IMG/VR virus record: IMGVR_UViG_3300028841_000403
DNA: 61,002 bases
Origin: a virus
Reading direction: 5' to 3' (one strand)
The position numbers were made by a program, and so were the translations under genes. A model generated the notes under the pieces. That model had not been told where the DNA came from. It saw nothing but the letters and a program-made list of their open reading frames with translations, and made no database searches. This document shows positions 1 to 61,002 of this stretch, piece by piece. Within the stretch, counting starts at the first letter, position 1, and each line of letters begins with the position of its first letter.

Positions 1-141
1 AGGCTCTGGCGGCCGCGAACCGTGGACCCATCCGCCAGCGTCTCCCCGTACAGGAAGGCCTGCGCCCTGGCCTGGATTGTCGTCTGAAGAGCCGTCGCGT
101 CCTGGCCAGTGATGGGCACAACATTGACGACGATGGCGTAG
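1..141. repeat. Terminal direct repeat, copy 1 (141 bp, identical to 60862..61002). It is the overlap of a circular or circularly permuted assembly.
   Basis: Bases 1..141 read identically to the last 141 bases of the window. The repeat lies inside one continuous minus-strand ORF (baseplate J), so it is an assembly overlap and not a biological LTR. Unique length is 60,861 bp. Confidence 0.93.
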
Positions 142-971
142 GGCACTTCTGTGGGGGCGGCCACCTCCACCAGGTCGCAGACCGGGCGCACATCATCCGC
201 GCTCAGGGCGGCCTGCACCAGCGCAACCATGGCGGGATCCGGAAGGCCTGTGCTCATGAGTGGATAGACCGAGACCACCCCGGGGGCCGTGCTCTCCACC
301 GCGACATCCACGATGTCTGGGCTCGTGCTCAGCGCGAAGTAGCGGTAGGCCCCCAACGGCCCCGCCACGCTGAAATGATCCGGCGCCTCGAAGATGCGCT
401 GCCGCAGGTGATCATCCGTCTCTGGGTCCATGCCACCCGAGGTCACGGTGATATTCGTGACCGAGGCCACCTCTGGGACAATCGTTATGGGAATCGTGAT
501 GTCTCCGGGCTGGTATCCATTGGTCGCGGTGCCGGTGTTCAAGCACACGGCGTCCACTTCGCCGCTGAGTTGCCCCTTGGGGATAAGCAGCGTCTGGATG
601 GAATTGAAGACGGCTTTTCCATCGTTACTCTGGATGGTGTAGCCGAGCGCGATGGGGAAATCAGCGAGCTGTGCAGCGGATAGGGTGATTCGAAGCCTCG
701 TCGTACTGCCCGACGAACCCAAGCGTGAAACCCCTAGCAGCTGGGCGAGGTTATCGAGGTTGGACCCGGAAGCAAAAGCGACCAGCTGCTGCTCACAGGC
801 GTACTGGATACCGATTCGAACCTGCGTCTCACGGAAGGCTGCCAAATCGATCAGGAGCCGTTCGACCTGAGCCGGCTGAAGGGTCTTCCCCGTTGAGGTC
901 TGGTACAGCGCGACGAGATCCGCGGTGACCTGCGCGGGATCCGTGGAGATAAACTCGGGCGCTGTCGTCAT
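1..971 (-). CDS. J: Baseplate assembly protein J (P2 gpJ / Mu gp47 family), N-terminal part. The ORF continues across the circular junction to the stop at 60699.
   Basis: ATG at 971 with a GAGGAG SD upstream. My own translation, MTTAPEFISTDPAQVTADLVALYQTSTGKTLQPAQVERLLIDLAAFRETQVRIGIQYACEQQLVAFASG..., looks like Baseplate_J. The frame stays open to base 1 and resumes at 60861; 377 aa in total. Confidence 0.88.
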   Translation of the reverse strand, partial: MTTAPEFISTDPAQVTADLVALYQTSTGKTLQPAQVERLLIDLAAFRETQVRIGIQYACEQQLVAFASGSNLDNLAQLLGVSRLGSSGSTTRLRITLSAAQLADFPIALGYTIQSNDGKAVFNSIQTLLIPKGQLSGEVDAVCLNTGTATNGYQPGDITIPITIVPEVASVTNITVTSGGMDPETDDHLRQRIFEAPDHFSVAGPLGAYRYFALSTSPDIVDVAVESTAPGVVSVYPLMSTGLPDPAMVALVQAALSADDVRPVCDLVEVAAPTEVPYAIVVNVVPITGQDATALQTTIQARAQAFLYGETLADGSTVRGRQS

Positions 972-1006
972 GAAGGCTCCTCATTCAACCCGAAGAAAGA
1001 AAAGTT

Positions 1007-1537
1007 TCAGGATGAGATGAAAACAATGTCGTAAAGATCCGCTTCAACAGTAGTTAGATAGTCCGTGCTGTTGATGACACTTCCGCCTTTGGCACCCGTT
1101 TCGCTCACGAGAATCTTGATCGTAGACGGATCAACCGTAAGGGATTTGGTGAGGAGCACATCGAAGGTTCCGTTTCCCGTGTTCCAGCTACAGGTCTGGT
1201 CGAAAGACAGGGACGGCGTGCTCCCATCCGTGGAGTAGTAAACCGATGCTGTGCCATTTGGGCCAACAACGGTACCGTTGCCGTTCGCGATAATGACCTT
1301 AATCCGCACATTCAGCGTCCCGGCGATAGCACTATGGGCCGGGGCACCGGAATAGGTCTGGGTGCCTGCCGTTGAAGCGGACCCCGTTGCGGAGACGCTG
1401 TGCGACGAGGTGTCCACGGCGGCGGCGGTGGTGTCGTAGCCATACGATGGATTCGTAACGGTGAGCCCGGTTGTCGAGATCGTCGTTGGCCGGAAGGCCA
1501 AGACCGACTGAACCCAGTTGGGCATCTGCACGAGCAT
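1007..1537 (-). CDS. Hypothetical fibre-associated protein (candidate distal adhesin or fibre assembly factor)
   Basis: ATG at 1537 overlaps the stop of the upstream fibre gene (ATGA). 176 aa, rich in Ser/Thr/Gly/Asn. Local GC is visibly lower than the flanks. It sits directly 3' of a fibre gene. Confidence 0.55.
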   Translation of the reverse strand: MLVQMPNWVQSVLAFRPTTISTTGLTVTNPSYGYDTTAAAVDTSSHSVSATGSASTAGTQTYSGAPAHSAIAGTLNVRIKVIIANGNGTVVGPNGTASVYYSTDGSTPSLSFDQTCSWNTGNGTFDVLLTKSLTVDPSTIKILVSETGAKGGSVINSTDYLTTVEADLYDIVFISS

Positions 1538-2934
1538 CAGAGCAGGCTCCCCAGCAGCACGGCACCGATGTCCGCGAGGTTGGCGTCCTGGGTGCCGGGG
1601 GCCGTGATGGTGAGGATATCCCCCGGCGCGAAGCTGGTGGCCGTGCAGGTCCAGGTCGGGACCGTTCCGGCGGCCGCAAAGACCATCGTGCCGATGTTGG
1701 TCCCGTTCTTCGCGATGTTGAAGGTCGCCGAGGCAAACGCCGCGGTTCCAGCCTTGCCCTGGGACCCCGAGAGGTTCGTGGGAAGGGAGAAGTTCCGCAC
1801 CGCGGGAAAGCGCAGGATCACCGCCGAGGCAGCTGGCTTGCCGGTGCATCCGAAACCGATGTCATAGGACCCGGGATGCTGGTGATCGGCCCGCGCCGCA
1901 GAGGAGCTGGTTCCCACGGCGCCCGCGCCCTGGGCCACCGGCGCCGTGGAGCTGAGGTTCATGGGCGAGATGGCCTGCCAGTTCGCCAGCGTTGTGGGAT
2001 CGGAGGTCGTGAGGATGAAGCCCTCATTCCCCAAGTCTGTGCGGACCGCCACATCGCCCTGCTGGGCGCTCAGCGCCAGCATCGCCGCCTGGGACGCGAC
2101 CACGAAGGTGTCTGTGATGGCCAAGGCCGGAAGCTGAGAGGACGGAACCTTACCGCCACTGTCCAACGACGCGACACCGCTTGGCTGACCCACAGAACTC
2201 AAGGCCACACGGGAGGAATCCGTGGGGTGAACATGGTCTCCGCGGGAAGCCTGCGAACTACTTCCGGCAGACACGGTTCCATCCATCACCGGCGCCGTGG
2301 AGCTGAGGTTCATGGGCGAGATGGCCTGCCAGTTCGCCAGAGTTGTGGGGTCAGAGGTTGTGAGGATGAATCCCTCGTATCCGAGGTCGCTCCGAATCGC
2401 TACATCCCCCTGCTGGGCGCTCAGGGCCAGCATGGCCGCCTGCGAGGCCACCACGAAAGTGTCCGTGATCGCAAGCGCCGGAAGCTGAAGCGTCGGAACC
2501 TTGCCCCCACCATCAAGGGTGGCAACCCCATTCGGGGCCCCGAGGAAGGCGAACGGAATCCAGGCCCCGCGCATGTCCTCCCACGAAACGACGCCAGCGG
2601 AATCCGTCACCACCTTGAAACTTGGCAGGAGCCCCGCGGTCCAGCCTGTCTGGTTCACGCTCCTCACGCCGGCCAGGGTCCGCTCGATGTAATTGGTGGA
2701 GTTCGCCACCAGCAGCACCGTCCCACCCGCCACGGTCGTCCAAGACGAACCATCCCATCCCTGGCCCCCGAGGTCCCCCCAGGTCAGGCCAGCCGTATGG
2801 TCTTCGTCCTTGCCCCATCCGGCCATCGCCGCGTTTACGGCACCCTGGATGGTGGACAGGATTCCGTCCGCTTCAGCAGGCGTGAGATCCGAGCCCTTGA
2901 GCGCACGGGTGAGAAGAGAGATCGGCCAGGTCAT
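1537..2934 (-). CDS. Tail fibre protein with an internal tandem duplication
   Basis: 465 aa. Two copies of the module GVA(T/S)LDxGGKVPxxQLPALAITDTFVVASQAAMLALSAQQGD..., which is typical of phage fibres. Each copy is followed by an HxH motif (GDHVHP / ADHQHP). The start overlaps the gpW stop (ATGA at 2931..2934). Confidence 0.8.
   Translation of the reverse strand: MTWPISLLTRALKGSDLTPAEADGILSTIQGAVNAAMAGWGKDEDHTAGLTWGDLGGQGWDGSSWTTVAGGTVLLVANSTNYIERTLAGVRSVNQTGWTAGLLPSFKVVTDSAGVVSWEDMRGAWIPFAFLGAPNGVATLDGGGKVPTLQLPALAITDTFVVASQAAMLALSAQQGDVAIRSDLGYEGFILTTSDPTTLANWQAISPMNLSSTAPVMDGTVSAGSSSQASRGDHVHPTDSSRVALSSVGQPSGVASLDSGGKVPSSQLPALAITDTFVVASQAAMLALSAQQGDVAVRTDLGNEGFILTTSDPTTLANWQAISPMNLSSTAPVAQGAGAVGTSSSAARADHQHPGSYDIGFGCTGKPAASAVILRFPAVRNFSLPTNLSGSQGKAGTAAFASATFNIAKNGTNIGTMVFAAAGTVPTWTCTATSFAPGDILTITAPGTQDANLADIGAVLLGSLL
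1880..2530 (-). repeat. Tandem duplication inside the fibre gene (period 351 nt, about 117 aa, 2 copies)
   Basis: caccggcgccgtggagctgaggttcatgggcgagatggcctgccagttcgccag occurs at 1936 and again at 2287. The shadow ORFs 1946..2137 and 2297..2488 translate almost identically. Confidence 0.9.
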
Positions 2935-3383
2935 ACCGTGCCTCCAGAAATCCAGCCATCCTCAACCCAGCCCGTTTCGACCCAACCGTTTCCGCTCGTG
3001 GTAGTCGGATACGATGTGAGATTTACGAGGCTTGTGTAGATCGTCTGGCCCCCAACCAAGCTCCAGAGGATCTGCACCTTCAAGCGCCCCTGCGTCATCT
3101 CAACCAGGCCCACCTGCCTGACCTTGATCCGCGGCTCCCATTGCGCAAGCGCCCGCGTCACCTCTCGCACGATGGCGGGCCGCGCCTGGATCATCGGAGC
3201 GTCCATCAGATCCTGAACCAGGCTGCCGAAAGTCGGCCGTAGCGCGGAAGAGCCCTGCCGCGTGCCGAGGATGATCAGAATGCACTGGGCGATGTCATCC
3301 AGGCCTTCGACCACCTCACCGGGCGCGGAGAGCTTCGGCTGCCAGTACGGCACCGGGGGAATGGCGGCGCTGATCAGGCCCAT
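2931..3383 (-). CDS. W: Baseplate wedge protein W (GPW/gp25 family)
   Basis: 150 aa from the ATG at 3383; the ORF track extends to a TTG at 3422. ...EVVEGLDDIAQCILIILGTRQGSSALRPTFGSLVQDLMDAPM...AIVREVTRALAQWEPRI resembles gp25/gpW. Confidence 0.85.
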   Translation of the reverse strand: MGLISAAIPPVPYWQPKLSAPGEVVEGLDDIAQCILIILGTRQGSSALRPTFGSLVQDLMDAPMIQARPAIVREVTRALAQWEPRIKVRQVGLVEMTQGRLKVQILWSLVGGQTIYTSLVNLTSYPTTTSGNGWVETGWVEDGWISGGTV

Positions 3384-3420
3384 TGATCCAGGTTCCGGCC
3401 CCTTCGGCGCGGAGCCGAGC

Positions 3421-3440
3421 AAAGGGCTTTAGGGGCTTCG
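3421..3440 (-). promoter_or_regulatory. Conserved late-operon motif, copy 1 (minus strand CCCCTAAAGCCCTTTGCT)
   Basis: The core 12-mer aaagggctttag (plus strand, 3421..3432) lies in the 60-bp V-W gap, about 40 nt 5' of the gpW ATG. The same 12-mer occurs at 14906, 27965 and 31251. Confidence 0.6.
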
Positions 3441-3443
3441 CTC

Positions 3444-4064
3444 TCAGGGCACATAGGAGGCCGTCCCGCCCGAGGTAACTGGGTGCGTGTGGTGGGCCGG
3501 GTTCGTGCCGGTGGCATGGAGGTTGGCCGAGGTGCTCAGGTCGCCCGCGAAGGTGCCTTTCCCGGTGCATGTCAAGTCCCCGTCCACCTCCGTGGGGCCC
3601 TCCAGCTTGATCGTCGCGCCCTTCACGAGTGCCTGGCCCCCTGCCTGGACCGTGGCGCCGCCCTGGGCCTCCACGGAGGCGTTGCCCTGGGTGGACACGC
3701 TCACATCGCCCTGGGCCGTCACCTCGACGCTCCCAGCCATGGTGGCGGTCAGCTTCTTCGCGCTCGGATCGTAGCTCAGCGCGGTGCCGTCCTCGAACTC
3801 CTTGTGCCAGACCATGGGATCCGTCACCGGGGCCGGATCGGCCTTGCTGTAGACCCCGCAGAGCACCACCCCGTCCTCGGCGTGCTCGTCCAGCAGCACC
3901 ACCACCTGGGCGTCCTTCCGCGGCATCTGGTACTCGCGGGCCCCGAGCGTGAGGGCCTGCCCCACGGGCAGCCAGTCCGTGACGATGCCGTCCTCGACCA
4001 GCTGGACCCGCACCTTGACGGCCTCCCCGTCCACCTCCGTGACGATGCCGCGCTGCCACCTCAC
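3444..4064 (-). CDS. V: Baseplate spike/assembly protein V (P2 gpV / Mu gp45 family)
   Basis: 206 aa. MRWQRGIVTEVDGEAVKVRVQLVEDGIVTDWLPV... is an OB-fold N-terminus, followed by a repetitive beta-helix-like tail (VEVTAQGDVSVSTQGNASVEAQGGATVQAGG). It sits between D and W. Confidence 0.85.
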   Translation of the reverse strand: MRWQRGIVTEVDGEAVKVRVQLVEDGIVTDWLPVGQALTLGAREYQMPRKDAQVVVLLDEHAEDGVVLCGVYSKADPAPVTDPMVWHKEFEDGTALSYDPSAKKLTATMAGSVEVTAQGDVSVSTQGNASVEAQGGATVQAGGQALVKGATIKLEGPTEVDGDLTCTGKGTFAGDLSTSANLHATGTNPAHHTHPVTSGGTASYVP

Positions 4065-5065
4065 TGGGACACCTGCCGGATGTTGAGCTCCGCCTGGTAG
4101 CCGGTGGACCGGCTCAGGGAGTGCTTCGCCTGCGTGATCTGCCAGAGCCCGTTCAGGGCTCCGAAGTCCAGCAGCTCGATGTTCACCCCGGCGCGGAGCT
4201 TCAGCTTGCCCGGCATCATCAGCGTGACCTCCCGCTCCCAGCCCTTGTGGATGCGGAGGGCCTGGGCGGCGAGCCGCTTGGAGTGGCTATGGTTCTCGAC
4301 GCGCTTACGGATCCGCAGCACATCCCCCGGCTGCTTCCCCTGCCCTTTCAGGGTGTCCGTGATGACCTGCTTCGTCTCCTGGTCGAAGAACGAGGCGTCC
4401 GTCCCGCCGTTGGCCGCGTGCACCTTGTCCCGGAAGTCCCAGCTCGTCAGGTCCGTCATGCGCACCTGGTAGACCGGCGGCCGCTTCTCCAGCTCCTCCA
4501 GGTCGTGGAAGACGAGCTTGGTGCCCTTCACCGTGAAGACGAAGCCCATGTCCCAGGCCACCCGGTTGAGGAAGCCCAGGTCCGTCTCCCGGAACTGCGT
4601 CCGCCGGTGCCAGCGGATCTCCGGCACGGTGCCCACGATGGAGAGGCCCTGCTTGCTGGCGATGGTCTGCGCCAGCTGGCGGAGGCTCATGTCCTCGAAG
4701 GCGCGGCTGTCCTTCGTCCGCAGACCGTTCTGCACGCCCGTGCCCAGGGCGCGGATCACCACCACGCTGGGCGGCCCGCTGACCTCGATCTCGTCCACCT
4801 GGAACTCGCCGCAGTCCATCAGGTCGCCGTCTTCCATGCCCATGGCCGCGGAGATGGTCGTCCCTTTCACCGGATACCAGGCGTCCAGCCAGAGGCCCGC
4901 CCTGTCCTCCAGCTTCACCTCCAGGCCGTCACTCTGGCCCTTCATGTTGTCCGTGTACTCGAGGCTGAGGAGGTGCGGGCTGAAGTCCCCCGTCACATCC
5001 TTGTGGTTCACCCGGATGGTGAAGTCCACGCCCGAGGCCCGCAGCTGATCGGTCACTGGAGCCAT
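4061..5065 (-). CDS. D: Late control protein D-like tail/baseplate hub protein (P2 gpD / Mu gp44 family)
   Basis: 334 aa. Gene order is U-X-D-V. ...SLRQLAQTIASKQGLSIVGTVPEIRWHRRTQFRETDLGFLNRVAWDMGFVF... is typical of Phage_GPD. Confidence 0.85.
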   Translation of the reverse strand: MAPVTDQLRASGVDFTIRVNHKDVTGDFSPHLLSLEYTDNMKGQSDGLEVKLEDRAGLWLDAWYPVKGTTISAAMGMEDGDLMDCGEFQVDEIEVSGPPSVVVIRALGTGVQNGLRTKDSRAFEDMSLRQLAQTIASKQGLSIVGTVPEIRWHRRTQFRETDLGFLNRVAWDMGFVFTVKGTKLVFHDLEELEKRPPVYQVRMTDLTSWDFRDKVHAANGGTDASFFDQETKQVITDTLKGQGKQPGDVLRIRKRVENHSHSKRLAAQALRIHKGWEREVTLMMPGKLKLRAGVNIELLDFGALNGLWQITQAKHSLSRSTGYQAELNIRQVSQ

Positions 5066-5274
5066 GGCGGCATCCCCGCGTCAGGAGGCGTGGCGGGCTC
5101 GTCCAGGATCGGCACCTTCAGCGAGAGGCCGCCGGGCAGCACCGTGAGCGCTATCTGGTCCGGGTTCGCGCGCATGATGGGCTCGAAACGGTTGGCGTCC
5201 CCGTAATAGGTGAAGGCCAGTAGATCCCAGCGCTCGCCGTCCCGCGAAATGTGGGTCAGGTAGTCCTGGCTCAT
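5053..5274 (-). CDS. X: Tail protein X (P2 gpX-like, LysM-like)
   Basis: 73 aa from the ATG at 5274: MSQDYLTHISRDGERWDLLAFTYYGDANRFEPIMRANP.... The longer track ORF (to 5475) is upstream read-through in a GC-rich frame. Confidence 0.8.
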   Translation of the reverse strand: MSQDYLTHISRDGERWDLLAFTYYGDANRFEPIMRANPDQIALTVLPGGLSLKVPILDEPATPPDAGMPPWLQ

Positions 5275-5276
5275 CG

Positions 5277-5804
5277 TCAGCCTCCCCCGCTGGGCACGAT
5301 CTGGCCCTGGTCGTTCCGGGTGTAGGCCTGGGTCGCCGGCGCCGGCGTCCCCGTCTTCTTCGGCCGGATGGCCGGGGGCGGGTTCTGCCGCGCGCTCACC
5401 TGGAGGTTCGCGTCCTCGACCCATTCCTTGAGCGTGAGGCTCATCTCGACCCACTTCAGCGTGCCGTCCGGCCACAGCTCCTGGATCGTCTGGCTCAGGT
5501 CCGTCAGCACATACTCGCCCGCGTAGATCCCGGCGTCCGGGGCGGTCCCCAGGACCAGGCTGAGCACCTGGTGGTCCCGGAGGGCCTGCGTGATGGCCTT
5601 CACCGAGGCCTGCACATCAGCGTTCAGGGTGTAGTGGACCCGGATCTGGAGGGTGAGCTCGTCCAGCTTGTCGCCCACGGCCTGGAGCACCGGCTTCCGC
5701 CCCACGAGGCTCTGCTCGGCGTATTCCACCGACATGCGGGCGCTGAAGTCCGTGGGCCCCGCCAGGGGCTCGAACTGGACGCTTCCCAGGGATCCCCAGC
5801 TCAT
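5277..5804 (-). CDS. U: Tail protein U (P2 gpU family)
   Basis: 175 aa from the ATG at 5804, which overlaps the tape-measure stop (ATGA). MSWGSLGSVQFEPLAGPTDFSARMSVEYAEQSLVGRKPVLQAVGDKLDELTLQIRV.... The 736-aa track ORF is an artefactual extension. Confidence 0.8.
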   Translation of the reverse strand: MSWGSLGSVQFEPLAGPTDFSARMSVEYAEQSLVGRKPVLQAVGDKLDELTLQIRVHYTLNADVQASVKAITQALRDHQVLSLVLGTAPDAGIYAGEYVLTDLSQTIQELWPDGTLKWVEMSLTLKEWVEDANLQVSARQNPPPAIRPKKTGTPAPATQAYTRNDQGQIVPSGGG

Positions 5805-8362
5805 TTGAAGTCCCTCCGCGCACCGCTCGCCTGGCGCCGGGCAAGCGCCTGCTCCAGCTTGGGCAGCAGCTCCATGAGGCCCTGCTCGATGAGCTTCTGG
5901 TCCTGGGCCGTGGCGGTCCCCGTCAGGGTGAAGTTGGCGTGGATCACTACGGCCGGGCCCTGGGGGCGCGCCGCGGCGCTTCCGCCCAGGCCGGCGGCGA
6001 TGGCCAGGGAGGGCGCGCCCGCCGCGAAGGCCGCGCGGGCCATCCCCATGGCGCCGGAGATGCGGGAGATGAGGGCCTGGGGCCGGATGCTCTCGGCGAT
6101 GGTCTCCATGAAGCGCAGGCGGTGCAGGTCCGAAAGCGGGCCCTCCTTCGCCGGGCTGAAGGGCAGGAACTTGCGGACCTTGCCCACCACGGCCTTGATC
6201 GCCTCGATGGGGTGCGAGGCCGCGGCCTTCATGCCGTCCGCCAGCATCCGCACGAGCGTGCCGCCAGCGGCCCGGAACACCGTGTACATGCTCTTCAGCA
6301 GGTTCCAGGTCTTCGTGATGCCGCCCCACAGCCACTTCGGGAAGTCGTAGAAGACGGCCTTGAGGAGCTTGAAGACGCCCACCACGACCACGATGCCCTG
6401 CATGACCTGGAGCGCGAGCACCTTCCCGAAGGCGATGCCGACCTTGATGCCGGTGGCCAGGCCCTTGTTGCTCTCCCCCATGGGCACGAAGAGCTGCTTG
6501 ATCCAGGCCCACACCTTCCCGAGGGCCTCCCACACGGGCTGGAGCGCCACGGCGAACTGGTGGAGCTGCGGCCGCATCGGCTCGATGGCTTCCAGGAAGC
6601 CCTGCTTGATGCCGCGCCAGATTCCCACGAAGAAGTTCCGGATGGGCACCCAAAACTTGTAGATCAGCGCCGCCGCGGCGACGATGATGCCCACCACGAT
6701 CCAGACCGGCGCCGTGATGGCCCCGAAGAAGGCCCCGATGCCCGACAGGATGCCGCCCAGGGCGCCCCACACGGCGGACAGGCCGCCCGTGACGATGCCC
6801 ACCACGCGGCCCATGGCGCCCTTGGCGATGGTCGGCAGCGCCACCACGCCCTCGGAGACGGCTGTGCCGGCGGTCTTGCCCAGCACCTTCGGGAGGCTGG
6901 GGAGCATGATGCCGTTCCCCTTCTCCACCATGTGCATGAGCCGGATCTTCGTGGAGGCCTTCACCGCCTCCTCGCCCAGGCTCTTCACGAGCCCGCGCCC
7001 CGTGCGCCAGGCGCTCCCGATGTCCTTCCAGGTGCTCACGAGCTTGGAGCCGGTCTTCAGCATCAGGCCCAGGGCCAGGGTGGCGCCGCCCAGGGCCACC
7101 AGCAGCACACCCAGCACCGTGGCGCCGGAGAAGAACGCCCGCGTCAGCCGGGGGTGGGCCTCCACGAACTGCTGAACCCGATCCGCGGCCTTGCCCAGCA
7201 GGTCCGCGAGCCACTTCAGCTCCGGCCCCACCGTCTCGGCGATCTTGGCCATGGCCTGGACCACCGTGCCCTTGGCCGCCTCCCACTTGTAGGAGAGGCT
7301 CGCCGTGCGCCGCTCCATCTCCGTCTCGATGCCGGCGCGGTCGTTCATCACGGCCATCTGCTTGTTGAAGCTGGCCGTGTTCATCAGGTTCAGCACCGAC
7401 GCGCCTTCGGTGTTGAAGAGGCTGTTCATGAGGCGCTGGAAGCCCTGCTTGTTCTCGCCGAACTTCGCGCGGGTCTGGTCCACCCACGGCAGCAGGTATT
7501 CGAGCCCCTTGAACCGGCCCTTCTCGTCGTAGAAGTCGAGGTTGATCCCGTACTGCTTCACCAGGTCTTCGGCGCCCTTGATGCGCCAGCCGCGGCCCGA
7601 GGCCAGCTTCGCGCTGATGATCGAGAGGTTCTTGTAGACCTGGGCGAAGCCAGCGCCGGCGCTGGCCGGGTCCTTGCCCTGCTGCACCATCATGGCGGCG
7701 ATGGCCATGTGGTCCTTCATCGCGTCCACGCCGGTCATGCCCATGGCGCGCGCTTCGGGCGCGACATAGCCGCTGAAATACTTGAAGGACTCAACATCCA
7801 CGCCGAGGCCCTGCTTGCCCTTCACGAGGATGTTGGCGAACTTGAGGAAGTCCTTCCCGGAGATGTCCCAGGCGTTGCTCATGGCGGCGCCGAGCTGGCC
7901 CGCGCGCTCCTTGTTCATCTCCAGCAGCACGGCCATGTGCGCCATGGCCTGAAGGCCTCCGCCTTCGATGGTCGCGTCCGCGAGCCCCGTCTCCTTCATG
8001 GCGATCGCCACGCGGGCGTAGTCGTTCATCGTGCCTTCCAGCACGGTGCCGAGGTCCTGGGCCTGCTTCTCGATGGAGTTCAGGAACGGCGAGGACCCAT
8101 GGGCCGTGCTGAACGCGATCCGCAGGTTCGTCTGCGCGCGGTCCAGCTCCTTGTAGGCCTCCACCGGCTTCATGAGCGCGGCCAGGATCGCCACGCCAGC
8201 GGCGGTAGAGCCAGCCCCGAGGCCCACCATGCCGTCCCCGACCCGGCCCACCTTGTCGTTCAGGAGGTCCAGGTCCTTCCGCACCTTCCCAAAGGCGGAC
8301 CGCGCGGTGGAGGACATCTCGTCCACCGCGCGGAGCACCAGGGTGAGGCGCATGCTGTCCAA
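5801..8362 (-). CDS. Tail tape measure protein
   Basis: 853 aa, the largest ORF in the tail module. It lies between the chaperone pair and gpU. Ala/Gly-rich helical sequence with hydrophobic central segments. Start is a TTG at 8362 (GGAGG 8 nt upstream) or an ATG at 8353. Confidence 0.85.
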   Translation of the reverse strand: MDSMRLTLVLRAVDEMSSTARSAFGKVRKDLDLLNDKVGRVGDGMVGLGAGSTAAGVAILAALMKPVEAYKELDRAQTNLRIAFSTAHGSSPFLNSIEKQAQDLGTVLEGTMNDYARVAIAMKETGLADATIEGGGLQAMAHMAVLLEMNKERAGQLGAAMSNAWDISGKDFLKFANILVKGKQGLGVDVESFKYFSGYVAPEARAMGMTGVDAMKDHMAIAAMMVQQGKDPASAGAGFAQVYKNLSIISAKLASGRGWRIKGAEDLVKQYGINLDFYDEKGRFKGLEYLLPWVDQTRAKFGENKQGFQRLMNSLFNTEGASVLNLMNTASFNKQMAVMNDRAGIETEMERRTASLSYKWEAAKGTVVQAMAKIAETVGPELKWLADLLGKAADRVQQFVEAHPRLTRAFFSGATVLGVLLVALGGATLALGLMLKTGSKLVSTWKDIGSAWRTGRGLVKSLGEEAVKASTKIRLMHMVEKGNGIMLPSLPKVLGKTAGTAVSEGVVALPTIAKGAMGRVVGIVTGGLSAVWGALGGILSGIGAFFGAITAPVWIVVGIIVAAAALIYKFWVPIRNFFVGIWRGIKQGFLEAIEPMRPQLHQFAVALQPVWEALGKVWAWIKQLFVPMGESNKGLATGIKVGIAFGKVLALQVMQGIVVVVGVFKLLKAVFYDFPKWLWGGITKTWNLLKSMYTVFRAAGGTLVRMLADGMKAAASHPIEAIKAVVGKVRKFLPFSPAKEGPLSDLHRLRFMETIAESIRPQALISRISGAMGMARAAFAAGAPSLAIAAGLGGSAAARPQGPAVVIHANFTLTGTATAQDQKLIEQGLMELLPKLEQALARRQASGARRDFK

Positions 8363-8365
8363 GGG

Positions 8366-8889
8366 CTACACCTCCGGCGGCGGCGTGTTGATGAGCCGCT
8401 CGAATTCCTCAGCCTGCCAAGCCCACCAGCAGAGGCGCTGGCGGGGCATGGCCATCAGCTCTCCATGCCCGATTCCGTACTTCCCGAGAAGGAGGAAATG
8501 CCCTGCGGAAGGGCACCAGCCGAAGGGAGGTCCCCCGCTTCCGCTTTCGGGGCTTCCAGGGCCTCCGGCGCCGGCAGAGCTGCCGGAGCGGCGGCCGGGG
8601 TCGCCCCCAAGAGGTTTCCCCCGGCGGCCTCCAGTTCGGCGGCCACCTCGGGGTTGGACCAGGCCTCGTGGGCGGCGACGGCCGCCATGAAGTCCTTGGA
8701 GCCCCACATCACGAAGTCCTCGAAGATGACCGGCTTGCCGTCCACCTTCATCTCCACGCAGGCCATGGCGAAGGGCACCTGCTCCTTCTGCTTGGCCATC
8801 TGGATGGCCCGGATGACGCCCAGGCCGTTCGTCTCTTCGAAGGTCACGACCTTGCCAGACGGCAGGGTGACGGTGCTCAGGTCCTTCAT
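8366..8889 (-). CDS. Tail assembly chaperone, -1 frameshift fusion product (E+E-prime analogue). Frames join at 8614..8620.
   Basis: The -1 frame is open from the slippery site to a TAG at 8366..8368. It ends ...LMAMPRQRLCWWAWQAEEFERLINTPPPEV, just before the tape-measure start. Confidence 0.6.
8455..8889 (-). CDS. E: Tail assembly chaperone (P2 gpE / lambda gpG analogue), zero-frame product
   Basis: 144 aa, located between the tube gene and the tape measure. It has a low-complexity Ala/Pro C-terminus. Confidence 0.75.
   Translation of the reverse strand: MKDLSTVTLPSGKVVTFEETNGLGVIRAIQMAKQKEQVPFAMACVEMKVDGKPVIFEDFVMWGSKDFMAAVAAHEAWSNPEVAAELEAAGGNLLGATPAAAPAALPAPEALEAPKAEAGDLPSAGALPQGISSFSGSTESGMES
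8614..8620 (-). other. Candidate -1 programmed ribosomal frameshift heptamer G GGA AAC
   Basis: The minus strand reads GCC GGG GGA AAC in the chaperone zero frame, which fits X XXY YYZ. It is the same type as the lambda G/GT site GGGAAAG. Confidence 0.55.
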
Positions 8890-8913
8890 GGGGGTGCCTC
8901 CTCCAGGCGGGCC

Positions 8914-9429
8914 TTAGATCAGGCCCAGGTTGTCGCGGAACTGGGCGAGCAGGTCCACCCCGCCCACCACATGGATGGAGTTGTCGATGTCCACCTCTTC
9001 CTGGTCCACGCCGTTCACGACGAGGCGGTAGTAGGAGACCTCCATCTTGTATTCGGGCTGGGTGCCGTCGCCCTGCTTGAAGCTGCCGAGCTTGCGGTCG
9101 GAGAAGGTGCCGCGGAGGTAGAGCACCACCGGCACATCCGCCTGCACGCCCGTGCCGTCCATGATCCGCTGGTTGCCGCGGACCTGGAGCGAGATGACGG
9201 CGTTCGGGTTGGCCGTGAGGATGTTGAAGTCCTCGTAGAAGCCGTTCGCCTTGAAGGTGGCCTCCATCGCCTCCAGGGAGGTCGGCACGCGCTTCGTGCC
9301 GATCATGTCCCCGCCCTTGTGCTCGATCATCTTGTGCTTCAGCTCGGGGAAGGTGACTTCCGCGAACTGGCCCAGGAAGCTGTTGCCGTTCCCGTAGACA
9401 TTGCAGTGGGTGAGCTGCTTGATGAGCAT
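8914..9429 (-). CDS. FII: Major tail tube protein (P2 FII family)
   Basis: 171 aa, directly 3' of the sheath gene. MLIKQLTHCNVYGNGNSFLGQFAEVTFPELKHKMIEHKGGDMIG.... Confidence 0.85.
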   Translation of the reverse strand: MLIKQLTHCNVYGNGNSFLGQFAEVTFPELKHKMIEHKGGDMIGTKRVPTSLEAMEATFKANGFYEDFNILTANPNAVISLQVRGNQRIMDGTGVQADVPVVLYLRGTFSDRKLGSFKQGDGTQPEYKMEVSYYRLVVNGVDQEEVDIDNSIHVVGGVDLLAQFRDNLGLI

Positions 9430-9438
9430 GGGCTCTCC

Positions 9439-10701
9439 TTACCGGCTCGCGGCGCTGTTGAGGGTGAGGTCGATGAACGAGTTGTAGGTCAGGCGCTCGA
9501 GCGGCGTGGGGGGCAGGAAGCGGTAGCCCACCGTGAGGTGGCCGTTGTTGAGCTGATCCACGGGGTTCCGGTTCGGGTCGAAGAAGAACTGGCCGCTGTA
9601 GATGGCGCCCTTGCCCTTCAGGGAGCGCATGAAGGCGTTGCCGTCCTCCAGCAGGCTGTCGATGGTCGCCTTGATGACGGGCCGGTCCTGGTAGGCCAGG
9701 CTGGCGGCCTCCATGGAGTCCTCGATCAGGTCCGCCGTCCGGCGCACGCAGATGAAGCTGTTGATGTCGCCCGTGCCATTGTTGAAGCTCGCGCTGCGGT
9801 TGCCCCAGGTCCGGAAGCCCTCGCCGTACACGCTCAGGGCGGTCACGACGCCCGAGTTGTTCAGGAAGTTCACATCCGAGCCCGGATCGTTGATCTCGCA
9901 GGTGAGCGGGACCTCCAGCGACACCACCGTCCGGAAGGGCACATTGGAGGGGCTCCACCAGCAGCCCTTGCCGTCCGCCTGGTCCTGGCGGGCGATCACG
10001 CCCGCGAAGAGCTGGCTGTAGGGGCGCAGCAGCACCGCGCCGGGGGTCGTCGGATCGGCGATGCCCAGCTGCGGGAAGCAGTAGACCGTCCGCTCGCTCG
10101 TGGAGGTGATGGTCAGCGTGCCGGTGCCACCGCGGCCGTCCAGCACATTCTTGACCGTGGAGCCCAGGGGCACATCCACCAGGCAGATGCCCTTGAGCTT
10201 GCCGGCCATGGTGTCGAGGGCCGTCTCCACCGTGTGGTCCGTGGAGAAGCCGGGGGACAGGAGGATCTTCGGCTTGATGCCGAGCGCGCTGGAGCAGGTC
10301 AGGAAGGCCTGGATGCCGGTGTAGACCCCGTTCGTGGCGGCGCCCACGATGTCCGCGGGCAGCACCTTCGTGGGATCCGGGGCGTTGGACACATCCTTGT
10401 GCACCGCGGGGTCGAAGACATTCACCGCGATGACGATGCTGGCGCCCTCCGCGAAGGCGTCCCGGACGGCGCTGGGCAGCGTGTAGCCGGGCGTCTCGTC
10501 GCCCAGGAAGCGCTCGATGTCGCGCTCGCCCCGGATCACGATGGGCACATTGATCTTCGCGTCCCCGACCGCGAGGTCCTGGACGGGGGTGGTGCCGACG
10601 ATGCCGATGATGGCGGTGGGCACCTGGCCGATGGCGGGCTTGCCGACGACCGATTCGATGGTCTCCACGCCGTGGAGGAAGGTAGGCAGCACCGCGACCA
10701 T
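9439..10701 (-). CDS. FI: Contractile tail sheath protein (P2 FI / Mu gpL family)
   Basis: 420 aa. MVAVLPTFLHGVETIESVVGKPAIGQVPTAIIGIVGTTPV... Size and position fit a sheath protein. Confidence 0.88.
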   Translation of the reverse strand: MVAVLPTFLHGVETIESVVGKPAIGQVPTAIIGIVGTTPVQDLAVGDAKINVPIVIRGERDIERFLGDETPGYTLPSAVRDAFAEGASIVIAVNVFDPAVHKDVSNAPDPTKVLPADIVGAATNGVYTGIQAFLTCSSALGIKPKILLSPGFSTDHTVETALDTMAGKLKGICLVDVPLGSTVKNVLDGRGGTGTLTITSTSERTVYCFPQLGIADPTTPGAVLLRPYSQLFAGVIARQDQADGKGCWWSPSNVPFRTVVSLEVPLTCEINDPGSDVNFLNNSGVVTALSVYGEGFRTWGNRSASFNNGTGDINSFICVRRTADLIEDSMEAASLAYQDRPVIKATIDSLLEDGNAFMRSLKGKGAIYSGQFFFDPNRNPVDQLNNGHLTVGYRFLPPTPLERLTYNSFIDLTLNSAASR

Positions 10702-10749
10702 GGGGGACTCCTGCTTGAAGGGGGGTTCGAGGGGTGAGGGGGAGGAGTG

Positions 10750-11232
10750 CTAGGTGGTCCGCTCGAGGGCCAGGTCCTGGAAGTTCGGGCCCTGCTCTTC
10801 GAACTGGAGGGCGCTCACGGACCAGGTGTGGGCGGCGTACATGGCCTCGAAAACCCACTCGCCGTCCTTCTGCGCCGTGAAGTTCTCGTCCAGCGGGTAG
10901 AGGCCCTTGCAGCCTGGGAGGTCCAGCCCCGTGAGGGTCTGGCGGAGGGTCTCGAGGATGTCGTAGGCCCCCAGGTGGTCCCGGAGGTTCCGGCTGAAGA
11001 CCGTGAGCACGAAGGTGGGCGTCCGGTCCTGGACCATGACCTGGCTGGTGTCGTTCGGCTTGCCGAACTTGCCGCCGTGGTAGCGGATCAGGACGGCGCC
11101 GACCTCGTGGATGAAGTTCCAGTGCTGGGGGCGGTCCGGGAAGGGCTCCACCTGCAGGTCAGGCAGCGCCGCGGTCACGGCGTCCACCAGGGCCGTCTCC
11201 CACGCGCGGATGTTGGAGGGCGTCACTGGCAT
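10750..11232 (-). CDS. Mu gp37-like (DUF1834-like) tail completion/neck protein
   Basis: 160 aa, between the DUF1320-like gene and the sheath gene. The N-terminus IRAWETALVDAVTAALPDLQVEPFPDRP resembles the gp37 family. Confidence 0.55.
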   Translation of the reverse strand: MPVTPSNIRAWETALVDAVTAALPDLQVEPFPDRPQHWNFIHEVGAVLIRYHGGKFGKPNDTSQVMVQDRTPTFVLTVFSRNLRDHLGAYDILETLRQTLTGLDLPGCKGLYPLDENFTAQKDGEWVFEAMYAAHTWSVSALQFEEQGPNFQDLALERTT

Positions 11233-11732
11233 CGGTAGCGCTCCAGTGCGTCATCGCTGAAGACCGGGCGCCGGACCGGAAGGCCCAGGCTCGGGTAGAT
11301 GTCCTGGGCCAGCGCGCCGCTCTGCGTGTCCACCGGGGCCTGACCCACGGCGGGCCCGAGCACCAGGCGGCCCATGTTGATCCGCTCCAGGTCGCGCTTG
11401 GCGTCCTCGTAGCGCAGCCGGGCCTGCTCGGTGTCCCCGAGGGGGCGCAGGCTCATCATCCGGTAGAGGGCGATGTCCACCGTGATGCGCGTGAGCACCG
11501 CGGCGGCGGCCTGGGCCACATCCGTGGCGAGCGGGAGCGCGTAGCGGGCCACGAGGTAGCCGTTCACCTCCGCCGACGCATCGTTCAAGGCGCTCTGCAC
11601 CTTGTCGGTGTCGAAGGGCGGATCCCCCTGAGCTGGCGCCCCCGTGAGGGGCGCCAGCTGCTTCATCACGGAGTCCGGGTAGCGGGCCTGGACATCCGCG
11701 ATGGAAGCGTAGGAGGATGCGGCGACAGTCAT
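11223..11732 (-). CDS. Mu gp36-like (DUF1320-like) head-tail connector protein
   Basis: 169 aa. ...SYASIADVQARYPDSVMKQLAP...SALNDASAEVNGYLVARYALPL... resembles the gp36/DUF1320 pattern. Confidence 0.6.
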   Translation of the reverse strand: MTVAASSYASIADVQARYPDSVMKQLAPLTGAPAQGDPPFDTDKVQSALNDASAEVNGYLVARYALPLATDVAQAAAAVLTRITVDIALYRMMSLRPLGDTEQARLRYEDAKRDLERINMGRLVLGPAVGQAPVDTQSGALAQDIYPSLGLPVRRPVFSDDALERYRCQ

Positions 11733-11739
11733 TCAGGGC

Positions 11740-12264
11740 CTACTGGGGGCCAGCGGCAGCGGCTTCCTTCGCCTTGGCGACGATGGCCGAGACGGAGGCG
11801 AGGACCTGGGCGGTGTTGCCGCCCAGGGGACCCTCGTGCTTGTAGTGGTCGCGGGCCAGCTCCAGGAGCTCGTCGCGGGTCATCGCGGCCAGCTCCTCGT
11901 CCGTGTGGAACACGGGCGCGGAATCGCCGGTCTTGTCGTCGCCCGTCTGCTCGCCGCCGGTCTTGTCGCCTTCGGGGGCGCCAGGAGCCGGGGTCTGCGC
12001 GCCCGCCGGGGCGGCAGGTGGCGTGAGCGTGTTGGAGGCGGCGGGGGTCTGAGGAGTCGCGGGGGCAGGCGCGGGAGCGGCCTTGGCAGCGGCTTCCTTC
12101 GCCTTGGCCTCCGCGATGTCCGTCTTCGTGGCTTCGCGCACGGCCTTCTGCGCGATCATCTGACGCGCCTCCTCCTCCTCCATGGAGAGGATGACCGTGC
12201 CGGGCGGCACGACCTTCCCGTCTTTCATGAGGAAGTGGAAGTTGACGACCGGGAGCTTGGCCAT
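11740..12264 (-). CDS. Hypothetical head-associated protein with an Ala/Pro linker and a HeH/SAP-like C-terminus
   Basis: 174 aa. The ATG at 12264 overlaps the capsid stop. The C-terminus EELAAMTRDELLELARDHYKHEG resembles a Rho_N/HeH-type motif. Confidence 0.5.
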   Translation of the reverse strand: MAKLPVVNFHFLMKDGKVVPPGTVILSMEEEEARQMIAQKAVREATKTDIAEAKAKEAAAKAAPAPAPATPQTPAASNTLTPPAAPAGAQTPAPGAPEGDKTGGEQTGDDKTGDSAPVFHTDEELAAMTRDELLELARDHYKHEGPLGGNTAQVLASVSAIVAKAKEAAAAGPQ

Positions 12265-13190
12265 CAGATCACCGACTTGATGAGGAAGCCGGCGCGGTCG
12301 CTGGTGAGCAGCGCGCGCTGCTCCCAGTAGAGGTCGCCCTTCCAGGAGCGCTCGTCGGCGTCCCAGCGCTGCGGGCCGGCGGCCGGGCTGTCCTTGTGGC
12401 GGTAGGTGTAGCCGTAGCTGGGGAGGCGGCGGCTCTTGCCCTCGCGGTTCACATAGGCGAGGAGGCAGTCGCTGTTCCAGACATCGAGGAAGTCGTCGGA
12501 GGTGGGGTCGTACTGGACGGCCTCACCGATGACCACCTTCTCGATCTGGAAGTATTCCGCGACCATATCCAGCGTGATGGACTTCGAGCTGGTGTACTTG
12601 AACTGATCGCGGATGCCCTGGTTCTCCTGCAGGATGTCGAAGGCCTTGGGGCCCAGGACCATCGTGTTGGGCTTCCGGCCGATGCCGGCGCGGATCTGCT
12701 CCTTGCCCAGGCGGATCTGGTCCAGCACATTGGCGGTGCTCTGGTCCCACTTGTCCGTGGAGGTGGGCGTGATGGCGTTGCCCGCGGCGTAGTTCGCGAT
12801 GGTGGTGGCGAGCTGGGACGCCCGGAGCTCTTCGCCCAGGTCCGTCTTCATCGTCACGACCTGCATGGCCTCGGTGATGAGGTCGATGTGCGGCACCTCG
12901 CGGGCCTCGTCCACATCTTCCATGGGCAGCTTCCAGCCCAGGCCATCGTTCAGGAGGTTGTACTCGTCTCCGTCGAAGCCCACGGTGACATAGTTCACCT
13001 TGCCGCCGGGAGCGCGGCTGGTGTTCTCCGGGACGAAGCCCTCCTTGCCGAACTTGATGACCTTGCCCTTCCGGGTGCGCACGGGCACATCGGGGAAGAG
13101 GACCTGGCGGATCATGTTGTTCTGGGAGAACCCGCGAACGATCTCCGTGAGGATCGGTTCGACTACGCGGGCCTGATCGAGATTCAGCAT
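12264..13190 (-). CDS. Major capsid protein (HK97 fold; Mu gpT / capsid-E-like)
   Basis: 308 aa. It follows the protease/scaffold and decoration genes. MLNLDQARVVEPILTEIVRGFSQNNMIRQVLFPDVPV.... Confidence 0.85.
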   Translation of the reverse strand: MLNLDQARVVEPILTEIVRGFSQNNMIRQVLFPDVPVRTRKGKVIKFGKEGFVPENTSRAPGGKVNYVTVGFDGDEYNLLNDGLGWKLPMEDVDEAREVPHIDLITEAMQVVTMKTDLGEELRASQLATTIANYAAGNAITPTSTDKWDQSTANVLDQIRLGKEQIRAGIGRKPNTMVLGPKAFDILQENQGIRDQFKYTSSKSITLDMVAEYFQIEKVVIGEAVQYDPTSDDFLDVWNSDCLLAYVNREGKSRRLPSYGYTYRHKDSPAAGPQRWDADERSWKGDLYWEQRALLTSDRAGFLIKSVI

Positions 13191-13258
13191 GGCGTGGGCT
13201 CCTTAGCTCAGCAGCGGAATGGGTAGACGGGGAGACGGGGCGGGGGTCAGCCGACCGA

Positions 13259-13627
13259 TTAAGTCAGCTGGGGAAGAAGGACAATGGGGATCGGCTGGCC
13301 CACCAGAGACGCGCTCTTCTGGCTGGGGTGGACCCGGCCGCGGACGACGCCCGCGTTGTGCAGCACCGCGTGGCCGTTGGCATCGCTCTCCACGAGGTTG
13401 CCGGCCACCAGGCCAGCCGCGCCCGCGATCACCGCGGCCACGCCCTCCGTGACGACCGTGCAGGTGTCACCGGCGAGCACATCGTAGTCCACCGCGCCCC
13501 AGCCACCAGCGGCAGCCGCGGCCGGGTTGCCCGCGAAGTCCGTGAAGGTGAACTTGGGGATCGCAGCCGCCGCCAGAAGGGGCACATTGAAGCGGTGGTG
13601 AGTCGGGCAAGGAAGGAAGTTCGTCAT
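13259..13627 (-). CDS. DUF2190-like head decoration protein
   Basis: 122 aa, Gly/Ala-rich, with GDTCTVVTEGVAAVIAGAAGLVAGNLVESDANG. It lies between the scaffold and capsid genes. Confidence 0.6.
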   Translation of the reverse strand: MTNFLPCPTHHRFNVPLLAAAAIPKFTFTDFAGNPAAAAAGGWGAVDYDVLAGDTCTVVTEGVAAVIAGAAGLVAGNLVESDANGHAVLHNAGVVRGRVHPSQKSASLVGQPIPIVLLPQLT

Positions 13628-13633
13628 GGCGGC

Positions 13634-14842
13634 TTACCCTTTCTTGGAAGTGACGGCCGTGTAGGCGGTCTGGATGTCGCAGTTGTGGGACTTCTGGTAG
13701 GCCTTCACTTCGGCGAAGAGGGCCACGGATTCGGGGGTGACGGAGGAGCCATCCGGCGCGGCGAAGTTCGCGATGTCCTCGGGCTTGTCGTCCGTCTTCA
13801 CGGATTCGCCGAACTGCACGATGGCGGGGCGCGAGGACAGGAAGTCCTTCAGCCAGGTCAGGCGCGTCTTGGGCTTCTTCTCGATCTTGTCGCCCTCGCC
13901 CTCGCTGAACTCCACCGTCTCGGTGCGGTCCAGCGCCATGGCGAACTCCACGAAGCCGGCCTTCTCTGCGGGCAGCATCTTGCCTTCCTTGATGAGGCCC
14001 TCGGCGTAGTGCGCCAGGTCAGCTTCCTGCAGCTTGTTCTCGCGGGCCTCGAGCTCCTTGGCGCGCTCTTCGGTGGCCTTCTTCTCGGCCTCGAGCTTCG
14101 CCTGGTCCTCGGCCAGCTTCGCGGCCGCGGCCTCATCGGCTTTCTTCTTGTCGGCCTCGGCCTGAGCCTGGGCGGCCTTCTCGGCATCCGTCATGGTGTC
14201 TCCCTTGGGGGTGGCCTCCGTGTAGGAGGGCTGGGCGTCGTCAGGGTCGGGGCGGTTCGCGGCCTGCTGGATCTGCTCGATGGAGTAGTCCGGGAGCACC
14301 TTGTCCGCCGTCTCCTTGCCGTGCTTCTCGATGAAGAAGTCGCGGATGCCGCGGAACAGGTCGCCGATGGTGCGGATGTCCCAGCTCTGGAGGTCGGCGA
14401 AGCAGGTCACTTCCTCGCCGTCCTCGCTGAACTCCGCGAAGCTCGCGCTGGGGCTCTTCAGCCCCTTGAGGGAAGGAGGCACCGCGCCCAGGAAGCCCAC
14501 ATGCTTCGGGTAGAGGTGGCCCGGCTTCGGATTCGCCTTGGCGTCCGGCATGTACCAGGCGGCGGACACCGTGTTGAAGCGCTTGGCCTTCACCAAGTCT
14601 TCGAAGCCGGGGTCCACATCGCTGGGCACCGCGTAGAGGTGGCCGTCATCCGAGAATTCGAGGGCGCCCACGAGGCCGTAGTTCGGATCCTCGACCTTCG
14701 GATGCCCCGCGACGATTGGCGCCGCGTAGAGATCGGGGTCGTAGACCGAAGCCGCGTCCTTGAGCTGCTCCTCGGTGAACTCGATGACTTTGCCGCTCAT
14801 GGCCGTGAACCGGCCAGGGCGGAAGAGCTGGATGCGCTTCAT
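13634..14842 (-). CDS. Mu gpI-like head maturation protease / scaffold
   Basis: 402 aa. The N-terminus is MKRIQLFRPGRFTAMSGKVIEFTEEQLKDAASVYDPDLYAAPIVAGHP.... The C-terminal half is a charged coiled coil (AEKAAQAQAEADKKKADEAAAAKLAEDQAKLEAEKK). Confidence 0.8.
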   Translation of the reverse strand: MKRIQLFRPGRFTAMSGKVIEFTEEQLKDAASVYDPDLYAAPIVAGHPKVEDPNYGLVGALEFSDDGHLYAVPSDVDPGFEDLVKAKRFNTVSAAWYMPDAKANPKPGHLYPKHVGFLGAVPPSLKGLKSPSASFAEFSEDGEEVTCFADLQSWDIRTIGDLFRGIRDFFIEKHGKETADKVLPDYSIEQIQQAANRPDPDDAQPSYTEATPKGDTMTDAEKAAQAQAEADKKKADEAAAAKLAEDQAKLEAEKKATEERAKELEARENKLQEADLAHYAEGLIKEGKMLPAEKAGFVEFAMALDRTETVEFSEGEGDKIEKKPKTRLTWLKDFLSSRPAIVQFGESVKTDDKPEDIANFAAPDGSSVTPESVALFAEVKAYQKSHNCDIQTAYTAVTSKKG

Positions 14843-14898
14843 GATCGGGCGTCCCCTGGATCGCTGAAAGGCCCAGCGTGGGGGGATGGGAGGCCCGG

Positions 14899-14920
14899 TC
14901 TAAGAAAAGGGCTTTAGGGG
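14899..14920 (-). promoter_or_regulatory. Conserved late-operon motif, copy 2 (minus strand CCCCTAAAGCCCTTTTCTTAGA)
   Basis: The core 12-mer is at 14906..14917, in the divergent gap between the gpI-like start (14842) and the SRAP start (14997). Confidence 0.6.
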
Positions 14921-14996
14921 CTACTGGGGCCCCTTGGCGGGGGCATCTTTGCCTGGTGGAGGTGCCTGGGGCGCCCTGCCCTGCCATCCTAAGCCC

Positions 14997-15638
14997 ATGT
15001 GCGGCCGGATCGTCGTCAAGGCGCTCAAGAAGATCCTCCGGGACCACCCCGGCGGCCGCACGATCCAGGACTATGTGGGCGAGATGATCGCCGACCGCTT
15101 CAACATCGGCCCCAAGCAGCTCGTGGTGGTGGTGCAGGACCGGGACGGCGAGCTCGTGCCCCTTGAGCGCCGCTGGGGCTTGAAGGCGCCCACCGGGAAG
15201 CTCAACCCCAACAGCCGCCTGGAGACCCTGGAGGGCAACTCCGGCTACCTGGCCAGCTTCCAGCGGGTGCTGGTGCCCGTCTCTGGCTTCTACGAATGGC
15301 CGGTCCTCTCCGGCCGCAAGCGCCCCTTCTTCATCCACCCGGAGCCGCCGGCGGAGCATTGGTGGATGGCCGGCGTCTGCAAAACGCAGGAGGGCGAGCT
15401 GCGCATGACGATCCTCACGCGCCCGCCCACCCCCTACATGGCCGAGATTCACGACCGCTGGCCCGCCATCCTCACCTCGGAGGCGGCGGGCGCATGGGTA
15501 GACCCGCACACGAAGCCGCGGGACGCCCTCCAGCTCATCCAGCCCTGGCCGGACAAGCTCACGGAGGCCTACGAGGTGGGATCCGCCGTGGGCAGCATCG
15601 CCTCTGAGGGCCCGGATCTCATCAAGCCCGTGGCCTAG
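14997..15638 (+). CDS. SOS-response-associated peptidase (SRAP; YedK/HMCES family)
   Basis: 213 aa from the ATG at 14997, giving the N-terminus MCGR (catalytic Cys2). It also carries ...VPVSGFYEW... and ...MAEIHDRWPAIL... motifs. It is one of the few plus-strand genes. Confidence 0.85.
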   Translation: MCGRIVVKALKKILRDHPGGRTIQDYVGEMIADRFNIGPKQLVVVVQDRDGELVPLERRWGLKAPTGKLNPNSRLETLEGNSGYLASFQRVLVPVSGFYEWPVLSGRKRPFFIHPEPPAEHWWMAGVCKTQEGELRMTILTRPPTPYMAEIHDRWPAILTSEAAGAWVDPHTKPRDALQLIQPWPDKLTEAYEVGSAVGSIASEGPDLIKPVA

Positions 15639-15901
15639 TCGCCGGCGGACTTCATCGGGTCCGCAGGGATTACGCCCAGCTTCACAGCCTGCGTCACAGC
15701 CGCATCCTGAGCCGCGACGAGCAGGCGCAGGCGCTGGTTCTCCTCCTCCGCCTTCTCGGCGCGCGCCTGTAGCTTGGCAGTAAGGATGGTGGCGAAATCA
15801 CGAAGCCGCTGGTCTACGACACTTCTTTCATGCCATAGCAGGCCTTGGTGAAGTTCAAATCCAGCCTCCACCGCTGCATCCTTGATCGCATCTTCGCTCA
15901 T
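15635..15901 (-). CDS. Hypothetical protein (coiled-coil)
   Basis: 88 aa. It is tightly coupled to its upstream neighbour. Its stop overlaps the SRAP stop at the sequence CTAG. Confidence 0.5.
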   Translation of the reverse strand: MSEDAIKDAAVEAGFELHQGLLWHERSVVDQRLRDFATILTAKLQARAEKAEEENQRLRLLVAAQDAAVTQAVKLGVIPADPMKSAGD

Positions 15902-16101
15902 GCCTTCCTCCGCGCGGCCCGCTCCTCGGGGCTGTCTATGGTCATGGTCTCACCGCAGCAGGTGGGCCATCCGTTGGCGAGGGCCCGCGCGCCATCCACG
16001 GAGGCCTCTCGGCCGCAGCGGGCGCACCAGACCTTGCCGCGCCGCACCTGGGGGATGGCGTTCGCCACCTGGTGCATGTCGAAGGGTTCGATGCTCTTCA
16101 T
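15898..16101 (-). CDS. Small Cys-rich (zinc-ribbon-like) protein
   Basis: 67 aa with CARCGRE...CCGETM. Starts and stops overlap those of its neighbours. Confidence 0.5.
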   Translation of the reverse strand: MKSIEPFDMHQVANAIPQVRRGKVWCARCGREASVDGARALANGWPTCCGETMTIDSPEERAARRKA

Positions 16102-16328
16102 GACCGGGATCTCCTTGGCTTGTGGCCGTGCCGCTCGAGCACGGTGTTCAGCAGGGCCAGCACCGCGGGCTTGAAGGGGCCCTTGGGCCAGCGCTCCATC
16201 CAGGCGCGGAAGGTCCGCTCCGAGGTGCCCCCCAGCTCCGCTTCGCAGAAGGCCGGCAGGGTTTCGTAGCCCTGGACGATGCCTGCGAACGGCTCGGGGA
16301 TGGATAGAGGCCGGCCAATGCGCGCCAT
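16098..16328 (-). CDS. Small putative DNA-binding protein
   Basis: 76 aa from the ATG at 16328: MARIGRPLSIPEPFAGIVQGYETLPAFCEAELGGTSERTFRAWMERW.... The longer track ORF is GC-frame read-through. Confidence 0.5.
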   Translation of the reverse strand: MARIGRPLSIPEPFAGIVQGYETLPAFCEAELGGTSERTFRAWMERWPKGPFKPAVLALLNTVLERHGHKPRRSRS

Positions 16329-16372
16329 GTCCGTGGGGTCGCTCCTTCCGGTTGATTCTGCCGGAAGTCTGG

Positions 16373-16552
16373 TCAGCGCGCCTCTGCCACCCGCGTTGTG
16401 TGGAGCTGGCCGGTGCGCACCTTCCGCGCCTCGCCGTCCCGCAGAGCGTCCAGCGCCATCGCGCGGGCCTGCTCCGGGCTCTCCGCCCACACCGACACGG
16501 CCAGCGTGTCCGTGAGTTCCGCCTCGACCTGGAAGGCCTTCAGCTTCGCCAT
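16373..16552 (-). CDS. Small hypothetical protein (59 aa, below the ORF-track cutoff)
   Basis: My own translation is MAKLKAFQVEAELTDTLAVSVWAESPEQARAMALDALRDGEARKVRTGQLHTTRVAEAR. A strong GGAGGA SD lies 5 nt upstream of the ATG. Confidence 0.5.
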   Translation of the reverse strand: MAKLKAFQVEAELTDTLAVSVWAESPEQARAMALDALRDGEARKVRTGQLHTTRVAEAR

Positions 16553-16564
16553 GATCTCCTCCGT

Positions 16565-16918
16565 TCACGGGCGCCCCGCCAGCTCGCCTGTGCCGCCGCA
16601 ATCCTCGCACTTTTCCGCTTGGCCGTCATGCGCAACCTCCCCTTCCCCGTCGCAGGTGCCGCAGGAGCGCTTGTCCTCGCGGATGAGGCGCTGGAGCCGG
16701 TTCAGGTCGTCGTTCCAGTTCGGCGGCGCCGTGAAGAAGTGGCCACCGCAGGCACCGCACTTCCAGCCGTCCAGGTTGCCCTCGAACTCGTGGCAGTCGT
16801 CAGCCGCGATCCAGTCGCCGAACTCGGCGAAGGGGCTAAGGCCCTCTTCGGCCTTGGATTCCAGGGGGAAGGCGCTCAGCCTGCGTCCGCAGTGTGGGCA
16901 GGCCTTGGGCTTGCTCAT
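16565..16918 (-). CDS. Zinc-finger protein with a DnaJ-type CxxCxGxG repeat
   Basis: 117 aa from the ATG at 16918. CPHCGRR..., CGACGGH..., CGTCDGEGEV..., CEDCGGTGE. Confidence 0.55.
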   Translation of the reverse strand: MSKPKACPHCGRRLSAFPLESKAEEGLSPFAEFGDWIAADDCHEFEGNLDGWKCGACGGHFFTAPPNWNDDLNRLQRLIREDKRSCGTCDGEGEVAHDGQAEKCEDCGGTGELAGRP

Positions 16919-17121
16919 GGTGTCGTCTCCTCTTCGCGGCGTGTCCAGCCCGACTTCCGGGCGCAGGTAGAGCCAAGGCCGCGGTCCTGGCTCTCCGGGG
17001 ATCTCAGGGAGCGCCCGCACCGCAGGCAGCTCATGTAGGTGCCGGGCACCCGCTCGTGCTGCACGGGCTCCTCGGGCATGCCCTCGAAGAGCGGCCTCTG
17101 GAAGGCTGATGGGCGCTGCAT
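16915..17121 (-). CDS. DUF6011-like small protein
   Basis: 68 aa. CLRCGRSLRSPESQDRGLGSTCARK matches the CxxCGRxL..S...G.G..C..K pattern I associate with DUF6011. Confidence 0.5.
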   Translation of the reverse strand: MQRPSAFQRPLFEGMPEEPVQHERVPGTYMSCLRCGRSLRSPESQDRGLGSTCARKSGWTRREEETTP

Positions 17122-17124
17122 GGC

Positions 17125-17517
17125 CTACCGATCCCAGCCCTGGGCAGCGCGGGCTGAGTAGTCGAAGCCTACGCCTCGGCAAACAATCAGATAGTCGGAC
17201 AGCGGCACGCCCATCTTCTCCCCGATGGTCCGCATGCGCTCCACGGTGTCCAAGTCGTCCTTCGTGGGCCTCTTCCGGTCGCTCTCGCCTTCGGCTAGGC
17301 GCCGGTAGACCAGCACGCTGCTTCCAGCGAAATCGCAGAGCGCGAAGGGAAGGCGGAACCGATCCTCCTTGTTTTCGATGGGCGCGTCACGCAACAGGTC
17401 GCCCTTCACGCTCAGCACCAGGACGCCCAGGCTGTGCTTCTCCTTGGTCGCATGGAGATAGGCGAACGCCGTCCGGGGCGTCGTGATCCGTTGACTTGCA
17501 TTGGTCTCAGCGCTCAT
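17125..17517 (-). CDS. RadC-like JAB-domain protein with degenerate metal-binding motif
   Basis: 130 aa. ...GSSVLVYRRLAEGESDRKRPTKDDLDTVERMRTIGEKMGVPLSDYLIVCRG... aligns by eye to the RadC motif AaiIlaHNHPSG..PS..D...T.rl...LgI.llDHiIv. The HxH positions read YRR here. Confidence 0.55.
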   Translation of the reverse strand: MSAETNASQRITTPRTAFAYLHATKEKHSLGVLVLSVKGDLLRDAPIENKEDRFRLPFALCDFAGSSVLVYRRLAEGESDRKRPTKDDLDTVERMRTIGEKMGVPLSDYLIVCRGVGFDYSARAAQGWDR

Positions 17518-17731
17518 CGGCCAGCTCCTCCTCGAAGTTCGTCTCGCCGTCGCTGTCCACCTCGTCCCAGTCCAGGCCCTCGACCTCGCAGAGGTGGCGC
17601 AGGTCCGCCAGCAGATCGCCCACGCTCGTGTAGAGTTCCTCGCTACCCTCGTGGCCCACCTCCTTCCGGTAGAGATTCACCAGGCGGCGGGCCCGAGCCG
17701 CGCGGTCCGCGTTCTTCACGAAGTCAGCCAT
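17507..17731 (-). CDS. Hypothetical acidic protein
   Basis: 74 aa. Start and stop overlap both neighbours. Confidence 0.45.
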   Translation of the reverse strand: MADFVKNADRAARARRLVNLYRKEVGHEGSEELYTSVGDLLADLRHLCEVEGLDWDEVDSDGETNFEEELADER

Positions 17732-18521
17732 TGGGATCCTCCTTGGCGGCCGCCAGCACCTGCAGGAGGTCCTGGGCCGCGTGCTCGGCTGCGGTGGTGA
17801 GCTGGCGGACCCAGGCGCCGCGGGTCGGGCTCCACTTGAAGGCGCTGCGCTTCAGGGCCGTGCGGTCCGCCTCGCAGGGCTTGCCGGGGAAGGTGATGAG
17901 CACGCGGTTCTCGGCGGGGTCCATGACGACCGTGACCGATCCAGCCTTCATCTCGCGCGGGGACAGGTCCCGCCGGCGCTGCTCCAGTTCGGCGATCCGC
18001 AGGCGCAGGCGCCGCATCTCGGCGTTGGCGTTGGACAGGGCGTAGGCCGGGAAGCCCACGCGGCCCATGAAGTCGGGCTCCAACAGGCTCTTGGCGGCGT
18101 CCCCTTCGATCCCCAGCGCGCGGAGGGCTTCCAGGGGGTTCTTGGAGCGCACGGCGCGGTTCGCGGCCTTCATGCGCTCCTGTGAGGCCTCCATGGTGGC
18201 CAGCTTCGCCTGGAGCTTCTCGACGGCCGCCGGGTCGTCGCTGGAGATGCCGTTCAAGCCCACGCCCTCGGCGCGGCGGGCCAGGGCGTCCGCCTTGTCC
18301 CGGAGCTGCTTGGCCTTGCCCAGGCGCCGGGCGATGGAGTGGCGGAACCGGCGGTCCCGCCCCTCGCTGTGGTGCCCCACCAGGATGGGCTGGCCCATGG
18401 GGATGAGGCTCGCGTCCTGGAGCGCGGCCGTCGCCAGCCGGTCGCTGGCGCCCTTGAGGACCGTGGCGCGTTGCAGCAGCCGCTCGCGGCGCTCTTCCTG
18501 CTTCTGCTCGTAGGGGTTCAT
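17724..18521 (-). CDS. DUF3560-like protein
   Basis: 265 aa. ...MGQPILVGHHSEGRDRRFR... and a C-terminal ...ALKRSAFKWSPTRGAWVRQ... resemble DUF3560, a family seen on plasmids, ICEs and phages. Confidence 0.55.
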   Translation of the reverse strand: MNPYEQKQEERRERLLQRATVLKGASDRLATAALQDASLIPMGQPILVGHHSEGRDRRFRHSIARRLGKAKQLRDKADALARRAEGVGLNGISSDDPAAVEKLQAKLATMEASQERMKAANRAVRSKNPLEALRALGIEGDAAKSLLEPDFMGRVGFPAYALSNANAEMRRLRLRIAELEQRRRDLSPREMKAGSVTVVMDPAENRVLITFPGKPCEADRTALKRSAFKWSPTRGAWVRQLTTAAEHAAQDLLQVLAAAKEDPNG

Positions 18522-18862
18522 GAGGCCTTCTCCTGCCGCGCGCCGGAGTTCAGCGCGAGGACTCGCAGCTCACCGCGGGCCAGCTGAGCCAGGCACCCGG
18601 CGTTGTGGGTTTCGGTCTTGTGCCAGCGCCCCCTGCCCCAAACCATCTGGCAGTCCGGGCACTGGAACATGCCGGTGGTGGGTCCCCCGTAGGGCCGGGG
18701 CTCGAGGGCCTGGTCCATCAGCTCGACCACATCCACCAGGCGGTGCAGGGTCGCCGCGTCGGCTCGGCAGGCGTTGTGGTCGGCCTCGGAGCCGTAGACC
18801 TTGCGGAGTCGGACCAGCATGGCCGTGGTGGTGCGGGTGCGGACTTTCGGGATGGGCTGCAT
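18518..18862 (-). CDS. Hypothetical protein (CPDC...H...C motif)
   Basis: 114 aa; a coupled ORF in the same operon. Confidence 0.45.
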   Translation of the reverse strand: MQPIPKVRTRTTTAMLVRLRKVYGSEADHNACRADAATLHRLVDVVELMDQALEPRPYGGPTTGMFQCPDCQMVWGRGRWHKTETHNAGCLAQLARGELRVLALNSGARQEKAS

Positions 18863-18863
18863 C

Positions 18864-19070
18864 TCAGGCCTCCCCTTCGACGGGAAGCAGGTCCGAAAGG
18901 CGCCGCCACGCGGTAAACCCTTCCTGGCCCGGTTCGGCGCAGCGCAGCTTGACGGTCTCCTCGTCCAGGTTGTACTCGACGGGATCCGCGTAGAACTTGA
19001 TGCGCCTTCCGTTGTAACCCTCCGGCGCAGTCACGAATCGCGGAGCGGAGATGAGCTTGTTCGCTTCCAT
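18864..19070 (-). CDS. Hypothetical protein
   Basis: 68 aa; tightly packed between neighbours. Confidence 0.4.
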   Translation of the reverse strand: MEANKLISAPRFVTAPEGYNGRRIKFYADPVEYNLDEETVKLRCAEPGQEGFTAWRRLSDLLPVEGEA

Positions 19071-19073
19071 GGC

Positions 19074-19241
19074 TCAGCTCCCCGACTGGGTGAATTCGAT
19101 TTCGCAGACGCGGCCATCCGCCATCGTCACGATGAGGGATCCGTAGTCACCTTCAGGGGTGCAGTCGCTTCCGCGCTCAATGGATTCCATCTCGAAGTCC
19201 GAGTTCTCCAGCGCCTTCTCGATGATCGTGAGAAAGTCCAT
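19074..19241 (-). CDS. Small hypothetical acidic protein (55 aa, below the track cutoff)
   Basis: My own translation is MDFLTIIEKALENSDFEMESIERGSDCTPEGDYGSLIVTMADGRVCEIEFTQSGS. An AAGGAGG SD lies upstream. Confidence 0.45.
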   Translation of the reverse strand: MDFLTIIEKALENSDFEMESIERGSDCTPEGDYGSLIVTMADGRVCEIEFTQSGS

Positions 19242-19244
19242 GGC

Positions 19245-19742
19245 TCAGGCCTCCTTGGCGAAGAAGCCAGCGCCGACCTCGACGGCCGCGGCCTCTCCGA
19301 GCGCCAGCTTCTCGATGCGGGGCATGGCGCGCGCCACCACGAAGGGGCGCAGCGCCTCCAAGCCGACCTCGCGGAAGCCCAACTGCTCGAAGCGGGCGGG
19401 GCTCTTCGGGCAGACGGTGTAGACGCCATCCTTCTGGTGGCGCACCTCGCCGTTGATGAAGTTCGCGGGCTCCTTGGGAGCGCTCTTCTTCGGGCTCTTG
19501 GCGGGGCTGGGAGGGGCCAGGAGCGCGCGGCCCGCCTCGGTGAGGTGGTAGGAGTAGACCACATCCCCGTTGGGCTCTTCGATTTCGGCCTTCACCACGA
19601 GGCCGTCCTTGACGAAGGCCTTCATGTAGCTGCCGAAGGCGAGGGGCGTCATCTCGAATTGCGCGGCCTGGAGCGAGGTGCGGAGGGCGCTGGCGTCGTC
19701 CAGCTCCTTGAGGAAGAAGGCGGTGTTCGTGGTGGCGTTCAT
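19245..19742 (-). CDS. Hypothetical protein
   Basis: 165 aa; the ORF fills the interval and no family was recognised. Confidence 0.45.
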   Translation of the reverse strand: MNATTNTAFFLKELDDASALRTSLQAAQFEMTPLAFGSYMKAFVKDGLVVKAEIEEPNGDVVYSYHLTEAGRALLAPPSPAKSPKKSAPKEPANFINGEVRHQKDGVYTVCPKSPARFEQLGFREVGLEALRPFVVARAMPRIEKLALGEAAAVEVGAGFFAKEA

Positions 19743-19785
19743 GGTGCGTCTCCTTGGATGGGTTGGGATGGGGTGCGGGACCTGC

Positions 19786-20190
19786 TCAGTCCCAGTAGGG
19801 CTGCGGGCGCACGCCAGCGGGCAGGCCGGCGGCGCGGAGGAGGTAGTAGCGGTAGAACTCCGAGGACGAGGGGATGCTGACGCCCTGGCGCGTCACGCTG
19901 CTGCCGAAGATGCCGCGGAGCGTGGCCTCGTCCTCGGCGCTCAGGTAGCCGAACTCGACGCGGTTGCGGGGCTCAGCGTGAATCTTGATCCAGCCCCAGG
20001 CGGAGCCCGTGCTGTTCTTCACGGTCCAGCTCTTGCCGGTGCGCTCGCGGAGGATCTTCCTGAGCAGCTCGATGGTGGGCTTCGTGTCGGGCCGCTCCGG
20101 GATGATGTAGGCGGTCTTCGGCGCCTCGGCGTCCATCCGATCCAGGATGGCGGCCGCGTGGGGGTGGAGGGCTTCGAGGTGGCTGCACAT
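19786..20190 (-). CDS. Hypothetical protein, first gene of the accessory island
   Basis: 134 aa. It is preceded by a 112-bp AT-rich gap (20191..20302) that contains a TTGACT hexamer on the minus strand. Confidence 0.45.
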   Translation of the reverse strand: MCSHLEALHPHAAAILDRMDAEAPKTAYIIPERPDTKPTIELLRKILRERTGKSWTVKNSTGSAWGWIKIHAEPRNRVEFGYLSAEDEATLRGIFGSSVTRQGVSIPSSSEFYRYYLLRAAGLPAGVRPQPYWD

Positions 20191-20302
20191 GGTGGGCTCC
20201 GTGAGGTGGTGGGAATCGCTACATATCTAATTTCGGCCATTTCTGCCGAAAGTCAAGTATGCCGACAAAGAAAAGTGTCTTTATTTCTTCACTTATGCGA
20301 TT

Positions 20303-20863
20303 TCATCTCTCCATGGCCTTCTCGATGGCCCACTGCGCCAGCCGGAGGATCTCCGCGCGGTCCTTCGTGCTCCAGCCGAGGAAGGGCCGCGGGGGCACGC
20401 CGCTGCGGTCGAACTGCCGCTCGTGCTCCTCAACGACCTTGCCCTTCCGCTGCTTCCGGTTCGTGTATTTGTAGCCGGCGACCACGCGCTTGGTCTGCCC
20501 CATCTTCCCCATGCCGAAGGCGGCGCCGCCGAACTGCTGCACCGGGGCGTACTCGACATTCGTGCCCAGGGCCAGCTCGTGGCGGCTCACATGCCAGTTC
20601 AGCGAGTTGAACATCCGCTGGCTCTCGACCAGGATCCGGTCCTTGTTCTGCTTCTTGTGGAGGATCGTGGCCAGCGCCAGCGGCGCCCATGGCTGGCCGT
20701 CCGGCCCGCGCATCTCGTAGAAGCGCTCCTTCGTCTCGTTCAGCTCGTACTGGCCGATCTGCTTCAGCAGCGGCTCGGGATCCTCCCCCAGGTCCGCGAG
20801 CTGCTTGAAGGCCCTCTCCACCTCGGAGGCCCCCTGCAGGCCGATCTGGAGCTTGATGGGCAC
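20303..20863 (-). CDS. Virion morphogenesis protein (Mu gpG family)
   Basis: 186 aa. ...LLKQIGQYELNETKERFYEMRGPDGQPWAPLALATILHKKQNKDRILVESQRMFNSL... matches the Mu gpG / Phage_tail_S pattern. It follows the gpF-like gene. Confidence 0.75.
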   Translation of the reverse strand: MPIKLQIGLQGASEVERAFKQLADLGEDPEPLLKQIGQYELNETKERFYEMRGPDGQPWAPLALATILHKKQNKDRILVESQRMFNSLNWHVSRHELALGTNVEYAPVQQFGGAAFGMGKMGQTKRVVAGYKYTNRKQRKGKVVEEHERQFDRSGVPPRPFLGWSTKDRAEILRLAQWAIEKAMER

Positions 20864-20865
20864 GG

Positions 20866-21621
20866 CTACTCCTGGGCGATCAGCTTCCGCATGGCCGCGG
20901 GCAGGGAGTCCAGGAAGGCCTGGGCCAGCGGCGAGGGCGTGTCCGCGATCTTCCTGCCCATCACATCCGCGAAGCCCTGGCGCCAGGCATCGCCGACATT
21001 GTGGGCCCAGCCCTCGTCTGGCTTGAAGGCGTCCTTCATCGTCTGCGTCAGCTGCGGGAAGCCCGCGGCCTCCGCCTCCGTCAGCGGTTTCACCCAGCAG
21101 TGGCAGCCGTAGCCGTTCGGAGGGTAGATCGTGCTCCAGACCGGATCCGAGGCCGGGGCCACATACCAGTTCATGGCCTCGTGCGGCGGCCGGTGGTGGA
21201 TGGCGAAGCCGATGCGGTACTGCCAGAAGGGCCGGTCCTCGAGGACGGCCGGATCGCGCATCTGCTCCCAGCGCCCCGCGGCATAGGCCGTGTTCAGGTT
21301 CGTCTCGAAGATGATCTGGCTGCGCCAGGCGCGGTCCCCGGTGTAGTCCCAGCCGTACTTCGTGACGATCTGGTCGAAGTCCTTCTGGAAGGCCTCCAGC
21401 GTGGTGCCGTCCTTGATGGCCTTCTCCACCGCGTCGTAGAAGTCCCGCAGCATGTCCATCTTGGCGGCGCCGGCCACCATGAAGGCGTGGGCGTGCGCCT
21501 CGCCCACCATGTCCCGGTAGCTGTTCGTGGGCATGAACACGCCGTCCTTGCCCTTGAAGAACCGGATCGCGTCCTCGAAGGGGAGGTCGAAGCCCTTGGG
21601 CTTGGCCTGCTTAAACACCAC
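20866..21621 (-). CDS. Minor head protein (Mu gpF / SPP1 gp7 family)
   Basis: 251 aa. ...AWRSQIIFETNLNTAYAAGRWEQM...PPNGYGCHCWV... is the Phage_Mu_F signature. It lies 3' of the portal gene. Confidence 0.8.
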   Translation of the reverse strand: MVFKQAKPKGFDLPFEDAIRFFKGKDGVFMPTNSYRDMVGEAHAHAFMVAGAAKMDMLRDFYDAVEKAIKDGTTLEAFQKDFDQIVTKYGWDYTGDRAWRSQIIFETNLNTAYAAGRWEQMRDPAVLEDRPFWQYRIGFAIHHRPPHEAMNWYVAPASDPVWSTIYPPNGYGCHCWVKPLTEAEAAGFPQLTQTMKDAFKPDEGWAHNVGDAWRQGFADVMGRKIADTPSPLAQAFLDSLPAAMRKLIAQE

Positions 21622-21862
21622 GGGGCACCTCCAGCCGCTCCATCAGGAAGCGCCCGCGCAGGAAGGTGCGTGGGGCGCGGTCCACGATCCGGAGCCGGAA
21701 GACGCTCAGGAGCCCGTGGCTCAGGGCCGTCATGGCGTCCGCGGTGCTCGCGGCCATCACCATGAAGGACGGCTTCGCCTTCTCCCCGAGCTCGATGCGC
21801 ACGCCCTGGGGCACCGGCTGGATCTCGTAGTCCATCCAGCAGTAGAGGGGCGCCTTGGCCAT
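21611..21862 (-). CDS. Small hypothetical protein between portal and gpF-like genes
   Basis: 83 aa from the ATG at 21862 (MAKAPLYCWMDYEIQPVPQG...), immediately after the portal stop at 21864. Confidence 0.4.
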   Translation of the reverse strand: MAKAPLYCWMDYEIQPVPQGVRIELGEKAKPSFMVMAASTADAMTALSHGLLSVFRLRIVDRAPRTFLRGRFLMERLEVPRGV

Positions 21863-21863
21863 C

Positions 21864-23471
21864 TCAGGCGCCCTTGGCGACATCGTACCGGCCCGCCAGG
21901 TGCCCCAGCACCATGGCCTTCTGCATGACCTCCGCGAAGGCCGCGGCGTCCAGCTTCGGGAACGCCTCCAGCAGGCTGTCCCGCAGATCCTCGAGGCTCT
22001 TGGCCTTCTTCACGAGGACGCGGACCTCTTCCACCATGCCGTTGACGCTCGGCGCGGCGGCCGCCACCACCTGCTCGACCCAGGGGATGAGCTTGTCCGG
22101 GCCCTCGGCGCCGGGGATGGCCTCCGCGAACTGCCCCGTGGGCCCGCCGTTGTCCCCCTGCGCGCCCCCTTCCCCGCCCTCGCCCGGCTTCACCGCGACC
22201 TGGCCCCGGACCGTGTTGTCTCCGCCGGGGCCCGCCGCGGGCGTCGGCGCCGCCGGGATGGGCTCCCAGTCCTCGCCGAAGACGCGCTTGACCTCCTCGA
22301 TCTTCGGGCGGTAGCCCACGGCCACCATCTCGTTCCAGGCCGTCGCCGTGGAGGCCTGGTCCACCTTGTCCTCGAAGACGCGCTCCACCGTGGGGATGGC
22401 CGCGCCGGGGAAGTTCAGCTCCGTGATCCAGCGGCAGAGGGTCACATTCAGCGCGCCGCACTGGAGGTCGGCGTCGGCCTTCGTCAGCTCCGTCCGGACC
22501 TCGTTGTGGACCATGCCGAGTGCCTGGCCGCTGCCCGCGCCCTTGTGGTTCGTCGTCATGGTCTCGCCCAGGACCGCCTTGCTGATCTCCTCGTCCAGGT
22601 AGCCCATGATCGTGTGGTAGGCGTCCGTGCCGCTGTGCCCGGCCTCCAGGAAGCTCGGGTTCGCGCCATCGGGGAAGGCCGCCGGCGAGCCCTGCGCGAG
22701 CGAGGCCAGCGCGTTGAGGATCTTCTTCCGCTCCAGCTCAGGCGTGCCCGGCGCGTAGGTGGCCACCGGCGTGGGGGAGGCGTAGCGCTCGAGGAACTGG
22801 AGCCAGAAGGTCATGCCCTGCCGCTTGAACCAGACCGGCCAGTAGAGCTTCAGGCCCAGGCCCAGGCCGTAGGGGTTGCCGATCTTCGAGCCGTAGCTGA
22901 AGACGACGAACTTCCGCGGCGGCAGCTGCTCGCCCTCGTAGAGGTTGTCCCGCGTCAGCAGGCGCAGCTCGTAGCCGCCCTGCGGGCCATCCAGCGCCTT
23001 GAAAACGAAGCGCTCCTGGGGCTTCTGCCGGGCCTCGGCGGCGACGATCCGGTTCCCGCGCCGCTCCCACATGATCTCGGAGACGGAGAAGCCCTTCAGG
23101 ATGCCGTCCAGCATGTTGAGGGTCAGGGAGTCGAAGCCCGGCGCCTGGACCACCACCTCCGAGTTCTGGAGGTAGCCGAGGCCCTCCAGCTGGCGCTGGA
23201 CCTCCTCCGCCGCCAGCTTGTCGATCCGGCGCTTGCCGCCGGGGTTCACACGGAAGGGCCGCGCGATGACGGCCATCTTCCGCTTCTGGAGCACAGCGCC
23301 GGCGTGGCAGTCGTTCTCCACCTTGTCGAAGAGCTCGTAGTTCGTGCGCACGCCGTCGCGGGGGGCGATCACCTCCTGCGGGCGCAGGATCCCCATGTAG
23401 ACGAAGTGGTAGGGATCGTTCCCGATGTTGGCGATTTCGGTTGCGAGGGTGCGGAGGTTCAGACGGGCCAT
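21864..23471 (-). CDS. Portal protein (Mu gpH/gp29, DUF935 family)
   Basis: 535 aa, directly 3' of TerL. MARLNLRTLATEIANIGNDPYHFVYMGILRPQEV...DKVENDCHAGAVLQKRK.... Confidence 0.85.
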   Translation of the reverse strand: MARLNLRTLATEIANIGNDPYHFVYMGILRPQEVIAPRDGVRTNYELFDKVENDCHAGAVLQKRKMAVIARPFRVNPGGKRRIDKLAAEEVQRQLEGLGYLQNSEVVVQAPGFDSLTLNMLDGILKGFSVSEIMWERRGNRIVAAEARQKPQERFVFKALDGPQGGYELRLLTRDNLYEGEQLPPRKFVVFSYGSKIGNPYGLGLGLKLYWPVWFKRQGMTFWLQFLERYASPTPVATYAPGTPELERKKILNALASLAQGSPAAFPDGANPSFLEAGHSGTDAYHTIMGYLDEEISKAVLGETMTTNHKGAGSGQALGMVHNEVRTELTKADADLQCGALNVTLCRWITELNFPGAAIPTVERVFEDKVDQASTATAWNEMVAVGYRPKIEEVKRVFGEDWEPIPAAPTPAAGPGGDNTVRGQVAVKPGEGGEGGAQGDNGGPTGQFAEAIPGAEGPDKLIPWVEQVVAAAAPSVNGMVEEVRVLVKKAKSLEDLRDSLLEAFPKLDAAAFAEVMQKAMVLGHLAGRYDVAKGA

Positions 23472-23479
23472 GGAGGCTC

Positions 23480-24976
23480 CTACGACATCTGGCGGAAGCT
23501 GGCGAGGGTGGCGGACACGCGGCGGTTGGGCAGCACTTCGATGACCGTCTGTTCAGGGGCCGTCTCGTGCATGTATTTGAGGGCCTGGGTCTGCGCGTCC
23601 ACCTGGTCGTCGTTCGTGCCGTTCGGGAAGCTGGCGTGCTCCTCCACGAAGGCTTCGATCCAGGGCGCGTGGTGCTTCTCCGGCAGCCAGATGTTCCCGG
23701 CCCGCCAGAGGGGGGTGACGGCGGCGGCGCGCGCCTCCTTGCTGCCGTGGGGCTCCACGGCGATGATGCCGGGCACATGCTCGCGGAGCGTGTCAATGAC
23801 CGCGATGCCGTTGGCCTTGTCCTCCACGAGGATGGCCGTGGCCAGGGGCCACTTCTCCCGCATGGCCAGCAGCGCGTCTATGGCGCCCGTGAAGGTGAGG
23901 CGCGCCCGCACCTGGTCCAGCAGGAAGCGGTTGGCGCCGCGCGCGCCCCACACCTGGCCCACGGCGAAGTCGGCCTTCTTCGTGTCCTTGAAGTTGAAGT
24001 CCCAGCTCTGGATGACCATTTCGCACTGCTTGAGCTTCTCGGCGGGCGTCTCGGCGTAGCGCTTCTCCATCCAGGCACGCTTGAAGGTGCCGCCCTCCGC
24101 CGGGGCCGGCCGCCCCTGATAGAGGCTGTTCCACTCCCGCTCGCCCACGGCGAGGCGGATGCGCTCCAGGCTCTCGATGTCGAAGTAGTGCTCGCTGGTG
24201 GGCGTGACGGGGTGCGGCCAGAGCGCCTCCCCGATCTCGCGGCCCAGGGCGTCGTCCTCCGTGTCGCAGATCGCCGGGAGGTTCAGCACCTCCCAGCCCT
24301 CGTGCGCCATCTCCTTCTGGACGAAGCCGGCCAGGTCGTCCTCATGCCAGCGGGTCTGGACGATGACCACGGCCCCGGTCTTCATGAGGCGGGTGTAGGC
24401 CGTGGATCGGAACCAGGCCTTCAGCTTCTCCCGCACCACCGGGGAGTCCGCCTCCTCCCGGTTCTTGATGGGGTCGTCAATCAGCAGCAGGTGGGCGCCG
24501 CGGCCCGTGATGGGACCGCCCACGCCCACGCCGAAGTAGACGCCGCCCTTGGGCGTGTGGAACCGGGCCGCGGAGCTGGAGTCCGGCCGCACGCCCGAGC
24601 CGGGGAAGAAGGCCCGGAACCGGGGGTCCGCCATGTCGTTTCGGACCTCGCGCCCGAAGTCCGTGGCCAGGTCCTGCGTGTGGCTGCAGGCGATGATGTA
24701 GCGGGTCGGGTTCCGCCCGAGATACCAGGACGCGAAGGCGCGGGACACCAGCCAGCTCTTCCCGTGGCGGGGCGGCATGGAGATGATGAGCCGCTTGATC
24801 TCCCCCCGCTCCACCGCCTCCAGCTTCTGAGCCAGCAGGGCGTGGTGCGGGGCGATCTCGAATCCGGGGATGACCGCCGTGGCGAACGCCAGCAGGCTCG
24901 CCCGCGCGAACGCGACCGCAGCCTTCCAGCCCGTGGCGGCTTTCCCGATGGCCAGCACCTCACCCTCCGCTGTCAT
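23480..24976 (-). CDS. Terminase large subunit
   Basis: 498 aa from the ATG at 24976. It has a Walker-A-like MPPRHGKSW and later ...VVIVQTRWHEDDLAG... and a nuclease half. The track ORF reaches 25183 by upstream read-through. Confidence 0.88.
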   Translation of the reverse strand: MTAEGEVLAIGKAATGWKAAVAFARASLLAFATAVIPGFEIAPHHALLAQKLEAVERGEIKRLIISMPPRHGKSWLVSRAFASWYLGRNPTRYIIACSHTQDLATDFGREVRNDMADPRFRAFFPGSGVRPDSSSAARFHTPKGGVYFGVGVGGPITGRGAHLLLIDDPIKNREEADSPVVREKLKAWFRSTAYTRLMKTGAVVIVQTRWHEDDLAGFVQKEMAHEGWEVLNLPAICDTEDDALGREIGEALWPHPVTPTSEHYFDIESLERIRLAVGEREWNSLYQGRPAPAEGGTFKRAWMEKRYAETPAEKLKQCEMVIQSWDFNFKDTKKADFAVGQVWGARGANRFLLDQVRARLTFTGAIDALLAMREKWPLATAILVEDKANGIAVIDTLREHVPGIIAVEPHGSKEARAAAVTPLWRAGNIWLPEKHHAPWIEAFVEEHASFPNGTNDDQVDAQTQALKYMHETAPEQTVIEVLPNRRVSATLASFRQMS

Positions 24977-25550
24977 CGGGCTTTCCAGCCGGGCGGGAGG
25001 GCATCGGCACCTGGCCGCCCTTGATGAGGGCCTGCGCCATGGCCACGACCAGCTCGTCGGGGAAGAGAGAGGGAGGCGGCTCGGCGGGGGAGCCGTCCGG
25101 GTTCGTGTTGGCCACCTTCGCCGGCGCGTAGAGCCCCAGCAGCTTGGCCCGGTGGTCCATGACCTTGATGGCCTTCTCCACATGGTTCGGGCTGCCCTGG
25201 CGCGCGTGCGGGAACAGGCCCAGGAACATCGCGTCCAGGCGCTCCAGCTCGACCCGCCGGAGCTCGTCCGCGGGCTCCTGGATGGTCTCCTTCATGGCCC
25301 GCTCGATGGCCTTCTGAGCGCCGCTGGGATCCGCGAAGCCCAGGCGGTCCGCGATCACCTGGTAGCTGGCGCCGGCGATGCGCAGGGTCATGGCCTCGGC
25401 GGCCCGCTGCTTCGCCTCCAGGCGCCGCGTGGAGGTCTTGCTCTCGCCGGGGCGCCGCCGGGGCTTCTTCAGGGGTGCCTTGGCCGGCGCCTCCGCCTTG
25501 CCCTTGCGGGAGGGGCTGGGCGGCTTCTTGTCGGGGGTCGGCTTCGTCAT
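24960..25550 (-). CDS. Terminase small subunit (basic N-terminus plus HTH)
   Basis: 196 aa. Lys/Pro-rich N-terminus, then RIAGASYQVIADRLGFADPSGAQKAIERAMKE (sigma70-r4-like HTH). It overlaps the TerL start by 17 nt. Confidence 0.7.
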   Translation of the reverse strand: MTKPTPDKKPPSPSRKGKAEAPAKAPLKKPRRRPGESKTSTRRLEAKQRAAEAMTLRIAGASYQVIADRLGFADPSGAQKAIERAMKETIQEPADELRRVELERLDAMFLGLFPHARQGSPNHVEKAIKVMDHRAKLLGLYAPAKVANTNPDGSPAEPPPSLFPDELVVAMAQALIKGGQVPMPSRPAGKPDDSGG

Positions 25551-25584
25551 TTAGACACGCGGTGATTGGCCAGAAATGGACACT

Positions 25585-26478
25585 TCAGGAGCCTTGGGCC
25601 AGGTAAAGCTCTGCCATTTGGCGTAAGGCTCCCGTCCGGGTGAGGTTCCCCGTCTTGTCCTGCTCCAGCGCGCGCTCGATGGCGCGGTTGAGGATCATGG
25701 CGGAGTGCGCGTCCACCGTCCGGGTGCCGAAGACGGAGGAGAGGGGGGCCTGCTTCTTCGTCCCCTTCCCGGCCTGCCCGTCCTGCTCGGCGTAGAGCTG
25801 CACCAGGTCGGGGAGGCTCGCGCCGAAGACATCCAGCATGATCCGTAGGGCCGTGGCGCTGTTCTTCACCTGGCCGGCCACGCCTGCCTCGCCCAGGGCG
25901 TCCATGAACTCGTCGTAGTCCTTGAACCGGGCGGCGAGCACCTCCCCCTTGGAGGCGGCCTCCACCTCGGCGAAGACGCGCTTGATGTCCTGGGCCTCGT
26001 CCGGCAGGAAGGCCAGGGTGATGTTCGTCCACTCCAGGGCGGCGGACGGCTTCCCCTCCGCGGTGATCTCCGCCAGCAGGCCCAGGGTCTTGTCGTCCAG
26101 GCCGCAGGCCTTCTTCAGGTCCAGGTCCGGGATGGATTCGTAGAGGTCCTTGAGGATGGCGAGGTCGTCCTCCCCCGCGATCGCGTTGTGGGAAAGCTGG
26201 ATGGCCACCTGCTCCCCGTGGGAGAGGGCGTCCCGCGTGACCACGAAGGTGGCGCCCGGCAGGCCGGCGGCCTTGCCCGCCTTGCAGCGGTGGTTCCCCG
26301 AGAGGACCTTCCACTTTCCCGTGGCGGGGTTCCACATGGCGAAGGGGCAGGAGCTGAGGCAGCCGTCCCGGCGGATGTTCTCCACCAGCTGCTGGAACTG
26401 CTCATGCCGCATGAAGCGGGCGTTGTGGTCCAGGAGCTCCAGCTCCTCCCAGGGCAGAAAGAGAGTCTCAACCTTCAT
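25585..26478 (-). CDS. ParB-like nuclease (ParB/Srx N-terminal domain) protein
   Basis: 297 aa. ...LELLDHNARFMRHEQFQQLVENIRRDG...WKVLSGNHRCKA... are ParBc-type motifs. Confidence 0.7.
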   Translation of the reverse strand: MKVETLFLPWEELELLDHNARFMRHEQFQQLVENIRRDGCLSSCPFAMWNPATGKWKVLSGNHRCKAGKAAGLPGATFVVTRDALSHGEQVAIQLSHNAIAGEDDLAILKDLYESIPDLDLKKACGLDDKTLGLLAEITAEGKPSAALEWTNITLAFLPDEAQDIKRVFAEVEAASKGEVLAARFKDYDEFMDALGEAGVAGQVKNSATALRIMLDVFGASLPDLVQLYAEQDGQAGKGTKKQAPLSSVFGTRTVDAHSAMILNRAIERALEQDKTGNLTRTGALRQMAELYLAQGS

Positions 26479-27832
26479 TCTTCAGCGCCTCCCAACGCTT
26501 CAGCACCTCGTCCAGGGAGGCCTCGCCGATGGGGCCCCCGTAGTTCAGGGCGAACTTGAAGCCCACGGCCTGGTCCTCCGGCGAGGCGTCCTTGCGCCCC
26601 AGGAGCCGGAAGACATTGCGGTACTTCATGGACTGGGGCCGCTGGCTGAACGCGGTCGTGACCATGGAGTGGATGCGGCGCTTCGTGACCCGCTCGATGA
26701 GCAGCCGTGCCTCCCGCGAGGTGGCCGCCATGACCACCAGCTTGGCGGCGCGGCGGTGGCCCGCCAGCACGCTGAAGTCCGACATGAGGTAGACCGAGGG
26801 GGGCTCGACCCCCGCCGGCGTGCCCTTCATGGAGGTGCTGATGGCGAAGACGCCCAGCAGCGCGCCGTTGAAGAGCACCGCGTAGGCCGCCGTCACGGAG
26901 CCGGGGCGGATCCGCTCGTTGAGATACATGGAGCGCAGGCCGTTGAACTCCCCGGCGGAGAGGGCCTGAATCGCAAGTCGCCCCCCCCCCTCATTTAGCT
27001 GCTCGGGCTTCACGCGGGGGATCCGCGGGGCGGTCACATTCTGGTGGGGGACCACCACCTGCTTGCGGTCCGTGCCGCCGGCGTAGATGTGGAAGTCGGC
27101 GCCGCGCGCCGTGTTCTGAACCCGGCCCCGGAGGCGGGCGGGGGCGTCCTCACCCGCCAGGGGCCCCTGGGTCACAACGGCCCAGGCTTGCCTGCCCTCC
27201 AGGTTGCGGAGGAGGGAGGCGAGGGAGGGAGCGTCCAGCGGCTCCGGGGAGGGGCGGCCGCGCCAGTCGAACAGGGCGTCCAGGTGCTTCCAGAAGGTGC
27301 CCCCCAGGTCCATGCCCTGGATCCATACGAAGCCGCCCTCCTGGTCCAGCATCCAGCGGGACTGGAAGACGAGCAGGTCTTCCGCGTGGAAGGCCTCGAG
27401 GCGGAGCGTCAGCTTGGCCAGCTTTTCCAGCACCTTCTCGTGGAGGGCCGGGAACTGGGTCTGGTAGGCGCCGGCGAGGCGCGCGTAGAAGCTGTTGCCG
27501 TCCCGCTTGCACCAGGCCTCTGCCATGTCCCCGAGGATCCGGATGGTGGCCACCAGGCCCTCCGGCGTCTCCATGTAGGGCTGGAGCCACGCCAGGCTGT
27601 CCTGGTGCTCGGCGCTGAGGCTGAGGTCCAGCCGCTCGCCGGCGAGGTAGGAACCCAGCGCAGCGCTCAGCAGGCTGGAGTCCTGCGCGAGGTGCGCCAT
27701 CGGCAGGTCCACCAGGGACCTCTGGAGCGCGAACTCCTGCGCGCATCCGTGGTAGAGACGCTTTGCGCCCCATCCCTGGATGATCGGCTTGAGCTGCGAG
27801 ATGACCTCGCGGGGGACGGTGGCGAGGAACAT
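26468..27832 (-). CDS. Large hypothetical protein (454 aa), first gene of a late operon. It contains an in-frame G10 tract.
   Basis: A continuous ORF that overlaps the ParB-like gene by 11 nt. No family was recognised with confidence. The G10 tract encodes ...NEGGGRLAIQ.... Confidence 0.6.
   Translation of the reverse strand: MFLATVPREVISQLKPIIQGWGAKRLYHGCAQEFALQRSLVDLPMAHLAQDSSLLSAALGSYLAGERLDLSLSAEHQDSLAWLQPYMETPEGLVATIRILGDMAEAWCKRDGNSFYARLAGAYQTQFPALHEKVLEKLAKLTLRLEAFHAEDLLVFQSRWMLDQEGGFVWIQGMDLGGTFWKHLDALFDWRGRPSPEPLDAPSLASLLRNLEGRQAWAVVTQGPLAGEDAPARLRGRVQNTARGADFHIYAGGTDRKQVVVPHQNVTAPRIPRVKPEQLNEGGGRLAIQALSAGEFNGLRSMYLNERIRPGSVTAAYAVLFNGALLGVFAISTSMKGTPAGVEPPSVYLMSDFSVLAGHRRAAKLVVMAATSREARLLIERVTKRRIHSMVTTAFSQRPQSMKYRNVFRLLGRKDASPEDQAVGFKFALNYGGPIGEASLDEVLKRWEALKNEG
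26981..26990 (-). repeat. Homopolymer tract: C10 on the plus strand, G10 in the coding strand
   Basis: The plus strand reads tcgcaagtcg cccccccccc tcattt. The tract lies inside the 454-aa ORF and is in frame as assembled. Confidence 0.95.
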
Positions 27833-27908
27833 GGCCGAGTGGAGCGGGCGGCAGGTTTCGAGTCTGCGTTTTCGCGCGGGGAGCGCGATGTCTTGCCCCT
27901 AGACGACG

Positions 27909-27957
27909 CCCGCCAGGGTGACCTCCAGCCATCAGCGTGCTGGAGGACCCTGGCGGG
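27909..27957 (-). other. Strong stem-loop in the leader of the 27832 operon
   Basis: cccgccagggt(ga)cctccagc - 9-nt loop - gctggagg accctggcggg. That gives 11+8 bp of pairing, directly adjacent to late motif copy 3. Confidence 0.7.
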
Positions 27958-27979
27958 TCTAAGAAAAGGGCTTTAGCGG
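27958..27979 (-). promoter_or_regulatory. Conserved late-operon motif, copy 3 (minus strand CCGCTAAAGCCCTTTTCTTAGA)
   Basis: The core 12-mer is at 27965..27976. The extended 19-mer tctaagaaaagggctttag is identical to copy 2. Confidence 0.6.
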
Positions 27980-28021
27980 CTCAGGTGCGAGCGTATGCTC
28001 GTCGCGCGCGATGGGCTCAGC

Positions 28022-28507
28022 CTAGCACTCGAAGAGCGAGGGCTGGTCCCCCTCGCGCCGCGGCTTGGCCTTGGCGGAGGGCTTCGGCGCCGGCTCGATG
28101 CGGCCCTTGGTGACATGGGCGGGCGTCAGCTCCTCGATGAGCTCGCCGGTCTTCTCCAGCCACCAGTCCGCGAAGAGCCGCCGGTGGCAGAACTCGCCAG
28201 GCTTGGGCGCCAGCACATTCTCCCAGCAGAGGAGGGCCACCTTGCCGGTGGGCGCCGCCTTGACCACCCGCGCCAGCTCGCGCTGGATCCGATCCACCCC
28301 CGCGCTCTCCAGCTTGGCCAGGTAGAGCGGCTTGTAGAGGTGGAGCGGGCTGTGCATCCACTTCCGCTCCGGCATTAGCTCAGGGATGGAGCCAATGGGA
28401 ATAAACGGAAGACTGAATCGAGGCGTTCCGAGCGAAATGCTGACCGCTCCGGCCTCAGATCCCAGGATTAGGTTTCCGGCGTTCCACCTGCTCGTGAATA
28501 TCTGCAT
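28022..28507 (-). CDS. DUF488-like protein
   Basis: 161 aa. ...KVALLCWENVLAPKPGEFCHRRLFADWWLEKTG... matches the llC.E.....CHR pattern of DUF488. The 5' third and the upstream gap have conspicuously lower GC. Confidence 0.6.
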   Translation of the reverse strand: MQIFTSRWNAGNLILGSEAGAVSISLGTPRFSLPFIPIGSIPELMPERKWMHSPLHLYKPLYLAKLESAGVDRIQRELARVVKAAPTGKVALLCWENVLAPKPGEFCHRRLFADWWLEKTGELIEELTPAHVTKGRIEPAPKPSAKAKPRREGDQPSLFEC

Positions 28508-28583
28508 TTAAACTTTCTCCCACTATCTATTATGGGAGTTTTCGACTCTTGCGCCAGTATCCACGCGCCTTTTATCGAATTTC

Positions 28584-28994
28584 TTATCCGTTCTTTTTGC
28601 GCTCGCGCATCTCTTCGACCAGCTCGCCCACGCGGCCCACGAGGTTGCGGATGTCGCCCGTCAGCACGCGCACATCGCCCTCCAGGCGCAGGTGGCTGTC
28701 CTCGTTCCGGTCCATCCGCTTGGTGAGGTCCCTGAACTCGCGTTCCTGGCGCCCCTTGATCTCCTTGACCTCTTCCTCGTGCTTCGCGTCCATGGCCTTC
28801 AGCTCCTCTGCGTGAGCTTCCTTGGCGTCCGCCATGTCCTTCTTCACCTGGGCGAGCTGCTGGAGCTTCGCGCCCACATACATGCCGATGGTGACGAGGG
28901 AGCCCGAGAGGCTGAAGACGGCCACCAGGAGGGGGACCAGGCTGAGCTGGATGGATCCCGAGGCGGCCTGCTGGGTGGCTTCCTGAATCGTCAC
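28584..28994 (-). CDS. Membrane-anchored coiled-coil protein, last gene of the lysis cluster
   Basis: 136 aa from the GTG at 28994 (GTGA overlap with the o-spanin stop). It has a TM segment IQLSLVPLLVAVFSLSGSLVTIGMYV followed by a charged helix. Confidence 0.5.
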   Translation of the reverse strand: MTIQEATQQAASGSIQLSLVPLLVAVFSLSGSLVTIGMYVGAKLQQLAQVKKDMADAKEAHAEELKAMDAKHEEEVKEIKGRQEREFRDLTKRMDRNEDSHLRLEGDVRVLTGDIRNLVGRVGELVEEMRERKKNG

Positions 28995-29323
28995 TTCTTC
29001 TCCGAGGGGGCGGGGGTCGTCTTGGCGGGCGCGGGCGCGGCCGGGCGGTAGGCGTCCAGCAGGGTCTCCGCCTCGTCCACGCGGCCCAGGAGGTAGAGGA
29101 TCGTCGCCTTGATGGCGCGGGCCTGCTGGTCCGAGGAGGCGCCGGCGGGCAGGTCCTCCACGGGGAGGTGGAGGGGCTGGCGCGGGGGAGGCGGCGGGCA
29201 GGGCACCGCCACGGGCACCTCCACGCGCTGGATCACCACGCGGGGCTTGCTGCAGCCGACCGCGCAGCCGGAGAAGAGCGTGGTGAGGGCGAGGCCCACC
29301 ACCTGAAAGGTCCCGGTCTTCAT
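28991..29323 (-). CDS. o-spanin-like outer-membrane lipoprotein
   Basis: 110 aa. The signal peptide carries the lipobox LFSGC. The mature part is Pro-rich. It lies directly 3' of the i-spanin-like gene. Confidence 0.7.
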   Translation of the reverse strand: MKTGTFQVVGLALTTLFSGCAVGCSKPRVVIQRVEVPVAVPCPPPPPRQPLHLPVEDLPAGASSDQQARAIKATILYLLGRVDEAETLLDAYRPAAPAPAKTTPAPSEKK

Positions 29324-29733
29324 CGGGCATCCCCCTGGGCCCGGCTGTCCGCCGCGGCCTTCTTCGCCTCGTCCACCAGCCAGCCGAGGGCCTGGTCTCC
29401 CTGGCTCGGGGCCGGGGCCTGGAGCGCGGAGGACACCTGGGCCTGGGTCCGCTGCTCGATGGCGGCCGCCCTGCCCTTGCCGGTGTCCACCGCCTGGGCC
29501 TGGGCTTCGCCCTTGGCTTTCAGGGCCTCCACGGCGCGGTTCTGCTCCTGGAGGGCGGCCGTCGCCTGGGTTAGCTGGGCCTGGACGCCGGCGACGGCGG
29601 CGCGCGCCTCATTGCGCTCTGCCTTGAGGCCGCGGGCCCACAGGAAGAGCCCGCCGCTCAACAGCAGCAGGGCCACGATGATCCAGAGCGCCGCCTGGGC
29701 GAGCCAGGCCTTGATGGTGAGGAGGATGCCCAT
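29320..29733 (-). CDS. i-spanin-like protein (N-terminal TM plus coiled coil)
   Basis: 137 aa. The TM segment is AALWIIVALLLLSGGLFLWA, followed by a long Ala/Gln-rich helix. Confidence 0.7.
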   Translation of the reverse strand: MGILLTIKAWLAQAALWIIVALLLLSGGLFLWARGLKAERNEARAAVAGVQAQLTQATAALQEQNRAVEALKAKGEAQAQAVDTGKGRAAAIEQRTQAQVSSALQAPAPSQGDQALGWLVDEAKKAAADSRAQGDAR

Positions 29734-29740
29734 GGGAACC

Positions 29741-29929
29741 TCAGTCCAGGCAGGCGCGGACGCAGCAGTCCTTGGCCTCGAGCAGCTTCCGGAGGCCCGC
29801 CGACTTCTCGGGGCCGTCCGGGAGCCGCTGGTCCAGGTCCTCTGCCAGCGCTTGGAAGGGGGCGCTCACGGCCGCCAGCTTGGGGGGCAGGTGCTCGCTC
29901 TTGAAGAAGCGGAGAATCGGGGCCGCCAT
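29741..29929 (-). CDS. Small hypothetical protein in the lysis cluster
   Basis: 62 aa, between the endolysin and the i-spanin. Confidence 0.4.
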   Translation of the reverse strand: MAAPILRFFKSEHLPPKLAAVSAPFQALAEDLDQRLPDGPEKSAGLRKLLEAKDCCVRACLD

Positions 29930-29932
29930 GGG

Positions 29933-30520
29933 CTACTCCTGAATGGGCATGCCCTCGCGCTGGCGGATCGCCGCGCGGAAGGCACGGTTGCGGGTGATGT
30001 AGCCGCGCGTCTGCGCCGCGTTCTGCGGGCCGGTCACGCGGTCGAGGACTTTCAGCCAGGCGCTCCCGCTCGGATCGTCTATCCCGAGGGTCGCCGCGAG
30101 GCGCTGCGCCTTGCGGATGGAACCGAGGCCCGCGTTATAGGACCCCAGGGCTGGGTCCAGCGATCCGCCGCAGCGGGCCTCCAGCCAGAGCATGTAAGCG
30201 TGCTGGCCGTGGATTGCGGCGGATGGGTCTTCAGGGGAGGCGCCGCGCGCCACCCACCCCTGATCCTGGGCCCAGGCCCAGGTGGTCGGCATGAACTGCG
30301 TGAGGCCCACCGCGCCGACCGCGCTCCGGGCCTGGGGGTTGAAGTTGCTCTCCGCCCAAGCCTGGGCCGCGCGGTCAACCCAGCGCGGCCCGGCAACAGA
30401 ACGGAAGGTCACTTCATAAGGCACCCCCTGGGAAATCCGGGACGGCGCCGGCGTGGCCGCGAAGGCGCAGGCCAGGATGGCAAGGCCCAGCGCGACCAGC
30501 GCCCAGCGCCGCGCGGACAT
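29933..30520 (-). CDS. Endolysin, lytic transglycosylase (SLT domain), with an N-terminal signal/SAR-like segment
   Basis: 195 aa. ...AWAESNFNPQARSAVGAVGLTQFMPTTWAW... is the SLT catalytic-Glu motif. The hydrophobic N-terminus is WALVALGLAILACAFA. Confidence 0.85.
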   Translation of the reverse strand: MSARRWALVALGLAILACAFAATPAPSRISQGVPYEVTFRSVAGPRWVDRAAQAWAESNFNPQARSAVGAVGLTQFMPTTWAWAQDQGWVARGASPEDPSAAIHGQHAYMLWLEARCGGSLDPALGSYNAGLGSIRKAQRLAATLGIDDPSGSAWLKVLDRVTGPQNAAQTRGYITRNRAFRAAIRQREGMPIQE

Positions 30521-30994
30521 CTACCGGCCGCCGAGACAGGCGGCCGCGAGCAGGCCGAAGACGATGAGCAGGGCCGAGAAGATGACCGCGGCGTTGATCA
30601 CCTTCGCGCTCTCCGTCGCCTCCGTGTCCTTGAGGTCCCAGTGCAGCAGGCGCATGCCCAGGCGCGTGTGGTCCAGGGCGTGGAAGGCCACCAAGGCGCA
30701 GACGATGGCCGCGCCACCGAGGTGCGGCGCCAGCTTCACGCGGAAGAGGATGGCCTTCGCCTGGACCACCTGCTCCCACTTGGAGTCGTCGGCGCCGACG
30801 AGCTGCGCGCCCCACCACACCAGGTCGAAGAGCAGCCAGAGCACGGCGATGACGCCGACGATGGCCAGCGCCTTCACGATCTTGTGGCGCGTGGCGTCGT
30901 CCAGCTTCCAGGCCGGCCGGAAGAACTCCCACCAGCGCTTCGGCGCCTCGATGGGGGTCTGAAGGTTGATCGGGGGGGCGGGCTGCTCTGCCAT
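30521..30994 (-). CDS. Holin-like membrane protein
   Basis: 157 aa from the ATG at 30994 (AAGGAGG SD). It has about three TM segments and lies immediately 5' of the endolysin. Confidence 0.6.
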   Translation of the reverse strand: MAEQPAPPINLQTPIEAPKRWWEFFRPAWKLDDATRHKIVKALAIVGVIAVLWLLFDLVWWGAQLVGADDSKWEQVVQAKAILFRVKLAPHLGGAAIVCALVAFHALDHTRLGMRLLHWDLKDTEATESAKVINAAVIFSALLIVFGLLAAACLGGR

Positions 30995-31026
30995 CGGGGC
31001 CTCCTTGAGCGGCTGGAGGTGCCCCC

Positions 31027-31212
31027 TCAAAGAGCCAGGGCCGGGCGCGCCCCCTGGCGAGGTGCCAGGTTGAGGAGGCGGCAGCCCAGCGGGCTCTCCA
31101 GAGGGCGCACCAGGATGAACGCGAGCGTGAGCGGCCAGCGGAGGACGCGACGGCGGCGACGGAGTGGCACCTCCGAAGCGTCCCCCTTCCAGTCGATTTC
31201 CGCGCGGTTCAT
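31027..31212 (-). CDS. Small basic/hydrophobic ORF (61 aa) heading the lysis operon
   Basis: MNRAEIDWKGDASEVPLRRRRRVLRWPLTLAFILVRPLES.... The ATG is about 35 nt 3' of late motif copy 4. Coding status is uncertain. Confidence 0.35.
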   Translation of the reverse strand: MNRAEIDWKGDASEVPLRRRRRVLRWPLTLAFILVRPLESPLGCRLLNLAPRQGARPALAL

Positions 31213-31244
31213 GACTTCAAGCAGGACAGGGGCGGAGCCGAGCC

Positions 31245-31263
31245 CTAAGCAAAGGGCTTTAGG
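31245..31263 (-). promoter_or_regulatory. Conserved late-operon motif, copy 4 (minus strand CCTAAAGCCCTTTGCTTAG)
   Basis: The core 12-mer is at 31251..31262 and overlaps the stop codon of the Mor-like gene. Its flank ggagccgagc is shared with copy 1. Confidence 0.6.
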
Positions 31264-31843
31264 CGCGCTTCTGGCCCTTCCGCTCCTCCCGCATCCGCCT
31301 CGTCTCCTCGTTGCGGATGGCGTAGAGCCGCTGGGGGGACAGGCCGGTCTCGCGGGCCAGGTCCACCACATTATCGCGGGTGAGCGTCAGCGCGATGCGG
31401 CGATTCCGCAGCGGATCCTGCTTGGGGAAGTAGAGGCTCTGGCCCACGCGCTCGACCTTCTCGCCATCCACCCGCAGCCCGTAGCTCTTCCAGATCGCGT
31501 CCACGAGGGCGTCGGCGGCCGCCTGAGCGTCCGGAACCTGGAAGGCCTCCAGGCAGGTCCTGGCCCAGGTGCCGAGCTCCTCGAGGAATCGGCCCTTCAT
31601 CTTGTGGCCGTAGCCCGGCACATAGGCCGGGATCCCGCCCCAGTTCTTGTGGACCACCTCCGCCAGCTGGAGCGCGGCGCGGTCCGCCGCCTCCTGCGCC
31701 ATGCGCCCCTGCTCGTGGAAGAACTCCCGCATCTGCTCCATGAAGTCCAGCAGCAGGTCGGAGAGGACCTTCGCTTCGGGCGAGGGCGCCTCGAAGGGCT
31801 TGAGGTCGAAGAGCGTGATGACCTTCGTGGACTTGCCTCCCAT
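31259..31843 (-). CDS. mor: Mor/C-family late transcription activator-like protein
   Basis: 194 aa from the ATG at 31843. The C-terminus ...RNRRIALTLTRDNVVDLARETGLSPQRLYAIRNEE... is the Mor-type HTH pattern. Confidence 0.7.
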   Translation of the reverse strand: MGGKSTKVITLFDLKPFEAPSPEAKVLSDLLLDFMEQMREFFHEQGRMAQEAADRAALQLAEVVHKNWGGIPAYVPGYGHKMKGRFLEELGTWARTCLEAFQVPDAQAAADALVDAIWKSYGLRVDGEKVERVGQSLYFPKQDPLRNRRIALTLTRDNVVDLARETGLSPQRLYAIRNEETRRMREERKGQKRA

Positions 31844-31995
31844 GTCGGCTCCGTCCTGGCTGCCAGACCGGGGCCCAGGGGCGCCCGCGCGCGATCCGCC
31901 CGTCCGGCCTGGTGACGGCAGGCTCGATGGGCAGAGCGCCAGCGGACCCGCGGGAGCGGGAGCGGCGGGTTGGGGGGGATGGATGGCGAGGGGGC

Positions 31996-32562
31996 TCATG
32001 CCGCCTGCCCTTCCCGGTGAAGGCGCATCACATGGCGCCGGTTGGCCTCGATGCGCTCCGCGCCGATGACCTCGATGGCGTCCTGGATGGACCACACGGC
32101 GCCCACGATGGCGCCGCGGTTGTGGAGGCGCAGCATGGTGTCCCGCTGCTCCGGCTTCAGGCGGCCGGGCTCGCGGACCTGCTTGCCCTCGATGTCGTAG
32201 TGGCCAGGGGCCTTCACCTCCAGCAGGATGGACTGCCCCGTGGGGGCCAGCGTCATCTGGAGGTCGGGGAGGCCCTGCTCTGCTGAGCCCGGCAGGCGCG
32301 CCAGCACCTTGCCGATGGCCACGGCACGCGCCTTCGCGTCTCGGATGAAGGGCTGGAGGAGCTGGTTCAGAACGCTCTTCAGCGCCCGCCGAATGTGCTT
32401 CCCGCCGGCGTCAATCACCCGGACATCGAAGCCCTCGCGCAGCAGGTGGTCCACGATCTGGCGCTGCACGGCCTCTTCGGAAGGGCCCGCCAGCAGGTAG
32501 GAGCGCTCGTAGCGCTTGGCGTCCCAGCGATGAAGGAAGGGGTAGGACGGTGCCTCCTGCAT
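31996..32562 (-). CDS. VRR-NUC domain nuclease (PD-(D/E)xK)
   Basis: 188 aa from the ATG at 32562. ...GLPDLQMTLAPTGQSILLEVKAPG...LKPEQRDTMLRLHNRGA... is the VRR-NUC pattern. Confidence 0.7.
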   Translation of the reverse strand: MQEAPSYPFLHRWDAKRYERSYLLAGPSEEAVQRQIVDHLLREGFDVRVIDAGGKHIRRALKSVLNQLLQPFIRDAKARAVAIGKVLARLPGSAEQGLPDLQMTLAPTGQSILLEVKAPGHYDIEGKQVREPGRLKPEQRDTMLRLHNRGAIVGAVWSIQDAIEVIGAERIEANRRHVMRLHREGQAA

Positions 32563-32566
32563 GGAC

Positions 32567-32788
32567 CTACCCCTTCCCCGGCCCGGCCGCATGCTGCCGT
32601 GCCGATAGCTGCGAGGCCCGCTTCGCCGAATCGCTCAGCTCGCGGGCCTCTCGCCGAAATTCCAAGGCGCTCCGGTCCTTCGCCGGCAGGGCCTCCATCT
32701 GGTCCAGGGTCGCCTCCAGGCCCTTCCGGTGCCTGCGAAGGTTGTTCAGGACCTGCTCCGCTTGGACGGGGGCGGATGGTGACGGCAT
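32567..32788 (-). CDS. Small hypothetical protein, first gene after the operator pair
   Basis: 73 aa from the ATG at 32788, with a GAGGAGGAGG SD. Confidence 0.45.
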   Translation of the reverse strand: MPSPSAPVQAEQVLNNLRRHRKGLEATLDQMEALPAKDRSALEFRREARELSDSAKRASQLSARQHAAGPGKG

Positions 32789-32825
32789 CGGGCCTCCTCC
32801 TCGCTCCCGATCTTCACCCCCTCGA

Positions 32826-32873
32826 CTTGCGCCACGCAAGCATTTTTAGAAAGTCCTTTGCGTAGCGCATTTC
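32826..32873. promoter_or_regulatory. Operator pair: TTGCG-N3-CGCAA palindromes flanking an AT-rich core
   Basis: cTTGCGccaCGCAAg at 32826..32840 and tTTGCGtagCGCATttc at 32857..32873. The second matches 49004..49020 at 15 of 17 positions. Confidence 0.6.
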
Positions 32874-33241
32874 TACTCCAGCGCCAGCGGGGCCCCCTTG
32901 GCGGCCTCCCGGCGGGCCCGGACCTCCTCCTCGAAGAGCTTGGCCGCCAGCCTGGCGCAGGGCTCCGCCCATTCCCGCTCCAGGGATTGCCTGGGGTGCT
33001 CGAGGATCTTGGCAGCGGCCGCGGCCCAGTCCTGGAGCACCTTCGGCCAGGCGGGGCCGGTGCGGCCCTTGGCGGAGTCCGGCGGCGCGCCCTGCAGGTG
33101 GCAGACCTGGAGCCAGAGGATGGCCAGGGCCCGCGTCAGCGGCCCATCGCCGGGCGTCTGCCGCCGCTTGGCGAAGGCCCTGAGCTCGGCTCCCAGGGCC
33201 TCTCGTTCCTCCTTCGTGAGGGGCTTGAGCGGGACCTTCAC
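32873..33241 (-). CDS. Hypothetical protein
   Basis: 122 aa; a coupled ORF. Confidence 0.45.
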   Translation of the reverse strand: MKVPLKPLTKEEREALGAELRAFAKRRQTPGDGPLTRALAILWLQVCHLQGAPPDSAKGRTGPAWPKVLQDWAAAAAKILEHPRQSLEREWAEPCARLAAKLFEEEVRARREAAKGAPLALE

Positions 33242-33567
33242 GCGGGGGCCACCTCCGGCCGCAGCTTGGCCAGCAGGCGCCGCCAGAGCGACGGCCGCAC
33301 CGCCCTCGCGCGGGCCCGAGACTCCTCCATCCAGTCCACGAGGTAGGCGTGCACGGCTTCGGCTAGGGCCAGCTCCGCCTCCTGCGGCGAGTCGAAGAGC
33401 CGCGGGATGACGGATCCGGGGTAGACCAGCGGATGGCCAACCTCATCGCCGGGCAGCTCTAGGTAGGCGTTCCAGCCCAGCCCGCTCAGGGTCTGCTCGA
33501 CGGACCCGCCGAAACGCAGGTCCAGGGTCTGGCAATAGCTCGTTCGGAAGCGCAGGACCGGCTGCAT
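33238..33567 (-). CDS. Hypothetical protein
   Basis: 109 aa from the ATG at 33567, just after the dUTPase stop. Confidence 0.45.
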   Translation of the reverse strand: MQPVLRFRTSYCQTLDLRFGGSVEQTLSGLGWNAYLELPGDEVGHPLVYPGSVIPRLFDSPQEAELALAEAVHAYLVDWMEESRARARAVRPSLWRRLLAKLRPEVAPA

Positions 33568-33569
33568 GG

Positions 33570-34043
33570 TCAATCCATCCCCGTGGAGCCGAAGCCGCCG
33601 GCGCCGCGCCCGGTCGGCGCCATGGCCACCAGGCCGTCCTCGTTCGTGACCCACACCACCTTGACCGGCATCGGGACCATCGCCAGCTGCCCCACGCGGT
33701 CTCCAGGCTTCACCAGGAAGGGCTCGTCGCTCAGGTTGATGAGGATGACCTTCACCTCGCCCTGGTAGTCGGCGTCTATGGTCCCGAACACCCCGTGGAT
33801 GCCCTTGCTGGAGAGGCCGGAGCGCGGGCGAACCTGGGCCTCGAAGCCATCAGGGATGGCGATTCGCAGCCCCGTCCCGATGAGGGCCTGCTGGCCGGGG
33901 TGGATCCATTCCTCCGTCTGGATGGCGGCCCGCAGGTCCGCGCAGCTCGCCTCCTCTGTGGCGTAGGCCGGAAGCGGAAGATGACCCGCCCCGGCCACCT
34001 GCTCCACCTGCACCTGAAGGTGCGGCCTGTTCCGCCCGCGCAT
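33570..34043 (-). CDS. dut: dUTP diphosphatase (trimeric dUTPase)
   Basis: 157 aa. ...ASCADLRA...VRPRSGLSSKGIHGVFGTIDADYQGEVKVILINLSDEPFLVKPGDRVGQL...GRGAGGFGSTG carries dUTPase motifs 1-5. Confidence 0.9.
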   Translation of the reverse strand: MRGRNRPHLQVQVEQVAGAGHLPLPAYATEEASCADLRAAIQTEEWIHPGQQALIGTGLRIAIPDGFEAQVRPRSGLSSKGIHGVFGTIDADYQGEVKVILINLSDEPFLVKPGDRVGQLAMVPMPVKVVWVTNEDGLVAMAPTGRGAGGFGSTGMD

Positions 34044-34348
34044 CAGGCCTCCGCTCCGGCCATCATCCCGGCCAGGACCTTCTTCAAGTCGTCCTGGCCC
34101 TTCAACCTCATGCGCATGGTGGAGAACTCAATCTCGCCTTGCAGCGCGCCGCTGTTGAAGTGGCCGACCTTGATTTCGCCAGGCAGGCGCACGATGTCGA
34201 ACTGCGCGGAAGGCCGGTGCGTCAGCAAGACCATGAACCCACCGGGCAGCATCGTGCTCGTCTGGTCCTTGTCCGTCCAGAGGATCTTGTCGGCCTTCGT
34301 CAGCTCGATCAGCTCGTCGTGGATGATGTCGATTTCGTCCCTGTGCAT
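34043..34348 (-). CDS. Hypothetical protein
   Basis: 101 aa. ATGA overlap with dut. Confidence 0.45.
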   Translation of the reverse strand: MHRDEIDIIHDELIELTKADKILWTDKDQTSTMLPGGFMVLLTHRPSAQFDIVRLPGEIKVGHFNSGALQGEIEFSTMRMRLKGQDDLKKVLAGMMAGAEA

Positions 34349-34410
34349 TGGATCTCCATGGCGGGGCCGCGCCCCGGTGAGGGTGGTTTAGAAGGCGGTT
34401 CGGCGACGGC

Positions 34411-34983
34411 TCATGCGGCCGCGCCCTTCTCCCCGTCCTCGGGGGTCTCAGGCTGCTGCATGCAGACCTGGATGAGGGCTTCCGCTTCCGCCTCCGGGAA
34501 GGCGCAGCGGATAGCATCCAGGGCGAGGGCCTCGACATTCCGCAGGTGCAGCTGGCCGTTGAAGAGATGGATCAGCCGGGAGGAGATGGCGAGCACCAAG
34601 GCCCACCAGGCCCCTTCGGCGCCCTGCTCTTCTCCTTCGGGGATGGAGGCCACCACGGCCAGGGCCGCGGCTTCCGCGCGCGCCTCCAGTTCCCGCGCCA
34701 CGGCATCCGGCAGCCCGCCGCGCCGCAGCACCTTCCCCAGGTTCTCCAGCGCCCGCTGGCACCGCCGCCGCTGCTGGGAGTCCTCCAGCCGGCGGTAGAC
34801 CTCCTGGAGGGCGTAGAGCTGGGCGCAGACCGAAAGCAGCCAGCGCGTGAACCGGACATAGCGCTCTGGAATCTCGATCTCGAAGGCTGGTATCTCGACC
34901 GGAGGATGTAGCTTGGCGCGCCAGGAACGGGCGCTGGCCTTCGGTTCGATCTGGATGGGGGGAGTGATGGTCTCGATTCTCAT
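34411..34983 (-). CDS. Hypothetical helical protein
   Basis: 190 aa; no family recognised. Confidence 0.45.
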   Translation of the reverse strand: MRIETITPPIQIEPKASARSWRAKLHPPVEIPAFEIEIPERYVRFTRWLLSVCAQLYALQEVYRRLEDSQQRRRCQRALENLGKVLRRGGLPDAVARELEARAEAAALAVVASIPEGEEQGAEGAWWALVLAISSRLIHLFNGQLHLRNVEALALDAIRCAFPEAEAEALIQVCMQQPETPEDGEKGAAA

Positions 34984-35135
34984 GGGAGGCTCTTACCCCC
35001 CTTGTCGAAGGCGAGCATCACCAGCGCCAGCGCGCCCAAGGCCACCGCGAAGACGAGGAAGTTGAGAAGGAAGGTCGCCCAGGCGCTGGGCTCCTTCCCC
35101 CTGCAGGGATGCACCACCTGGGGCTCAGGCCGCAC
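34980..35135 (-). CDS. Putative small membrane protein (51 aa, GTG start)
   Basis: My own translation is ...CRGKEPSAWATFLLNFLVFAVALGALALVMLAFDKGGKSLP. Its stop overlaps the next ATG (ATGA). The start codon is uncertain. Confidence 0.3.
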   Translation of the reverse strand: MRPEPQVVHPCRGKEPSAWATFLLNFLVFAVALGALALVMLAFDKGGKSLP

Positions 35136-35298
35136 GCTTCCTCCTCGGGTTGGACTGCCGCGCCTGGCTCTCCTCCAGCATCTTGGCCATCACCTCTTCC
35201 ATGAGGCGCCGCCGCTGGCGGTAGAAGGCGCCGGCGATGCCTTCCGTGGGGACGGGCTCCGCGAGCTTGCGCTCCAGGTCCTCAGCCAGCGGGTGCAT
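35125..35298 (-). CDS. Small hypothetical protein (57 aa)
   Basis: My own translation is MHPLAEDLERKLAEPVPTEGIAGAFYRQRRRLMEEVMAKMLEESQARQSNPRRKRAA. ATGA overlap with the upstream RHH gene. Confidence 0.35.
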   Translation of the reverse strand: MHPLAEDLERKLAEPVPTEGIAGAFYRQRRRLMEEVMAKMLEESQARQSNPRRKRAA

Positions 35299-35480
35299 CA
35301 GCCCACCTCCTGGGTCTGGCGCAGCTTCGCCAGATAGTCGTCCACGGCGGAGCGCATCACCTCGCTGCGGCTTCGGCCGGTGTCCTTGCAGAAGACTTCG
35401 AGGGCGTCCGCAAGTTCGGGCGTGAGGTGGACCGGGACCGGCACGGTGCTCCGGCGCAGGGGTGGGCAGCGTCCAGGCAT
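35298..35480 (-). CDS. Ribbon-helix-helix (CopG/Arc-like) protein
   Basis: 60 aa from the ATG at 35480. ...VPVHLTPELADALEVFCKDTGRSRSEVMRSAVDDYL is an RHH pattern. Confidence 0.6.
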   Translation of the reverse strand: MPGRCPPLRRSTVPVPVHLTPELADALEVFCKDTGRSRSEVMRSAVDDYLAKLRQTQEVG

Positions 35481-35683
35481 CAGGACTTCTCCTTCAGCTT
35501 TCGGTTGAGGGTGTTGCGGTGCAGGCGCGCCTCGCGCGCCGCCGCGCATTTGTTGCCGCCGTGCTTGGCCACCAGCTCGGCCAGGAAGGCGGTCTCGAAG
35601 GTGCGAAGCGCCTTGTCCAGGGGGATGCCCTCATGGATGGCCTGCTCCGCCATAGAGCGCAGGCCTCGGAGCGCGGCTGTCAT
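35480..35683 (-). CDS. Fis-type HTH DNA-binding protein
   Basis: 67 aa. ...HGGNKCAAAREARLHRNTLNRKLKE matches the HTH_8 (Fis/NtrC C-terminal) pattern. Confidence 0.65.
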   Translation of the reverse strand: MTAALRGLRSMAEQAIHEGIPLDKALRTFETAFLAELVAKHGGNKCAAAREARLHRNTLNRKLKEKS

Positions 35684-36000
35684 GGCGCGGCCTCCAGGTC
35701 CTGCTCTCGGTAGCTGTTCGTCGCGCCGTTTTCCCAGGCCACGAAGTAGGGCCGCGCATCCGCGCCCGGCGAATGCTTCCGGCCGCCGGCCTGGATGATG
35801 GTCCCGAGGGACCCGCCGCCCTGCCCCTTCGGGATGTAGACCGGATCCTCTTCGGGGCCGATAGGGAAGCCGCGGTAGTAGGCGATGGCCTCGCGCGTGA
35901 GCCTCACGCGGGTGCCCTCCGCCAGCAGAGGCGCCGCCGGAAGCTCGAGCGGCTCGAAGGGGTCACAAGGCAGGGAGCCGATGAAGCGGATGACGCTCAT
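35680..36000 (-). CDS. Hypothetical protein
   Basis: 106 aa; coupled ORF. Confidence 0.4.
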   Translation of the reverse strand: MSVIRFIGSLPCDPFEPLELPAAPLLAEGTRVRLTREAIAYYRGFPIGPEEDPVYIPKGQGGGSLGTIIQAGGRKHSPGADARPYFVAWENGATNSYREQDLEAAP

Positions 36001-36260
36001 GGTTCATCTCCATTCCAGAGCGGAACGCCTTGGGCATCGAGCTTGATGCCTTTGGGCGCGCGGCGCGGGTAGAGGCCGGGGATGTAGCGCCGGACCTCTT
36101 CGCACCAGATTTTGTAGGGCCATCGCTCGCGGCGGCCGAAGGGATAGGCCTTCTTCACCAGCGCACGGGCTTCGGTGAGCTTGCCTTTCGCCACCAGGCC
36201 ACGAGCCTCGTTGAGGAGCGGGACCAGCGCTTGCACGGAGCGCGCGCGCCAATTGCTCAC
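35997..36260 (-). CDS. Hypothetical protein
   Basis: 87 aa; coupled ORF. Confidence 0.4.
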   Translation of the reverse strand: MSNWRARSVQALVPLLNEARGLVAKGKLTEARALVKKAYPFGRRERWPYKIWCEEVRRYIPGLYPRRAPKGIKLDAQGVPLWNGDEP

Positions 36261-36583
36261 CGAACCTCCGCCAGCGGAAGCGGCTTCATCCTGATCCCAT
36301 CGCCCACGATAAAGAAGCGGTGGGCGTCACCAAGGGCGACGGCGGCCTTGTTCAACTCCTCCACGAGGCCTTCCATGAACTCCGGCGTGTTGCATCGCTT
36401 TGATTCGGCGGCGTAGGACGCGAGGTCTGTCAAGGCCTTCTCGATGTCGTCCATGCGCCCGATGCGGTGGAGTGGATCATCCTCGTTCACGCATCTCCAG
36501 CCGCTCTCCTTCACCCCTTGAATGGATGGCCACCAGTTCATCAGCTCGTCACAGGTCCGGCAGCGCTGGACATCACTCATCAC
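36257..36583 (-). CDS. Hypothetical protein
   Basis: 108 aa; coupled ORF. Confidence 0.4.
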   Translation of the reverse strand: MMSDVQRCRTCDELMNWWPSIQGVKESGWRCVNEDDPLHRIGRMDDIEKALTDLASYAAESKRCNTPEFMEGLVEELNKAAVALGDAHRFFIVGDGIRMKPLPLAEVR

Positions 36584-36734
36584 GGCTACCTTCCCTGCGG
36601 TCGAAGTCGCGGCGCTCTTCCACCTGCTTCCGGCAGAAGAGGGCCTTCCCCTCCTTGTCCCTGCCCTGGGAGATTGCGCCGCGCTTCACCTGGTAGCCGG
36701 CCGCGCGCCAGTCGTCGTAGGTCTTCATCTTCAT
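36573..36734 (-). CDS. Small protein with an ArdC-N-like motif
   Basis: 53 aa: MKMKTYDDWRAAGYQVKRGAISQGRDKEGKALF.... Its ATG overlaps the true methyltransferase stop (ATGA at 36731..36734). In the ORF track it is fused to the methylase by the frameshift. Confidence 0.45.
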   Translation of the reverse strand: MKMKTYDDWRAAGYQVKRGAISQGRDKEGKALFCRKQVEERRDFDRREGSRDE

Positions 36735-37877
36735 GCCAGCTCCTTGAAGAGGGGCCCGCCCTGCGGGTCGTACTCGTGGATCCGTGCCCGCGCCATGGAG
36801 GCGTATTCCGGGTTCAGCTCGATCCCCACGAACTCGCGGCCCAGCTTGAGGGCCGCGCATCCGGTGGTCCCCGAGCCACAGAAAGGGTCCAGAACTCGCC
36901 CCCCCCCCAGCACTTCCGGCGAGGATGCAGAGTTCGGCCAGCTTGATGGGCATGGTTGCGAAATGCGCGCCCTTGAAGGGCGTGGTGGCCACGGTCCAGA
37001 CGCTGCGCTTGTTCCGGCCATTGGCGGGCGCGGCCTGGTCAAGGCGAAGGGTGTTGTTGGGCTGGCCAGCGCGGTTCACTTCCCCTGAGCGTTCAGCCTT
37101 CCCACCCTGGGCGCGATGAGGGGCAACGCGGGCGAAGGTGGATTCTGCGAGTGGCTCGCGGATCTCCTCCGCGTCGAAGTAGTAGTCGAAGGCGCGCCAC
37201 CTGGGCATGGTGTTTTCGGGATCGTCCTCGGTGGGATCGGGGAGAGTTTCCGACAGATCCGGGTCCGCGCTCCACTCCATCGTGTCCCTGGCGCGCCAGC
37301 GCGTGGGCTTGCCGGACTTGGAGAGGAGGAAGAGATACTCGTGGCTCTTGGTGCAGCGGTCCCGGACGCTTTCCGGCATCGGGTTCGGCTTGTGCCAGAT
37401 GATGTCCTGGCGAAGCCACCAGCCGGCCGCCTGAAGGGCGAAGGCCACGCGCCAGGGGATGCCCACGAGGTCCTTGTGCTTGAGGTCGCCAGCGGCGCGG
37501 TGTTTCACTCCTCCGGCCGCGGCCCGATCACGCCGGAAGCTGCGCAGGGCATGGGAGCTTCGGAACTGCGCGTGAGGGGCAGTCGAGCCCTCAAGGGCAC
37601 TGGATTCCATGGCGGGCCCGTTCGCACGGGTGCAGTAACTGTCGCCGATGTTGAGCCAGAGCGTGCCGTGGGGCTTCAGGATGCGGCGCACCTCTTCCAG
37701 GACTTCCACTAAGGCCTCGGCGAAGGCCTCAGGCGTCTCCTCCAGCCCCATCTGGCCGTCCACGCCGTAGTCCCGCAGGCCCCAGTAGGGCGGCGAAGTG
37801 ACGCAGCAGTCCACCCACTCACTGGGAAGCGTGCGAAGGGTGGCGAGGGCATCGCCCTGGAGGACCTCCCAGCTCAT
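36731..37877 (-). pseudogene. Beta-class DNA methyltransferase (motif IV SPPY, suggesting N4-C or N6-A) with its frame broken at a G10 tract. It is either phase-variable, an assembly error, or a pseudogene.
   Basis: The N-part (frame of 37877) carries ...CCVTSPPYWGLRDY... and ...AHFATMPIKLAELCILAGS. The C-part (frame of 36731..37042) carries ...RVLDPFCGSGTTGCAALKLGREFVGIELNPEY.... The two frames meet exactly at 36899..36908. Removing one G gives a 381-aa intact enzyme. Confidence 0.8.
36899..36908 (-). repeat. Homopolymer tract: C10 on the plus strand, G10 in the coding strand, at the methyltransferase frame break
   Basis: The plus strand reads agaactcgcc ccccccccag. Confidence 0.95.
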
Positions 37878-38407
37878 GCGCCGCCCCCCCGCAGAATCGA
37901 GCCCAGTAGCCCCTTGCGCCGCAGGTAGTCCATCGCGCTGTTGGGAAGCTCGTCCTTCCCCGTGTCGCGCCGGTAGGCCCAGGCGAGCTTGCGCACGAGC
38001 GCGGCAAGGTCGCGGCGCTCGGCCTCGCGGCTCACCACCGCCGGGTCCATCGGAATGAGCATCTGCTGGTAGATCCAGCGCGCTTCCCAGTTCTCGAGGG
38101 GGCTGTTCGGGTCAGGGTCGTGGATGACCTTTTCCCCGTAGGCCACGAGCGGGTGAAGCTCGCCGTCCGCCTTGCGGGCGAGGACGATGGAGTAGCCAGG
38201 GCATCTCCACTCGCTCAATCCAGCAGGGACCGAGAGGCAAGAGAGGCCGAACTCCCCCAGGACCAGCGCCCAGTGGGCCAACCAGCCCTCGTTCGAGACA
38301 TCCCCTTCCGGAATGCGGATCTCGTCCAGGCCGACCTCCAGGAGAGAGGCGAGGCAGGCCGCGTAGGCAAAGGGCATGCCCTTCTGCTTCTGGAACAAGG
38401 CCTTCAT
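37874..38407 (-). CDS. Hypothetical protein between the two methyltransferases (possible Cys/His peptidase-like fold)
   Basis: 177 aa from the ATG at 38407 (ATGA overlap with the C5-MTase stop). Cys in FAYAACLASLL and His/Asp in HPLVAYGEKVIHDPDP are only a weak hint. Confidence 0.4.
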   Translation of the reverse strand: MKALFQKQKGMPFAYAACLASLLEVGLDEIRIPEGDVSNEGWLAHWALVLGEFGLSCLSVPAGLSEWRCPGYSIVLARKADGELHPLVAYGEKVIHDPDPNSPLENWEARWIYQQMLIPMDPAVVSREAERRDLAALVRKLAWAYRRDTGKDELPNSAMDYLRRKGLLGSILRGGGA

Positions 38408-40368
38408 GCCGCCACCCCGAATTCCGCGCGGCGGTCCTCCACGATGGTCCGCACGAGGGCCTGGACCGTGTGGACGGGGCACATGTTGCCGATCATCTTC
38501 ACCTGGTCGCCCTTCTTGAGTTCGGAGCCATCCGGGCGCCTGAAGCTGAAGGTGTCGGGGAGGCCCATGGCGCGGGCCAGCTCGCGCGGCTGGAGCATGC
38601 GAAGCCCGATGTCAGCCAGCACGAACTCCTGGCCCTGGATCGTCACGGTGACGAGGGCGAAGCGGTCCTTGGTGTCCTGGGTCCGCATCGGATCGTCCAG
38701 CGGGTGCGTGTAGAACTCCGGCCGGTCCCCGGCGCCGTAGCGCTGGAGGAAGGCCGCCACCATGGCGTAGTGCTGGCCGTTCGCCGCCAGGGCCCCGATG
38801 GGCTCCGACATGGGGGATCCGGTGCATTCCCCGTTCAGGCGGGCGATGGAGGCCGCCACCACGGCGTGCCGGGCCTTCGTGGTCGCCGTCGAAAGGGGGG
38901 CGTCAGCGGGCCAGATGCTCCGGCTCGATGCCTGGTCAATGCCGACCAAGTGCGCCGCCCCCAGCTTCTCTTCCAGCAGCGCCGCCACGAGGGCGTGCTT
39001 CTGGCCGCAGGCCACCACCGTGCCCAGGGGCTCCTCGATGTTGAGGGCGCGGGGCGCCTGCCCCTCGCGCTCGCCGTAGCCGGTCTGGACCAGCGTGGCG
39101 GCCACCAGGGAGTTGTGGTCCTTGGAGGTGACGGTCGGCATAGGGGTGTCCACGCCCGCGCCTACCACGCCCGTGTAGTGCTTGGCGATGAAGGCCGCCT
39201 CAACCACGGCATGTCCTCCGCCGGTTGAGACGGTCCGAAGGGGCTCCTCTGCGGAGTAGGCGCAGGTCGCGTTGCTCTTGTGCATGTCCGTCCGGACCAT
39301 GGAAACGGCCACCAGGGCGCTGTCCGCCTTCGTGGTCACGGTTCCGATGGGCTGGTCCGCGCCGCGGGGCTCGCTCTGGCCGGCCCGGCCGCCCACGCCC
39401 ACCAGGCAGGGCGCGGCCAGAGCCTTCTCGCCGCGTTGGGCGCCAGTGACGGTCTTCATGGGTTCGTCCAGGGCCTCCACGCGGCCCCCATGCGTGAGGT
39501 TCACGATGAAGGGCTCGCCCGTGAGGACGAAGCGCTCGATGCCCGCCGCGATGCGCTTGAGCGTCTTCTCCGCCAGGGGCTTCTTGCGGTCGAAGATGCT
39601 GGGGCACGGAAGGGTGAAGTCAATGCACTCCGCCGCGGTGCGCCAGGGTGGCAACGCCGCGTCGAAGAGCCCAGCAGGCTTCTTCGGGTTCCGGTGCGTG
39701 GCCTCGGGCCAGCGGATCGGGATGCCGTCCTTCACCGCCTGCAGGAAGAACCGCCTCCGGATGGTGGGATCGCCGTAGTCGGCGGCGCAGAGGACACGGT
39801 GCTCCACCTCGTAGCCCAGGCCGCGAAGCTCCAGGATGAACGCGGCGAAGAACTCGCCTTTGCGCGCCTTGATCGGCTTCTCGAAGTGGCAGCTTTTCAC
39901 GGGGCAACGCTTGGCACCCGCGGGCCGTCCCTTGCAACCTCCTGAGTGGTCCTTGTGCAGCGGGCCCCAGTCCCGGAACTCGGGCACATTCTCCATCAGC
40001 AGCACCTTCACATCCGCCACCTTGAGGAAGCGATCCACCACCTCCTGGGCGTGGGAGCGCTGCTGGTCGCTGACGGGCTTGCCGCCGCGCGCCGTGGAGA
40101 AGTGGACGCAGCTCGGGCTGGCCCACAGCATGTTGATGGTCTGGCCGGCGAGGCCGAAGTCCGCGGCCGTGACCTCTTCGATGGCCTCGCGGCGGCACTC
40201 GATGCCGGGGAAGTTCTGGCGGGCGGTCTGGATCGCTTCGTCCCAGTGGTTCAGCGCGTAGCCGACCGTGCTTTCGGTCTGGATGCCCAGCTCGGCGAAG
40301 GCCTGGAGCTTGCCCTGCATCTCGCCGCCGGCGCCGCAGAAGAGGGACATGGTGACGGGCTTACGCAT
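38404..40368 (-). CDS. dcm: DNA (cytosine-5)-methyltransferase with eight tandem TRD-like units (candidate multispecific enzyme)
   Basis: 654 aa. Motif I is LFCGAGG, motif IV is SPSCVHFS, motif VI is ENVPEF, motif VIII is TIRRRFF, and motif X is GNMCPV. Residues about 300-575 hold 8 units of (D/E)xPxxT(V)T....(H)A(L/V)V spaced 32-44 aa apart. Confidence 0.85.
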   Translation of the reverse strand: MRKPVTMSLFCGAGGEMQGKLQAFAELGIQTESTVGYALNHWDEAIQTARQNFPGIECRREAIEEVTAADFGLAGQTINMLWASPSCVHFSTARGGKPVSDQQRSHAQEVVDRFLKVADVKVLLMENVPEFRDWGPLHKDHSGGCKGRPAGAKRCPVKSCHFEKPIKARKGEFFAAFILELRGLGYEVEHRVLCAADYGDPTIRRRFFLQAVKDGIPIRWPEATHRNPKKPAGLFDAALPPWRTAAECIDFTLPCPSIFDRKKPLAEKTLKRIAAGIERFVLTGEPFIVNLTHGGRVEALDEPMKTVTGAQRGEKALAAPCLVGVGGRAGQSEPRGADQPIGTVTTKADSALVAVSMVRTDMHKSNATCAYSAEEPLRTVSTGGGHAVVEAAFIAKHYTGVVGAGVDTPMPTVTSKDHNSLVAATLVQTGYGEREGQAPRALNIEEPLGTVVACGQKHALVAALLEEKLGAAHLVGIDQASSRSIWPADAPLSTATTKARHAVVAASIARLNGECTGSPMSEPIGALAANGQHYAMVAAFLQRYGAGDRPEFYTHPLDDPMRTQDTKDRFALVTVTIQGQEFVLADIGLRMLQPRELARAMGLPDTFSFRRPDGSELKKGDQVKMIGNMCPVHTVQALVRTIVEDRRAEFGVAA

Positions 40369-40531
40369 GGATCACCTCCTTCCGCTGGCTGGTTCTGCGC
40401 ATCGGCGTCCGGAGCCCGATGCAAGCCGCGATGCGGCGCCGGGATTCGTCCATGCCCGTGTCCCGCTGGACGAACATCGCGGCAAACTCCTTCACCTCGG
40501 CGAGGATCTCCTCTGCTTCCTTCCTGCTCAC
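40361..40531 (-). CDS. Small hypothetical protein (56 aa, GTG start)
   Basis: My own translation is VSRKEAEEILAEVKEFAAMFVQRDTGMDESRRRIAACIGLRTPMRRTSQRKEVIHA. GTGA overlap upstream; its stop overlaps the dcm start. Confidence 0.35.
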   Translation of the reverse strand: MSRKEAEEILAEVKEFAAMFVQRDTGMDESRRRIAACIGLRTPMRRTSQRKEVIHA

Positions 40532-40872
40532 CGCCACAGCTTCTCCTTCAGGACCTCAACGACGCGGCCCACTGGCATGAAGAGCCAGCGGGTGCGCTCG
40601 CTGCGGTGCTCGCGGCGCTCCTGCATCACCGTGACGGCCTTCTCCTTCTGCTTGTGGCCAGGGCATCCGCCGCCGGAGAAGTCGAAGCCGTCGCACGGCT
40701 GGCCGATGGGCAGAACCTCGCGGCCCGCGGCCAGGTGCTTCATCAGCTCCTCCTTGGCCATCCGGGTGCTCATGAAGCGGCCGCTGCCGTCCTTGAACAG
40801 GTTCTCCAAGTCCCGTTCGGGGCCGGCCAGATAGCCGCGTACCGAAAGGCACACATGGAAAGTCGTCGTCAC
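40528..40872 (-). CDS. Hypothetical protein
   Basis: 114 aa; coupled ORF. Confidence 0.4.
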   Translation of the reverse strand: MTTTFHVCLSVRGYLAGPERDLENLFKDGSGRFMSTRMAKEELMKHLAAGREVLPIGQPCDGFDFSGGGCPGHKQKEKAVTVMQERREHRSERTRWLFMPVGRVVEVLKEKLWR

Positions 40873-41357
40873 GCAACCTCCGAAACGGCATCAGCGCCGC
40901 AGGTCGGGCAGTTCTTGGGGGTGGGGGCGTTGTAGAGCGTCCAGTCCGATCGGCACCAGGCGCATTTGAAGTGCTTGGCGTGCTGGAGGGGCTTGGGCTC
41001 CTCCGGTCGGCGCCGCGGTGGCACGAGGTCGTCCATGGCGTTCCGGAGCTTGCTGCCGCGGTCCTGGACCCAGGGCCGGGCCTGGGCGATCCAGTCCTTC
41101 ATGCGCTGGGCGTCCACCGCCGCCTGCTTCCGGCGTTGGACCACATCGGCCGGGTCCGCGATGTCGAAGCTCCCGTCCGCGTTGTAGAACCGGCGGTTCG
41201 CGTCGGCGCGGCGCTGGAGGCGCTCCAACATCTCTTCCAGGGCCGCGCAGGCGAGGGATTCCGAGGCCTCGTTGTAGGCGTGGCCGATGACGATCCCCTT
41301 GACCGTCTCGAAGAGCTCTTCATCCGTCGCGATGGAGAAGGAGTCCGGCGTCCTCAT
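40869..41357 (-). CDS. Hypothetical protein with a C-terminal zinc ribbon
   Basis: 162 aa from the ATG at 41357. The C-terminus is CAWCRSDWTLYNAPTPKNCPTCG. Confidence 0.45.
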   Translation of the reverse strand: MRTPDSFSIATDEELFETVKGIVIGHAYNEASESLACAALEEMLERLQRRADANRRFYNADGSFDIADPADVVQRRKQAAVDAQRMKDWIAQARPWVQDRGSKLRNAMDDLVPPRRRPEEPKPLQHAKHFKCAWCRSDWTLYNAPTPKNCPTCGADAVSEVA

Positions 41358-41923
41358 TTTTCCTCCAGGCCCAGGTATTCCTTGAAGCCGATGCGCTCGC
41401 CGTCCACCAGGAAGCCCCAGTCGTCCTCGCCATCGCCGCGCCGTGTCGGGCGGCCCAGGATGCAGAGGGTCAGGGCCGGGCCCGTCACCGCCGTGATTCG
41501 GTGGAAGGTGCCGCGCTCCACGCGGTAGCTGGAGCCGGAGAAGTGCGTCCGGTAGATGGGCTGCTCGCTCGGCTTCCCATCCACCGTGGGGTGGTGGGCC
41601 TCCGTGTAGGCGCCACGGATGATGAGGGACCGGAATGCCCAGGGGTGATCGTGGGGGTGCCGGTCCTGGTCGGGCCGCAGGATGAGGTGGAACCGGGCCA
41701 CGAAGAACCGGCCAAGCATCCGGTCCAGGGCCCCGCCCTGCCATCCCCGCTTCTCGACCGCGCGGCCGTCGCGCTCGGAGCCGCCCACCAGCCACCAGCG
41801 CTCCATGTAGCCGGGCAGGTGGAAGTAGGGGCGCCGCTTCGCATAGGCCAGCAGCAGGTTCGTCAGCGGTGGGCACATCGAGAGGATGAGGGCCACCAGA
41901 TTCCAGAAGGCGTCAGCCAGCAT
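41354..41923 (-). CDS. Conserved hypothetical protein with an N-terminal TM segment and an HDHPW motif (cupin-like metal site?)
   Basis: 189 aa from the ATG at 41923. ...YMERWWLVGG...ARFHLILRPDQDRHPHDHPWAFRSLIIRGAYTE.... Confidence 0.45.
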   Translation of the reverse strand: MLADAFWNLVALILSMCPPLTNLLLAYAKRRPYFHLPGYMERWWLVGGSERDGRAVEKRGWQGGALDRMLGRFFVARFHLILRPDQDRHPHDHPWAFRSLIIRGAYTEAHHPTVDGKPSEQPIYRTHFSGSSYRVERGTFHRITAVTGPALTLCILGRPTRRGDGEDDWGFLVDGERIGFKEYLGLEEK

Positions 41924-42185
41924 GGTGGGCCTCCTGCCGCGCGGGAATGCGCTCGATGCTGGCCAGCAAGGACTCGACCATCGTTTGCGCCACATGGTCG
42001 GCGTCCAGCCAGATGGGAGGGTGTTCGCAGAAGGCTTCATGGAGCTTGAAGAGAAGGGCCGCCTCCTTGTGCGCGACCCGGACGCCCTGGATGAGGCGCA
42101 TGGCCTCGCTGTTGGACAGCGCGCTGCCGTTGCCGATTCGGGCCTCCATCTCGCCCAGCTCGGAGAGAGGGACCAGCGCGGCCAT
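41913..42185 (-). CDS. Hypothetical protein
   Basis: 90 aa from the ATG at 42185 (overlaps the upstream stop). Confidence 0.4.
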   Translation of the reverse strand: MAALVPLSELGEMEARIGNGSALSNSEAMRLIQGVRVAHKEAALLFKLHEAFCEHPPIWLDADHVAQTMVESLLASIERIPARQEAHHAG

Positions 42186-42733
42186 CAGCCCACCACCTCG
42201 ACGCCCAGGCCGAATCCGCCGTCGCCGGCCAGCCCGCCCTGGATCCAGGTCTTCATCGTCTCCTGCATGGCGTCCGGGTCCTGGGAGCGCTTGTCCAGGA
42301 AGGCCCCGAAGCGGCGCTCCATGTGGCCCAGCCCCTCCTCGATAAGGAACAGGCGCTCCGCCGCGCGGTCCTGCTCGCCCTTGGCGGCGCTCGGCGGGAC
42401 CTTCATCCCGCTCATCTGGAAGGTCGCGGCCTGGAAGGTGAAGACCCATTCCAGGTCTCCGCTCAGGAGGCGGACCTTGGCCTTCACCGGGCGCATGCCG
42501 CGGGCGAGGGCCTCGAAGGCTTCCCGGCTCTCCGCCGGGTTGCCCTTGTTGAGGGACATCTCCTTCACCTCGCCGTGCTCGGCGGCCAGCATCATGGCGT
42601 CGTCCACGAAGCAGGCGCTGTGGTCCCCCTGCTGGCCAGAGGTGCCACCCTCCGCGGTTCCACGCATCCAGAGCCAGAGGAGGAACTCCTCGCCCAGGAA
42701 GCGGCCCTGCTCGATCAGCTCAAGCGGCTTCAT
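42185..42733 (-). CDS. RdgC C-terminal-half-like protein
   Basis: 182 aa from the ATG at 42733. ...FLGEEFLLWLWMRG..., ...VKAKVRLLSGDLEWVFTFQAATFQMSGMKVP... and ...DRAAERLFLIEEGLGHMERRFGAFL align by eye with the last ~150 aa of E. coli RdgC. Confidence 0.45.
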   Translation of the reverse strand: MKPLELIEQGRFLGEEFLLWLWMRGTAEGGTSGQQGDHSACFVDDAMMLAAEHGEVKEMSLNKGNPAESREAFEALARGMRPVKAKVRLLSGDLEWVFTFQAATFQMSGMKVPPSAAKGEQDRAAERLFLIEEGLGHMERRFGAFLDKRSQDPDAMQETMKTWIQGGLAGDGGFGLGVEVVG

Positions 42734-42917
42734 TCGATCTCCGATCAAGGAAGTGGAGGCCTTCAAGGACCGCCAGAAGCAGCGGGAAGGCGATGAGCCA
42801 GAGCAGCAGCTCGGCACGGTTGGGGTTGCCATGGCGCTTCCGCGCCCAGCTCAGCAGCCAGAGGGCCAGCAGCAGATAGGCCGGCAGGCCCAGGTAAAAG
42901 AGGAGGACCGGCAGCAT
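42720..42917 (-). CDS. Small two-TM membrane protein
   Basis: 65 aa: MLPVLLFYLGLPAYLLLALWLLSWARKRHGNPNRAELLLWLIAFPLLLAVLEG.... Confidence 0.45.
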   Translation of the reverse strand: MLPVLLFYLGLPAYLLLALWLLSWARKRHGNPNRAELLLWLIAFPLLLAVLEGLHFLDRRSNEAA

Positions 42918-43399
42918 CACGCCCCCTTCTCTTCCAGCTCGAGGAGCGGCTTGGGCGCGGCATCCGCGGCCATCTGGATGGAGACGAGGATGGGGAGGAC
43001 ATCCGCCCGGCCCTGGCGGACCGTGGCGACCACCTCCTCCTTGTCCGTCCGGAAGAACTCGATGGCCTGGTGGTCCGCGGCGGTGCCGCCCGCCAGCGCG
43101 ATCCAGCGGCATACCGGCTTCCCGTTCTTCAGGCAGGGCATCGTGATCCCGATGCAGTGGCGGCCGTTCATGACGCCCACGCCTTCAACGCCGAAGACAT
43201 AGCCCTCGCGCGCCATGCGCGAAAGCGTCCCTTGGATCGTGAAGGTGCGGGCCGCGGTGTCCGTGAAGGCCTGGGTGTTGGGGCTCTTGGCGCTCTCCAG
43301 CTCCTTGGTCAGGATCTTCACGCGGGCCTGGGCGCTGCTGAGCTGGGCCTCCAGGTGGGAGACGCGCTCGGCAAGCATCTTCCGGGTGGGATTCGGCAT
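42917..43399 (-). CDS. Hypothetical protein (N-terminal coiled coil)
   Basis: 160 aa from the ATG at 43399. Confidence 0.45.
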   Translation of the reverse strand: MPNPTRKMLAERVSHLEAQLSSAQARVKILTKELESAKSPNTQAFTDTAARTFTIQGTLSRMAREGYVFGVEGVGVMNGRHCIGITMPCLKNGKPVCRWIALAGGTAADHQAIEFFRTDKEEVVATVRQGRADVLPILVSIQMAADAAPKPLLELEEKGA

Positions 43400-43407
43400 G
43401 GCCGGCC

Positions 43408-43677
43408 TCACTCCGGGCTGGAGGCGAGGGAGCCGGGCTGACCCTGCTCCTCGACCCACTGCCGCGCGGTGCGGGTGACGAGCTGGCCGTCCTCCCGCAG
43501 GGTGATGGAGCGCCCGGCCGCCACCGGCTTGGCCGACACATCGAACTCGTTGCCCTCGTAGTCCGGGCTCGCCACGAAGTCCTGGAGCGCGGCGGCCAGG
43601 GACTCGGCGATCCAGAAGTAGGAGAGGCCCCCGTGCTGGATGTCGAAAAGCTCGAGGGTGGGCGTGGTGGTGGTCAT
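43408..43677 (-). CDS. Hypothetical protein
   Basis: 89 aa from the ATG at 43677 (ATGA overlap). Confidence 0.4.
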   Translation of the reverse strand: MTTTTPTLELFDIQHGGLSYFWIAESLAAALQDFVASPDYEGNEFDVSAKPVAAGRSITLREDGQLVTRTARQWVEEQGQPGSLASSPE

Positions 43678-44951
43678 CAGGCCTCCGCCGCCTGGAGGTC
43701 CGCCACCACCTCGCCGTCCTCGATCACGATGCCCATGGACTTGGAGGAGTCCACGCGCTCGACCCACACCTGGTAGCCCTGCTCCTCCGCCATCTCGGCG
43801 ACCAGCAGGAGCCCGTTCTCGTCCAGGAGGCTGCCCTCGCGGATGAGGACCACCTTCAGCTTGGGGTTGGCGGCCATGGCCAGGGCGGTGCTCACCCGGA
43901 GCTGCTCGGCGCTGGAGGCCTGCTCCAGGGGAACCCCGTTCAGGAGCACCTGGCCGTCGCCCAGGCTCAGGCCGGCGACCGGGAACTGGGCTTCCGCCAG
44001 GGCCGCGGCCTTGGCCTCGTCCAGGGCCTCCATGCTGGCCGTGAGGTTGTCCGCGAGGCGCTGGGCCTCCGCGGCCTGCACCTCCAGGGAAGCCTTCCGC
44101 TCGCGCAGCTTCACGGCCTCGTTGATGGCCTGGAGGTTGCGGAGGCGCTCCTTGATGGGCTCGATGGCGATGGGCGCGTCCAGGGCCTTCCGGTCCGCCT
44201 GCTCGGCGAGCAGGTTCCGGAGGTCTTCCTCGGCCTGGGCCAGTTCCGAGCGGAGCCGGTCCACGCGGGCCTTCCCCTCCTCCACCTGGCGGTCCTCGGC
44301 GCGGCGCCGGTGCTCCTCCCGCTGGAGCGCCTCGTTGGCGGCCATGGCCTGCTCGACCTGGGCCACCAGCTCCCCGGCATCCACCGGCGTCTCCGGGGTG
44401 TCGTCCGGGATGGTGATGCCTTCGGCTTGGGCCTTGAGGGACCTGGCGTTCCGGTTGTGCTCCGTGCGCTCGTCGTACTGCTGCTGGCGCAGCCGGTCAA
44501 TGCCGTCCAGGTCCGCGCTTACCTTCACCACGGCCTTGAGGGCGTCGAACTGCTCCCGCGGCTTCATCCGCGTGAAGGCCAGCGGATCGAAGGTCAGGGA
44601 GCCCAGCAGGCTGTCCAGGAGCTTCTGCGGCGAGCTCAGCTTGGCGCCGTCCGCGTTCGTGATGGTCAGGGAGGGCGTGCCCGAGGGGGTGAACTTCCGC
44701 GTCACCACCACCTCGCCCAGGTCCAGGCGGATGCTGGCGCTCTGCTCGCCGTGGCGGATCGGATCCACCGGGCAGGCCGCGAGGCCCATCAGCGCGGCGG
44801 AGATGGAGTCCATGACGGACGACTTGCCCTGGGCATTCCGGCCGGCGATCACCACCAGGCCCTTGCCCGGCGTGATGCGCGCGACCTTCACGCGCTTGAA
44901 GTTCTCGACTTCCAGGCTCACCACCTGGAGGTCCTTGGTCTGCTCGCTCAC
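43677..44951 (-). CDS. SMC/RecF/SbcC-like AAA ATPase with a central coiled coil
   Basis: 424 aa from the GTG at 44951 (GTGA overlap). Walker A is GRNAQGKSS, followed by a long coiled coil and a C-terminal ...VVLIREGSLLDENG... (Walker B / D-loop-like). Confidence 0.65.
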   Translation of the reverse strand: MSEQTKDLQVVSLEVENFKRVKVARITPGKGLVVIAGRNAQGKSSVMDSISAALMGLAACPVDPIRHGEQSASIRLDLGEVVVTRKFTPSGTPSLTITNADGAKLSSPQKLLDSLLGSLTFDPLAFTRMKPREQFDALKAVVKVSADLDGIDRLRQQQYDERTEHNRNARSLKAQAEGITIPDDTPETPVDAGELVAQVEQAMAANEALQREEHRRRAEDRQVEEGKARVDRLRSELAQAEEDLRNLLAEQADRKALDAPIAIEPIKERLRNLQAINEAVKLRERKASLEVQAAEAQRLADNLTASMEALDEAKAAALAEAQFPVAGLSLGDGQVLLNGVPLEQASSAEQLRVSTALAMAANPKLKVVLIREGSLLDENGLLLVAEMAEEQGYQVWVERVDSSKSMGIVIEDGEVVADLQAAEA

Positions 44952-45349
44952 GCGGCCTCCGTGTCGGATTTGATGGGTTCCCAGCCCTCGATTTCGATGT
45001 CGCCGTCTTCCCAATCGAAGGAGCTGGCCTTTTCTGCCTCATCGAGCGCCTTCTGCTTGATGTCGCTTTCCGTCTCCGCTTCCACCTCAACTTCGAGGTA
45101 TTGGATCCGCTCCAGGCGCACGGTGTAGCGCTTGGGGCCGCCCTCGAAGACCTCCTCGACCTTCACGGGCATGCCGCTCTTCTTGGCCGTCCAGCCCGTC
45201 AGGTCGTGGCCCTTCGCGGCCAGCGCGGCGCGCGCCTGGTCCTCCGTCATGTCGTAGATGGCGGACACCTTCTTGGGTTGCTGGTCCTTCTCCTTGCCCG
45301 TGGGGTGGAAGAAGGTCCAGACCGTGAGGATGTAGTTCGCCGTGGACAC
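44948..45349 (-). CDS. Hypothetical protein
   Basis: 133 aa from the GTG at 45349 (GGAGG upstream). The track ORF start at 45397 would overlap the upstream gene. Confidence 0.4.
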   Translation of the reverse strand: MSTANYILTVWTFFHPTGKEKDQQPKKVSAIYDMTEDQARAALAAKGHDLTGWTAKKSGMPVKVEEVFEGGPKRYTVRLERIQYLEVEVEAETESDIKQKALDEAEKASSFDWEDGDIEIEGWEPIKSDTEAA

Positions 45350-45350
45350 C

Positions 45351-45959
45351 TCACGCCTCCAGCGCCAGGTCGAAGGGATCCAGCGCGGCCAGGGCATCCG
45401 CGGGAAGGTGCGGGCGCACCTGCCCGGCTAGGATCAGCGGGCCCATCGGCTGCAGCTCGACGCCGAAGCTCTTCATGAAGAGCCGGGTCATGCCCTCCCG
45501 CGCCTTGGCGGAGCCCGCGCCGGCGATGACGATGCCGGCCTTTCGGTCCCAGGCGCACTCGATGGTGGCGGGCGTGGGCATCACCTTCTTGAGCAGCTCG
45601 GCCTTCACCTCGTCCTGCACAGAGAGGCGCGCCTCGCGGCCCACCCGCACCAGGTCCTTCTCGGCCATGAGGCGCCGCAGGCGCAGGTCCACATGGGCCT
45701 TCAGCAGGGAGGACGGCACGCGGCGGGTGTCAATCCGGAGCGTGAAGAGCGCGTAGCGGTCCAGCGTCACCCAGTCGGGCTCGGCAGGGATCAGGAGCGG
45801 GTTGCGCCAGTCCACCCAGCCCGCGCGCTCCTCATCCAGGCCGTCCTCGAAGGGGCGGAAGCGGTCCTGGGCGAGCCCGGCGGCGACCTGCTCGTCCTCC
45901 GGGGCGGGGCCGAGCGCCATGAATCGGGCCAGGGTCACGGATCCGTTGAAAAGGCCCAT
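45351..45959 (-). CDS. RdgC N-terminal/central-part-like recombination-associated protein
   Basis: 202 aa from the ATG at 45959. MGLFNGSVTLARF... and ...SVQDEVKAELLKKVMPTPATIECAWDRKAGIVIAGAGSAKAREGMTRLFMKSFG... parallel the RdgC stretch ...[54 protein letters not shown]. Confidence 0.55.
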   Translation of the reverse strand: MGLFNGSVTLARFMALGPAPEDEQVAAGLAQDRFRPFEDGLDEERAGWVDWRNPLLIPAEPDWVTLDRYALFTLRIDTRRVPSSLLKAHVDLRLRRLMAEKDLVRVGREARLSVQDEVKAELLKKVMPTPATIECAWDRKAGIVIAGAGSAKAREGMTRLFMKSFGVELQPMGPLILAGQVRPHLPADALAALDPFDLALEA

Positions 45960-45961
45960 GG

Positions 45962-46240
45962 TCAGCTCCTCCGCTGCTTCGGGTTCGGGGTCTTGATGGC
46001 TTCCCAGCGCACCGGATGGCCACCCCCGCTGTTCAGCGGGTCCAAGGTCTTGCGGACCTTCCCAGCCACATGCAGGGCCCGCAGGTGCGTCTGGACGCAC
46101 TTGAGGCTGAGGCCCATCGCGCTGGCGAGGTCCGCCGACCTGGTGGGGCTGGAGGCCTCCACCAGGTGGGCGAGGATCTGCTCGGCGTTGTGCGCCTTGA
46201 GGGAGGTGGGGGTATGCCCCCGGCGGCTGGAAGCGCTCAC
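45962..46240 (-). CDS. Winged-helix DNA-binding protein
   Basis: 92 aa. ...ILAHLVEASSPTRSADLASAMGLSLKCVQTHLRALHVAGKVRK... is a MarR/ArsR-type wHTH pattern. Confidence 0.55.
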   Translation of the reverse strand: MSASSRRGHTPTSLKAHNAEQILAHLVEASSPTRSADLASAMGLSLKCVQTHLRALHVAGKVRKTLDPLNSGGGHPVRWEAIKTPNPKQRRS

Positions 46241-47469
46241 TTCGTCGTCTCGTCAAAAGGCAGGCCCTCGCCGGCGGGCGGCACCTGCGGGTAGTAGGGA
46301 TCGAAGACGCCCTTGTCCCCGGCCGTCATGTCCGCGAAGAACTTGCGGCGCGCGGCCTTGTCGGCCTTGTCCATGGCCTCAGCGGCGGCCTTGGCGACCT
46401 CATCCGGCACCCCGAAGTCCTTGGCGTGCTTGAACAGGGAGTCGCGGTGCGTCTGCCCCATGGGCTGCTGCGGCGCCTTGTCCGCGGCGGGTTCAGCAGG
46501 CGCTGGCGCCGCGGCCGGCGCAGGAGTGGGGGGCTCGGCGGCGGGATCCGCGGCAGGCACCGCGGGCTCTGCGGGCGCGGCAGCTTCCGGGGCCTTCGGT
46601 TCCGGTGCCGCAGCTGGCTGCTGCTCGGCGCTCACCTTCGCCTTGAGGCCTTCGATGGTGGTGGGCGGGGGCGCCTGGGGCGCGCCGCCGTTCACCACTG
46701 TGACCTCCGGCGTGATGTCGATGATGGTGTCCTCGACCTCTTCCTTCGACTGGTAGCCCATCAGAAGCTCGGGCGCGTAGGTCTTGCCGAAGAAGGACGC
46801 GGCGCGGTAGCGGAGCATCACCTCTGGCATGGTCTGCCACTTCGAGCCGTTCTTCTGGAGCCAGCCTTCCAGGGCGGCCATCTTGATGCTCACCTCGGCG
46901 GATTCCAGGCGCAGGCCCGTAGCCAGCTCCGTCGCCCAGGCGCGGCAGGTGCGGTTTTTGAATTTCACCTTGCCGGTTTTTTGCTCCTTCTTCTTCAGTG
47001 AGTCGTTCCACTCGGAGTAGTGGAAGGTCACTTCCTCCTCGGGGCCTTCCTCGGAGAGGTCGAAGCGCAGCGGGGAGAAGCGGCCGCACTGGTTGACGGC
47101 GGCGATGATGAACTGGGAGGACCAGCCCGGCTTACCCTCCACGATGTAGAGGTTCTGCATGACCATCAGGGCATCAATGCCCATGCGGTTGGCCATGTTG
47201 AGGGCCACGACGCAGTTGGGGAGCCCGTTCGGGTTCACCTCTTCGCGGGCCTTGTCGCCGTAGCCCTTCGTGATGGAGGACCGGAAGGCGGCCGGCACCA
47301 GAGAGGACGAGCTGAGAAGCTTCGCGGCTCGCTGGAGCGCCTCGAAGCCCTCCATGGTGTCGAAGCCCATGCGCGTGACCTCGTGCTTGTGAGGCGTGGC
47401 CAGCGCGGCCGGAGGAGCGGGAGGCGTGGCGGGGCCAGCCTGCGGCTTGATTGTATCGGTCAGGGTCAT
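46237..47469 (-). CDS. recT: RecT-family single-strand annealing protein with an Ala/Pro-rich C-terminal extension
   Basis: 410 aa. ...LPNCVVALNMANRMGIDALMVMQNLYIVEGKPGWSSQFIIAAVNQCGRF... It is adjacent to the YqaJ-type exonuclease. Confidence 0.75.
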   Translation of the reverse strand: MTLTDTIKPQAGPATPPAPPAALATPHKHEVTRMGFDTMEGFEALQRAAKLLSSSSLVPAAFRSSITKGYGDKAREEVNPNGLPNCVVALNMANRMGIDALMVMQNLYIVEGKPGWSSQFIIAAVNQCGRFSPLRFDLSEEGPEEEVTFHYSEWNDSLKKKEQKTGKVKFKNRTCRAWATELATGLRLESAEVSIKMAALEGWLQKNGSKWQTMPEVMLRYRAASFFGKTYAPELLMGYQSKEEVEDTIIDITPEVTVVNGGAPQAPPPTTIEGLKAKVSAEQQPAAAPEPKAPEAAAPAEPAVPAADPAAEPPTPAPAAAPAPAEPAADKAPQQPMGQTHRDSLFKHAKDFGVPDEVAKAAAEAMDKADKAARRKFFADMTAGDKGVFDPYYPQVPPAGEGLPFDETTK

Positions 47470-47479
47470 GACTTCTCCG

Positions 47480-48586
47480 TTAAGCGACCGCGCCCGTAGC
47501 GGCGGCCAGCTTCTTTTCCAGGGCGGTCATCCAGCCCTGGACATAGGGATTGGGGGTGAACTTCTTCGTGTGCTTCGCGCGCAGCTTCGCAAGCGCCTCG
47601 GCATCCACGCTTGCGCGCGCTGCCAGCTCGGCGATGACGGCTTCCGTGTCCTCGTCTTCCTTCTCCTTGGGCTCGACGGTGCCGAACTGCCAGCCCTGCC
47701 CCTTCAGCCGCTTCACGCCCAGCTGGTTCACGCGGGCGGTGAGCTTGGCCTTGGCGTTCTTCTCGGCCTCCTCCGCCTTCTTGCGTCTGATGACCGTGAG
47801 GGCGTAGGCCGTGGCCGCGATTTCATCTTCAGGGCCAGCGGCAGCCTCATCCTTGAAGCCCTTGGAGCGCAGGCGCAGTAGCTCGGCCTGAGCTTCGCTG
47901 GAGGTCTTCGCGGTGGCCGCGGGCTCGATGTTCGGGACCACATAGCCGATCCAGAATTCCTTGCCCTTCTCCACCATCAGGTCGAAGAGCTCCTGGTCGA
48001 AGCGGATGGTGTAGGTCCGCTCCTCCTCCAGGATGGCGCTCAGAAGTTGGGTGGGCGTCATGCCCAGGTCCTTCAGCTTCTCGGCGCGGTCCCAGTCCAC
48101 GAAGGCGGCGCGCAGCTTGAAGGTGTGGATGCCAGTGAGGCCCATGTACCACTGGACCTGCACCTGGTAGTCCAGGCGGGCCTGCTCGGAGCCGTCCGGC
48201 CCCCATTCATCCGTCCAGAGGGCGCGGTAGGTGACGCACTTGATTTCCAGGCCCTCCGCCGTGGTGTTCAGCGGGAGGAAGTCGGGGTTGCCGCCCAGGA
48301 AGGGGAACTCGGGATGCCGGACCGCCGTGCCCTTCCGCAGCTCCAGGCCGGTCGCGTTCGCGTGGCGCTGGGCGACGGCGGGCTCCAGGAAGTTGCCCAG
48401 CTCGACATAGAAGGCGAGGTCCTTCTCCGGGGCCAGTCCCTTCTTCTCCAGGTAGACATCCAGGGCATCGCCGTACTTCGAGACGCCCATCAGCTTGGCG
48501 AGGTCCGTCCCGCCCAGGTAGGTCTTCCGCTCTTCCAGCCACGCCTGGCGGGCCGGGTCCACGGGCTTCAGCAGCTCGATGCTCAT
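47480..48586 (-). CDS. YqaJ/lambda-Exo-like recombination exonuclease with a C-terminal extension
   Basis: 368 aa from the ATG at 48586. ...WLEERKTYLGGTDLAKLMGVSKYGDALDVY...NPDFL...GLEIKCV... are PD-(D/E)xK YqaJ motifs. Confidence 0.75.
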   Translation of the reverse strand: MSIELLKPVDPARQAWLEERKTYLGGTDLAKLMGVSKYGDALDVYLEKKGLAPEKDLAFYVELGNFLEPAVAQRHANATGLELRKGTAVRHPEFPFLGGNPDFLPLNTTAEGLEIKCVTYRALWTDEWGPDGSEQARLDYQVQVQWYMGLTGIHTFKLRAAFVDWDRAEKLKDLGMTPTQLLSAILEEERTYTIRFDQELFDLMVEKGKEFWIGYVVPNIEPAATAKTSSEAQAELLRLRSKGFKDEAAAGPEDEIAATAYALTVIRRKKAEEAEKNAKAKLTARVNQLGVKRLKGQGWQFGTVEPKEKEDEDTEAVIAELAARASVDAEALAKLRAKHTKKFTPNPYVQGWMTALEKKLAAATGAVA

Positions 48587-48879
48587 GCCACCGCCTTCCG
48601 CGACCGCTTGCAGGTCGGGCAGCAGAGGTCCTGGACCACCTGGCGCACCGTCGCTCCCGGAGCCGCGCTCTGGAAGGGGATCTCGTGACCGCAGGCCAGG
48701 ACCCAAAAGGCGCCGCCGCCTTGGGCGCGGGGGTGGATGACCAGACCGATCCGGCGCCGGCGTGAATCCGGGCTTGATTTGCTGGGGATAGGTGCGGACA
48801 CTGATTGCGTAGCGCATCCCGTTCCACGGGTATTTCCATGCGCTGCGCAACCTAGAGCCGCGCTCGACACGCGATTCAC
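48583..48879 (-). CDS. First early-left gene: small Cys-containing protein (98 aa, GTG start)
   Basis: The GTG at 48879 has a GGGAGG SD 6 nt upstream, about 70 nt downstream of the predicted leftward promoter. The C-terminus is ...ACGHEIPF...CCPTCKRSRK. Confidence 0.45.
   Translation of the reverse strand: MNRVSSAALGCAAHGNTRGTGCATQSVSAPIPSKSSPDSRRRRIGLVIHPRAQGGGAFWVLACGHEIPFQSAAPGATVRQVVQDLCCPTCKRSRKAVA
48805..48817. promoter_or_regulatory. Operator-like site TTGCGtagCGCAT
   Basis: The same 13-mer occurs at 32858..32870. It lies inside the first early-left ORF. Confidence 0.45.
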
Positions 48880-48956
48880 AGTTGCCTCCCTTTGAGAAAT
48901 CCCTTACAGCCAGGCCACAAGGGGCGGATCGGTCGTCACCCCGAATCCACTCATAC

Positions 48957-48985
48957 AGTATCCGTGCGCCACGCAAGTCTGTCAA
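48957..48985 (-). promoter_or_regulatory. Sigma70-type early leftward promoter (-35 TTGACA, 17-bp spacer, -10 GATACT)
   Basis: The minus strand reads CACTTGACA GACTTGCGTGGCGCACG GATACT. The spacer is occupied by an operator site. Confidence 0.65.
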
Positions 48986-49017
48986 GTGGTAAAGAGCAAA
49001 AATCTTGCGTGGCGCAT
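48964..49017. promoter_or_regulatory. Operator pair between the repressor gene and the leftward promoter
   Basis: GTGCGccaCGCAA at 48964..48976 and TTGCGtggCGCAT at 49005..49017 are in inverted orientation. The second lies about 46 nt 5' of the repressor ATG. Confidence 0.6.
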
Positions 49018-49062
49018 TTCATCCCCCTCCATGGACTCGCAGTTGCCACTCCAGGAGCGCCG

Positions 49063-49647
49063 ATGCCCGAGCTGCCCCCTACCCTTCCCGGCTACGAAAA
49101 CCGCCTGATCCAGGCCCGCGAGGCCCTCGGGCTGTCGCCAGCTGAGGCCAGCCGCCGCATCGGCATCGCTCAGAGCACCTGGGGCCGGTGGGAGCGCAAC
49201 GAGTTCGGCAAGCCCCCCGATCGGACGGGCCGCCTCGCCATGGAATACGAGCTGGGCATCCGCGAACGCTGGATCCTCTTCGGCGAAGAGCCCATGGTCC
49301 GGCGCCCGATCCAGCTGGACCGCCTCGCCGACACCGAGCAGGTGCCCTGCCCCGAGGGATGCGGCATGGCCCCGCACCTCCAGTCCGGCGACATCCTGCT
49401 GGTCCACACCCTGGAGCTCGGCCTCGAGTCCCTCGTCCAGGGCCACATCTACCTGCACGCCCCCGAGGGAGGCCGGGCCACCGCCGGCCGCGCCGTGCTC
49501 AACTCCGCTTCACGCCGCTGGTTCCTCTACCACGACGAGGACCGCGAGTTCCCTGGCACCCACATCCCCGAAGCGCTCGCGCCGGACGCCCACCTCCGCG
49601 AGGTCATGGGCGTGATCCGCGTCTTCGAAGGCCTCACCCAGGCCTAG
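49063..49647 (+). CDS. CI/LexA-like repressor: XRE-type HTH plus an S24-like C-terminal domain that appears catalytically inactive
   Basis: 194 aa from the ATG at 49063 (AGGAG SD). The HTH is RLIQAREALGLSPAEASRRIGIAQSTWGRWE. The C-domain has GCGMAPHLQSGDILLV where S24 peptidases have G(D)SM.P...GD, and ATAGRAV where they have the catalytic Lys. Confidence 0.7.
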   Translation: MPELPPTLPGYENRLIQAREALGLSPAEASRRIGIAQSTWGRWERNEFGKPPDRTGRLAMEYELGIRERWILFGEEPMVRRPIQLDRLADTEQVPCPEGCGMAPHLQSGDILLVHTLELGLESLVQGHIYLHAPEGGRATAGRAVLNSASRRWFLYHDEDREFPGTHIPEALAPDAHLREVMGVIRVFEGLTQA

Positions 49648-50852
49648 CACCTGGCCTCCCTGGTCCCCGGCAGCGCCTCCAGCCAGGCCACCCTGGCGAC
49701 GGCATGCGCCCAAAGGGATCCGCGGGCCCGCTCCTGCAACACGGGGCTGCTCGCCAGCTGGCGCAGGCCCTCGTCCACCTCGCGGGCGACGGCGCCCTGC
49801 CCTGCCGGGCTGAGCCCGCGCTCCAGCGCCTTCAGCCGGGCCACCGCCAGGTCCTTGGCCTCCGCGTGAAGCCGCCGCGCCGAATCGGCGTCCGGGAACT
49901 CCGGGCCCGCCAGGAGGTGCAGCCATGGGGGTGCTCCGTCCCCGCGCGTCGTCCGCCTGGGCCGCGGCGGGCCTTGGCGGCGCCGATGGTCTCGACGGGC
50001 ATGCCTGAGCCAGAGCTTCACCCGTTCCCCGAAGCCGCGGCTCCTGGCGGCCGCCATCACGAGCGCGATGGGCCGCTCCACCCAGCCGGGCTCGAAGGCC
50101 AGCAGGTCCATGGCGCGCTTGATGTCCTTCAGCACCTCCCGGCAAGCCTCCTCGTTCGAGACCAGGTTCTGCCGGCGGATCCCGTTCACCACGGAGCGGA
50201 TCCCTGGCTCGTCCGCCCCGACCTTGCGGAGCTGCTCCGCCACCCGCTGTTCGGCTTCGGTTCCCTCCGCAGCAGCCTTCCCCGGCCGCAGGCCGTCATG
50301 GGCCCCCTCCTGGGGGCATGGGGGATTCATGCTTTCCAGACGAAGAGGATTAACAGGCGAAGCCTGTAATCCCTTCGGGGGAGAGGGACATTTTGTCCTT
50401 TGGGCAGGCTTCGCCCCGAAGCAAGGAAGGGCCTCTCCCAGGCGGTAGACCGCGGCGAGGCGCCGCCCATGGCAGGCCGCTTCCACCAGCACCAGGATCC
50501 CGCTGGCCAGGAGCCGGGGAACCTCCCGGTTCACGGATCGGACCGAGCACCCTCCCCTGTCGGCGAGCTGCGCCGCTGTGAAGTCCAGGGCCTTGGCGCC
50601 TCGGGCCTGCCTGGCAACCCAGGCTTCGACCGCCAGGCGCACCGCCCTGCCCACCTCAGCCGCCACCAGGCGTTCGTGGATCCCCTCCACCCAGGAGGCG
50701 GCCCGCTTCTGGTAGGGCACCGGCCTCTGGACAAGGGCCTTCGATTCTTCGCGCCGGCGGATCCTTGAGGCTGCATGAGCCTCCGAGGGCCGGGACAAGG
50801 GGCGCATCTTCCCCTTGGAGGCAAAGCCTCCCTGCTGCGCTTTTTCACGCAT
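49644..50852 (-). CDS. Rep-like protein with an N-terminal winged-helix domain (candidate replication initiator)
   Basis: 402 aa. ...DFTAAQLADRGGCSVRSVNREVPRLLASGILVLVE... is a wHTH pattern. It lies next to palindromes, an AT-rich stretch and iteron-like repeats. Function is inferred from context only. Confidence 0.45.
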   Translation of the reverse strand: MREKAQQGGFASKGKMRPLSRPSEAHAASRIRRREESKALVQRPVPYQKRAASWVEGIHERLVAAEVGRAVRLAVEAWVARQARGAKALDFTAAQLADRGGCSVRSVNREVPRLLASGILVLVEAACHGRRLAAVYRLGEALPCFGAKPAQRTKCPSPPKGLQASPVNPLRLESMNPPCPQEGAHDGLRPGKAAAEGTEAEQRVAEQLRKVGADEPGIRSVVNGIRRQNLVSNEEACREVLKDIKRAMDLLAFEPGWVERPIALVMAAARSRGFGERVKLWLRHARRDHRRRQGPPRPRRTTRGDGAPPWLHLLAGPEFPDADSARRLHAEAKDLAVARLKALERGLSPAGQGAVAREVDEGLRQLASSPVLQERARGSLWAHAVARVAWLEALPGTREARC

Positions 50853-50865
50853 TCGTTTTTTCTCC

Positions 50866-50882
50866 GTTTGGTGACACCAAAC
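50866..50882. promoter_or_regulatory. 17-bp perfect palindrome GTTTGGTGaCACCAAAC, 14 nt 5' of the rep-like start
   Basis: Read directly from the sequence. Half-site-like CCGTTTGG recurs at about 50960 and GTTGGTG at about 51003. Confidence 0.6.
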
Positions 50883-51027
50883 GCTTGCAGGCAGAGGCCT
50901 AGCGCCCTATTCTTAGGGCGTGGTCACCACCGACCCGCGGTTGGCAGTCTTTCCAGTTGTCCGTTTGGATTCGCCGCTGGGTTCCCAGGTCCGTCACAAC
51001 CTGTTGGTGTCTGACCTCCCTTTGAAG

Positions 51028-51056
51028 AGGCCCGGTTCACGCCGGGCCTTCGTTTT
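51028..51056 (+). terminator. Rho-independent terminator (plus-strand orientation) with no upstream plus-strand CDS
   Basis: aggcccgg ttcacg ccgggcct followed by tcgtttt. The T-run is on the plus strand only. Confidence 0.6.
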
Positions 51057-51077
51057 GAGTGAATCCCCACTCTAGGG

Positions 51078-51094
51078 CCTTGCGTCACGCAAGG
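51078..51094. promoter_or_regulatory. 17-bp perfect palindrome CCTTGCGTcACGCAAGG (operator family TTGCG-N3-CGCAA)
   Basis: Read directly from the sequence. It lies between the terminator and the AT-rich/iteron region. Confidence 0.6.
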
Positions 51095-51204
51095 CAAGAG
51101 GGGTTTAGATGGAGCTAGGGCTAGAAGAACTCACCCAGGAAAGATAGAGACTTAAAACGCCGCGAACAAGAGAAAAGCCGCGCCGTTGCTCACTTTCTGC
51201 AAGT

Positions 51205-51415
51205 GCAGTTGCTCAGGTGAGTGCCCGATTACGCGCCCAGGTAGACGCCTGCCCGCCTAGCTACACGCATACTCACCCGCGCGGCTACGCGCTTAGGTGA
51301 GCACCCGCCTAGGTGCTTAGGTAGCCGGGCGAGTGCGTAGCTGGGTGGGTAGTTGCCCAGGCGGGTAAGCGCCCAGGCAGTCGCCCGAGTGGTCGCCCGT
51401 GTAGTCGGGCGACTA
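51205..51415. repeat. Iteron-like array of about 10 degenerate short direct repeats (AGGT[GA]..[GC]CCCG type)
   Basis: caggtgagtgcccg, caggtagacgcctgcccg, ttaggtgagcacccg, ctaggtgcttaggtagccggg, caggcgggtaagcgccc, caggcagtcgcccg, agtggtcgcccg, tgtagtcgggcg. The array is non-coding and sits between rep and parA. Confidence 0.5.
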
Positions 51416-51521
51416 CAATTGTAAGTGCAATTGTACAATTGCACCCGTGTATCCTTGCACAATTGCGCCCGACTACCATACTGAACGGGCAAACTTGTGC
51501 ACTTGTAGCCGGGTGCAATTG
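51416..51521. repeat. Cluster of five CAATTG-centred palindromic sites upstream of parA (centromere/operator candidate)
   Basis: CAATTG at 51416, 51428, 51436, 51460 and 51516, in contexts such as GTGCAATTGTAC, TACAATTGCAC and GGTGCAATTGTAA. Confidence 0.65.
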
Positions 51522-51546
51522 TAAAAGTGCAGTCCTCGGAGAGCGT

Positions 51547-52200
51547 ATGAACGCCAAGAAGAAGACGACTCAACAGGCCCCGCGTGTCTATGTGGTGGCG
51601 AACCTGAAGGGCGGGGTAGGGAAGAGCAGCATCTCCGCGAACCTCGCCTGCCTCCTCGCCGAAACCAAGGAAGTGGTCGCGGTGGACCTCGACGGCCGGC
51701 AGGGGGACCTCAACCGCTTCGCCAAGCTGCGGAACCTCGAATCGCACATCGTCTCCGATGCCGAGGTCCTCGTGGACCTGGTGAACCAGCTCACCCAGGC
51801 CGGGAAGGATGTCGTCATAGACTGCCCGCCGGGTGAGAACCCCACCACGCGCGTGGCCTGCTACATGGCCGACGCCGTGGTCATGCCGGTGCGCCCCGGC
51901 GCGAACGACGCGGCCGCCATCGGGCGCCTCATGGCCATGGTCAAGGAGATCCGCCAGGAGCGCGACGACCTGAAGGTCTTCTCCATCTGCAACTTCTACA
52001 AGAACAGCACCGAGGCCAAGTCCATGGTGACGCTGCTCCAGCAGATGGGCGTGGCCACCTTCGTGGGCAAGCTGTGGGACCGGAAGGACTACTCCTTCGC
52101 CATCGGCAACGGCCAGCCCGTGTGGGAGGTCGCCCCCGGCAAGCCCGCGGCTGAGGAGATGAGGTCCCTGTGCGAGGCCCTCGAAAGGATGGTGGCCTGA
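51547..52200 (+). CDS. parA: ParA partition ATPase (small, type Ib-like, no N-terminal HTH)
   Basis: 217 aa from the ATG at 51547. It has a deviant Walker A (NLKGGVGKSS) and ...DVVIDCPPG.... Confidence 0.85.
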   Translation: MNAKKKTTQQAPRVYVVANLKGGVGKSSISANLACLLAETKEVVAVDLDGRQGDLNRFAKLRNLESHIVSDAEVLVDLVNQLTQAGKDVVIDCPPGENPTTRVACYMADAVVMPVRPGANDAAAIGRLMAMVKEIRQERDDLKVFSICNFYKNSTEAKSMVTLLQQMGVATFVGKLWDRKDYSFAIGNGQPVWEVAPGKPAAEEMRSLCEALERMVA

Positions 52201-52748
52201 TGAATCGATCTCGTGCCCTTTCCAAGGACGATCTTCTCCGGCTGGCGGGGCAGGGGGAGGAGCACCGCGCCACCATGAACAGCTCTCCCGCTCCCGAGCC
52301 GCAGGGCAGGGCAGGGGGCCCAGCGCCGGCGACCGCCGCCCCCGACACCCCGCCAGCCCCGCCGACCCCTCCTTCTTCAGCGCCGCGCGCCGCGGTTGCG
52401 GCGCCGACTCCGCCCGCGCCTCGCGTCCAGGTCCCGCCGCGCCCCGAAGAGCCCGAGCCGTTCCTCGAGGATGAACCGCCAGCGGAGTCTTTCACCTCCG
52501 AGCAGCCCCGCGCGGGCCTGCCGCGCCTTCGTAGGGTAGGCCTCCGCTCGGATCCGAAGTGGACGCAGAAAACCGTCTACCTTCGAAGAATCAACATCGC
52601 CGCCGCCGAAACCATCGCTGACGCCCTCGGAATCGAGTTCAGCGAGCTGATCGACTACGCCCTCACCGTCCAGGTGATGCCCGAGACCCGGAGCGAAGGC
52701 CTGGCCGACATGCTCTCCCGTCTCCGCCAGGAGAAGCCCCGCTTCTGA
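52200..52748 (+). CDS. ParG/ParB-like centromere-binding protein (disordered Pro/Ala N-part, RHH-like C-terminus)
   Basis: 182 aa. Its ATG overlaps the parA stop (TGATG). The C-terminus is ...KTVYLRRINIAAAETIADALGIEFSELIDYALTVQV. Confidence 0.55.
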   Translation: MNRSRALSKDDLLRLAGQGEEHRATMNSSPAPEPQGRAGGPAPATAAPDTPPAPPTPPSSAPRAAVAAPTPPAPRVQVPPRPEEPEPFLEDEPPAESFTSEQPRAGLPRLRRVGLRSDPKWTQKTVYLRRINIAAAETIADALGIEFSELIDYALTVQVMPETRSEGLADMLSRLRQEKPRF

Positions 52749-52755
52749 CCGGGTG

Positions 52756-52785
52756 CAATTGCACACCGGCACCCGTGTGCAATTG
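52756..52785. repeat. Two further CAATTG palindromes immediately downstream of the par operon
   Basis: GTGCAATTGCAC (a perfect 12-mer, 52753..52764) and GTGCAATTGTGG (52777..52788). The flanks ccgggtgcaattg and cacccgtgt also occur in the upstream cluster. Confidence 0.65.
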
Positions 52786-52870
52786 TGGCCGGGCACCAGG
52801 GCAGGGTAGGGGGCTGGCCTTGCGCAAGCCCGCGCCGATAGAATCAGCGCCACGCCATCGAGGAGGCCCA

Positions 52871-53443
52871 GTGGATCCCGTCTCGCCCTCCAGCCAACCC
52901 ATCCAGCGCAAGGGCAGGGGGCTCCTCATCGGAGGCCTTGTCCTCGCCGGCGTCCTCCTGCTCGGAGGCTTCGCCGCCTTCGCCGCGAGCCAGAAGGATG
53001 AGCCGACCCTCCAGGGCCCCGCCCTGCTCCAGGCCTACTCCACCTGGCGCGGCAGCCTGGTGGCGCCGGTCCGCGCCGATGACGACCACTGGCTCACCAT
53101 CCACACCATGCCCGTTGAGCCCAAAGACAGGCTCGAGGCCTCCGCCGATGAGGCGAGGGATCGGCTGAAGGCTCTCCAGGAGCAGCTCGGCGCCGTGAAG
53201 CCGGCCTTCGGTTTCTCCGTGGCCCAGGGCATCCAGCTCGACCAGGCCCAGCAGGCGTTCCAGGACCTCTTCAAGGCGCGCGCCGACTTCTACTTCCACC
53301 TGGCCATGGCCGCGAAGCATTCGGCGAACCCGTACTTCATGGACGAGGTGACCGCGGACGAGGCCAAGGCCAGCAAGGCGCACGACGCCGCCTGGGATCA
53401 GCTCCGGGCCCTGGACCAGCAGTTCGGATTCACAGGGAAGTAG
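52871..53443 (+). CDS. Membrane-anchored hypothetical protein
   Basis: 190 aa from the GTG at 52871 (GGAGGAGG SD). The TM segment is LLIGGLVLAGVLLLGGFAAFAA. Confidence 0.45.
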   Translation: MDPVSPSSQPIQRKGRGLLIGGLVLAGVLLLGGFAAFAASQKDEPTLQGPALLQAYSTWRGSLVAPVRADDDHWLTIHTMPVEPKDRLEASADEARDRLKALQEQLGAVKPAFGFSVAQGIQLDQAQQAFQDLFKARADFYFHLAMAAKHSANPYFMDEVTADEAKASKAHDAAWDQLRALDQQFGFTGK

Positions 53444-53507
53444 GGCTTCCACAAGTCCACGGCTTTCAATATTTAGCTTGCGATAATGGCAGTTTCCGCA
53501 AGCTGAA

Positions 53508-53542
53508 GCCCTCCAGAAGCCCCGTGGCGGGGCCTGGAGGGC
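53508..53542. terminator. GC-rich stem-loop between convergent genes (putative terminator)
   Basis: gccctccag aa gccccg tgg cggggc ctggagggc, giving 9+6 bp of pairing. There is no clear T-run. Confidence 0.4.
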
Positions 53543-53589
53543 TCTCTGGCGCGTCGGCGGCGCTCCCGAGGGTGTCGGGGTGGCCTGGC

Positions 53590-54006
53590 TCAGCGGCCCG
53601 GCTTCCAGTCCTTGGGGAGCCCGCAGGCCTCCAGCACCCGGCCGATGTAGACCTGGGAGACGCTCACCCCGTTCTCGGCCTGCGCCACGCGGGACTGGGT
53701 GATGCCCATGCGCTCGGCCAGGGCCATCTGCGTCAGCCCGGCCTTGGATCGCGCGGCCTTCAGGGAGCGCGCGATGGTGTTCAGCATGAAGGGCTCGGCC
53801 TCAACAACGGGCCGGGCCTTGCGGGCGCCGCCCTTCACGACCTTCACCTCCACGCCGGCGCGCCTGTTCCCGCGCACATTCAGCAGGGACGCCAGCTGCT
53901 CCATCGGCAGCATCACGAAGTCCTGGTTCTTCACTCGGATCACCGATCCGTGGACCTTCTCAAGGTCCTTCTTGCTCAACAGCCCGACCATAGCGGGTCC
54001 TTTCAT
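53590..54006 (-). CDS. higA: HigA-like antitoxin (C-terminal XRE HTH)
   Basis: 138 aa; an alternative ATG at 53991 has a better SD. ...LKAARSKAGLTQMALAERMGITQSRVAQAENG.... It lies 3' of a RelE/HigB-like toxin. Confidence 0.65.
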   Translation of the reverse strand: MKGPAMVGLLSKKDLEKVHGSVIRVKNQDFVMLPMEQLASLLNVRGNRRAGVEVKVVKGGARKARPVVEAEPFMLNTIARSLKAARSKAGLTQMALAERMGITQSRVAQAENGVSVSQVYIGRVLEACGLPKDWKPGR

Positions 54007-54038
54007 AAATTGGATGGTGGTGGTGCTCTGGCCCTGCC

Positions 54039-54293
54039 CTACTCCTCGTAGACCTCCTTGCGGTGCTTGATCCGCACGATGAGGATGTCTGGCTTCTGCT
54101 CTTTGAAAATCACCCGCCAGTCGCCCGTGCGGATGCGGTAGTGCCCTTTCCAGTCGTGGCTCAGGGCCTTCGCGCCTGAGACATTTGGCCAGTTCTTCAA
54201 CTTCTCCACGACCTTGAGCACTCGAGCCTGCATGCCCAGCGGCAGGTCGGAGAAGTCGTCTTGGCCATCGGGGGAGATGAGAACTTTTACCAT
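54039..54293 (-). CDS. higB: RelE/ParE-superfamily toxin in the HigB arrangement (toxin first)
   Basis: 84 aa. ...HDWKGHYRIRTGDWRVIFKEQKPDILIVRIKHRKEVY is a typical RelE-fold C-terminus. Confidence 0.7.
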   Translation of the reverse strand: MVKVLISPDGQDDFSDLPLGMQARVLKVVEKLKNWPNVSGAKALSHDWKGHYRIRTGDWRVIFKEQKPDILIVRIKHRKEVYEE

Positions 54294-54294
54294 G

Positions 54295-54318
54295 CCATAA
54301 TATTACATCATATTATGG
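54295..54318. promoter_or_regulatory. AT-rich inverted repeat abutting the toxin start (toxin-antitoxin operator/promoter candidate)
   Basis: ccataatat - tacatc - atattatgg, with 9-bp perfect arms. It is a local AT island in a GC-rich genome. Confidence 0.55.
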
Positions 54319-54347
54319 CCACACGCAAGGGGAACTTTCCGGGTTCT

Positions 54348-55334
54348 TCAGGCCGGGCGGCGCCGCCGCTTCAGGTCCTCTGAAAGCATGGTGCTCACCT
54401 CCGCCGTCACCGCCTTGCGGTTGTCGTCGTAGCGCTCCACCATGTCGAACTTCTGGTGCCGGCTGAACTTCTTCGCCGTCCGCATGTCCCCGTTCGTGGA
54501 CTCGAGCACCTGTGTGATGGCCGTGTGGCGCAGCCCGTGGGGGCGCGTCCTGAAGCCGAGCTTGTGCCCCAGCTCCCTCACGAGGTCGTAGATGGCGCTT
54601 CCCGAAAGGGGCTCCCGCCAATCGTCCGGACTCGCGTTGTCCAGCCGCACGAAGAGCGCGCCTTCCCAGTCCCCGCGGACGGCGATCCAGGACCTCAGCG
54701 CGTCCGCGGTCCCGCGGCCGATGGGAATGGGCTGCGGCTCGCTTCGCCCTTTCCCTTTGATCCACACCTCGCCGCGTCCTTTCCCATCCACATTCACCTG
54801 GCGCGGGAACTGGATCGCGGCCACCTCGCCGCGGCGAAGGCCGAGGTCGTAGAGCAGGTGCAGGATGGCCGTGTCGCGCGCGGCCTTCGATTCATCCTCC
54901 TGGGCCTGCGCCGCCTCCATCATGCTGGCCACGCGATCCGGGCCAGGCCCCGCGGTGTCCTTGAGCGCGATCACCTTGGGAGGCCTCACCTCCACGGTCC
55001 AGCTGCAGAAGCCCAGGATCCTCGCCACGCGCACGAGGCGCCGAAGGCTGGCGATGCGCCGCGCGACCGTCGCCGGCGCCTTCCCATCCTCCTGCTGCGC
55101 CATCCGGAAGCTGGCGATCATCGCGTTGCCGCCCACCGGCCCCGCCGAGATGAGGCTCGCTGCCGCGGCCCTGATGCTCGGGGCTTTCAGGAAGAGGCGG
55201 AAGGCCTCCGCGTCCCTCGTGTAGGCTTCTCGGCTGGCATCCGCGAGCTCCGACATCACCACCTGCCACAGGCGCTCGATGTCCTGGATAGCTGAGGTCG
55301 CGAGCCCACCGTGCGGCTGGGGATCCATGAGCAT
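54348..55334 (-). CDS. Tyrosine recombinase (phage integrase / XerCD-like)
   Basis: 328 aa from the ATG at 55334; the track ORF reaches 55403. ...LLYDLGLRRGEVAAIQ..., ...HGLRHTAITQVLE... and ...VERYDD indicate the R..HxxR..Y catalytic set. Confidence 0.8.
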   Translation of the reverse strand: MLMDPQPHGGLATSAIQDIERLWQVVMSELADASREAYTRDAEAFRLFLKAPSIRAAAASLISAGPVGGNAMIASFRMAQQEDGKAPATVARRIASLRRLVRVARILGFCSWTVEVRPPKVIALKDTAGPGPDRVASMMEAAQAQEDESKAARDTAILHLLYDLGLRRGEVAAIQFPRQVNVDGKGRGEVWIKGKGRSEPQPIPIGRGTADALRSWIAVRGDWEGALFVRLDNASPDDWREPLSGSAIYDLVRELGHKLGFRTRPHGLRHTAITQVLESTNGDMRTAKKFSRHQKFDMVERYDDNRKAVTAEVSTMLSEDLKRRRRPA

Positions 55335-55359
55335 GATTCTAGGCCCTTTTCTCCAGGGC

Positions 55360-55650
55360 TCAACCGGCCGTGTAGAGGGCGCGTTCCAGCTCTTCCCTTG
55401 CAACGGCGGGCAGATTCTCGTGCACGAGGTCCAGGAAGGCCTGCTCCGTGCCTGACTCGTCTCCCAGCTCGATCCCCTGGAAGAGCAGGCCCCACAAGGG
55501 CCGGATGGCGCTCAGAGGGCTCACGCCCATCATTTCGCTGGCCGCAAGGGCAGCCACCACCTGGTGCCGGACCGGCATCTCAGCCCCACAGATCCTCACG
55601 AAGGCCGAGAGTTTCTCGATCTGAGGGGGCTGAAGGGGCGCGGCCAGCAT
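55360..55650 (-). CDS. Hypothetical protein upstream of the recombinase
   Basis: 96 aa; no family recognised. Confidence 0.4.
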   Translation of the reverse strand: MLAAPLQPPQIEKLSAFVRICGAEMPVRHQVVAALAASEMMGVSPLSAIRPLWGLLFQGIELGDESGTEQAFLDLVHENLPAVAREELERALYTAG

Positions 55651-55776
55651 CGGGGTTTCCTTTGGGCGGGGCGTTCGATTTTATTTCGTGTGGCGGGTAG
55701 TTCCCAGGGGAGATTTCCAAGCGCCTCAACTCTCTAAAACCCTTTGTCGGACAAGGAGTTTTCAGCGCGAAGCGTG

Positions 55777-55805
55777 TTGACTGAGGCTCCCTCGGCTGGT
55801 AGCTT
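55777..55805 (+). promoter_or_regulatory. Candidate sigma70-type promoter (-35 TTGACT, 17 bp, -10 TAGCTT) for the plus-strand moron cassette
   Basis: Read from the sequence. It is followed by the palindrome TGTCGGTcaACCGACA (about 55820..55835). A related TTGTCGGACAA lies at about 55744. Confidence 0.4.
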
Positions 55806-55853
55806 AGGGGTGTCCATTCTGTCGGTCAACCGACATGAACGCAAGGGGTTCAT

Positions 55854-56438
55854 TTGGTCCGCGAGTTCGGAATCGAGGCGATTCAGCCTGTCCGGCTTCT
55901 GGCCATGCTTCGCGTCCGCGGAATGACCGTCGAGCATCTCTCCAGGCTCTCCGGGATCTCGGACCGGACCATCAACCGCATCAACCAGGATCCGAGCTAC
56001 TCGCCGCAGGATGGCACATGGGTGAAGCTCGCCCACATCCTGCGCTGCGACAAAGACTGGCTCTCGAAGGGCGAAGGCGCGCCCATGAACACCCCGGATG
56101 GCCGCGTGGCCCTCATCATGGCCGCGAAGGGATGGGATGCGGAAGACCTGCACCAGGCCATCAAGGGAAGCGTTCCGCTCGAGACTATCCGCGAATTCCT
56201 CGACGGCCACCTGCCTGTGGATGAGCAGACCTCCATCCAGGTCAGCCTCTACGCCAGCGTGCTCGACTCCGATGCGCGCTGGATCCTCTACGGCTCCAGC
56301 CCCAATAGCTCCAGCGCCTCGCGTCCATTCAAGGAAACCGTCCGCCTTGCCGAAGCGGTGAAGGAAGCTCTTCCTGGCGGCGTGGACGCGGACAAGATCG
56401 CCCTCAAGATCGTGGACCTCTACTTCCGGAAGAACTGA
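55854..56438 (+). CDS. XRE-family HTH DNA-binding protein (two HTH-like segments)
   Basis: 194 aa from the TTG at 55854 (AAGGGG upstream). ...LRVRGMTVEHLSRLSGISDRTINRINQD... and a second segment ...MAAKGWDAEDLHQAIKGSVPLETIREFLDG.... Confidence 0.6.
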   Translation: MVREFGIEAIQPVRLLAMLRVRGMTVEHLSRLSGISDRTINRINQDPSYSPQDGTWVKLAHILRCDKDWLSKGEGAPMNTPDGRVALIMAAKGWDAEDLHQAIKGSVPLETIREFLDGHLPVDEQTSIQVSLYASVLDSDARWILYGSSPNSSSASRPFKETVRLAEAVKEALPGGVDADKIALKIVDLYFRKN

Positions 56439-56458
56439 CCCCCTCCCAAAGGAGCGCC

Positions 56459-57094
56459 ATGCGCCGCCTCTTCTTCACCCTCATCTTCATCTTCGGCGCG
56501 GCCTTCGCGCCGGCACAGGCCCAGGACATCAGCGCCCTCGCCGCCCAGGGCCCTGGCCAGAACCTCATCAGCGATGCCGCCGGATCGCAGATGGTGTCCG
56601 CTTGGGGCGCGTCCATCGCCCGCCCCGGCAACATCCGCGGCTCCTACCTCTGGTCCGCCGCCACCATGAAGGCCCTGCTCGCCACGCCGGGCGCCGCGGA
56701 GGTCCGCTTCCACCTGGCGCTGAACTCCTCCTGCGACTTCACCATCCATCCCGAGGTGCTGGACGCCAACGGCAACAGCCTCGCCTGGGGGCCCGTGGAT
56801 GTCGCCTCCGGCATCAGCATCACGGCCGCGACGGCGCAGGCCAACTCCGCCAGCTGGGCCGCGACCAAGATGAAGCCCATCAACGCGCCCAACTCCCTCA
56901 CCTATCCCGCCAGCGCCTTCGCGTGGCTCCTCTCGCTGCCTGGCGCCGCGCAGCTCCGCCTCAGCCCCGGCATCAACAACAGCGGCAACCTCACGCTCGT
57001 CGGCCAGGCCCTCGACGCCTCGGGCACGCCCATCACCACCAGCAACGCAATCGCCACCATTGACGGCGGCACCCCCTGCCCTCCGGCCTGCTGA
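56459..57094 (+). CDS. Secreted protein with an internal two-fold repeat
   Basis: 211 aa. The signal peptide is MRRLFFTLIFIFGAAFAPAQAQD. The repeat ...LLATPGAAEVRFHLALNSSCDFTIHPEVLDANGNSL... matches ...LLSLPGAAQLRLSPGINNSGNLTLVGQALDASGTPI.... Confidence 0.6.
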   Translation: MRRLFFTLIFIFGAAFAPAQAQDISALAAQGPGQNLISDAAGSQMVSAWGASIARPGNIRGSYLWSAATMKALLATPGAAEVRFHLALNSSCDFTIHPEVLDANGNSLAWGPVDVASGISITAATAQANSASWAATKMKPINAPNSLTYPASAFAWLLSLPGAAQLRLSPGINNSGNLTLVGQALDASGTPITTSNAIATIDGGTPCPPAC

Positions 57095-57717
57095 TGCTGG
57101 TTCTCAACCTCGCTGCGTATGCAGCGCTCGTCCTCTCGGCGGTAGGCGCCTTCTTGGGCCTCCGCCGGTGGGCGCAGCTGCGGCCGTCTCAGCGCTGGTT
57201 CAGCCTCTACCTGCTCGGCAGCTTCATCATCGGCCTCGCGCTCGCCATCACAGCCTGCCTGCACATCAAGAACTGGCTGCTGATGAACGCCTGGTCCTGC
57301 TGGATCGCCGTCACGCTCGGCCCAGCCATCTCGGAGCGCCTGCTGTCGCGGGACCGCTACATCGCGCGCGCCCTGTTCACCCTCTGGCTCGTGGCCTGGA
57401 TCTCCGCTCGAGTATTCACGGGGTTCAGCTCGTGGGAGGGCTACCTGCACCCCATCCTCTGCGGCCTGCTCCTCGGGGTGGGCATGTCCGCCTTCGACCA
57501 GATCATCAAGGATGACCTCCCCTTCTGGCGGAACGGCCAGGCCATCCTCGTGGTCGCCGCGTCCCTCATGGCCGCCTGCGATGCGGTCACCTGGGCTTCG
57601 ATGAGGCTCTACACCCCCGCCACCAATGCCGGGTTCGTCTCCGTGTGGACTGCGCGAAACCTCGCCATGCTGCCTGTCTCCGCTCTCTACCTCTTGGCCT
57701 TCCAGGTGTCCGAATGA
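57094..57717 (+). CDS. Polytopic inner-membrane protein (about 6 TM segments)
   Basis: 207 aa and hydrophobic throughout. Its ATG overlaps the upstream stop. Confidence 0.55.
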   Translation: MLVLNLAAYAALVLSAVGAFLGLRRWAQLRPSQRWFSLYLLGSFIIGLALAITACLHIKNWLLMNAWSCWIAVTLGPAISERLLSRDRYIARALFTLWLVAWISARVFTGFSSWEGYLHPILCGLLLGVGMSAFDQIIKDDLPFWRNGQAILVVAASLMAACDAVTWASMRLYTPATNAGFVSVWTARNLAMLPVSALYLLAFQVSE

Positions 57718-58046
57718 CTTTCGACCGCATCATCATCTGCATCCTCCTCCTGGTCACCGCCGCGGCAGCCTTCTTCTGGCGCAAGTGGGAGAAGGCCACA
57801 GCCGAGCGGCGCTCCGTCAACCGCACCCTCATGGGCGTCAGCACCGCTACCAGCGCCAAGGTGTTCCATCTCTCCCTCCGCATCGAGCAGGCGGCTGCCC
57901 AGTCCCCCGAGCCCCTCCGCTCAGAGCTCCTGGACATCTCCTCGAACCTCAAGGACCTCCACTGCGTGGCCCAGGAAGGCGTGAAGAAGGGGCTCGAAGC
58001 CTCGTCGGGATCCCATTCCCTTCTGGAGCTGGCCCCGAAGAGCTGA
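57714..58046 (+). CDS. Single-pass membrane protein
   Basis: 110 aa from the ATG at 57714 (ATGA overlap). The TM segment is IIICILLLVTAAAAFFW. Confidence 0.5.
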   Translation: MTFDRIIICILLLVTAAAAFFWRKWEKATAERRSVNRTLMGVSTATSAKVFHLSLRIEQAAAQSPEPLRSELLDISSNLKDLHCVAQEGVKKGLEASSGSHSLLELAPKS

Positions 58047-58067
58047 GGACCGTTCCACGGCATGAAG

Positions 58068-58091
58068 AAGGGGGCCCTGGCGGGCCCCCTT
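58068..58091. terminator. Perfect 10-bp GC-rich hairpin terminator between convergent genes
   Basis: aagggggccc tggc gggccccctt followed by cgctttcc. It sits between the 58046 (+) and 58117 (-) gene ends. Confidence 0.7.
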
Positions 58092-58116
58092 CGCTTTCCT
58101 CATCGGGCTGTCTGGC

Positions 58117-59868
58117 CTAGGGCGTCATCATCTTGATGTTGTGGGCCACGAGGCCGCCGGCGACGAAGAGATGCCCCTTGTCCAGGCTCAGGTGGTAGAC
58201 CGTCTCCTCGATGCCCGTGGGCTCGATGCTCAGGACCGGCGTCTCCTCGAGCACGCCGGGCGCCGTTTCCCACAGCGTGGTGAGGCCCACCAGCATGGAT
58301 TCCACCGGTGGATAGTTGGCCTGCCAGTAGCCCTTCGGCGCGTCCTTCAGGAAGATGCGGTGATCTCCGCTGCACAGGATGAAGCCGTGCTCCGTGACGA
58401 CCCGGAAGAGCTTCCGGCCCTCGTACACGAAGACTTCCTGCACCGTCGCGTCCACGCGCCCGAAGGTGGCGTCATCGTAGGCCCGGATCACCTGGCCCAC
58501 CTTCACCGTCTCAGCAGGGATGCTGCTCCCATCCGCCAGACCCACCCAGGTGCCCGCGGGGACACAGCCGGGATCGCTCCCGCCACCGCCGCTCGTCGCC
58601 GACATCGTGATGTTCAGAACCTTCTCGACCACCGTTGCGGTGGGCGTGGCCGAATCCGTCAGGCGCACGCGCACCTTGTAAGGACCGGAGTTCGCCTGGG
58701 TGAAGGTCACGCTGCCCGTCACCTGGTCGCTGCTGGTCCCGCCGATGGCCGCGCCGGGAAGCGTGGTGTCCGCGCCGGCGACGATGGACCAGGTGTAGGG
58801 CGTGATGCCCCCGGAGCCCGTGAGCCCGAACTGGACCGCGAAGGGTCCCGCGCCGCTGAAGGCGAAGCTCTTGTCCGTGGAGGTGATGGTGAGGGGCTCA
58901 ACCGCGTAGGGGTTGAGGGTGATGTTCAGCACCTTCTGCGTGGTGCGAGGCGTGGAAGCCTGGTCCACCGCCTGCACCTTCACCTGCCAGGTGTTCGGCA
59001 CGGTCGGGGTGCCGGTGAAGGTCAGCTTCAGCTGGTTCCCGCTCACGATTTCGGCCTTGGGATCCGTGGTCCCGTCCTGCAGCCCCGCGCCTGTCACGAT
59101 GCTCCAGGTCACGGCGCCCACGGCGCTCAGGGCGCCCAATGGCACGAGCACATAGTCCGGGAAGGTCTGCGTGGCGCTCTCCTGGAAGGTCTGGTCCCCG
59201 GTCGTGATCGTCAGCGCATCCAGCGGCGGCTCACCCAGGTATTTGATGGAGCCGCGGATCGTCCCGGCGGGGGCACCGTCGCGCTGGAAGTAGACATAGG
59301 GGTCCACCCAGCTCGGGTCCACGAAGACCATGCCGTAGAGGTCCTCCGAAGGCTCGCTGTCGGAGGTGTCGAGCTGGTTGTCCAGCAGGATCGGCGCCCC
59401 CCCGTCATGCACCAGGAAGGCCTGGATGCTCGAGTTGATGCTGTTGGCTCCGACGCTGAATCCTTCCACCTTGTGGAAGGCGAGGATCTCGTAGAGCCCC
59501 TGTTTCGCCAGCTTGAAAGTGCTCGCGTCCCGCGGCTGGCAGGCGGTCCCGTACCGGGTGGCCGTGTAGCCGGTGATGGTCTGGAAGTTGCCGCCCCCGG
59601 TGTTCGGCGTGCCGGCGCGGAAGCTCAGGGCCTCGATGGCCTTGGTGTCTAGATAGTCGAGGCGGTGCCCCAGGGAGTCGAAGGTGCTGCGCGCGGCATC
59701 AACCTCGCCTTCCACTTCGTCCAGGCCCGCCTTCAGGTAGGCCGTCCGGTTCGCCAGCTGCTTGGCCTGGAGGTTCGACACGCCAGAAGGGCCGCCCTCC
59801 ACGGGATCCGCGGCCGAAAGCTGGTAGATGCTCGGCTCGAAGGTGGGGGTTTCCGGAAGGTTCGCCAT
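58117..59868 (-). CDS. Tail fibre protein with Ig-like repeats and a C-terminal Hint/intein-like (BIL-type) domain
   Basis: 583 aa, 3' of tail protein I. The N-terminus MANLPETPTFEPSIYQLSAADPVEGGPSGVSNLQAKQLANRTAYLK is fibre-typical. Two ...TWSIV(T/A)GA... Ig-like units follow. The last 149 aa run CVPAGTWVGL...SGDHRIFL...VYHLSLDKGHLFVAGGLVAHN-IKMMTP. Confidence 0.8.
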   Translation of the reverse strand: MANLPETPTFEPSIYQLSAADPVEGGPSGVSNLQAKQLANRTAYLKAGLDEVEGEVDAARSTFDSLGHRLDYLDTKAIEALSFRAGTPNTGGGNFQTITGYTATRYGTACQPRDASTFKLAKQGLYEILAFHKVEGFSVGANSINSSIQAFLVHDGGAPILLDNQLDTSDSEPSEDLYGMVFVDPSWVDPYVYFQRDGAPAGTIRGSIKYLGEPPLDALTITTGDQTFQESATQTFPDYVLVPLGALSAVGAVTWSIVTGAGLQDGTTDPKAEIVSGNQLKLTFTGTPTVPNTWQVKVQAVDQASTPRTTQKVLNITLNPYAVEPLTITSTDKSFAFSGAGPFAVQFGLTGSGGITPYTWSIVAGADTTLPGAAIGGTSSDQVTGSVTFTQANSGPYKVRVRLTDSATPTATVVEKVLNITMSATSGGGGSDPGCVPAGTWVGLADGSSIPAETVKVGQVIRAYDDATFGRVDATVQEVFVYEGRKLFRVVTEHGFILCSGDHRIFLKDAPKGYWQANYPPVESMLVGLTTLWETAPGVLEETPVLSIEPTGIEETVYHLSLDKGHLFVAGGLVAHNIKMMTP

Positions 59869-59878
59869 GTGCCTCTCC

Positions 59879-60706
59879 TCAGCTCGGGTTCAGGGTCCAT
59901 TCGCCGACCAGCTGCCAGTCGGAGGTCTTCTCAAGCGCGGCGGAGCGGGTGATGGTGGCCACCACGGCTCCGCCGGCGTCCAGCAGGGTGAACTTCTGGA
60001 AGGTGCTCCCCGCCTCTTCGCCCTGCGTCAGGCCGAAGGTGGCCAGGTAGGAGCCCCCGCCCAGCGCGGTCAGGCCCAGGATGTCCTTCTGGTAGGTGGT
60101 GGTCCCGCCCAGGTTCTCCATTCGGACCTGCGTCACCAGGCCCAGCTTGGAGGTGTCCACGATCCCGCCGGAGAGGGCCAGGCGCATCTTCAGGCCGGCC
60201 AGGTGCCGGGAGACCGGCTTCCAGGCCTCCACCGAGGCGCGGATGAGGGCCACATCGGCGGCCGCCAGGCCGCGGTCCCCCAGGTCGAACTGCACCCGGA
60301 ACATCGCCCACACATTGCCGCCGCCGTAGGGGTAGCTCCCATCGTATTGGATCGCCCCGTTGTAGAAGTGCTGGCCGTCCAGCCGCTCCTCGAGGACGCC
60401 GTTGGGCCAGCCCACCGCGTCCAGGGCCTGCTTGATGGCCCAGGGCGTGCCGGTCTTCCGGTGGAGGGAGATAGCCCGCTTCAGCAGGTCCCGCTTCTGC
60501 GCGTCCGTGGTGGCCAGGCTCCATCCGCGGACACCCAGCACCCGGAGCTGACTCGCCAGGCTATCCAAGGCTGCCGCCGGCGCGAGGTCCATGTTGTAGA
60601 TGGCCAGCAGCCCCGTGGAGAGGGTTGCCTGCCGGTCTATGAGGGCCTGGAAGGCCTGGCTCCGCTCATCGGCAATACTGGAGGGCAGAAGGCGGGCATC
60701 AGGCAT
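59879..60706 (-). CDS. I: Tail protein I (P2 gpI family)
   Basis: 275 aa. MPDARLLPSSIADERSQAFQAL..., ...KRDLLKRAISLHRKTGTPWAIKQALDAVGW... and ...WKPVSRHLAGL parallel P2 gpI. It overlaps the J stop by 8 nt. Confidence 0.85.
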   Translation of the reverse strand: MPDARLLPSSIADERSQAFQALIDRQATLSTGLLAIYNMDLAPAAALDSLASQLRVLGVRGWSLATTDAQKRDLLKRAISLHRKTGTPWAIKQALDAVGWPNGVLEERLDGQHFYNGAIQYDGSYPYGGGNVWAMFRVQFDLGDRGLAAADVALIRASVEAWKPVSRHLAGLKMRLALSGGIVDTSKLGLVTQVRMENLGGTTTYQKDILGLTALGGGSYLATFGLTQGEEAGSTFQKFTLLDAGGAVVATITRSAALEKTSDWQLVGEWTLNPS

Positions 60707-61002
60707 CCGAGGCCCCCAACATCGTGACCGTCACCCCGGTGCAGTTCGCCCACTCCCCCGGGCCCACGATCTGGAAGGTGGGGCTCACCACCTGCAGGTC
60801 GTAGACGCCAGGAACGGTGAGGGCCGCGATGACCTGAGAGGGCACCAGGTCCTGGCCCAGGAGGCTCTGGCGGCCGCGAACCGTGGACCCATCCGCCAGC
60901 GTCTCCCCGTACAGGAAGGCCTGCGCCCTGGCCTGGATTGTCGTCTGAAGAGCCGTCGCGTCCTGGCCAGTGATGGGCACAACATTGACGACGATGGCGT
61001 AG
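60699..61002 (-). CDS. J: Baseplate assembly protein J, C-terminal part (same gene as 1..971; 60862..61002 duplicates 1..141)
   Basis: The frame is open to the window end. The C-terminus is ...VIAALTVPGVYDLQVVSPTFQIVGPGEWANCTGVTVTMLGASDA, with the stop at 60699. Confidence 0.88.
   Translation of the reverse strand, partial: YAIVVNVVPITGQDATALQTTIQARAQAFLYGETLADGSTVRGRQSLLGQDLVPSQVIAALTVPGVYDLQVVSPTFQIVGPGEWANCTGVTVTMLGASDA
60862..61002. repeat. Terminal direct repeat, copy 2 (identical to 1..141)
   Basis: Direct comparison of the two window ends. Confidence 0.93.

Follow-up and report, generated by a model that had tools for sequence, protein, structure and literature searches.

A circular myovirus genome with a BcepMu-type particle and a plasmid-style maintenance block: a putative phage-plasmid

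Introduction

How does a phage with a Mu-like particle persist in its host when the genes for transposition are absent from its genome? The question is raised by IMG/VR record IMGVR_UViG_3300028841_000403, a stretch of 61,002 nt (hereafter the window) whose two ends share an exact 141-bp repeat. A sequence-only reading of the window had proposed an extrachromosomal, P1-like prophage with Mu-type morphogenesis genes. We followed up this proposal by family searches, structure prediction and comparison with phage and plasmid collections.

Results

Positions 1–141 of the window are identical to 60862–61002, and closure at this overlap yields a circle of 60,861 bp. The junction falls within the baseplate J gene (minus strand), of which the N-terminal 323 codons occupy 1–971 (Pfam Baseplate_J, 1e-46) and the remainder lies past the junction at 60699–60861, the C-terminal part being carried on 60699–61002. 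Across the junction the J frame measures 1134 nt (377 aa) with a single, terminal stop, and its product aligns end-to-end with BcepMu gp50 (E 5e-86). The identical ends and the intact rebuilt J gene bear out the closure that had been proposed from the overlap. The genome is the complete circle, ~60.9 kb, of an uncultured temperate myovirus (tailed phage) from a high-G+C lineage. Third-position G+C, a gene-calling signal, is high in genes across the whole window, and the phage, plasmid and species-genome collections that were searched yielded no close relative, and none as a plasmid of a cultured host. By itself, this circular closure at a 141-bp overlap does not point to a plasmid, because circularly permuted virion DNA would assemble in the same way. 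The overlap equals one k-mer length and is equally expected from virion DNA that is both circularly permuted and terminally redundant.

The genome has complete virion, packaging and lysis gene sets, and 18 virion proteins are colinear with those of Burkholderia phage BcepMu at 27–44% identity. All of the following genes lie on the minus strand. An H-like tail fibre (583 aa) and a P2 gpI-like baseplate protein occupy 58117–60706 (Tail_P2_I, 6e-21; matches to BcepMu gp51 and gp52). Between W and J lie two extra fibre-like genes (1007–2934) with no Pfam or PDB sequence match, the 465-aa one containing a 243-nt repeat (1936–2178 and 2287–2529). The tail and neck genes (2931–11732; Pfam and colinear BcepMu matches) run, in ascending coordinates, W, V, D, X, U, tape measure, an ORF at 8455–8889, tube, sheath, gp37 and gp36. 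They are followed by the T-like major head protein and the I-like head protease/scaffold (12264–14842; Phage_cap_E; 33–34% identity to BcepMu gp34 and gp32), then by the Mu G-like, Mu F-like and Mu-type portal genes (20303–23471; Phage_tail_S, Phage_Mu_F and Portal_Mu, the last at 1.7e-97). Further along are a tRNA-Gly (CCC) at 27840–27913, an SLT-type endolysin (29933–30520; Pfam SLT, 8e-17; BcepMu gp22 match) and a Mor-domain late activator (31259–32095; Pfam Mor, 1.9e-8), given as the longest ORF, with a true start that may be later. The Mu-type head genes (portal gp29, F, G, I, T, gp36 and gp37) and Mor are thus all present. Their earlier assignment agrees with the Pfam matches, which include Gp36 and Gp37, and with the 34% identity of the gpI-like protease/scaffold to BcepMu gp32; the P2-type tail (sheath, tube, D, V, W, J and I) is likewise backed by Pfam. 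The Mu/P2 mosaic of the earlier description, a Mu-type head with a P2-type tail, is not a new one: because the 18 proteins are colinear with BcepMu, the mosaic is a known chassis, the BcepMu-type virion module. From portal to tail fibre the gene order is that of BcepMu and phiE255 (Bcepmuvirus, transposable Mu-like myoviruses), and the SLT endolysin and Mor-type late activator are also common to these phages and the present genome.

The likeness ends at the transposition genes. BcepMu carries an rve transposase, a MuB-like ATPase, GemA, DUF3164 and HU, all absent here, and none of its early and transposition proteins was matched in the genome. A six-frame tblastn of the genome with MuA, MuB, B3 A and B3 B gave nothing better than E 0.18, BcepMu TnpA (gp09) and TnpB (gp08) had no match at 1e-3, and Pfam recognised no transposase family among the scanned ORFs, which included every ORF of ~200 aa or more. 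Both the DDE (rve/MuA) transposase and the MuB-type target ATPase are therefore absent, as the sequence-only reading had stated; its further claim that no ORF is large enough for a transposase was mistaken, since an ORF of 654 aa exists at 38404–40368. That ORF was considered as a transposase and ruled out, being a cytosine-5 DNA methyltransferase. The BcepMu terminase (gp28) also lacks a match in the present genome. The large terminase found instead (23480–25183, minus strand; Terminase_6N and 6C) is 42–45% identical to enzymes of Bacillus, Faecalibacterium, Arthrobacter and Staphylococcus phages, and its closest counterparts come from phages outside the Mu-like groups. As judged by these matches, the Mu-type large terminase is absent and the large terminase is of another type. 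Compared with BcepMu, whose genome ends in host DNA, the present genome closes into a circle and is 24 kb longer, adding RecET, methyltransferases and a block of rep, par, toxin-antitoxin and recombinase genes.

The early operon (36573–48985, minus strand; Pfam and PHROG matches) has a promoter-like site at 48985–48957 and encodes, in order of transcription, a RecE/YqaJ-like exonuclease, RecT, an RdgC-like protein and an AAA_23 ATPase, then ORFs without assignment, and lastly the C5 methyltransferase (654 aa) and an N6/N4 methyltransferase. RecT and the exonuclease confirm the recombination module named earlier. Divergent from the operon is a gene for a Cro/CI-type HTH protein (48892–49647, plus strand; HTH_31 and HTH_3; repressor families phrog_4 and phrog_8), the candidate prophage repressor; a second Cro/CI-type HTH protein is encoded at 55854–56438 (plus strand; HTH_26, HTH_3). 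Between 48.9 and 56.4 kb, outside the lytic operons, lies a maintenance block comprising the repressor, a 402-aa winged-helix (wHTH) protein, ParA with a partner, a HigBA-type pair and an Xer-like recombinase. The block occupies exactly the space that separates the immunity module from the tail-fibre module and interrupts no gene; its G+C is 0.64 compared with ~0.68. It also holds a 222-aa ORF (52775–53443, plus strand) of no family; as a lead only, its closest Atlas cluster (score 0.86) is dominated by Myxococcota.

The 402-aa protein (49644–50852, minus strand) is a candidate replication initiator on the basis of its predicted structure and weak Rep leads. Its gene stands outside the early lytic operon, convergent with the repressor gene and divergent from parA, and besides it no other initiator, helicase or primase was recognised among ~90 called genes. 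The protein belongs to no Pfam, PHROG or NCBIfam family, matched nothing in 72,556 plasmids and has just 19 relatives in 1.84 billion representatives; the identical sequence is on record from 4 contigs. The predicted model contains one wHTH (residues 50–147), a disordered linker and helical C-terminal domains, and its matches among viral models are HTH, replisome-organiser and Rep-like proteins, with low TM-scores. Weak language-model leads from the Atlas are HTH_36, RP-C, RepL, RepA_N and Phage_rep_O. From this architecture and the closest predicted viral structures, the protein is a putative replication initiator or organiser. An iteron initiator of the RepA/Pi/TrfA type was considered and rejected, since the model has one winged helix rather than two in tandem. 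Of the earlier label, "Rep-like wHTH protein", the winged helix is upheld by the model; the Rep identity, with no family assignment, is putative. The adjoining intergenic control region (50853–51205) contains a 17-bp perfect palindrome, GTTTGGTGACACCAAAC, directly upstream of the rep-like start, a terminator-like hairpin on the plus strand (51027–51050) and a lower-G+C stretch (~51100–51200).

Downstream of this gap is a partition set of plasmid type, consisting of a ParA-family gene, a partner gene and clustered repeats. The small ParA (217 aa; 51547–52200, plus strand) scores above the Pfam cut-offs for CbiA, AAA_31 and MipZ and matches phrog_164 at 1.4e-32; its full-length match to NF041546, at 109 bits, is below the NCBIfam equivalog cut-off (180). 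Its alignment to the ParA model begins at residue 15, and an N-terminal DNA-binding domain is lacking. Matching records number 1563 for plasmids and 96 for phages, the nearest relatives being small plasmid ParAs, some of them followed by ParG. The partner (182 aa; 52200–52748, plus strand), known from five relatives and the partner on contig L041 described below, has a conserved N-terminal peptide, a proline-rich linker and a C-terminal domain, 58–65% identical in the five relatives, whose sequence pattern looks like RHH. The pattern fits strand-helix-helix; a low-confidence model (pLDDT 65) is all-helical, and hhalign detected no similarity between the partner and a ParG. Of the "small ParA plus RHH partner" proposed earlier, ParA is secured by Pfam and PHROG, while the model failed to reproduce the RHH fold of the partner.

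Upstream of parA lies a new observation, a four-base periodic array (51206–51530) of pyrimidine-purine-N-N tetramers, 53 of them consecutive from 51206 to 51417 and continuing with breaks to ~51530. This array is a candidate centromere/operator, or candidate iterons. Within its span, copies of a TGCAATTGCA-like palindrome are never exact, each having one or two mismatches; the sole exact TGCAATTGCA of the whole window is in a second palindrome pair (52746–52796) downstream of the partner gene. Such sites flank the par genes on both sides, 9 of the 13 falling between 51198 and 52787. Contig L041 shows the same divergent arrangement of a rep-like gene (28% identity), tetramer array, ParA (38% identity) and partner, with a comparable run of 37 tetramers in the equivalent position. 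There the cassette adjoins a Pycsar effector gene, and the contig is otherwise unrelated to the present genome. The rep-like/array/parA cassette is thus conserved as a unit between the two. It resembles the type Ib parFGH system of TP228 (PMC3130281), in which a small ParA-family ATPase is followed by a small partner whose N-terminal part is flexible, and a DNA site of many degenerate four-base units lies upstream of the ATPase gene. In TP228 the site spans ~100 bp, with AT-rich spacers between its tetramer boxes (PMC3130281), whereas the present array is G+C-rich, 212–325 bp long and defined solely by pyrimidine-purine steps at 4-bp intervals; the partner also differs, in that ParG similarity is undetectable and its RHH fold is putative.

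The toxin-antitoxin pair (53590–54293, minus strand) has the HigBA order, a ParE/RelE-family toxin (54039–54293; ParE_toxin, 8e-8) upstream of an HTH antitoxin (53590–54006; HTH_3, 1.7e-9), so that Pfam supports the HigBA-like addiction module recognised earlier. The tyrosine recombinase (54348–55403, minus strand) is likewise confirmed, by Pfam Phage_integrase (3.7e-18) and the XerC model. Translation probably starts at Met 24 of the longest ORF. The alignments to the XerC and XerD models begin at model position 11, which corresponds to residue 51 of that ORF. The protein comprises just a core-binding and a catalytic domain and could not accommodate an arm-binding domain; all catalytic-type motifs are present. 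By its sequence it is classed as an arm-less, Xer/Cre-like simple tyrosine recombinase. It shares 38–42% identity with plasmid-borne enzymes (E 1e-46 to 1e-53), compared with ≤28% (best E 2e-7) across 50,697 phage records. Two candidate sites are nearby: a 12-6-12 inverted repeat in a convergent gap (53475–53504) and an AT-rich 11-6-11 inverted repeat (54293–54320) in the 54-nt gap between recombinase stop and toxin start, the latter a candidate core site or antitoxin operator. The best full-length relative (38.6% identity) adjoins RepA on Azospirillum thermophilum plasmid unnamed5 (NZ_CP029360.1, 54.9 kb), deposited as a plasmid but phage-like, which encodes a terminase, a tape measure, a tail tube, a lysozyme, ParB and a toxin-antitoxin system. 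The present genome has nothing in common with it but the recombinase: the Rep and Par of unnamed5 are of other types, and its annotated virion genes include no tail sheath or baseplate, which suggests another virion type.

Discussion

The best reading of the genome is, in our judgement and by a fair balance of the evidence, a putative phage-plasmid, most likely kept in its host as a plasmid because the transposition genes are absent and a plasmid-style maintenance block is in their place. The gene inventory given at the outset is right, and the extrachromosomal prophage proposed with it is the best-supported lifestyle, backed by the gathering of these genes in one block outside the lytic operons, the plasmid-type ParA and recombinase, and the cassette on L041; "P1-like" stands as an analogy of function only. 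In this model the BcepMu-type particle, with its Mu-type head, P2-type contractile tail and Mor-type late control, would have been retained, and everything transposition-specific (DDE transposase, MuB-like ATPase and Mu-type terminase) lost. In lysogeny the Cro/CI-type repressor (48892–49647) would silence the leftward early operon, and the 8-kb block outside it would stay active for low-copy plasmid maintenance. The 402-aa protein would fire an origin in the 50.85–51.2 kb gap; ParA and partner would segregate copies by way of DNA sites on either side of their genes, namely the tetramer array with the palindromes ahead of parA and the palindrome pair that follows the partner gene; the HigBA-type pair would kill cells without the element; and the recombinase would resolve multimers at a nearby inverted repeat, a role for which phage-plasmids may carry recombinases (PMC7969092). 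After induction, RecE/RecT-driven recombination and replication may produce concatemers, to be packaged by the non-Mu terminase.

The recombinase could also act as an integrase, and an integrative temperate phage is an unlikely rival reading. One of the nearby inverted repeats would then be attP, the wHTH protein a lytic initiator, and ParA and partner would have another task, such as exclusion, a transient carrier state or the positioning of genomes during replication. Arm-less integrases exist, the catalytic motifs are complete, candidate core-type sites adjoin the gene, and its position between tail fibre genes and immunity region is usual for an integration module. Nor is the rep-like gene alone an argument for a plasmid, because every non-transposing phage needs an initiator; it stands, however, outside the lytic operon and is tied to parA in a conserved cassette. 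The recombinase is far nearer to plasmid-borne enzymes than to any phage integrase in the collection and lacks an arm-binding domain, 48.8–58.2 kb contains no tRNA-like fragment or other RNA family, and the partition system and addiction module go unexplained in an integrated prophage. Since both gene sets are present, the element might instead normally be a plasmid and also integrate and excise by the recombinase, and recombinases may let some phage-plasmids switch between the two states (PMC7969092); we consider this distinctly improbable, no excisionase-like protein having been recognised and the 96-aa ORF upstream of the recombinase being without family.

The slightly lower G+C of the block would also suit a chimeric assembly or a phage inserted in a small plasmid, as in Pseudomonas pBH6::BH9, and Mu-like phages inserted in plasmids are documented (PMC6435834). 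Against this, the block fits between two modules with genes unbroken, its genes share the high third-position G+C, the circle closes inside an intact J gene, and the Rep-like protein was recorded from four contigs; Mu-type insertion is ruled out because there is no transposase. An artefact or co-integrate is accordingly very improbable.

As a phage-plasmid, the element would resemble P1-type and other phage-plasmids (PMC7969092) in combining virion, lysis and immunity genes with a replicon candidate, partition ATPase and partner, addiction module and simple tyrosine recombinase, the last two having functional counterparts in P1 phd/doc and Cre. No homology or sequence relationship with P1 was seen, the replicon protein of the present genome belongs to none of the known Rep families, and the matches from the phage and plasmid collections pointed to no phage-plasmid group already described. 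The survey of Pfeifer et al. 2021 (PMC7969092) nowhere uses the term "Mu-like". The phage-plasmid lifestyle is already known, and it is most likely the lineage that is new.

The genome offers a clean example of lifestyle change by module exchange, in which the BcepMu-type particle was kept, and recombination genes, another kind of terminase and a plasmid-style maintenance block jointly took the place of transposase, ATPase and matching terminase. This joint replacement suggests that a phage's modes of replication and DNA packaging change together. If the plasmid state is true, the phage-plasmid lifestyle reaches a high-G+C uncultured lineage without close relative in the collections searched. 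More speculatively, and with considerable doubt, the wHTH protein, tetramer array and ParA/partner may form an undescribed, self-contained plasmid replicon-partition cassette, mobile between elements and read at a 4-bp register by a filament of partner or initiator, a new centromere/origin grammar that converted a transposable-phage lineage to a phage-plasmid. The tetramer array by parA is in any case an unusual conserved element, and could help to explain DNA recognition by a small partition or initiator protein.

Results

The first 141 bases of the window are identical to its last 141, and joining the ends gives a sequence of 60,861 bp. An overlap of this kind is the typical remnant of a circular path left by an assembler, 141 being a common largest k-mer size. 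Joining also restores a single uninterrupted minus-strand frame of 1134 nt, whose 377-aa product matches Pfam Baseplate_J and aligns over residues 5–376 with BcepMu gp50, a P2 J-like baseplate protein (E 5e-86). The sequence-only reading had placed the closure inside the baseplate J ORF; the identical ends and the intact frame bear this out, and because the frame is intact across the join, the circle is genuine at the assembly level. Circular assembly is by itself no proof of a plasmid, because headful-packaged DNA cut from concatemers likewise assembles as a circle. The G+C content is ~68% throughout, and about 90 genes were called using third-position G+C, almost all on the minus strand. A 438-aa plus-strand ORF (41886–43202) was rejected as a gene, because the minus-strand frames that it overlaps score better and it matched no family.

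Pfam searches identified Mu-type head genes (portal, 1.7e-97; Mu F, a G-like family, Gp36 and Gp37), P2-type tail genes (sheath, tube, tape measure, D, V, W, J and I), and, among further late functions, a Mor domain and an SLT endolysin. The nearest sheath proteins are those of BcepMu, a transposable Mu-like phage of Burkholderia, phiE255 and their relatives (~41% identity). Matches to 18 BcepMu proteins, at 27–44% identity, follow the same order: portal, F, G, I, T, gp37, sheath, tube, tape measure, U, X, D, V, W, J, I and the N-terminus of H. What the sequence-only reading described as a Mu/P2 mosaic is the known arrangement of BcepMu. Baseplate genes W and J are separated by two additional fibre-like genes (950–2934), in a stretch with lower G+C (0.47–0.54 at 951–1250), and the 465-aa product of one of the two carries two domain copies encoded by a 243-nt repeat (1936–2178 and 2287–2529, 82% DNA identity). 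The C-terminus of the tail fibre encoded at 58117–59868 weakly matches Intein_splicing (E 4e-4, residues 545–577), consistent with the Hint-like end noticed previously. The head module is broken between the I-like and G-like genes by non-structural genes (14934–20302), among them an SRAP (SOS-response peptidase) gene on the plus strand, a gene for a DUF3560 protein and one with a weak RadC-like match.

The BcepMu early proteins (rve transposase, MuB-like ATPase, GemA, DUF3164 and HU) had no match in the window. Six-frame searches with MuA, MuB, B3 A and B3 B gave a best E of only 0.18, and a Pfam scan of all ORFs of at least about 200 aa revealed no transposase family; both results agree with the absence of a MuA/MuB-type transposase claimed from the sequence. 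The largest non-structural ORF (654 aa), considered as a degenerate transposase, was rejected because Pfam identifies it as a cytosine-5 methyltransferase. BcepMu gp28 did not match the large terminase of the window. Given that neither the early proteins nor gp28 was found, the enzymes that bind Mu-like phages to a genome that is integrated and transposes have been swapped together with the packaging enzyme. The large terminase (23480–25183) shares 42–45% identity with terminases of Bacillus, Faecalibacterium, Arthrobacter, Staphylococcus and Microcystis phages. It is not of the Mu or BcepMu type, though the portal and the remaining head are, and its nearest relatives come from phages of Gram-positive bacteria and of cyanobacteria. 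The packaging operon is headed by the gene for a 454-aa protein (26468–27832), which has Pfam matches to DAM-like-phage1 and GNAT-phage-like and is a candidate DNA-modification enzyme; directly upstream of this gene is a complete tRNA-Gly (CCC; 27840–27913), and the 297-aa protein encoded next after the 454-aa one (25585–26478) matched no family.

The early operon starts at a promoter-like site (48985–48957) and encodes, in order of transcription, a RecE/YqaJ-like exonuclease, RecT, an RdgC-like protein, an AAA_23 ATPase, two DNA methyltransferases, a dUTPase, a VRR-NUC nuclease and a Mor-domain protein. Between this operon and the tail-fibre genes sits an 8-kb maintenance block. It opens with a Cro/CI-type HTH gene, divergent from the early operon and convergent with the gene for a 402-aa protein (49644–50852, minus strand), after which a 695-bp gap leads to parA, a partner gene and a 222-aa ORF. 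On the strand opposite to parA are an HTH antitoxin, a ParE-family toxin, a tyrosine recombinase and a 96-aa ORF, and a second HTH protein follows. Rfam gave no match in the whole window at gathering thresholds, nor in 48.8–58.2 kb at E up to 1, and no tRNA-like fragment was found in the latter interval. These searches thus yielded neither a tRNA-type attP clue nor a known plasmid copy-control RNA. In the gap between the rep-like gene (that of the 402-aa protein) and parA, the segment 50885–51055 contains a terminator-like hairpin on the plus strand that has a run of T (51027–51050) and no preceding gene; a small RNA lying opposite a long leader of rep would be consistent with plasmid copy control.

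ParA (217 aa, start ATG at 51547) matches a plasmid ParA model over its full length, yet below the equivalog cut-off. Its best relatives are small plasmid ParAs (30–35% identity), the top match lying on a Mesorhizobium plasmid, where ParG and a RepA gene follow, and matches were obtained in 1563 plasmid records versus 96 phage records. Five relatives of the partner protein have a conserved C-terminal domain (58–65% identity); a conserved N-terminal peptide and a linker rich in proline are common to all. By eye, the C-terminal sequence is compatible with a ribbon-helix-helix, and the predicted model is helical at low confidence; profile comparison with one ParG and a search against PDB sequences were negative. 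Near-matches to the palindrome TGCAATTGCA are concentrated around these genes, nine of the 13 in the window falling within 51198–52787, ahead of parA and beyond the partner gene.

Searches of viral contigs with the rep-like protein and the partner, and a first metagenome scan, gave no match. One rep-like relative, P0007 (28% identity), was obtained with its surroundings, a 4.5-kb contig (L041), the sole relative's contig recovered for comparison. There the rep-like gene is again divergent from a small ParA (38% identity, E 1e-45), and a partner gene with the same architecture comes after parA. L041 also has a Pycsar effector (PycTM) gene at 749–1330, beside the par genes, so its cassette lies on a mobile element with defence cargo. 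In these two distantly related cassettes the parA-side gap contains a run of tetramers starting with a pyrimidine-purine step: 53 consecutive tetramers in the window (51206–51417, with few breaks onward to ~51530) and 37 in L041, or 40 with one break (array at 2691–2850). The longest such run in 43 control loci, ~600 kb in total, was nine. Period-4 power in the window peaks at the array, where it reaches 8.0, ~13 SD above the genome mean of 0.75 (SD 0.54). The two arrays share the pattern and differ in sequence, and the upstream TGCAATTGCA-like copies fall inside the array span. Because the nearest known counterpart is the parH centromere of TP228, made of degenerate four-base units, we favour by analogy a putative role for the array as centromere and operator for the partner protein. 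The alternative is that the tetramers are iterons for the winged-helix protein encoded by the rep-like gene.

This 402-aa protein matched no family in Pfam, PHROGs or NCBIfam and no sequence in 72,556 plasmids; an identical protein is encoded on three other contigs. An exhaustive search of 1.84 billion representatives retrieved 19 relatives, best conserved in the N-terminal 100 residues; a few weakly match winged-helix families, including HTH_36, RP-C and DnaD_N. The predicted model (mean pLDDT 80) comprises one winged helix (residues 50–147), a disordered linker and, towards the C-terminus, two parts that are helical. Foldseek matches in the PDB were limited to MarR/ArsR-type winged helices, solved structures matching the winged-helix part only; the family profile was negative against PDB sequences, as was hhalign against one plasmid RepA. 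Viral proteins whose predicted structures share this overall layout were retrieved at E 7e-6 to 5e-3 with low TM-scores, the named ones including HTH, replisome-organiser, lambda O N-terminal, RepA-like and replication-initiator proteins; Atlas leads agreed (HTH_36, RP-C, RepL, RepA_N and Phage_rep_O). The second winged helix of iteron initiators is lacking here. These results support a DNA-binding protein built like an initiator of a phage or plasmid, but nothing beyond that.

Translation of the tyrosine recombinase probably starts at Met 24 of the longest ORF, and its core-binding domain begins at about residue 50, which leaves no arm-binding domain. Its best matches are plasmid-borne, first in Azospirillum (38–42% identity, E 1e-46 to 1e-53) and then on Synechococcus and Nostoc plasmids, with 305 records in total, and identity to the phage collection was at most 28% (best E 2e-7). 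The best full-length match adjoins RepA on the 54.9-kb Azospirillum thermophilum 'plasmid unnamed5' (NZ_CP029360.1), which shares the recombinase and nothing else with the window. On that replicon (loci L047 and L048), genes for a terminase, tape measure, tail tube and lysozyme occur alongside those for RepA, ParB, two recombinases and several toxin-antitoxin pairs; with phage genes and RepA on the same replicon, it looks from its gene content like a phage-plasmid, as yet undescribed, from a cultured bacterium. One candidate recombinase site is an AT-rich 11-6-11 inverted repeat (54293–54320, 10 of 11 positions complementary) in this 68% G+C genome, within the 54-nt gap from recombinase stop to toxin start. 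It could be a recombination core site or, equally, the operator of the antitoxin. A second candidate is a 12-6-12 inverted repeat at 53475–53504.

Discussion

We consider it probable that this genome is a prophage kept as a plasmid. The plasmid-type ParA system, the addiction module and the arm-less recombinase of plasmid type all point this way, as does the candidate initiator, which lies outside the lytic operon and is tied to parA in a recurring cassette; no other replication gene was found among the called genes. That the genome persists by integration only is unlikely, although the recombinase could integrate it and the absence of a family assignment for the 'Rep' protein counts against plasmid maintenance. 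Less likely again is an alternation between plasmid and integrated states, and an artefact is highly improbable.

Near-identity DNA searches found nothing close among phages and, among plasmids, a sole match to a 141-nt methyltransferase stretch, and portal-based scans of species genomes and IMG/VR found nothing above ~37% identity. Host leads are weak: the best matches of the virion and Par proteins are proteobacterial, and the nearest cluster for the 222-aa ORF is rich in Myxococcota. A full-text literature search found no description of a phage-plasmid on a BcepMu-type chassis; a Pseudomonas 'phage-like plasmid' with Mu-like genes is, unlike this genome, a transposable phage inserted in a plasmid (PMC6435834). 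Phage-plasmids are a well-described class (PMC7969092), and the genome is a new lineage within that class rather than a new kind of element.

Follow-up and report, generated by a model that had tools for sequence, protein, structure and literature searches.

Guanine tracts in two DNA-modification genes of a temperate phage: a candidate slippage-prone tract at the frame break of a beta-class methyltransferase

Introduction

Why does the reading frame of a phage DNA methyltransferase break exactly at a run of ten guanines? Repeat-switched methylases are a textbook form of bet-hedging in host-adapted bacteria, and the methylases of phages are accessory genes that are often lost. An earlier note, made from the DNA letters, had offered three readings of the break (phase-variable switch, recoding and assembly error) and had chosen none of them. 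Of these, the switch is the best supported by the analysis presented here, while recoding and assembly error both appear unlikely. Phage-borne repeat-switched methylases are hardly treated in the literature searched, and a 2025 review of phase variation nowhere mentions phage or prophage loci.

Results

The methyltransferase gene and its frame break

The window, that is, the whole stretch of 61,002 nucleotides which was analysed, is closed into a circle by a 141-nt terminal overlap and represents a temperate phage of 60,861 bp with 68% GC and a GC3 of 0.90. Its nucleotide matches in the phage collection were only partial (70-75%). The features around the frame break are as follows.

36731..37877, minus strand: gene of a beta-class (SPPY) N6/N4 DNA methyltransferase, identified from PF01555, tract variants and homologues
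37767..37799, minus strand: motif IV TSPPYWGLRDY, catalytic loop
36899..36908, minus strand: coding-strand G10 tract, the frame-break point, coding for Gly-Gly-Gly in the loop that directly precedes AdoMet-binding motif I
36860..36895, minus strand: motif I VLDPFCGSGTTG, AdoMet binding, shifted to the +1 frame against the N-terminal part in the assembled sequence
36573..37877, minus strand: 434-aa ORF as assembled, methylase residues 1-327, after which the reading is out of frame and continues into the small gene that follows; the putative OFF product
36573..36734, minus strand: downstream 53-aa gene, function not assigned (PHROG matches to families of unknown function)
38404..40368, minus strand: neighbouring 654-aa C5-cytosine methyltransferase (PF00145), without a long homopolymer

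Motif IV precedes motif I in this gene, and the coding strand around the tract reads ...GGA AGT GCT GGGGGGGGGG CGA GTT CTG GAC CCT TTC TGT GGC TCG GGG ACC ACC GGA... The PF01555 match splits at profile position 181: the 434-aa ORF covers positions 1-181, as far as residue 324 (110.4 bits), and the +1-frame ORF 36731..37042 covers positions 181-219, from residue 43 (51.8 bits), both above the cut-off of 26.7. The claim that the two frames meet exactly at the tract is thus confirmed.

The expectation that nine guanines would restore an intact enzyme was also borne out. Removal of one G in silico gives a 381-aa protein, ...ILAGSAGGGRVLDPFCGSGTTG..., in which the loop AGSAGGGR-VLDPF is exactly as long as AGCPxGGT-VLDPF, the consensus of the family. 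In this G9 reading TSPPYW occupies residues 27-32 and VLDPFCGSGTTG residues 329-340, so that motif IV lies N-terminal to motif I with a variable region between them. Among the tract variants made in silico, only 9 or 12 guanines leave the enzyme intact (381 and 382 aa, respectively, with all motifs present), while G8, G10 and G11 are out of frame. With ten guanines, as assembled, translation runs on for 107 open codons, no stop codon being present at the site, and fuses into the 53-aa gene, whose start overlaps the methylase stop (ATGA); this fusion too had been foreseen. An SPPY-type motif IV is typical of N4-cytosine enzymes, and motif IV would be the ground for assigning this methylase to N4-C or to N6-A. 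Plus-strand ORFs across the methylase gene had no Pfam match, and a promoter and terminator scan of 36300..38600 gave nothing above shuffled sequences.

Long runs and the second tract

How unusual is such a run in a genome of this composition? Under an iid model 0.85 (C) plus 0.74 (G) runs of at least 10 are expected, in agreement with the caveat, already attached to the first observation, that about one would arise by chance; shuffling of synonymous codons gives 0.65 runs of at least 10 and 1.26 of at least 9. Given these expectations the tract alone is compatible with chance and not significant. Since the number of long runs shows no excess over the synonymous-shuffle null, the case rests on localisation and conservation instead. 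What goes beyond chance is that the tract coincides with the frame break, that relatives conserve it and that a second tract lies in another DNA-modification gene. No run in the genome reaches 8 apart from the two G10 tracts, and each of these lies on the coding strand of a DNA-modification gene; under the synonymous shuffle, these genes contain two or more runs of at least 9 with P = 0.0027. Across the whole genome, runs of at least 7 are scarcer than expected (5 against an expected 11.6), the G7 runs being at 37884..37890, 30972..30978 and 31972..31978.

The second tract, its gene and the adjacent tRNA gene are these.

26981..26990, minus strand: coding-strand G10, the second of the genome, read in frame (E-GGG-R, residues 281-284) within the linker that joins the two domains
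26468..27832, minus strand: 454-aa DAM-like (PF22555) plus GNAT-like (PF22559) protein, identified with Pfam, AlphaFold and Foldseek
27840..27913, minus strand: non-canonical tRNA-Gly, anticodon CCC, with C at position 37, found by ARAGORN

As at the first tract, CGA follows the second G10 and rare AT-ending codons flank it; in phage L090 (78% nucleotide identity) it is kept as G10 despite flanking substitutions. By single-sequence patterns no close relative of the DAM-like/GNAT protein was found in IMG/VR. The PF22559 match has an E-value of 2.5e-42, and the AlphaFold model (pLDDT 83) was assigned by Foldseek to the GNAT fold, with phage Mu Mom (8bv8_B) at rank 8 (E = 3e-4; TMt, the TM-score normalised by target length, 0.55), while the N-terminal domain matched E. 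coli Dam. A search for sequence homology to Mu Mom gave no PDB match by sequence or by profile, and the resemblance is limited to fold and tRNA-Gly context only. The protein is probably a Mom-like DNA-modification enzyme.

Mu regulates mom via Dam/OxyR and Com. Like Mom, the protein described here has a C-terminal GNAT fold, and its gene stands in a late operon, in a Mu-like phage, closely linked to tRNA-Gly; unlike Mu Mom, the protein has a fused DAM-like domain, its own non-canonical tRNA-Gly gene and a G10 tract inside the ORF. Mom of Mu is a GNAT which uses Gly-tRNA-Gly to make N6-carbamoylmethyl-adenine (PMC13219725; PMC7261163), and the linkage of tRNA-Gly and GNAT genes can be understood because Mom takes Gly-tRNA-Gly as its substrate (PMC13219725). 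Here the tRNA-Gly, the only tRNA of the phage, precedes the DAM-like/GNAT gene by 7 nt, and a tRNA-Gly stands directly upstream at 41 of the 83 homologous loci. Across those loci the anticodons are ACC, UCC, CCC and GCC, position 34 being free and the GlyRS identity elements kept; the L090 orthologue has UCC, with compensatory changes. The Rfam tRNA model did not recognise the phage tRNA-Gly, even at E up to 1.

Reproducibility of the G10 allele

If homopolymers are the commonest indel error and one G fewer gives a perfect gene, then we can ask: Is the G10 tract real, or is it a sequencing or assembly artefact that hides a true G9 and an intact gene? Against the artefact, the identical 434-aa frameshifted product was found on 4-7 independent contigs from two assembly pipelines (JGI and Logan), and the Logan contig L081 is 100% identical to the window across 21.3 kb, both G10 runs included. 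The 141-nt end overlap of the window points to a de Bruijn assembler with k=141, and the Logan assemblies agree with the window. Logan run SRR10823753 and JGI sample 3300024274 are among those that contain the phage. The other G10 of the genome reads in frame, which argues that runs of ten guanines were not systematically miscounted. Exact look-ups among about 15 billion public proteins returned no G8, G9, G11 or G12 methylase product of this phage, so that the intact G9 product is absent there as well, and no G8, G9, G11, G12 or G13 product of the second gene. We consider an artefact highly improbable.

In all 4-7 contigs of the phage lineage the methylase tract is G10, assemblies giving the majority allele only, with minority tract lengths hidden. 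An ON allele was also sought through a separate call of the 53-aa gene; the only match (L177) was a 1.66-kb contig ending 84 nt short of the tract. For L082, L091 and L090 the exact look-ups likewise returned no products of other lengths, each of these phages being present on only 1-2 contigs.

The tract in relatives and its flanks

Is the tract kept where the protein has diverged? The same loop before motif I has a run of G9 or longer in four other phage methylases, about 47-49% identical overall, which are all in frame across the tract and differ in their flanking codons. In L082 it reads GCT-G9-CGA, in L091/L092 GCT-G9 and then GTA, in L180 CCG GGG GGG GGT, and in L182, a phage of 45% GC, CGC GGG GGG GGG ACT. 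Three consecutive GGG codons are expected in only 0.8-2.9% of cases from the codon usage of each phage. The tract thus recurs at this loop in at least three codon contexts, in genomes which span 45% to 69% GC. It is absent from the closest homologues by overall identity and from the homologues in cultured phages. IMG/VR held no close relative of the methylase (best 48%). Because the search for relatives relied on protein matches over the full length, it favours ON alleles, and the ON:OFF ratio among the relatives is therefore uninformative.

Conservation around the tract also reaches the nucleotide level.

36888..36917, minus strand: nucleotide block GGAAGTGCT-Gn-CGAGTTCTGGA, conserved and composed of rare codons

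These codons are AGT (0.7% of Ser), GCT (3.7% of Ala), GGA (6.7% of Gly), CGA (4.6% of Arg) and GTT (4.5% of Val). The block is identical to that of L082 except for tract length, within an alignment of 76% nucleotide identity, and the nine codons around the tract form the longest identical-codon run between the two (permutation p = 0.025). GGAAGTGCT-G9 is found in L091/L092 too. A comparison of tract length in related genomes, which had been proposed as a check, therefore gives G9 in frame in L082 against G10 out of frame in the window, between identical flanks. DNA-pattern scans for the tract in its motif-I context found none in IMG/VR; in the JGI metagenome set they found 5 unrelated methylases with G7 or G8, and in genome contigs none at first and later one chance match, not a methylase, in Paracoccus.

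This evidence bears directly on a plain loss of function, in which a recent one-base insertion at a mutation-prone run killed the methylase, so that the tract is merely tolerated and the gene is decaying. Such an origin would fit with G10 on every contig and no ON allele of this phage on record, with a number of long runs inside the codon-shuffle expectation and with the frequent loss of accessory methylases in phages. However, there is no second lesion, and the 56 C-terminal codons behind the frameshift are undamaged, with every motif kept, motif I intact and 73/93 residues identical to L082. The recurrence of the tract at the exact loop against codon usage, even in the phage of 45% GC, the conservation of rare flanking codons and the avoidance of runs of 7-8 elsewhere in the genome speak against it as well, and we regard simple decay as rather unlikely. 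As G10 reverts at an appreciable rate in a large phage population, a "dead" and a "switchable" gene differ mainly in selection.

Recoding and the tRNA-Gly

Could the enzyme be made from the G10 allele without any change of DNA? RNA polymerase might slip on the C10 template, or tRNA-Gly might slip by +1 on GGG-G. A homopolymer at the frame junction is what such recoding would use, the G10 zero frame continues GCG AGU U, where AGU is the rarest Ser codon of this genome (0.7%), and nucleotide-level conservation reaches past the run. However, the site has no stop or hungry codon, the zero frame being open as described, and the window contains no Rfam family at the gathering threshold. Of the hybrids on which RNA polymerase can slip, rG:dC is the least prone to it. 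Programmed +1 frameshifting in prfB and transcriptional slippage in Thermus dnaX and IS elements likewise place a slippery homopolymer at the frame joint, but the locus studied here differs from them in that it has no conserved stimulator and its run is of G/C rather than A/T. Because the relatives carry the tract in frame (G9), there is no conserved out-of-frame arrangement of the kind which programmed frameshifting or transcriptional slippage implies. Recoding therefore appears improbable.

A special form of recoding would involve the phage's own tRNA. Its anticodon loop, C-U-CCC-C-G, has four C's in a row, and it could act as a sufD-type suppressor which reads GGGG as one codon and so repairs the G10 methylase. 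The tRNA is the single one of the phage, decodes the codon of the tract, has a pyrimidine at position 37 and adjoins the other G10 gene. Yet tRNA-Gly genes with varied anticodons partner DAM-like/GNAT genes that lack a G tract, the anticodon of the L090 orthologue is not CCC, in-frame GGG-G is not avoided in the phage genes (36% against a 39% baseline), and a tRNA that reads quadruplets would disrupt the neighbouring gene, whose G10 is in frame. The suppressor was rejected in favour of a family-wide partner of DAM-like/GNAT genes, and we hold it to be extremely improbable.

Discussion

The reading which we favour, as probably the best one, is that DNA-modification genes carry contingency tracts which are prone to slippage and under selection, and that this phage has the OFF allele. 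The ORF contains a hypermutable simple repeat of slip-prone length (G10, where 8 or more guanines are slip-prone), a change of repeat number toggles in silico between full-length and out-of-frame products, and the tract is kept at the same site in a relative with a different length and phase (L082). The G10 would thus be a real, evolutionarily retained tract in the Gly-rich pre-motif-I loop of an orphan beta-class methylase, where slipped-strand mispairing in replication may add or remove single G's. Nine or 12 guanines would give the full enzyme of 381 or 382 aa (ON), and 10 or 11 would give products without the AdoMet-binding half (OFF). The population consensus in the window would then be an OFF allele, one G above the in-frame state of the relatives. 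The second G10, in frame at present, would add a comparable site in the linker of the putative Mom-like, tRNA-Gly-linked gene. Two such tracts may let one phage population mix its DNA-modification states, and the mixture could serve as insurance where some hosts restrict DNA that lacks modification and others attack DNA that carries it. We infer the rate and reversibility of switching, the activity and target of the methylase and the benefit of bet-hedging from the tracts and their context.

How does this compare with the switches of bacteria? Phasevarion-type repeat-switched methylases are known as the Type III mod genes of Haemophilus, Neisseria, Helicobacter and Moraxella (PMC7383803, PMC11868660). 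As in those genes, a simple repeat lies in the methylase ORF, and slipped-strand gain or loss of units would toggle a full-length and a truncated frame. The parallel drawn in the earlier note with Neisseria, Haemophilus and Helicobacter accordingly stands for the mechanism and fails for the gene type: instead of a Type III mod gene, a temperate phage here carries an orphan, Type II-like enzyme of the beta class that lacks a restriction partner and whose mononucleotide tract lies in the pre-motif-I loop. The likely pay-off would be anti-restriction hedging of virions rather than regulation of host genes, and the locus is not classed as a phasevarion.

A closer likeness in the repeat itself is offered by Campylobacter and Helicobacter, in which methylases and contingency genes are phase-variable through poly-G tracts of G8-G11 (PhasomeIt survey, PMC6321876). 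Common to both is a coding-strand poly-G of 9-10, an ON/OFF switch there and a putative one here, conserved in position and varying in length between strains. Those bacteria have no MutS/MutL-type repair and their switching has been measured. All contigs of this phage lineage have one tract length. Moreover, with 68% GC, runs of G are a priori less improbable in the phage genome than in that comparison.

A bolder proposal, which we put forward tentatively and only as a possibility, is that temperate environmental phages run a hypermutable "modification switchboard". Tracts might have been placed repeatedly, and at least partly independently, in the methylase pre-motif-I loop, with a further tract added in this lineage in the linker of a Mom-like, tRNA-Gly-dependent enzyme for adenine hypermodification. 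Each burst could then contain up to four modification states and so hedge classical restriction-modification against Type IV restriction, which depends on modification. The conserved rare codons with AT endings around both tracts might in that case be a part of the device, which tunes slippage or marks its limits, and not a neutral relic.

The recurrence of G9 at one loop in genomes from 45% to 69% GC provides a concrete, testable site, and through the second tract a Mom-like hypermodification gene falls under the same reasoning. If it is true that phages gate anti-restriction modification with slippery tracts, a clonal lysate would be epigenetically mixed, and measurements of host range and of restriction escape would depend on the state of the tract. 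"Frameshifted" methylases in phage and metagenome annotation should then not be dismissed as pseudogenes or errors.

Frame Break in the Methylase Gene

The methylase gene starts at 37877 on the minus strand, and its product was identified by Pfam as a PF01555 (N6/N4) DNA methyltransferase. Its match to the Pfam profile breaks at position 181, and the two halves join precisely at the G10 run, as the earlier note had claimed:

37767..37799, (-), motif IV TSPPYWGLRDY, upstream of G10
36573..37877, (-), 434-aa ORF as assembled, start-codon frame; residues 22-324 match PF01555 positions 1-181 (Pfam)
36899..36908, (-), coding-strand G10, junction of the two methylase frames
36860..36895, (-), motif I VLDPFCGSGTTG, downstream of G10
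36731..37042, (-), ORF in the +1 frame, PF01555 positions 181-219 (Pfam)

Motif IV upstream of the tract and motif I downstream of it give the beta-class order. Plus-strand ORFs across the methylase region had no family match.

When the tract is shortened in silico to nine G, the product becomes a 381-aa enzyme reading ...ILAGSAGGGRVLDPFCGSGTTG..., and the loop of about 270 homologues, AG(C/S)PxGG(T/V)-VLDPF, has exactly the length of this nine-G reading. This agreement bears out the earlier proposal that nine G restore an intact enzyme, and makes G9 the native in-frame state. A G12 version would carry one extra residue. With G10 the open frame runs on into the next small gene (53 aa), also as had been described.

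Reproducibility of the Tract

Is the tenth G real? Assemblies from JGI and Logan contain the frameshifted 434-aa product, without any change, on 4-7 contigs. L081, a Logan contig, is 100% identical to the window across 21.3 kb, including both of its G10 runs, and the second of these runs reads in frame, so ten-G runs are not systematically miscounted in these data. Taken together, these observations make an assembly error at the methylase G10 very improbable.

Exact look-ups in 15 billion public proteins detected no products of other tract lengths. The separately called 53-aa downstream gene was found in a single copy, on a 1.66-kb contig that ends 84 nt before the tract. The 107-aa gene just downstream (36260..36580) occurs on 9 public contigs, against 7 for the frameshifted methylase and the 177-aa gene upstream of it; thus one further long contig (50-200 kb) is different within or close to the methylase region, and it might hold another methylase allele.

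Homopolymer Statistics

The earlier note cautioned that one such run is plausible by chance, and this caution is justified: about 1.6 G/C runs of at least 10 are expected under an iid model, and 0.65 (1.26 for runs of at least 9) when synonymous codons of the phage genes are shuffled. The tract as such is no proof. In the whole window, however, 5 G/C runs of at least 7 were observed against 11.6 expected from the synonymous-codon shuffle, and this approximately two-fold depletion suggests that slippery runs are generally selected against throughout the genome except for both G10 tracts. Only two runs of at least 8 exist, and each is a G10 on the coding strand within a DNA-modification gene; the probability of at least two runs of at least 9 in the three DNA-modification genes is P = 0.0027 (synonymous shuffle).

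Methylase Loop in Relatives

The loop comparison covers homologues with Gly-Gly-Gly at this loop and retrievable DNA, found through full-length protein matches, which biases the sample towards in-frame alleles.

Codons at the methylase loop in the window and in fetched homologous loci (L-numbers)
Window: GCT-G10-CGA; out of frame
L082: GGA AGT GCT-G9-CGA GTT CTG GA; in frame; flanks as in the window
L091/L092: GGA AGT GCT-G9, then GTA; in frame
L180: CCG GGG GGG GGT (G9); in frame; 69% GC
L182: CGC GGG GGG GGG ACT (G9); in frame; 45% GC
L181: GGC GGT GGC; in frame; without tract

The window tract has one G more than its in-frame counterpart. The proteins compared share only 47-49% overall identity with the window enzyme. 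Ordinary codons occupy the loop in the closest homologues (55% and 50%) and in those of the cultured phages LESphi3, vB_PL1, and PHB04, and 80 IMG/VR homologues all lack a long run there. Given the Gly codon usage of each phage, three consecutive GGG codons are expected at 0.8-2.9%. Over the C-terminal 281 nt the window and L082 are 76% identical, with synonymous sites mostly changed; the nine codons around the tract form their longest identical stretch (permutation p = 0.025). The flanking codons are rare among their synonyms: Ser AGT 0.7%, Ala GCT 3.7%, Gly GGA 6.7%, Arg CGA 4.6%, and Val GTT 4.5%. By this comparison the tract is retained at one permissive loop, and it seems to have originated there repeatedly.

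Two other readings of the frame break meet difficulties here. A dead allele that arose recently at a tolerated run is possible but rather unlikely, since the C-terminal codons are undamaged and the tract recurs against codon usage. Recoding that joins the two frames is less probable again, because the relatives are in frame and the site has neither a stop nor a hungry codon.

Rare AT-ending codons flank both G10 runs of this genome (GC3 0.90): GGA AGT GCT and CGA GTT in the methylase (36888..36917), CTA AAT GAG and CGA CTT GCG ATT at the second tract (26972..27000), with CGA directly after each tract. The methylase block keeps the same nucleotides in enzymes just 47-49% identical. Such flanks could tune slippage, delimit the tract or represent a transferred short block. 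The related phage L091, which has the methylase tract, also carries a coding-strand C8 (L091:2353-2360) in codons 4-6 of a YfdP-like gene, possibly a further contingency tract.

Second Tract and tRNA-Gly

26981..26990, (-), second G10, in frame, E-GGG-R, residues 281-284 of a 454-aa protein encoded at 26468..27832 (-)
27840..27913, (-), tRNA-Gly(CCC), non-canonical, C37, 7 nt upstream of the DAM-like/GNAT gene; the phage's only tRNA

The second G10 falls between a PF22555 DAM-like domain (2-273) and a PF22559 GNAT-like domain (285-449). L090, a phage with 78% nucleotide identity, keeps G10 while the codons on either side have changed; in more distant homologues the linker is two residues shorter and has no run. 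The structure model (pLDDT 83) contains a GNAT fold, Mu Mom (8bv8) being one of the best matches, and its N-terminal half matches E. coli Dam. Both long tracts would gate DNA-modification functions.

DAM-like domain homologues have FPP(F/V)...G.YE in place of the DPPY of Dam (alignment columns ~195-215), and even the FPP(F/V) motif is gone from the window protein and from its 84% relative (GMDLG--GTFW). Rather than acting as a methylase, this domain probably serves as a module that binds DNA or adenine. In Burkholderia phage vB_PL1 (PV072756.1, 51553-53036) the tract-less methylase homologue adjoins a 'Mom-like DNA modification protein' gene, so the pairing of methylase and Mom-type gene recurs.

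At 41 of 83 phage loci a non-canonical tRNA-Gly gene immediately precedes the PF22555+PF22559 gene on its strand, mostly with a gap of ~70 nt and in some as a tandem pair. All typed tRNAs are Gly (anticodons ACC, UCC, CCC, GCC); position 34 can be A, U, C, or G, and C35-C36, G1-C2-G3, U73, and the encoded CCA are kept. The anticodon stem of the L090 tRNA (L090:7055-7128) shows three compensatory pairs. Mu Mom takes Gly-tRNA-Gly as glycyl donor (PMC13219725), and the phage tRNA is by this analogy best read as the substrate of the DAM-like/GNAT enzyme. It appears to be a substrate tRNA dedicated to a second family of DNA modifiers, unrelated to Mom by sequence; phage-encoded tRNA-Gly genes and Dam-like fusions are unmentioned in that paper. 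The leader that separates the late-promoter 12-mer from the tRNA, immediately 5' of the latter (27909..27957), is largely conserved in L090; through it the tRNA-plus-gene transcript may be processed or attenuated.

We rejected this tRNA as a GGGG-reading suppressor that repairs the G10 methylase, a reading with hardly any probability left: the L090 orthologue has a UCC anticodon, the 41 genes include no G tract, and in-frame GGG-G is not avoided in phage genes.

Proposed Switch and Its Carrier

Bases 1-141 repeat as 60862-61002, so the contig closes as a 60,861-bp circle. With its Mu-type portal, large terminase, baseplate and tail genes, and tyrosine integrase, it is a complete temperate phage of ~68% GC, without a close relative in the cultured-phage set or IMG/VR.

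The tract, the frame break, its reproducibility, its recurrence, and the difference of G9 and G10 between lineages were observed; a selected poly-G tract that yields ON and OFF methylase alleles by slipped-strand mispairing is, in our opinion, their probable explanation. Mispairing would change the number of G in the methylase, G9 or G12 switching it ON and G10 or G11 OFF, and the population would presently have the methylase OFF and the Mom-like gene ON.

This mechanism is already known, and the methylase would work as the repeat-switched methylases of Haemophilus, Neisseria, Helicobacter, and Campylobacter do (PMC7383803, PMC6321876, PMC11868660). We do not class it as a phasevarion; it is an orphan phage enzyme. 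What is new is that the carrier is an environmental temperate phage of high GC, that the site recurs, and that a Mom-like gene holds a second tract.
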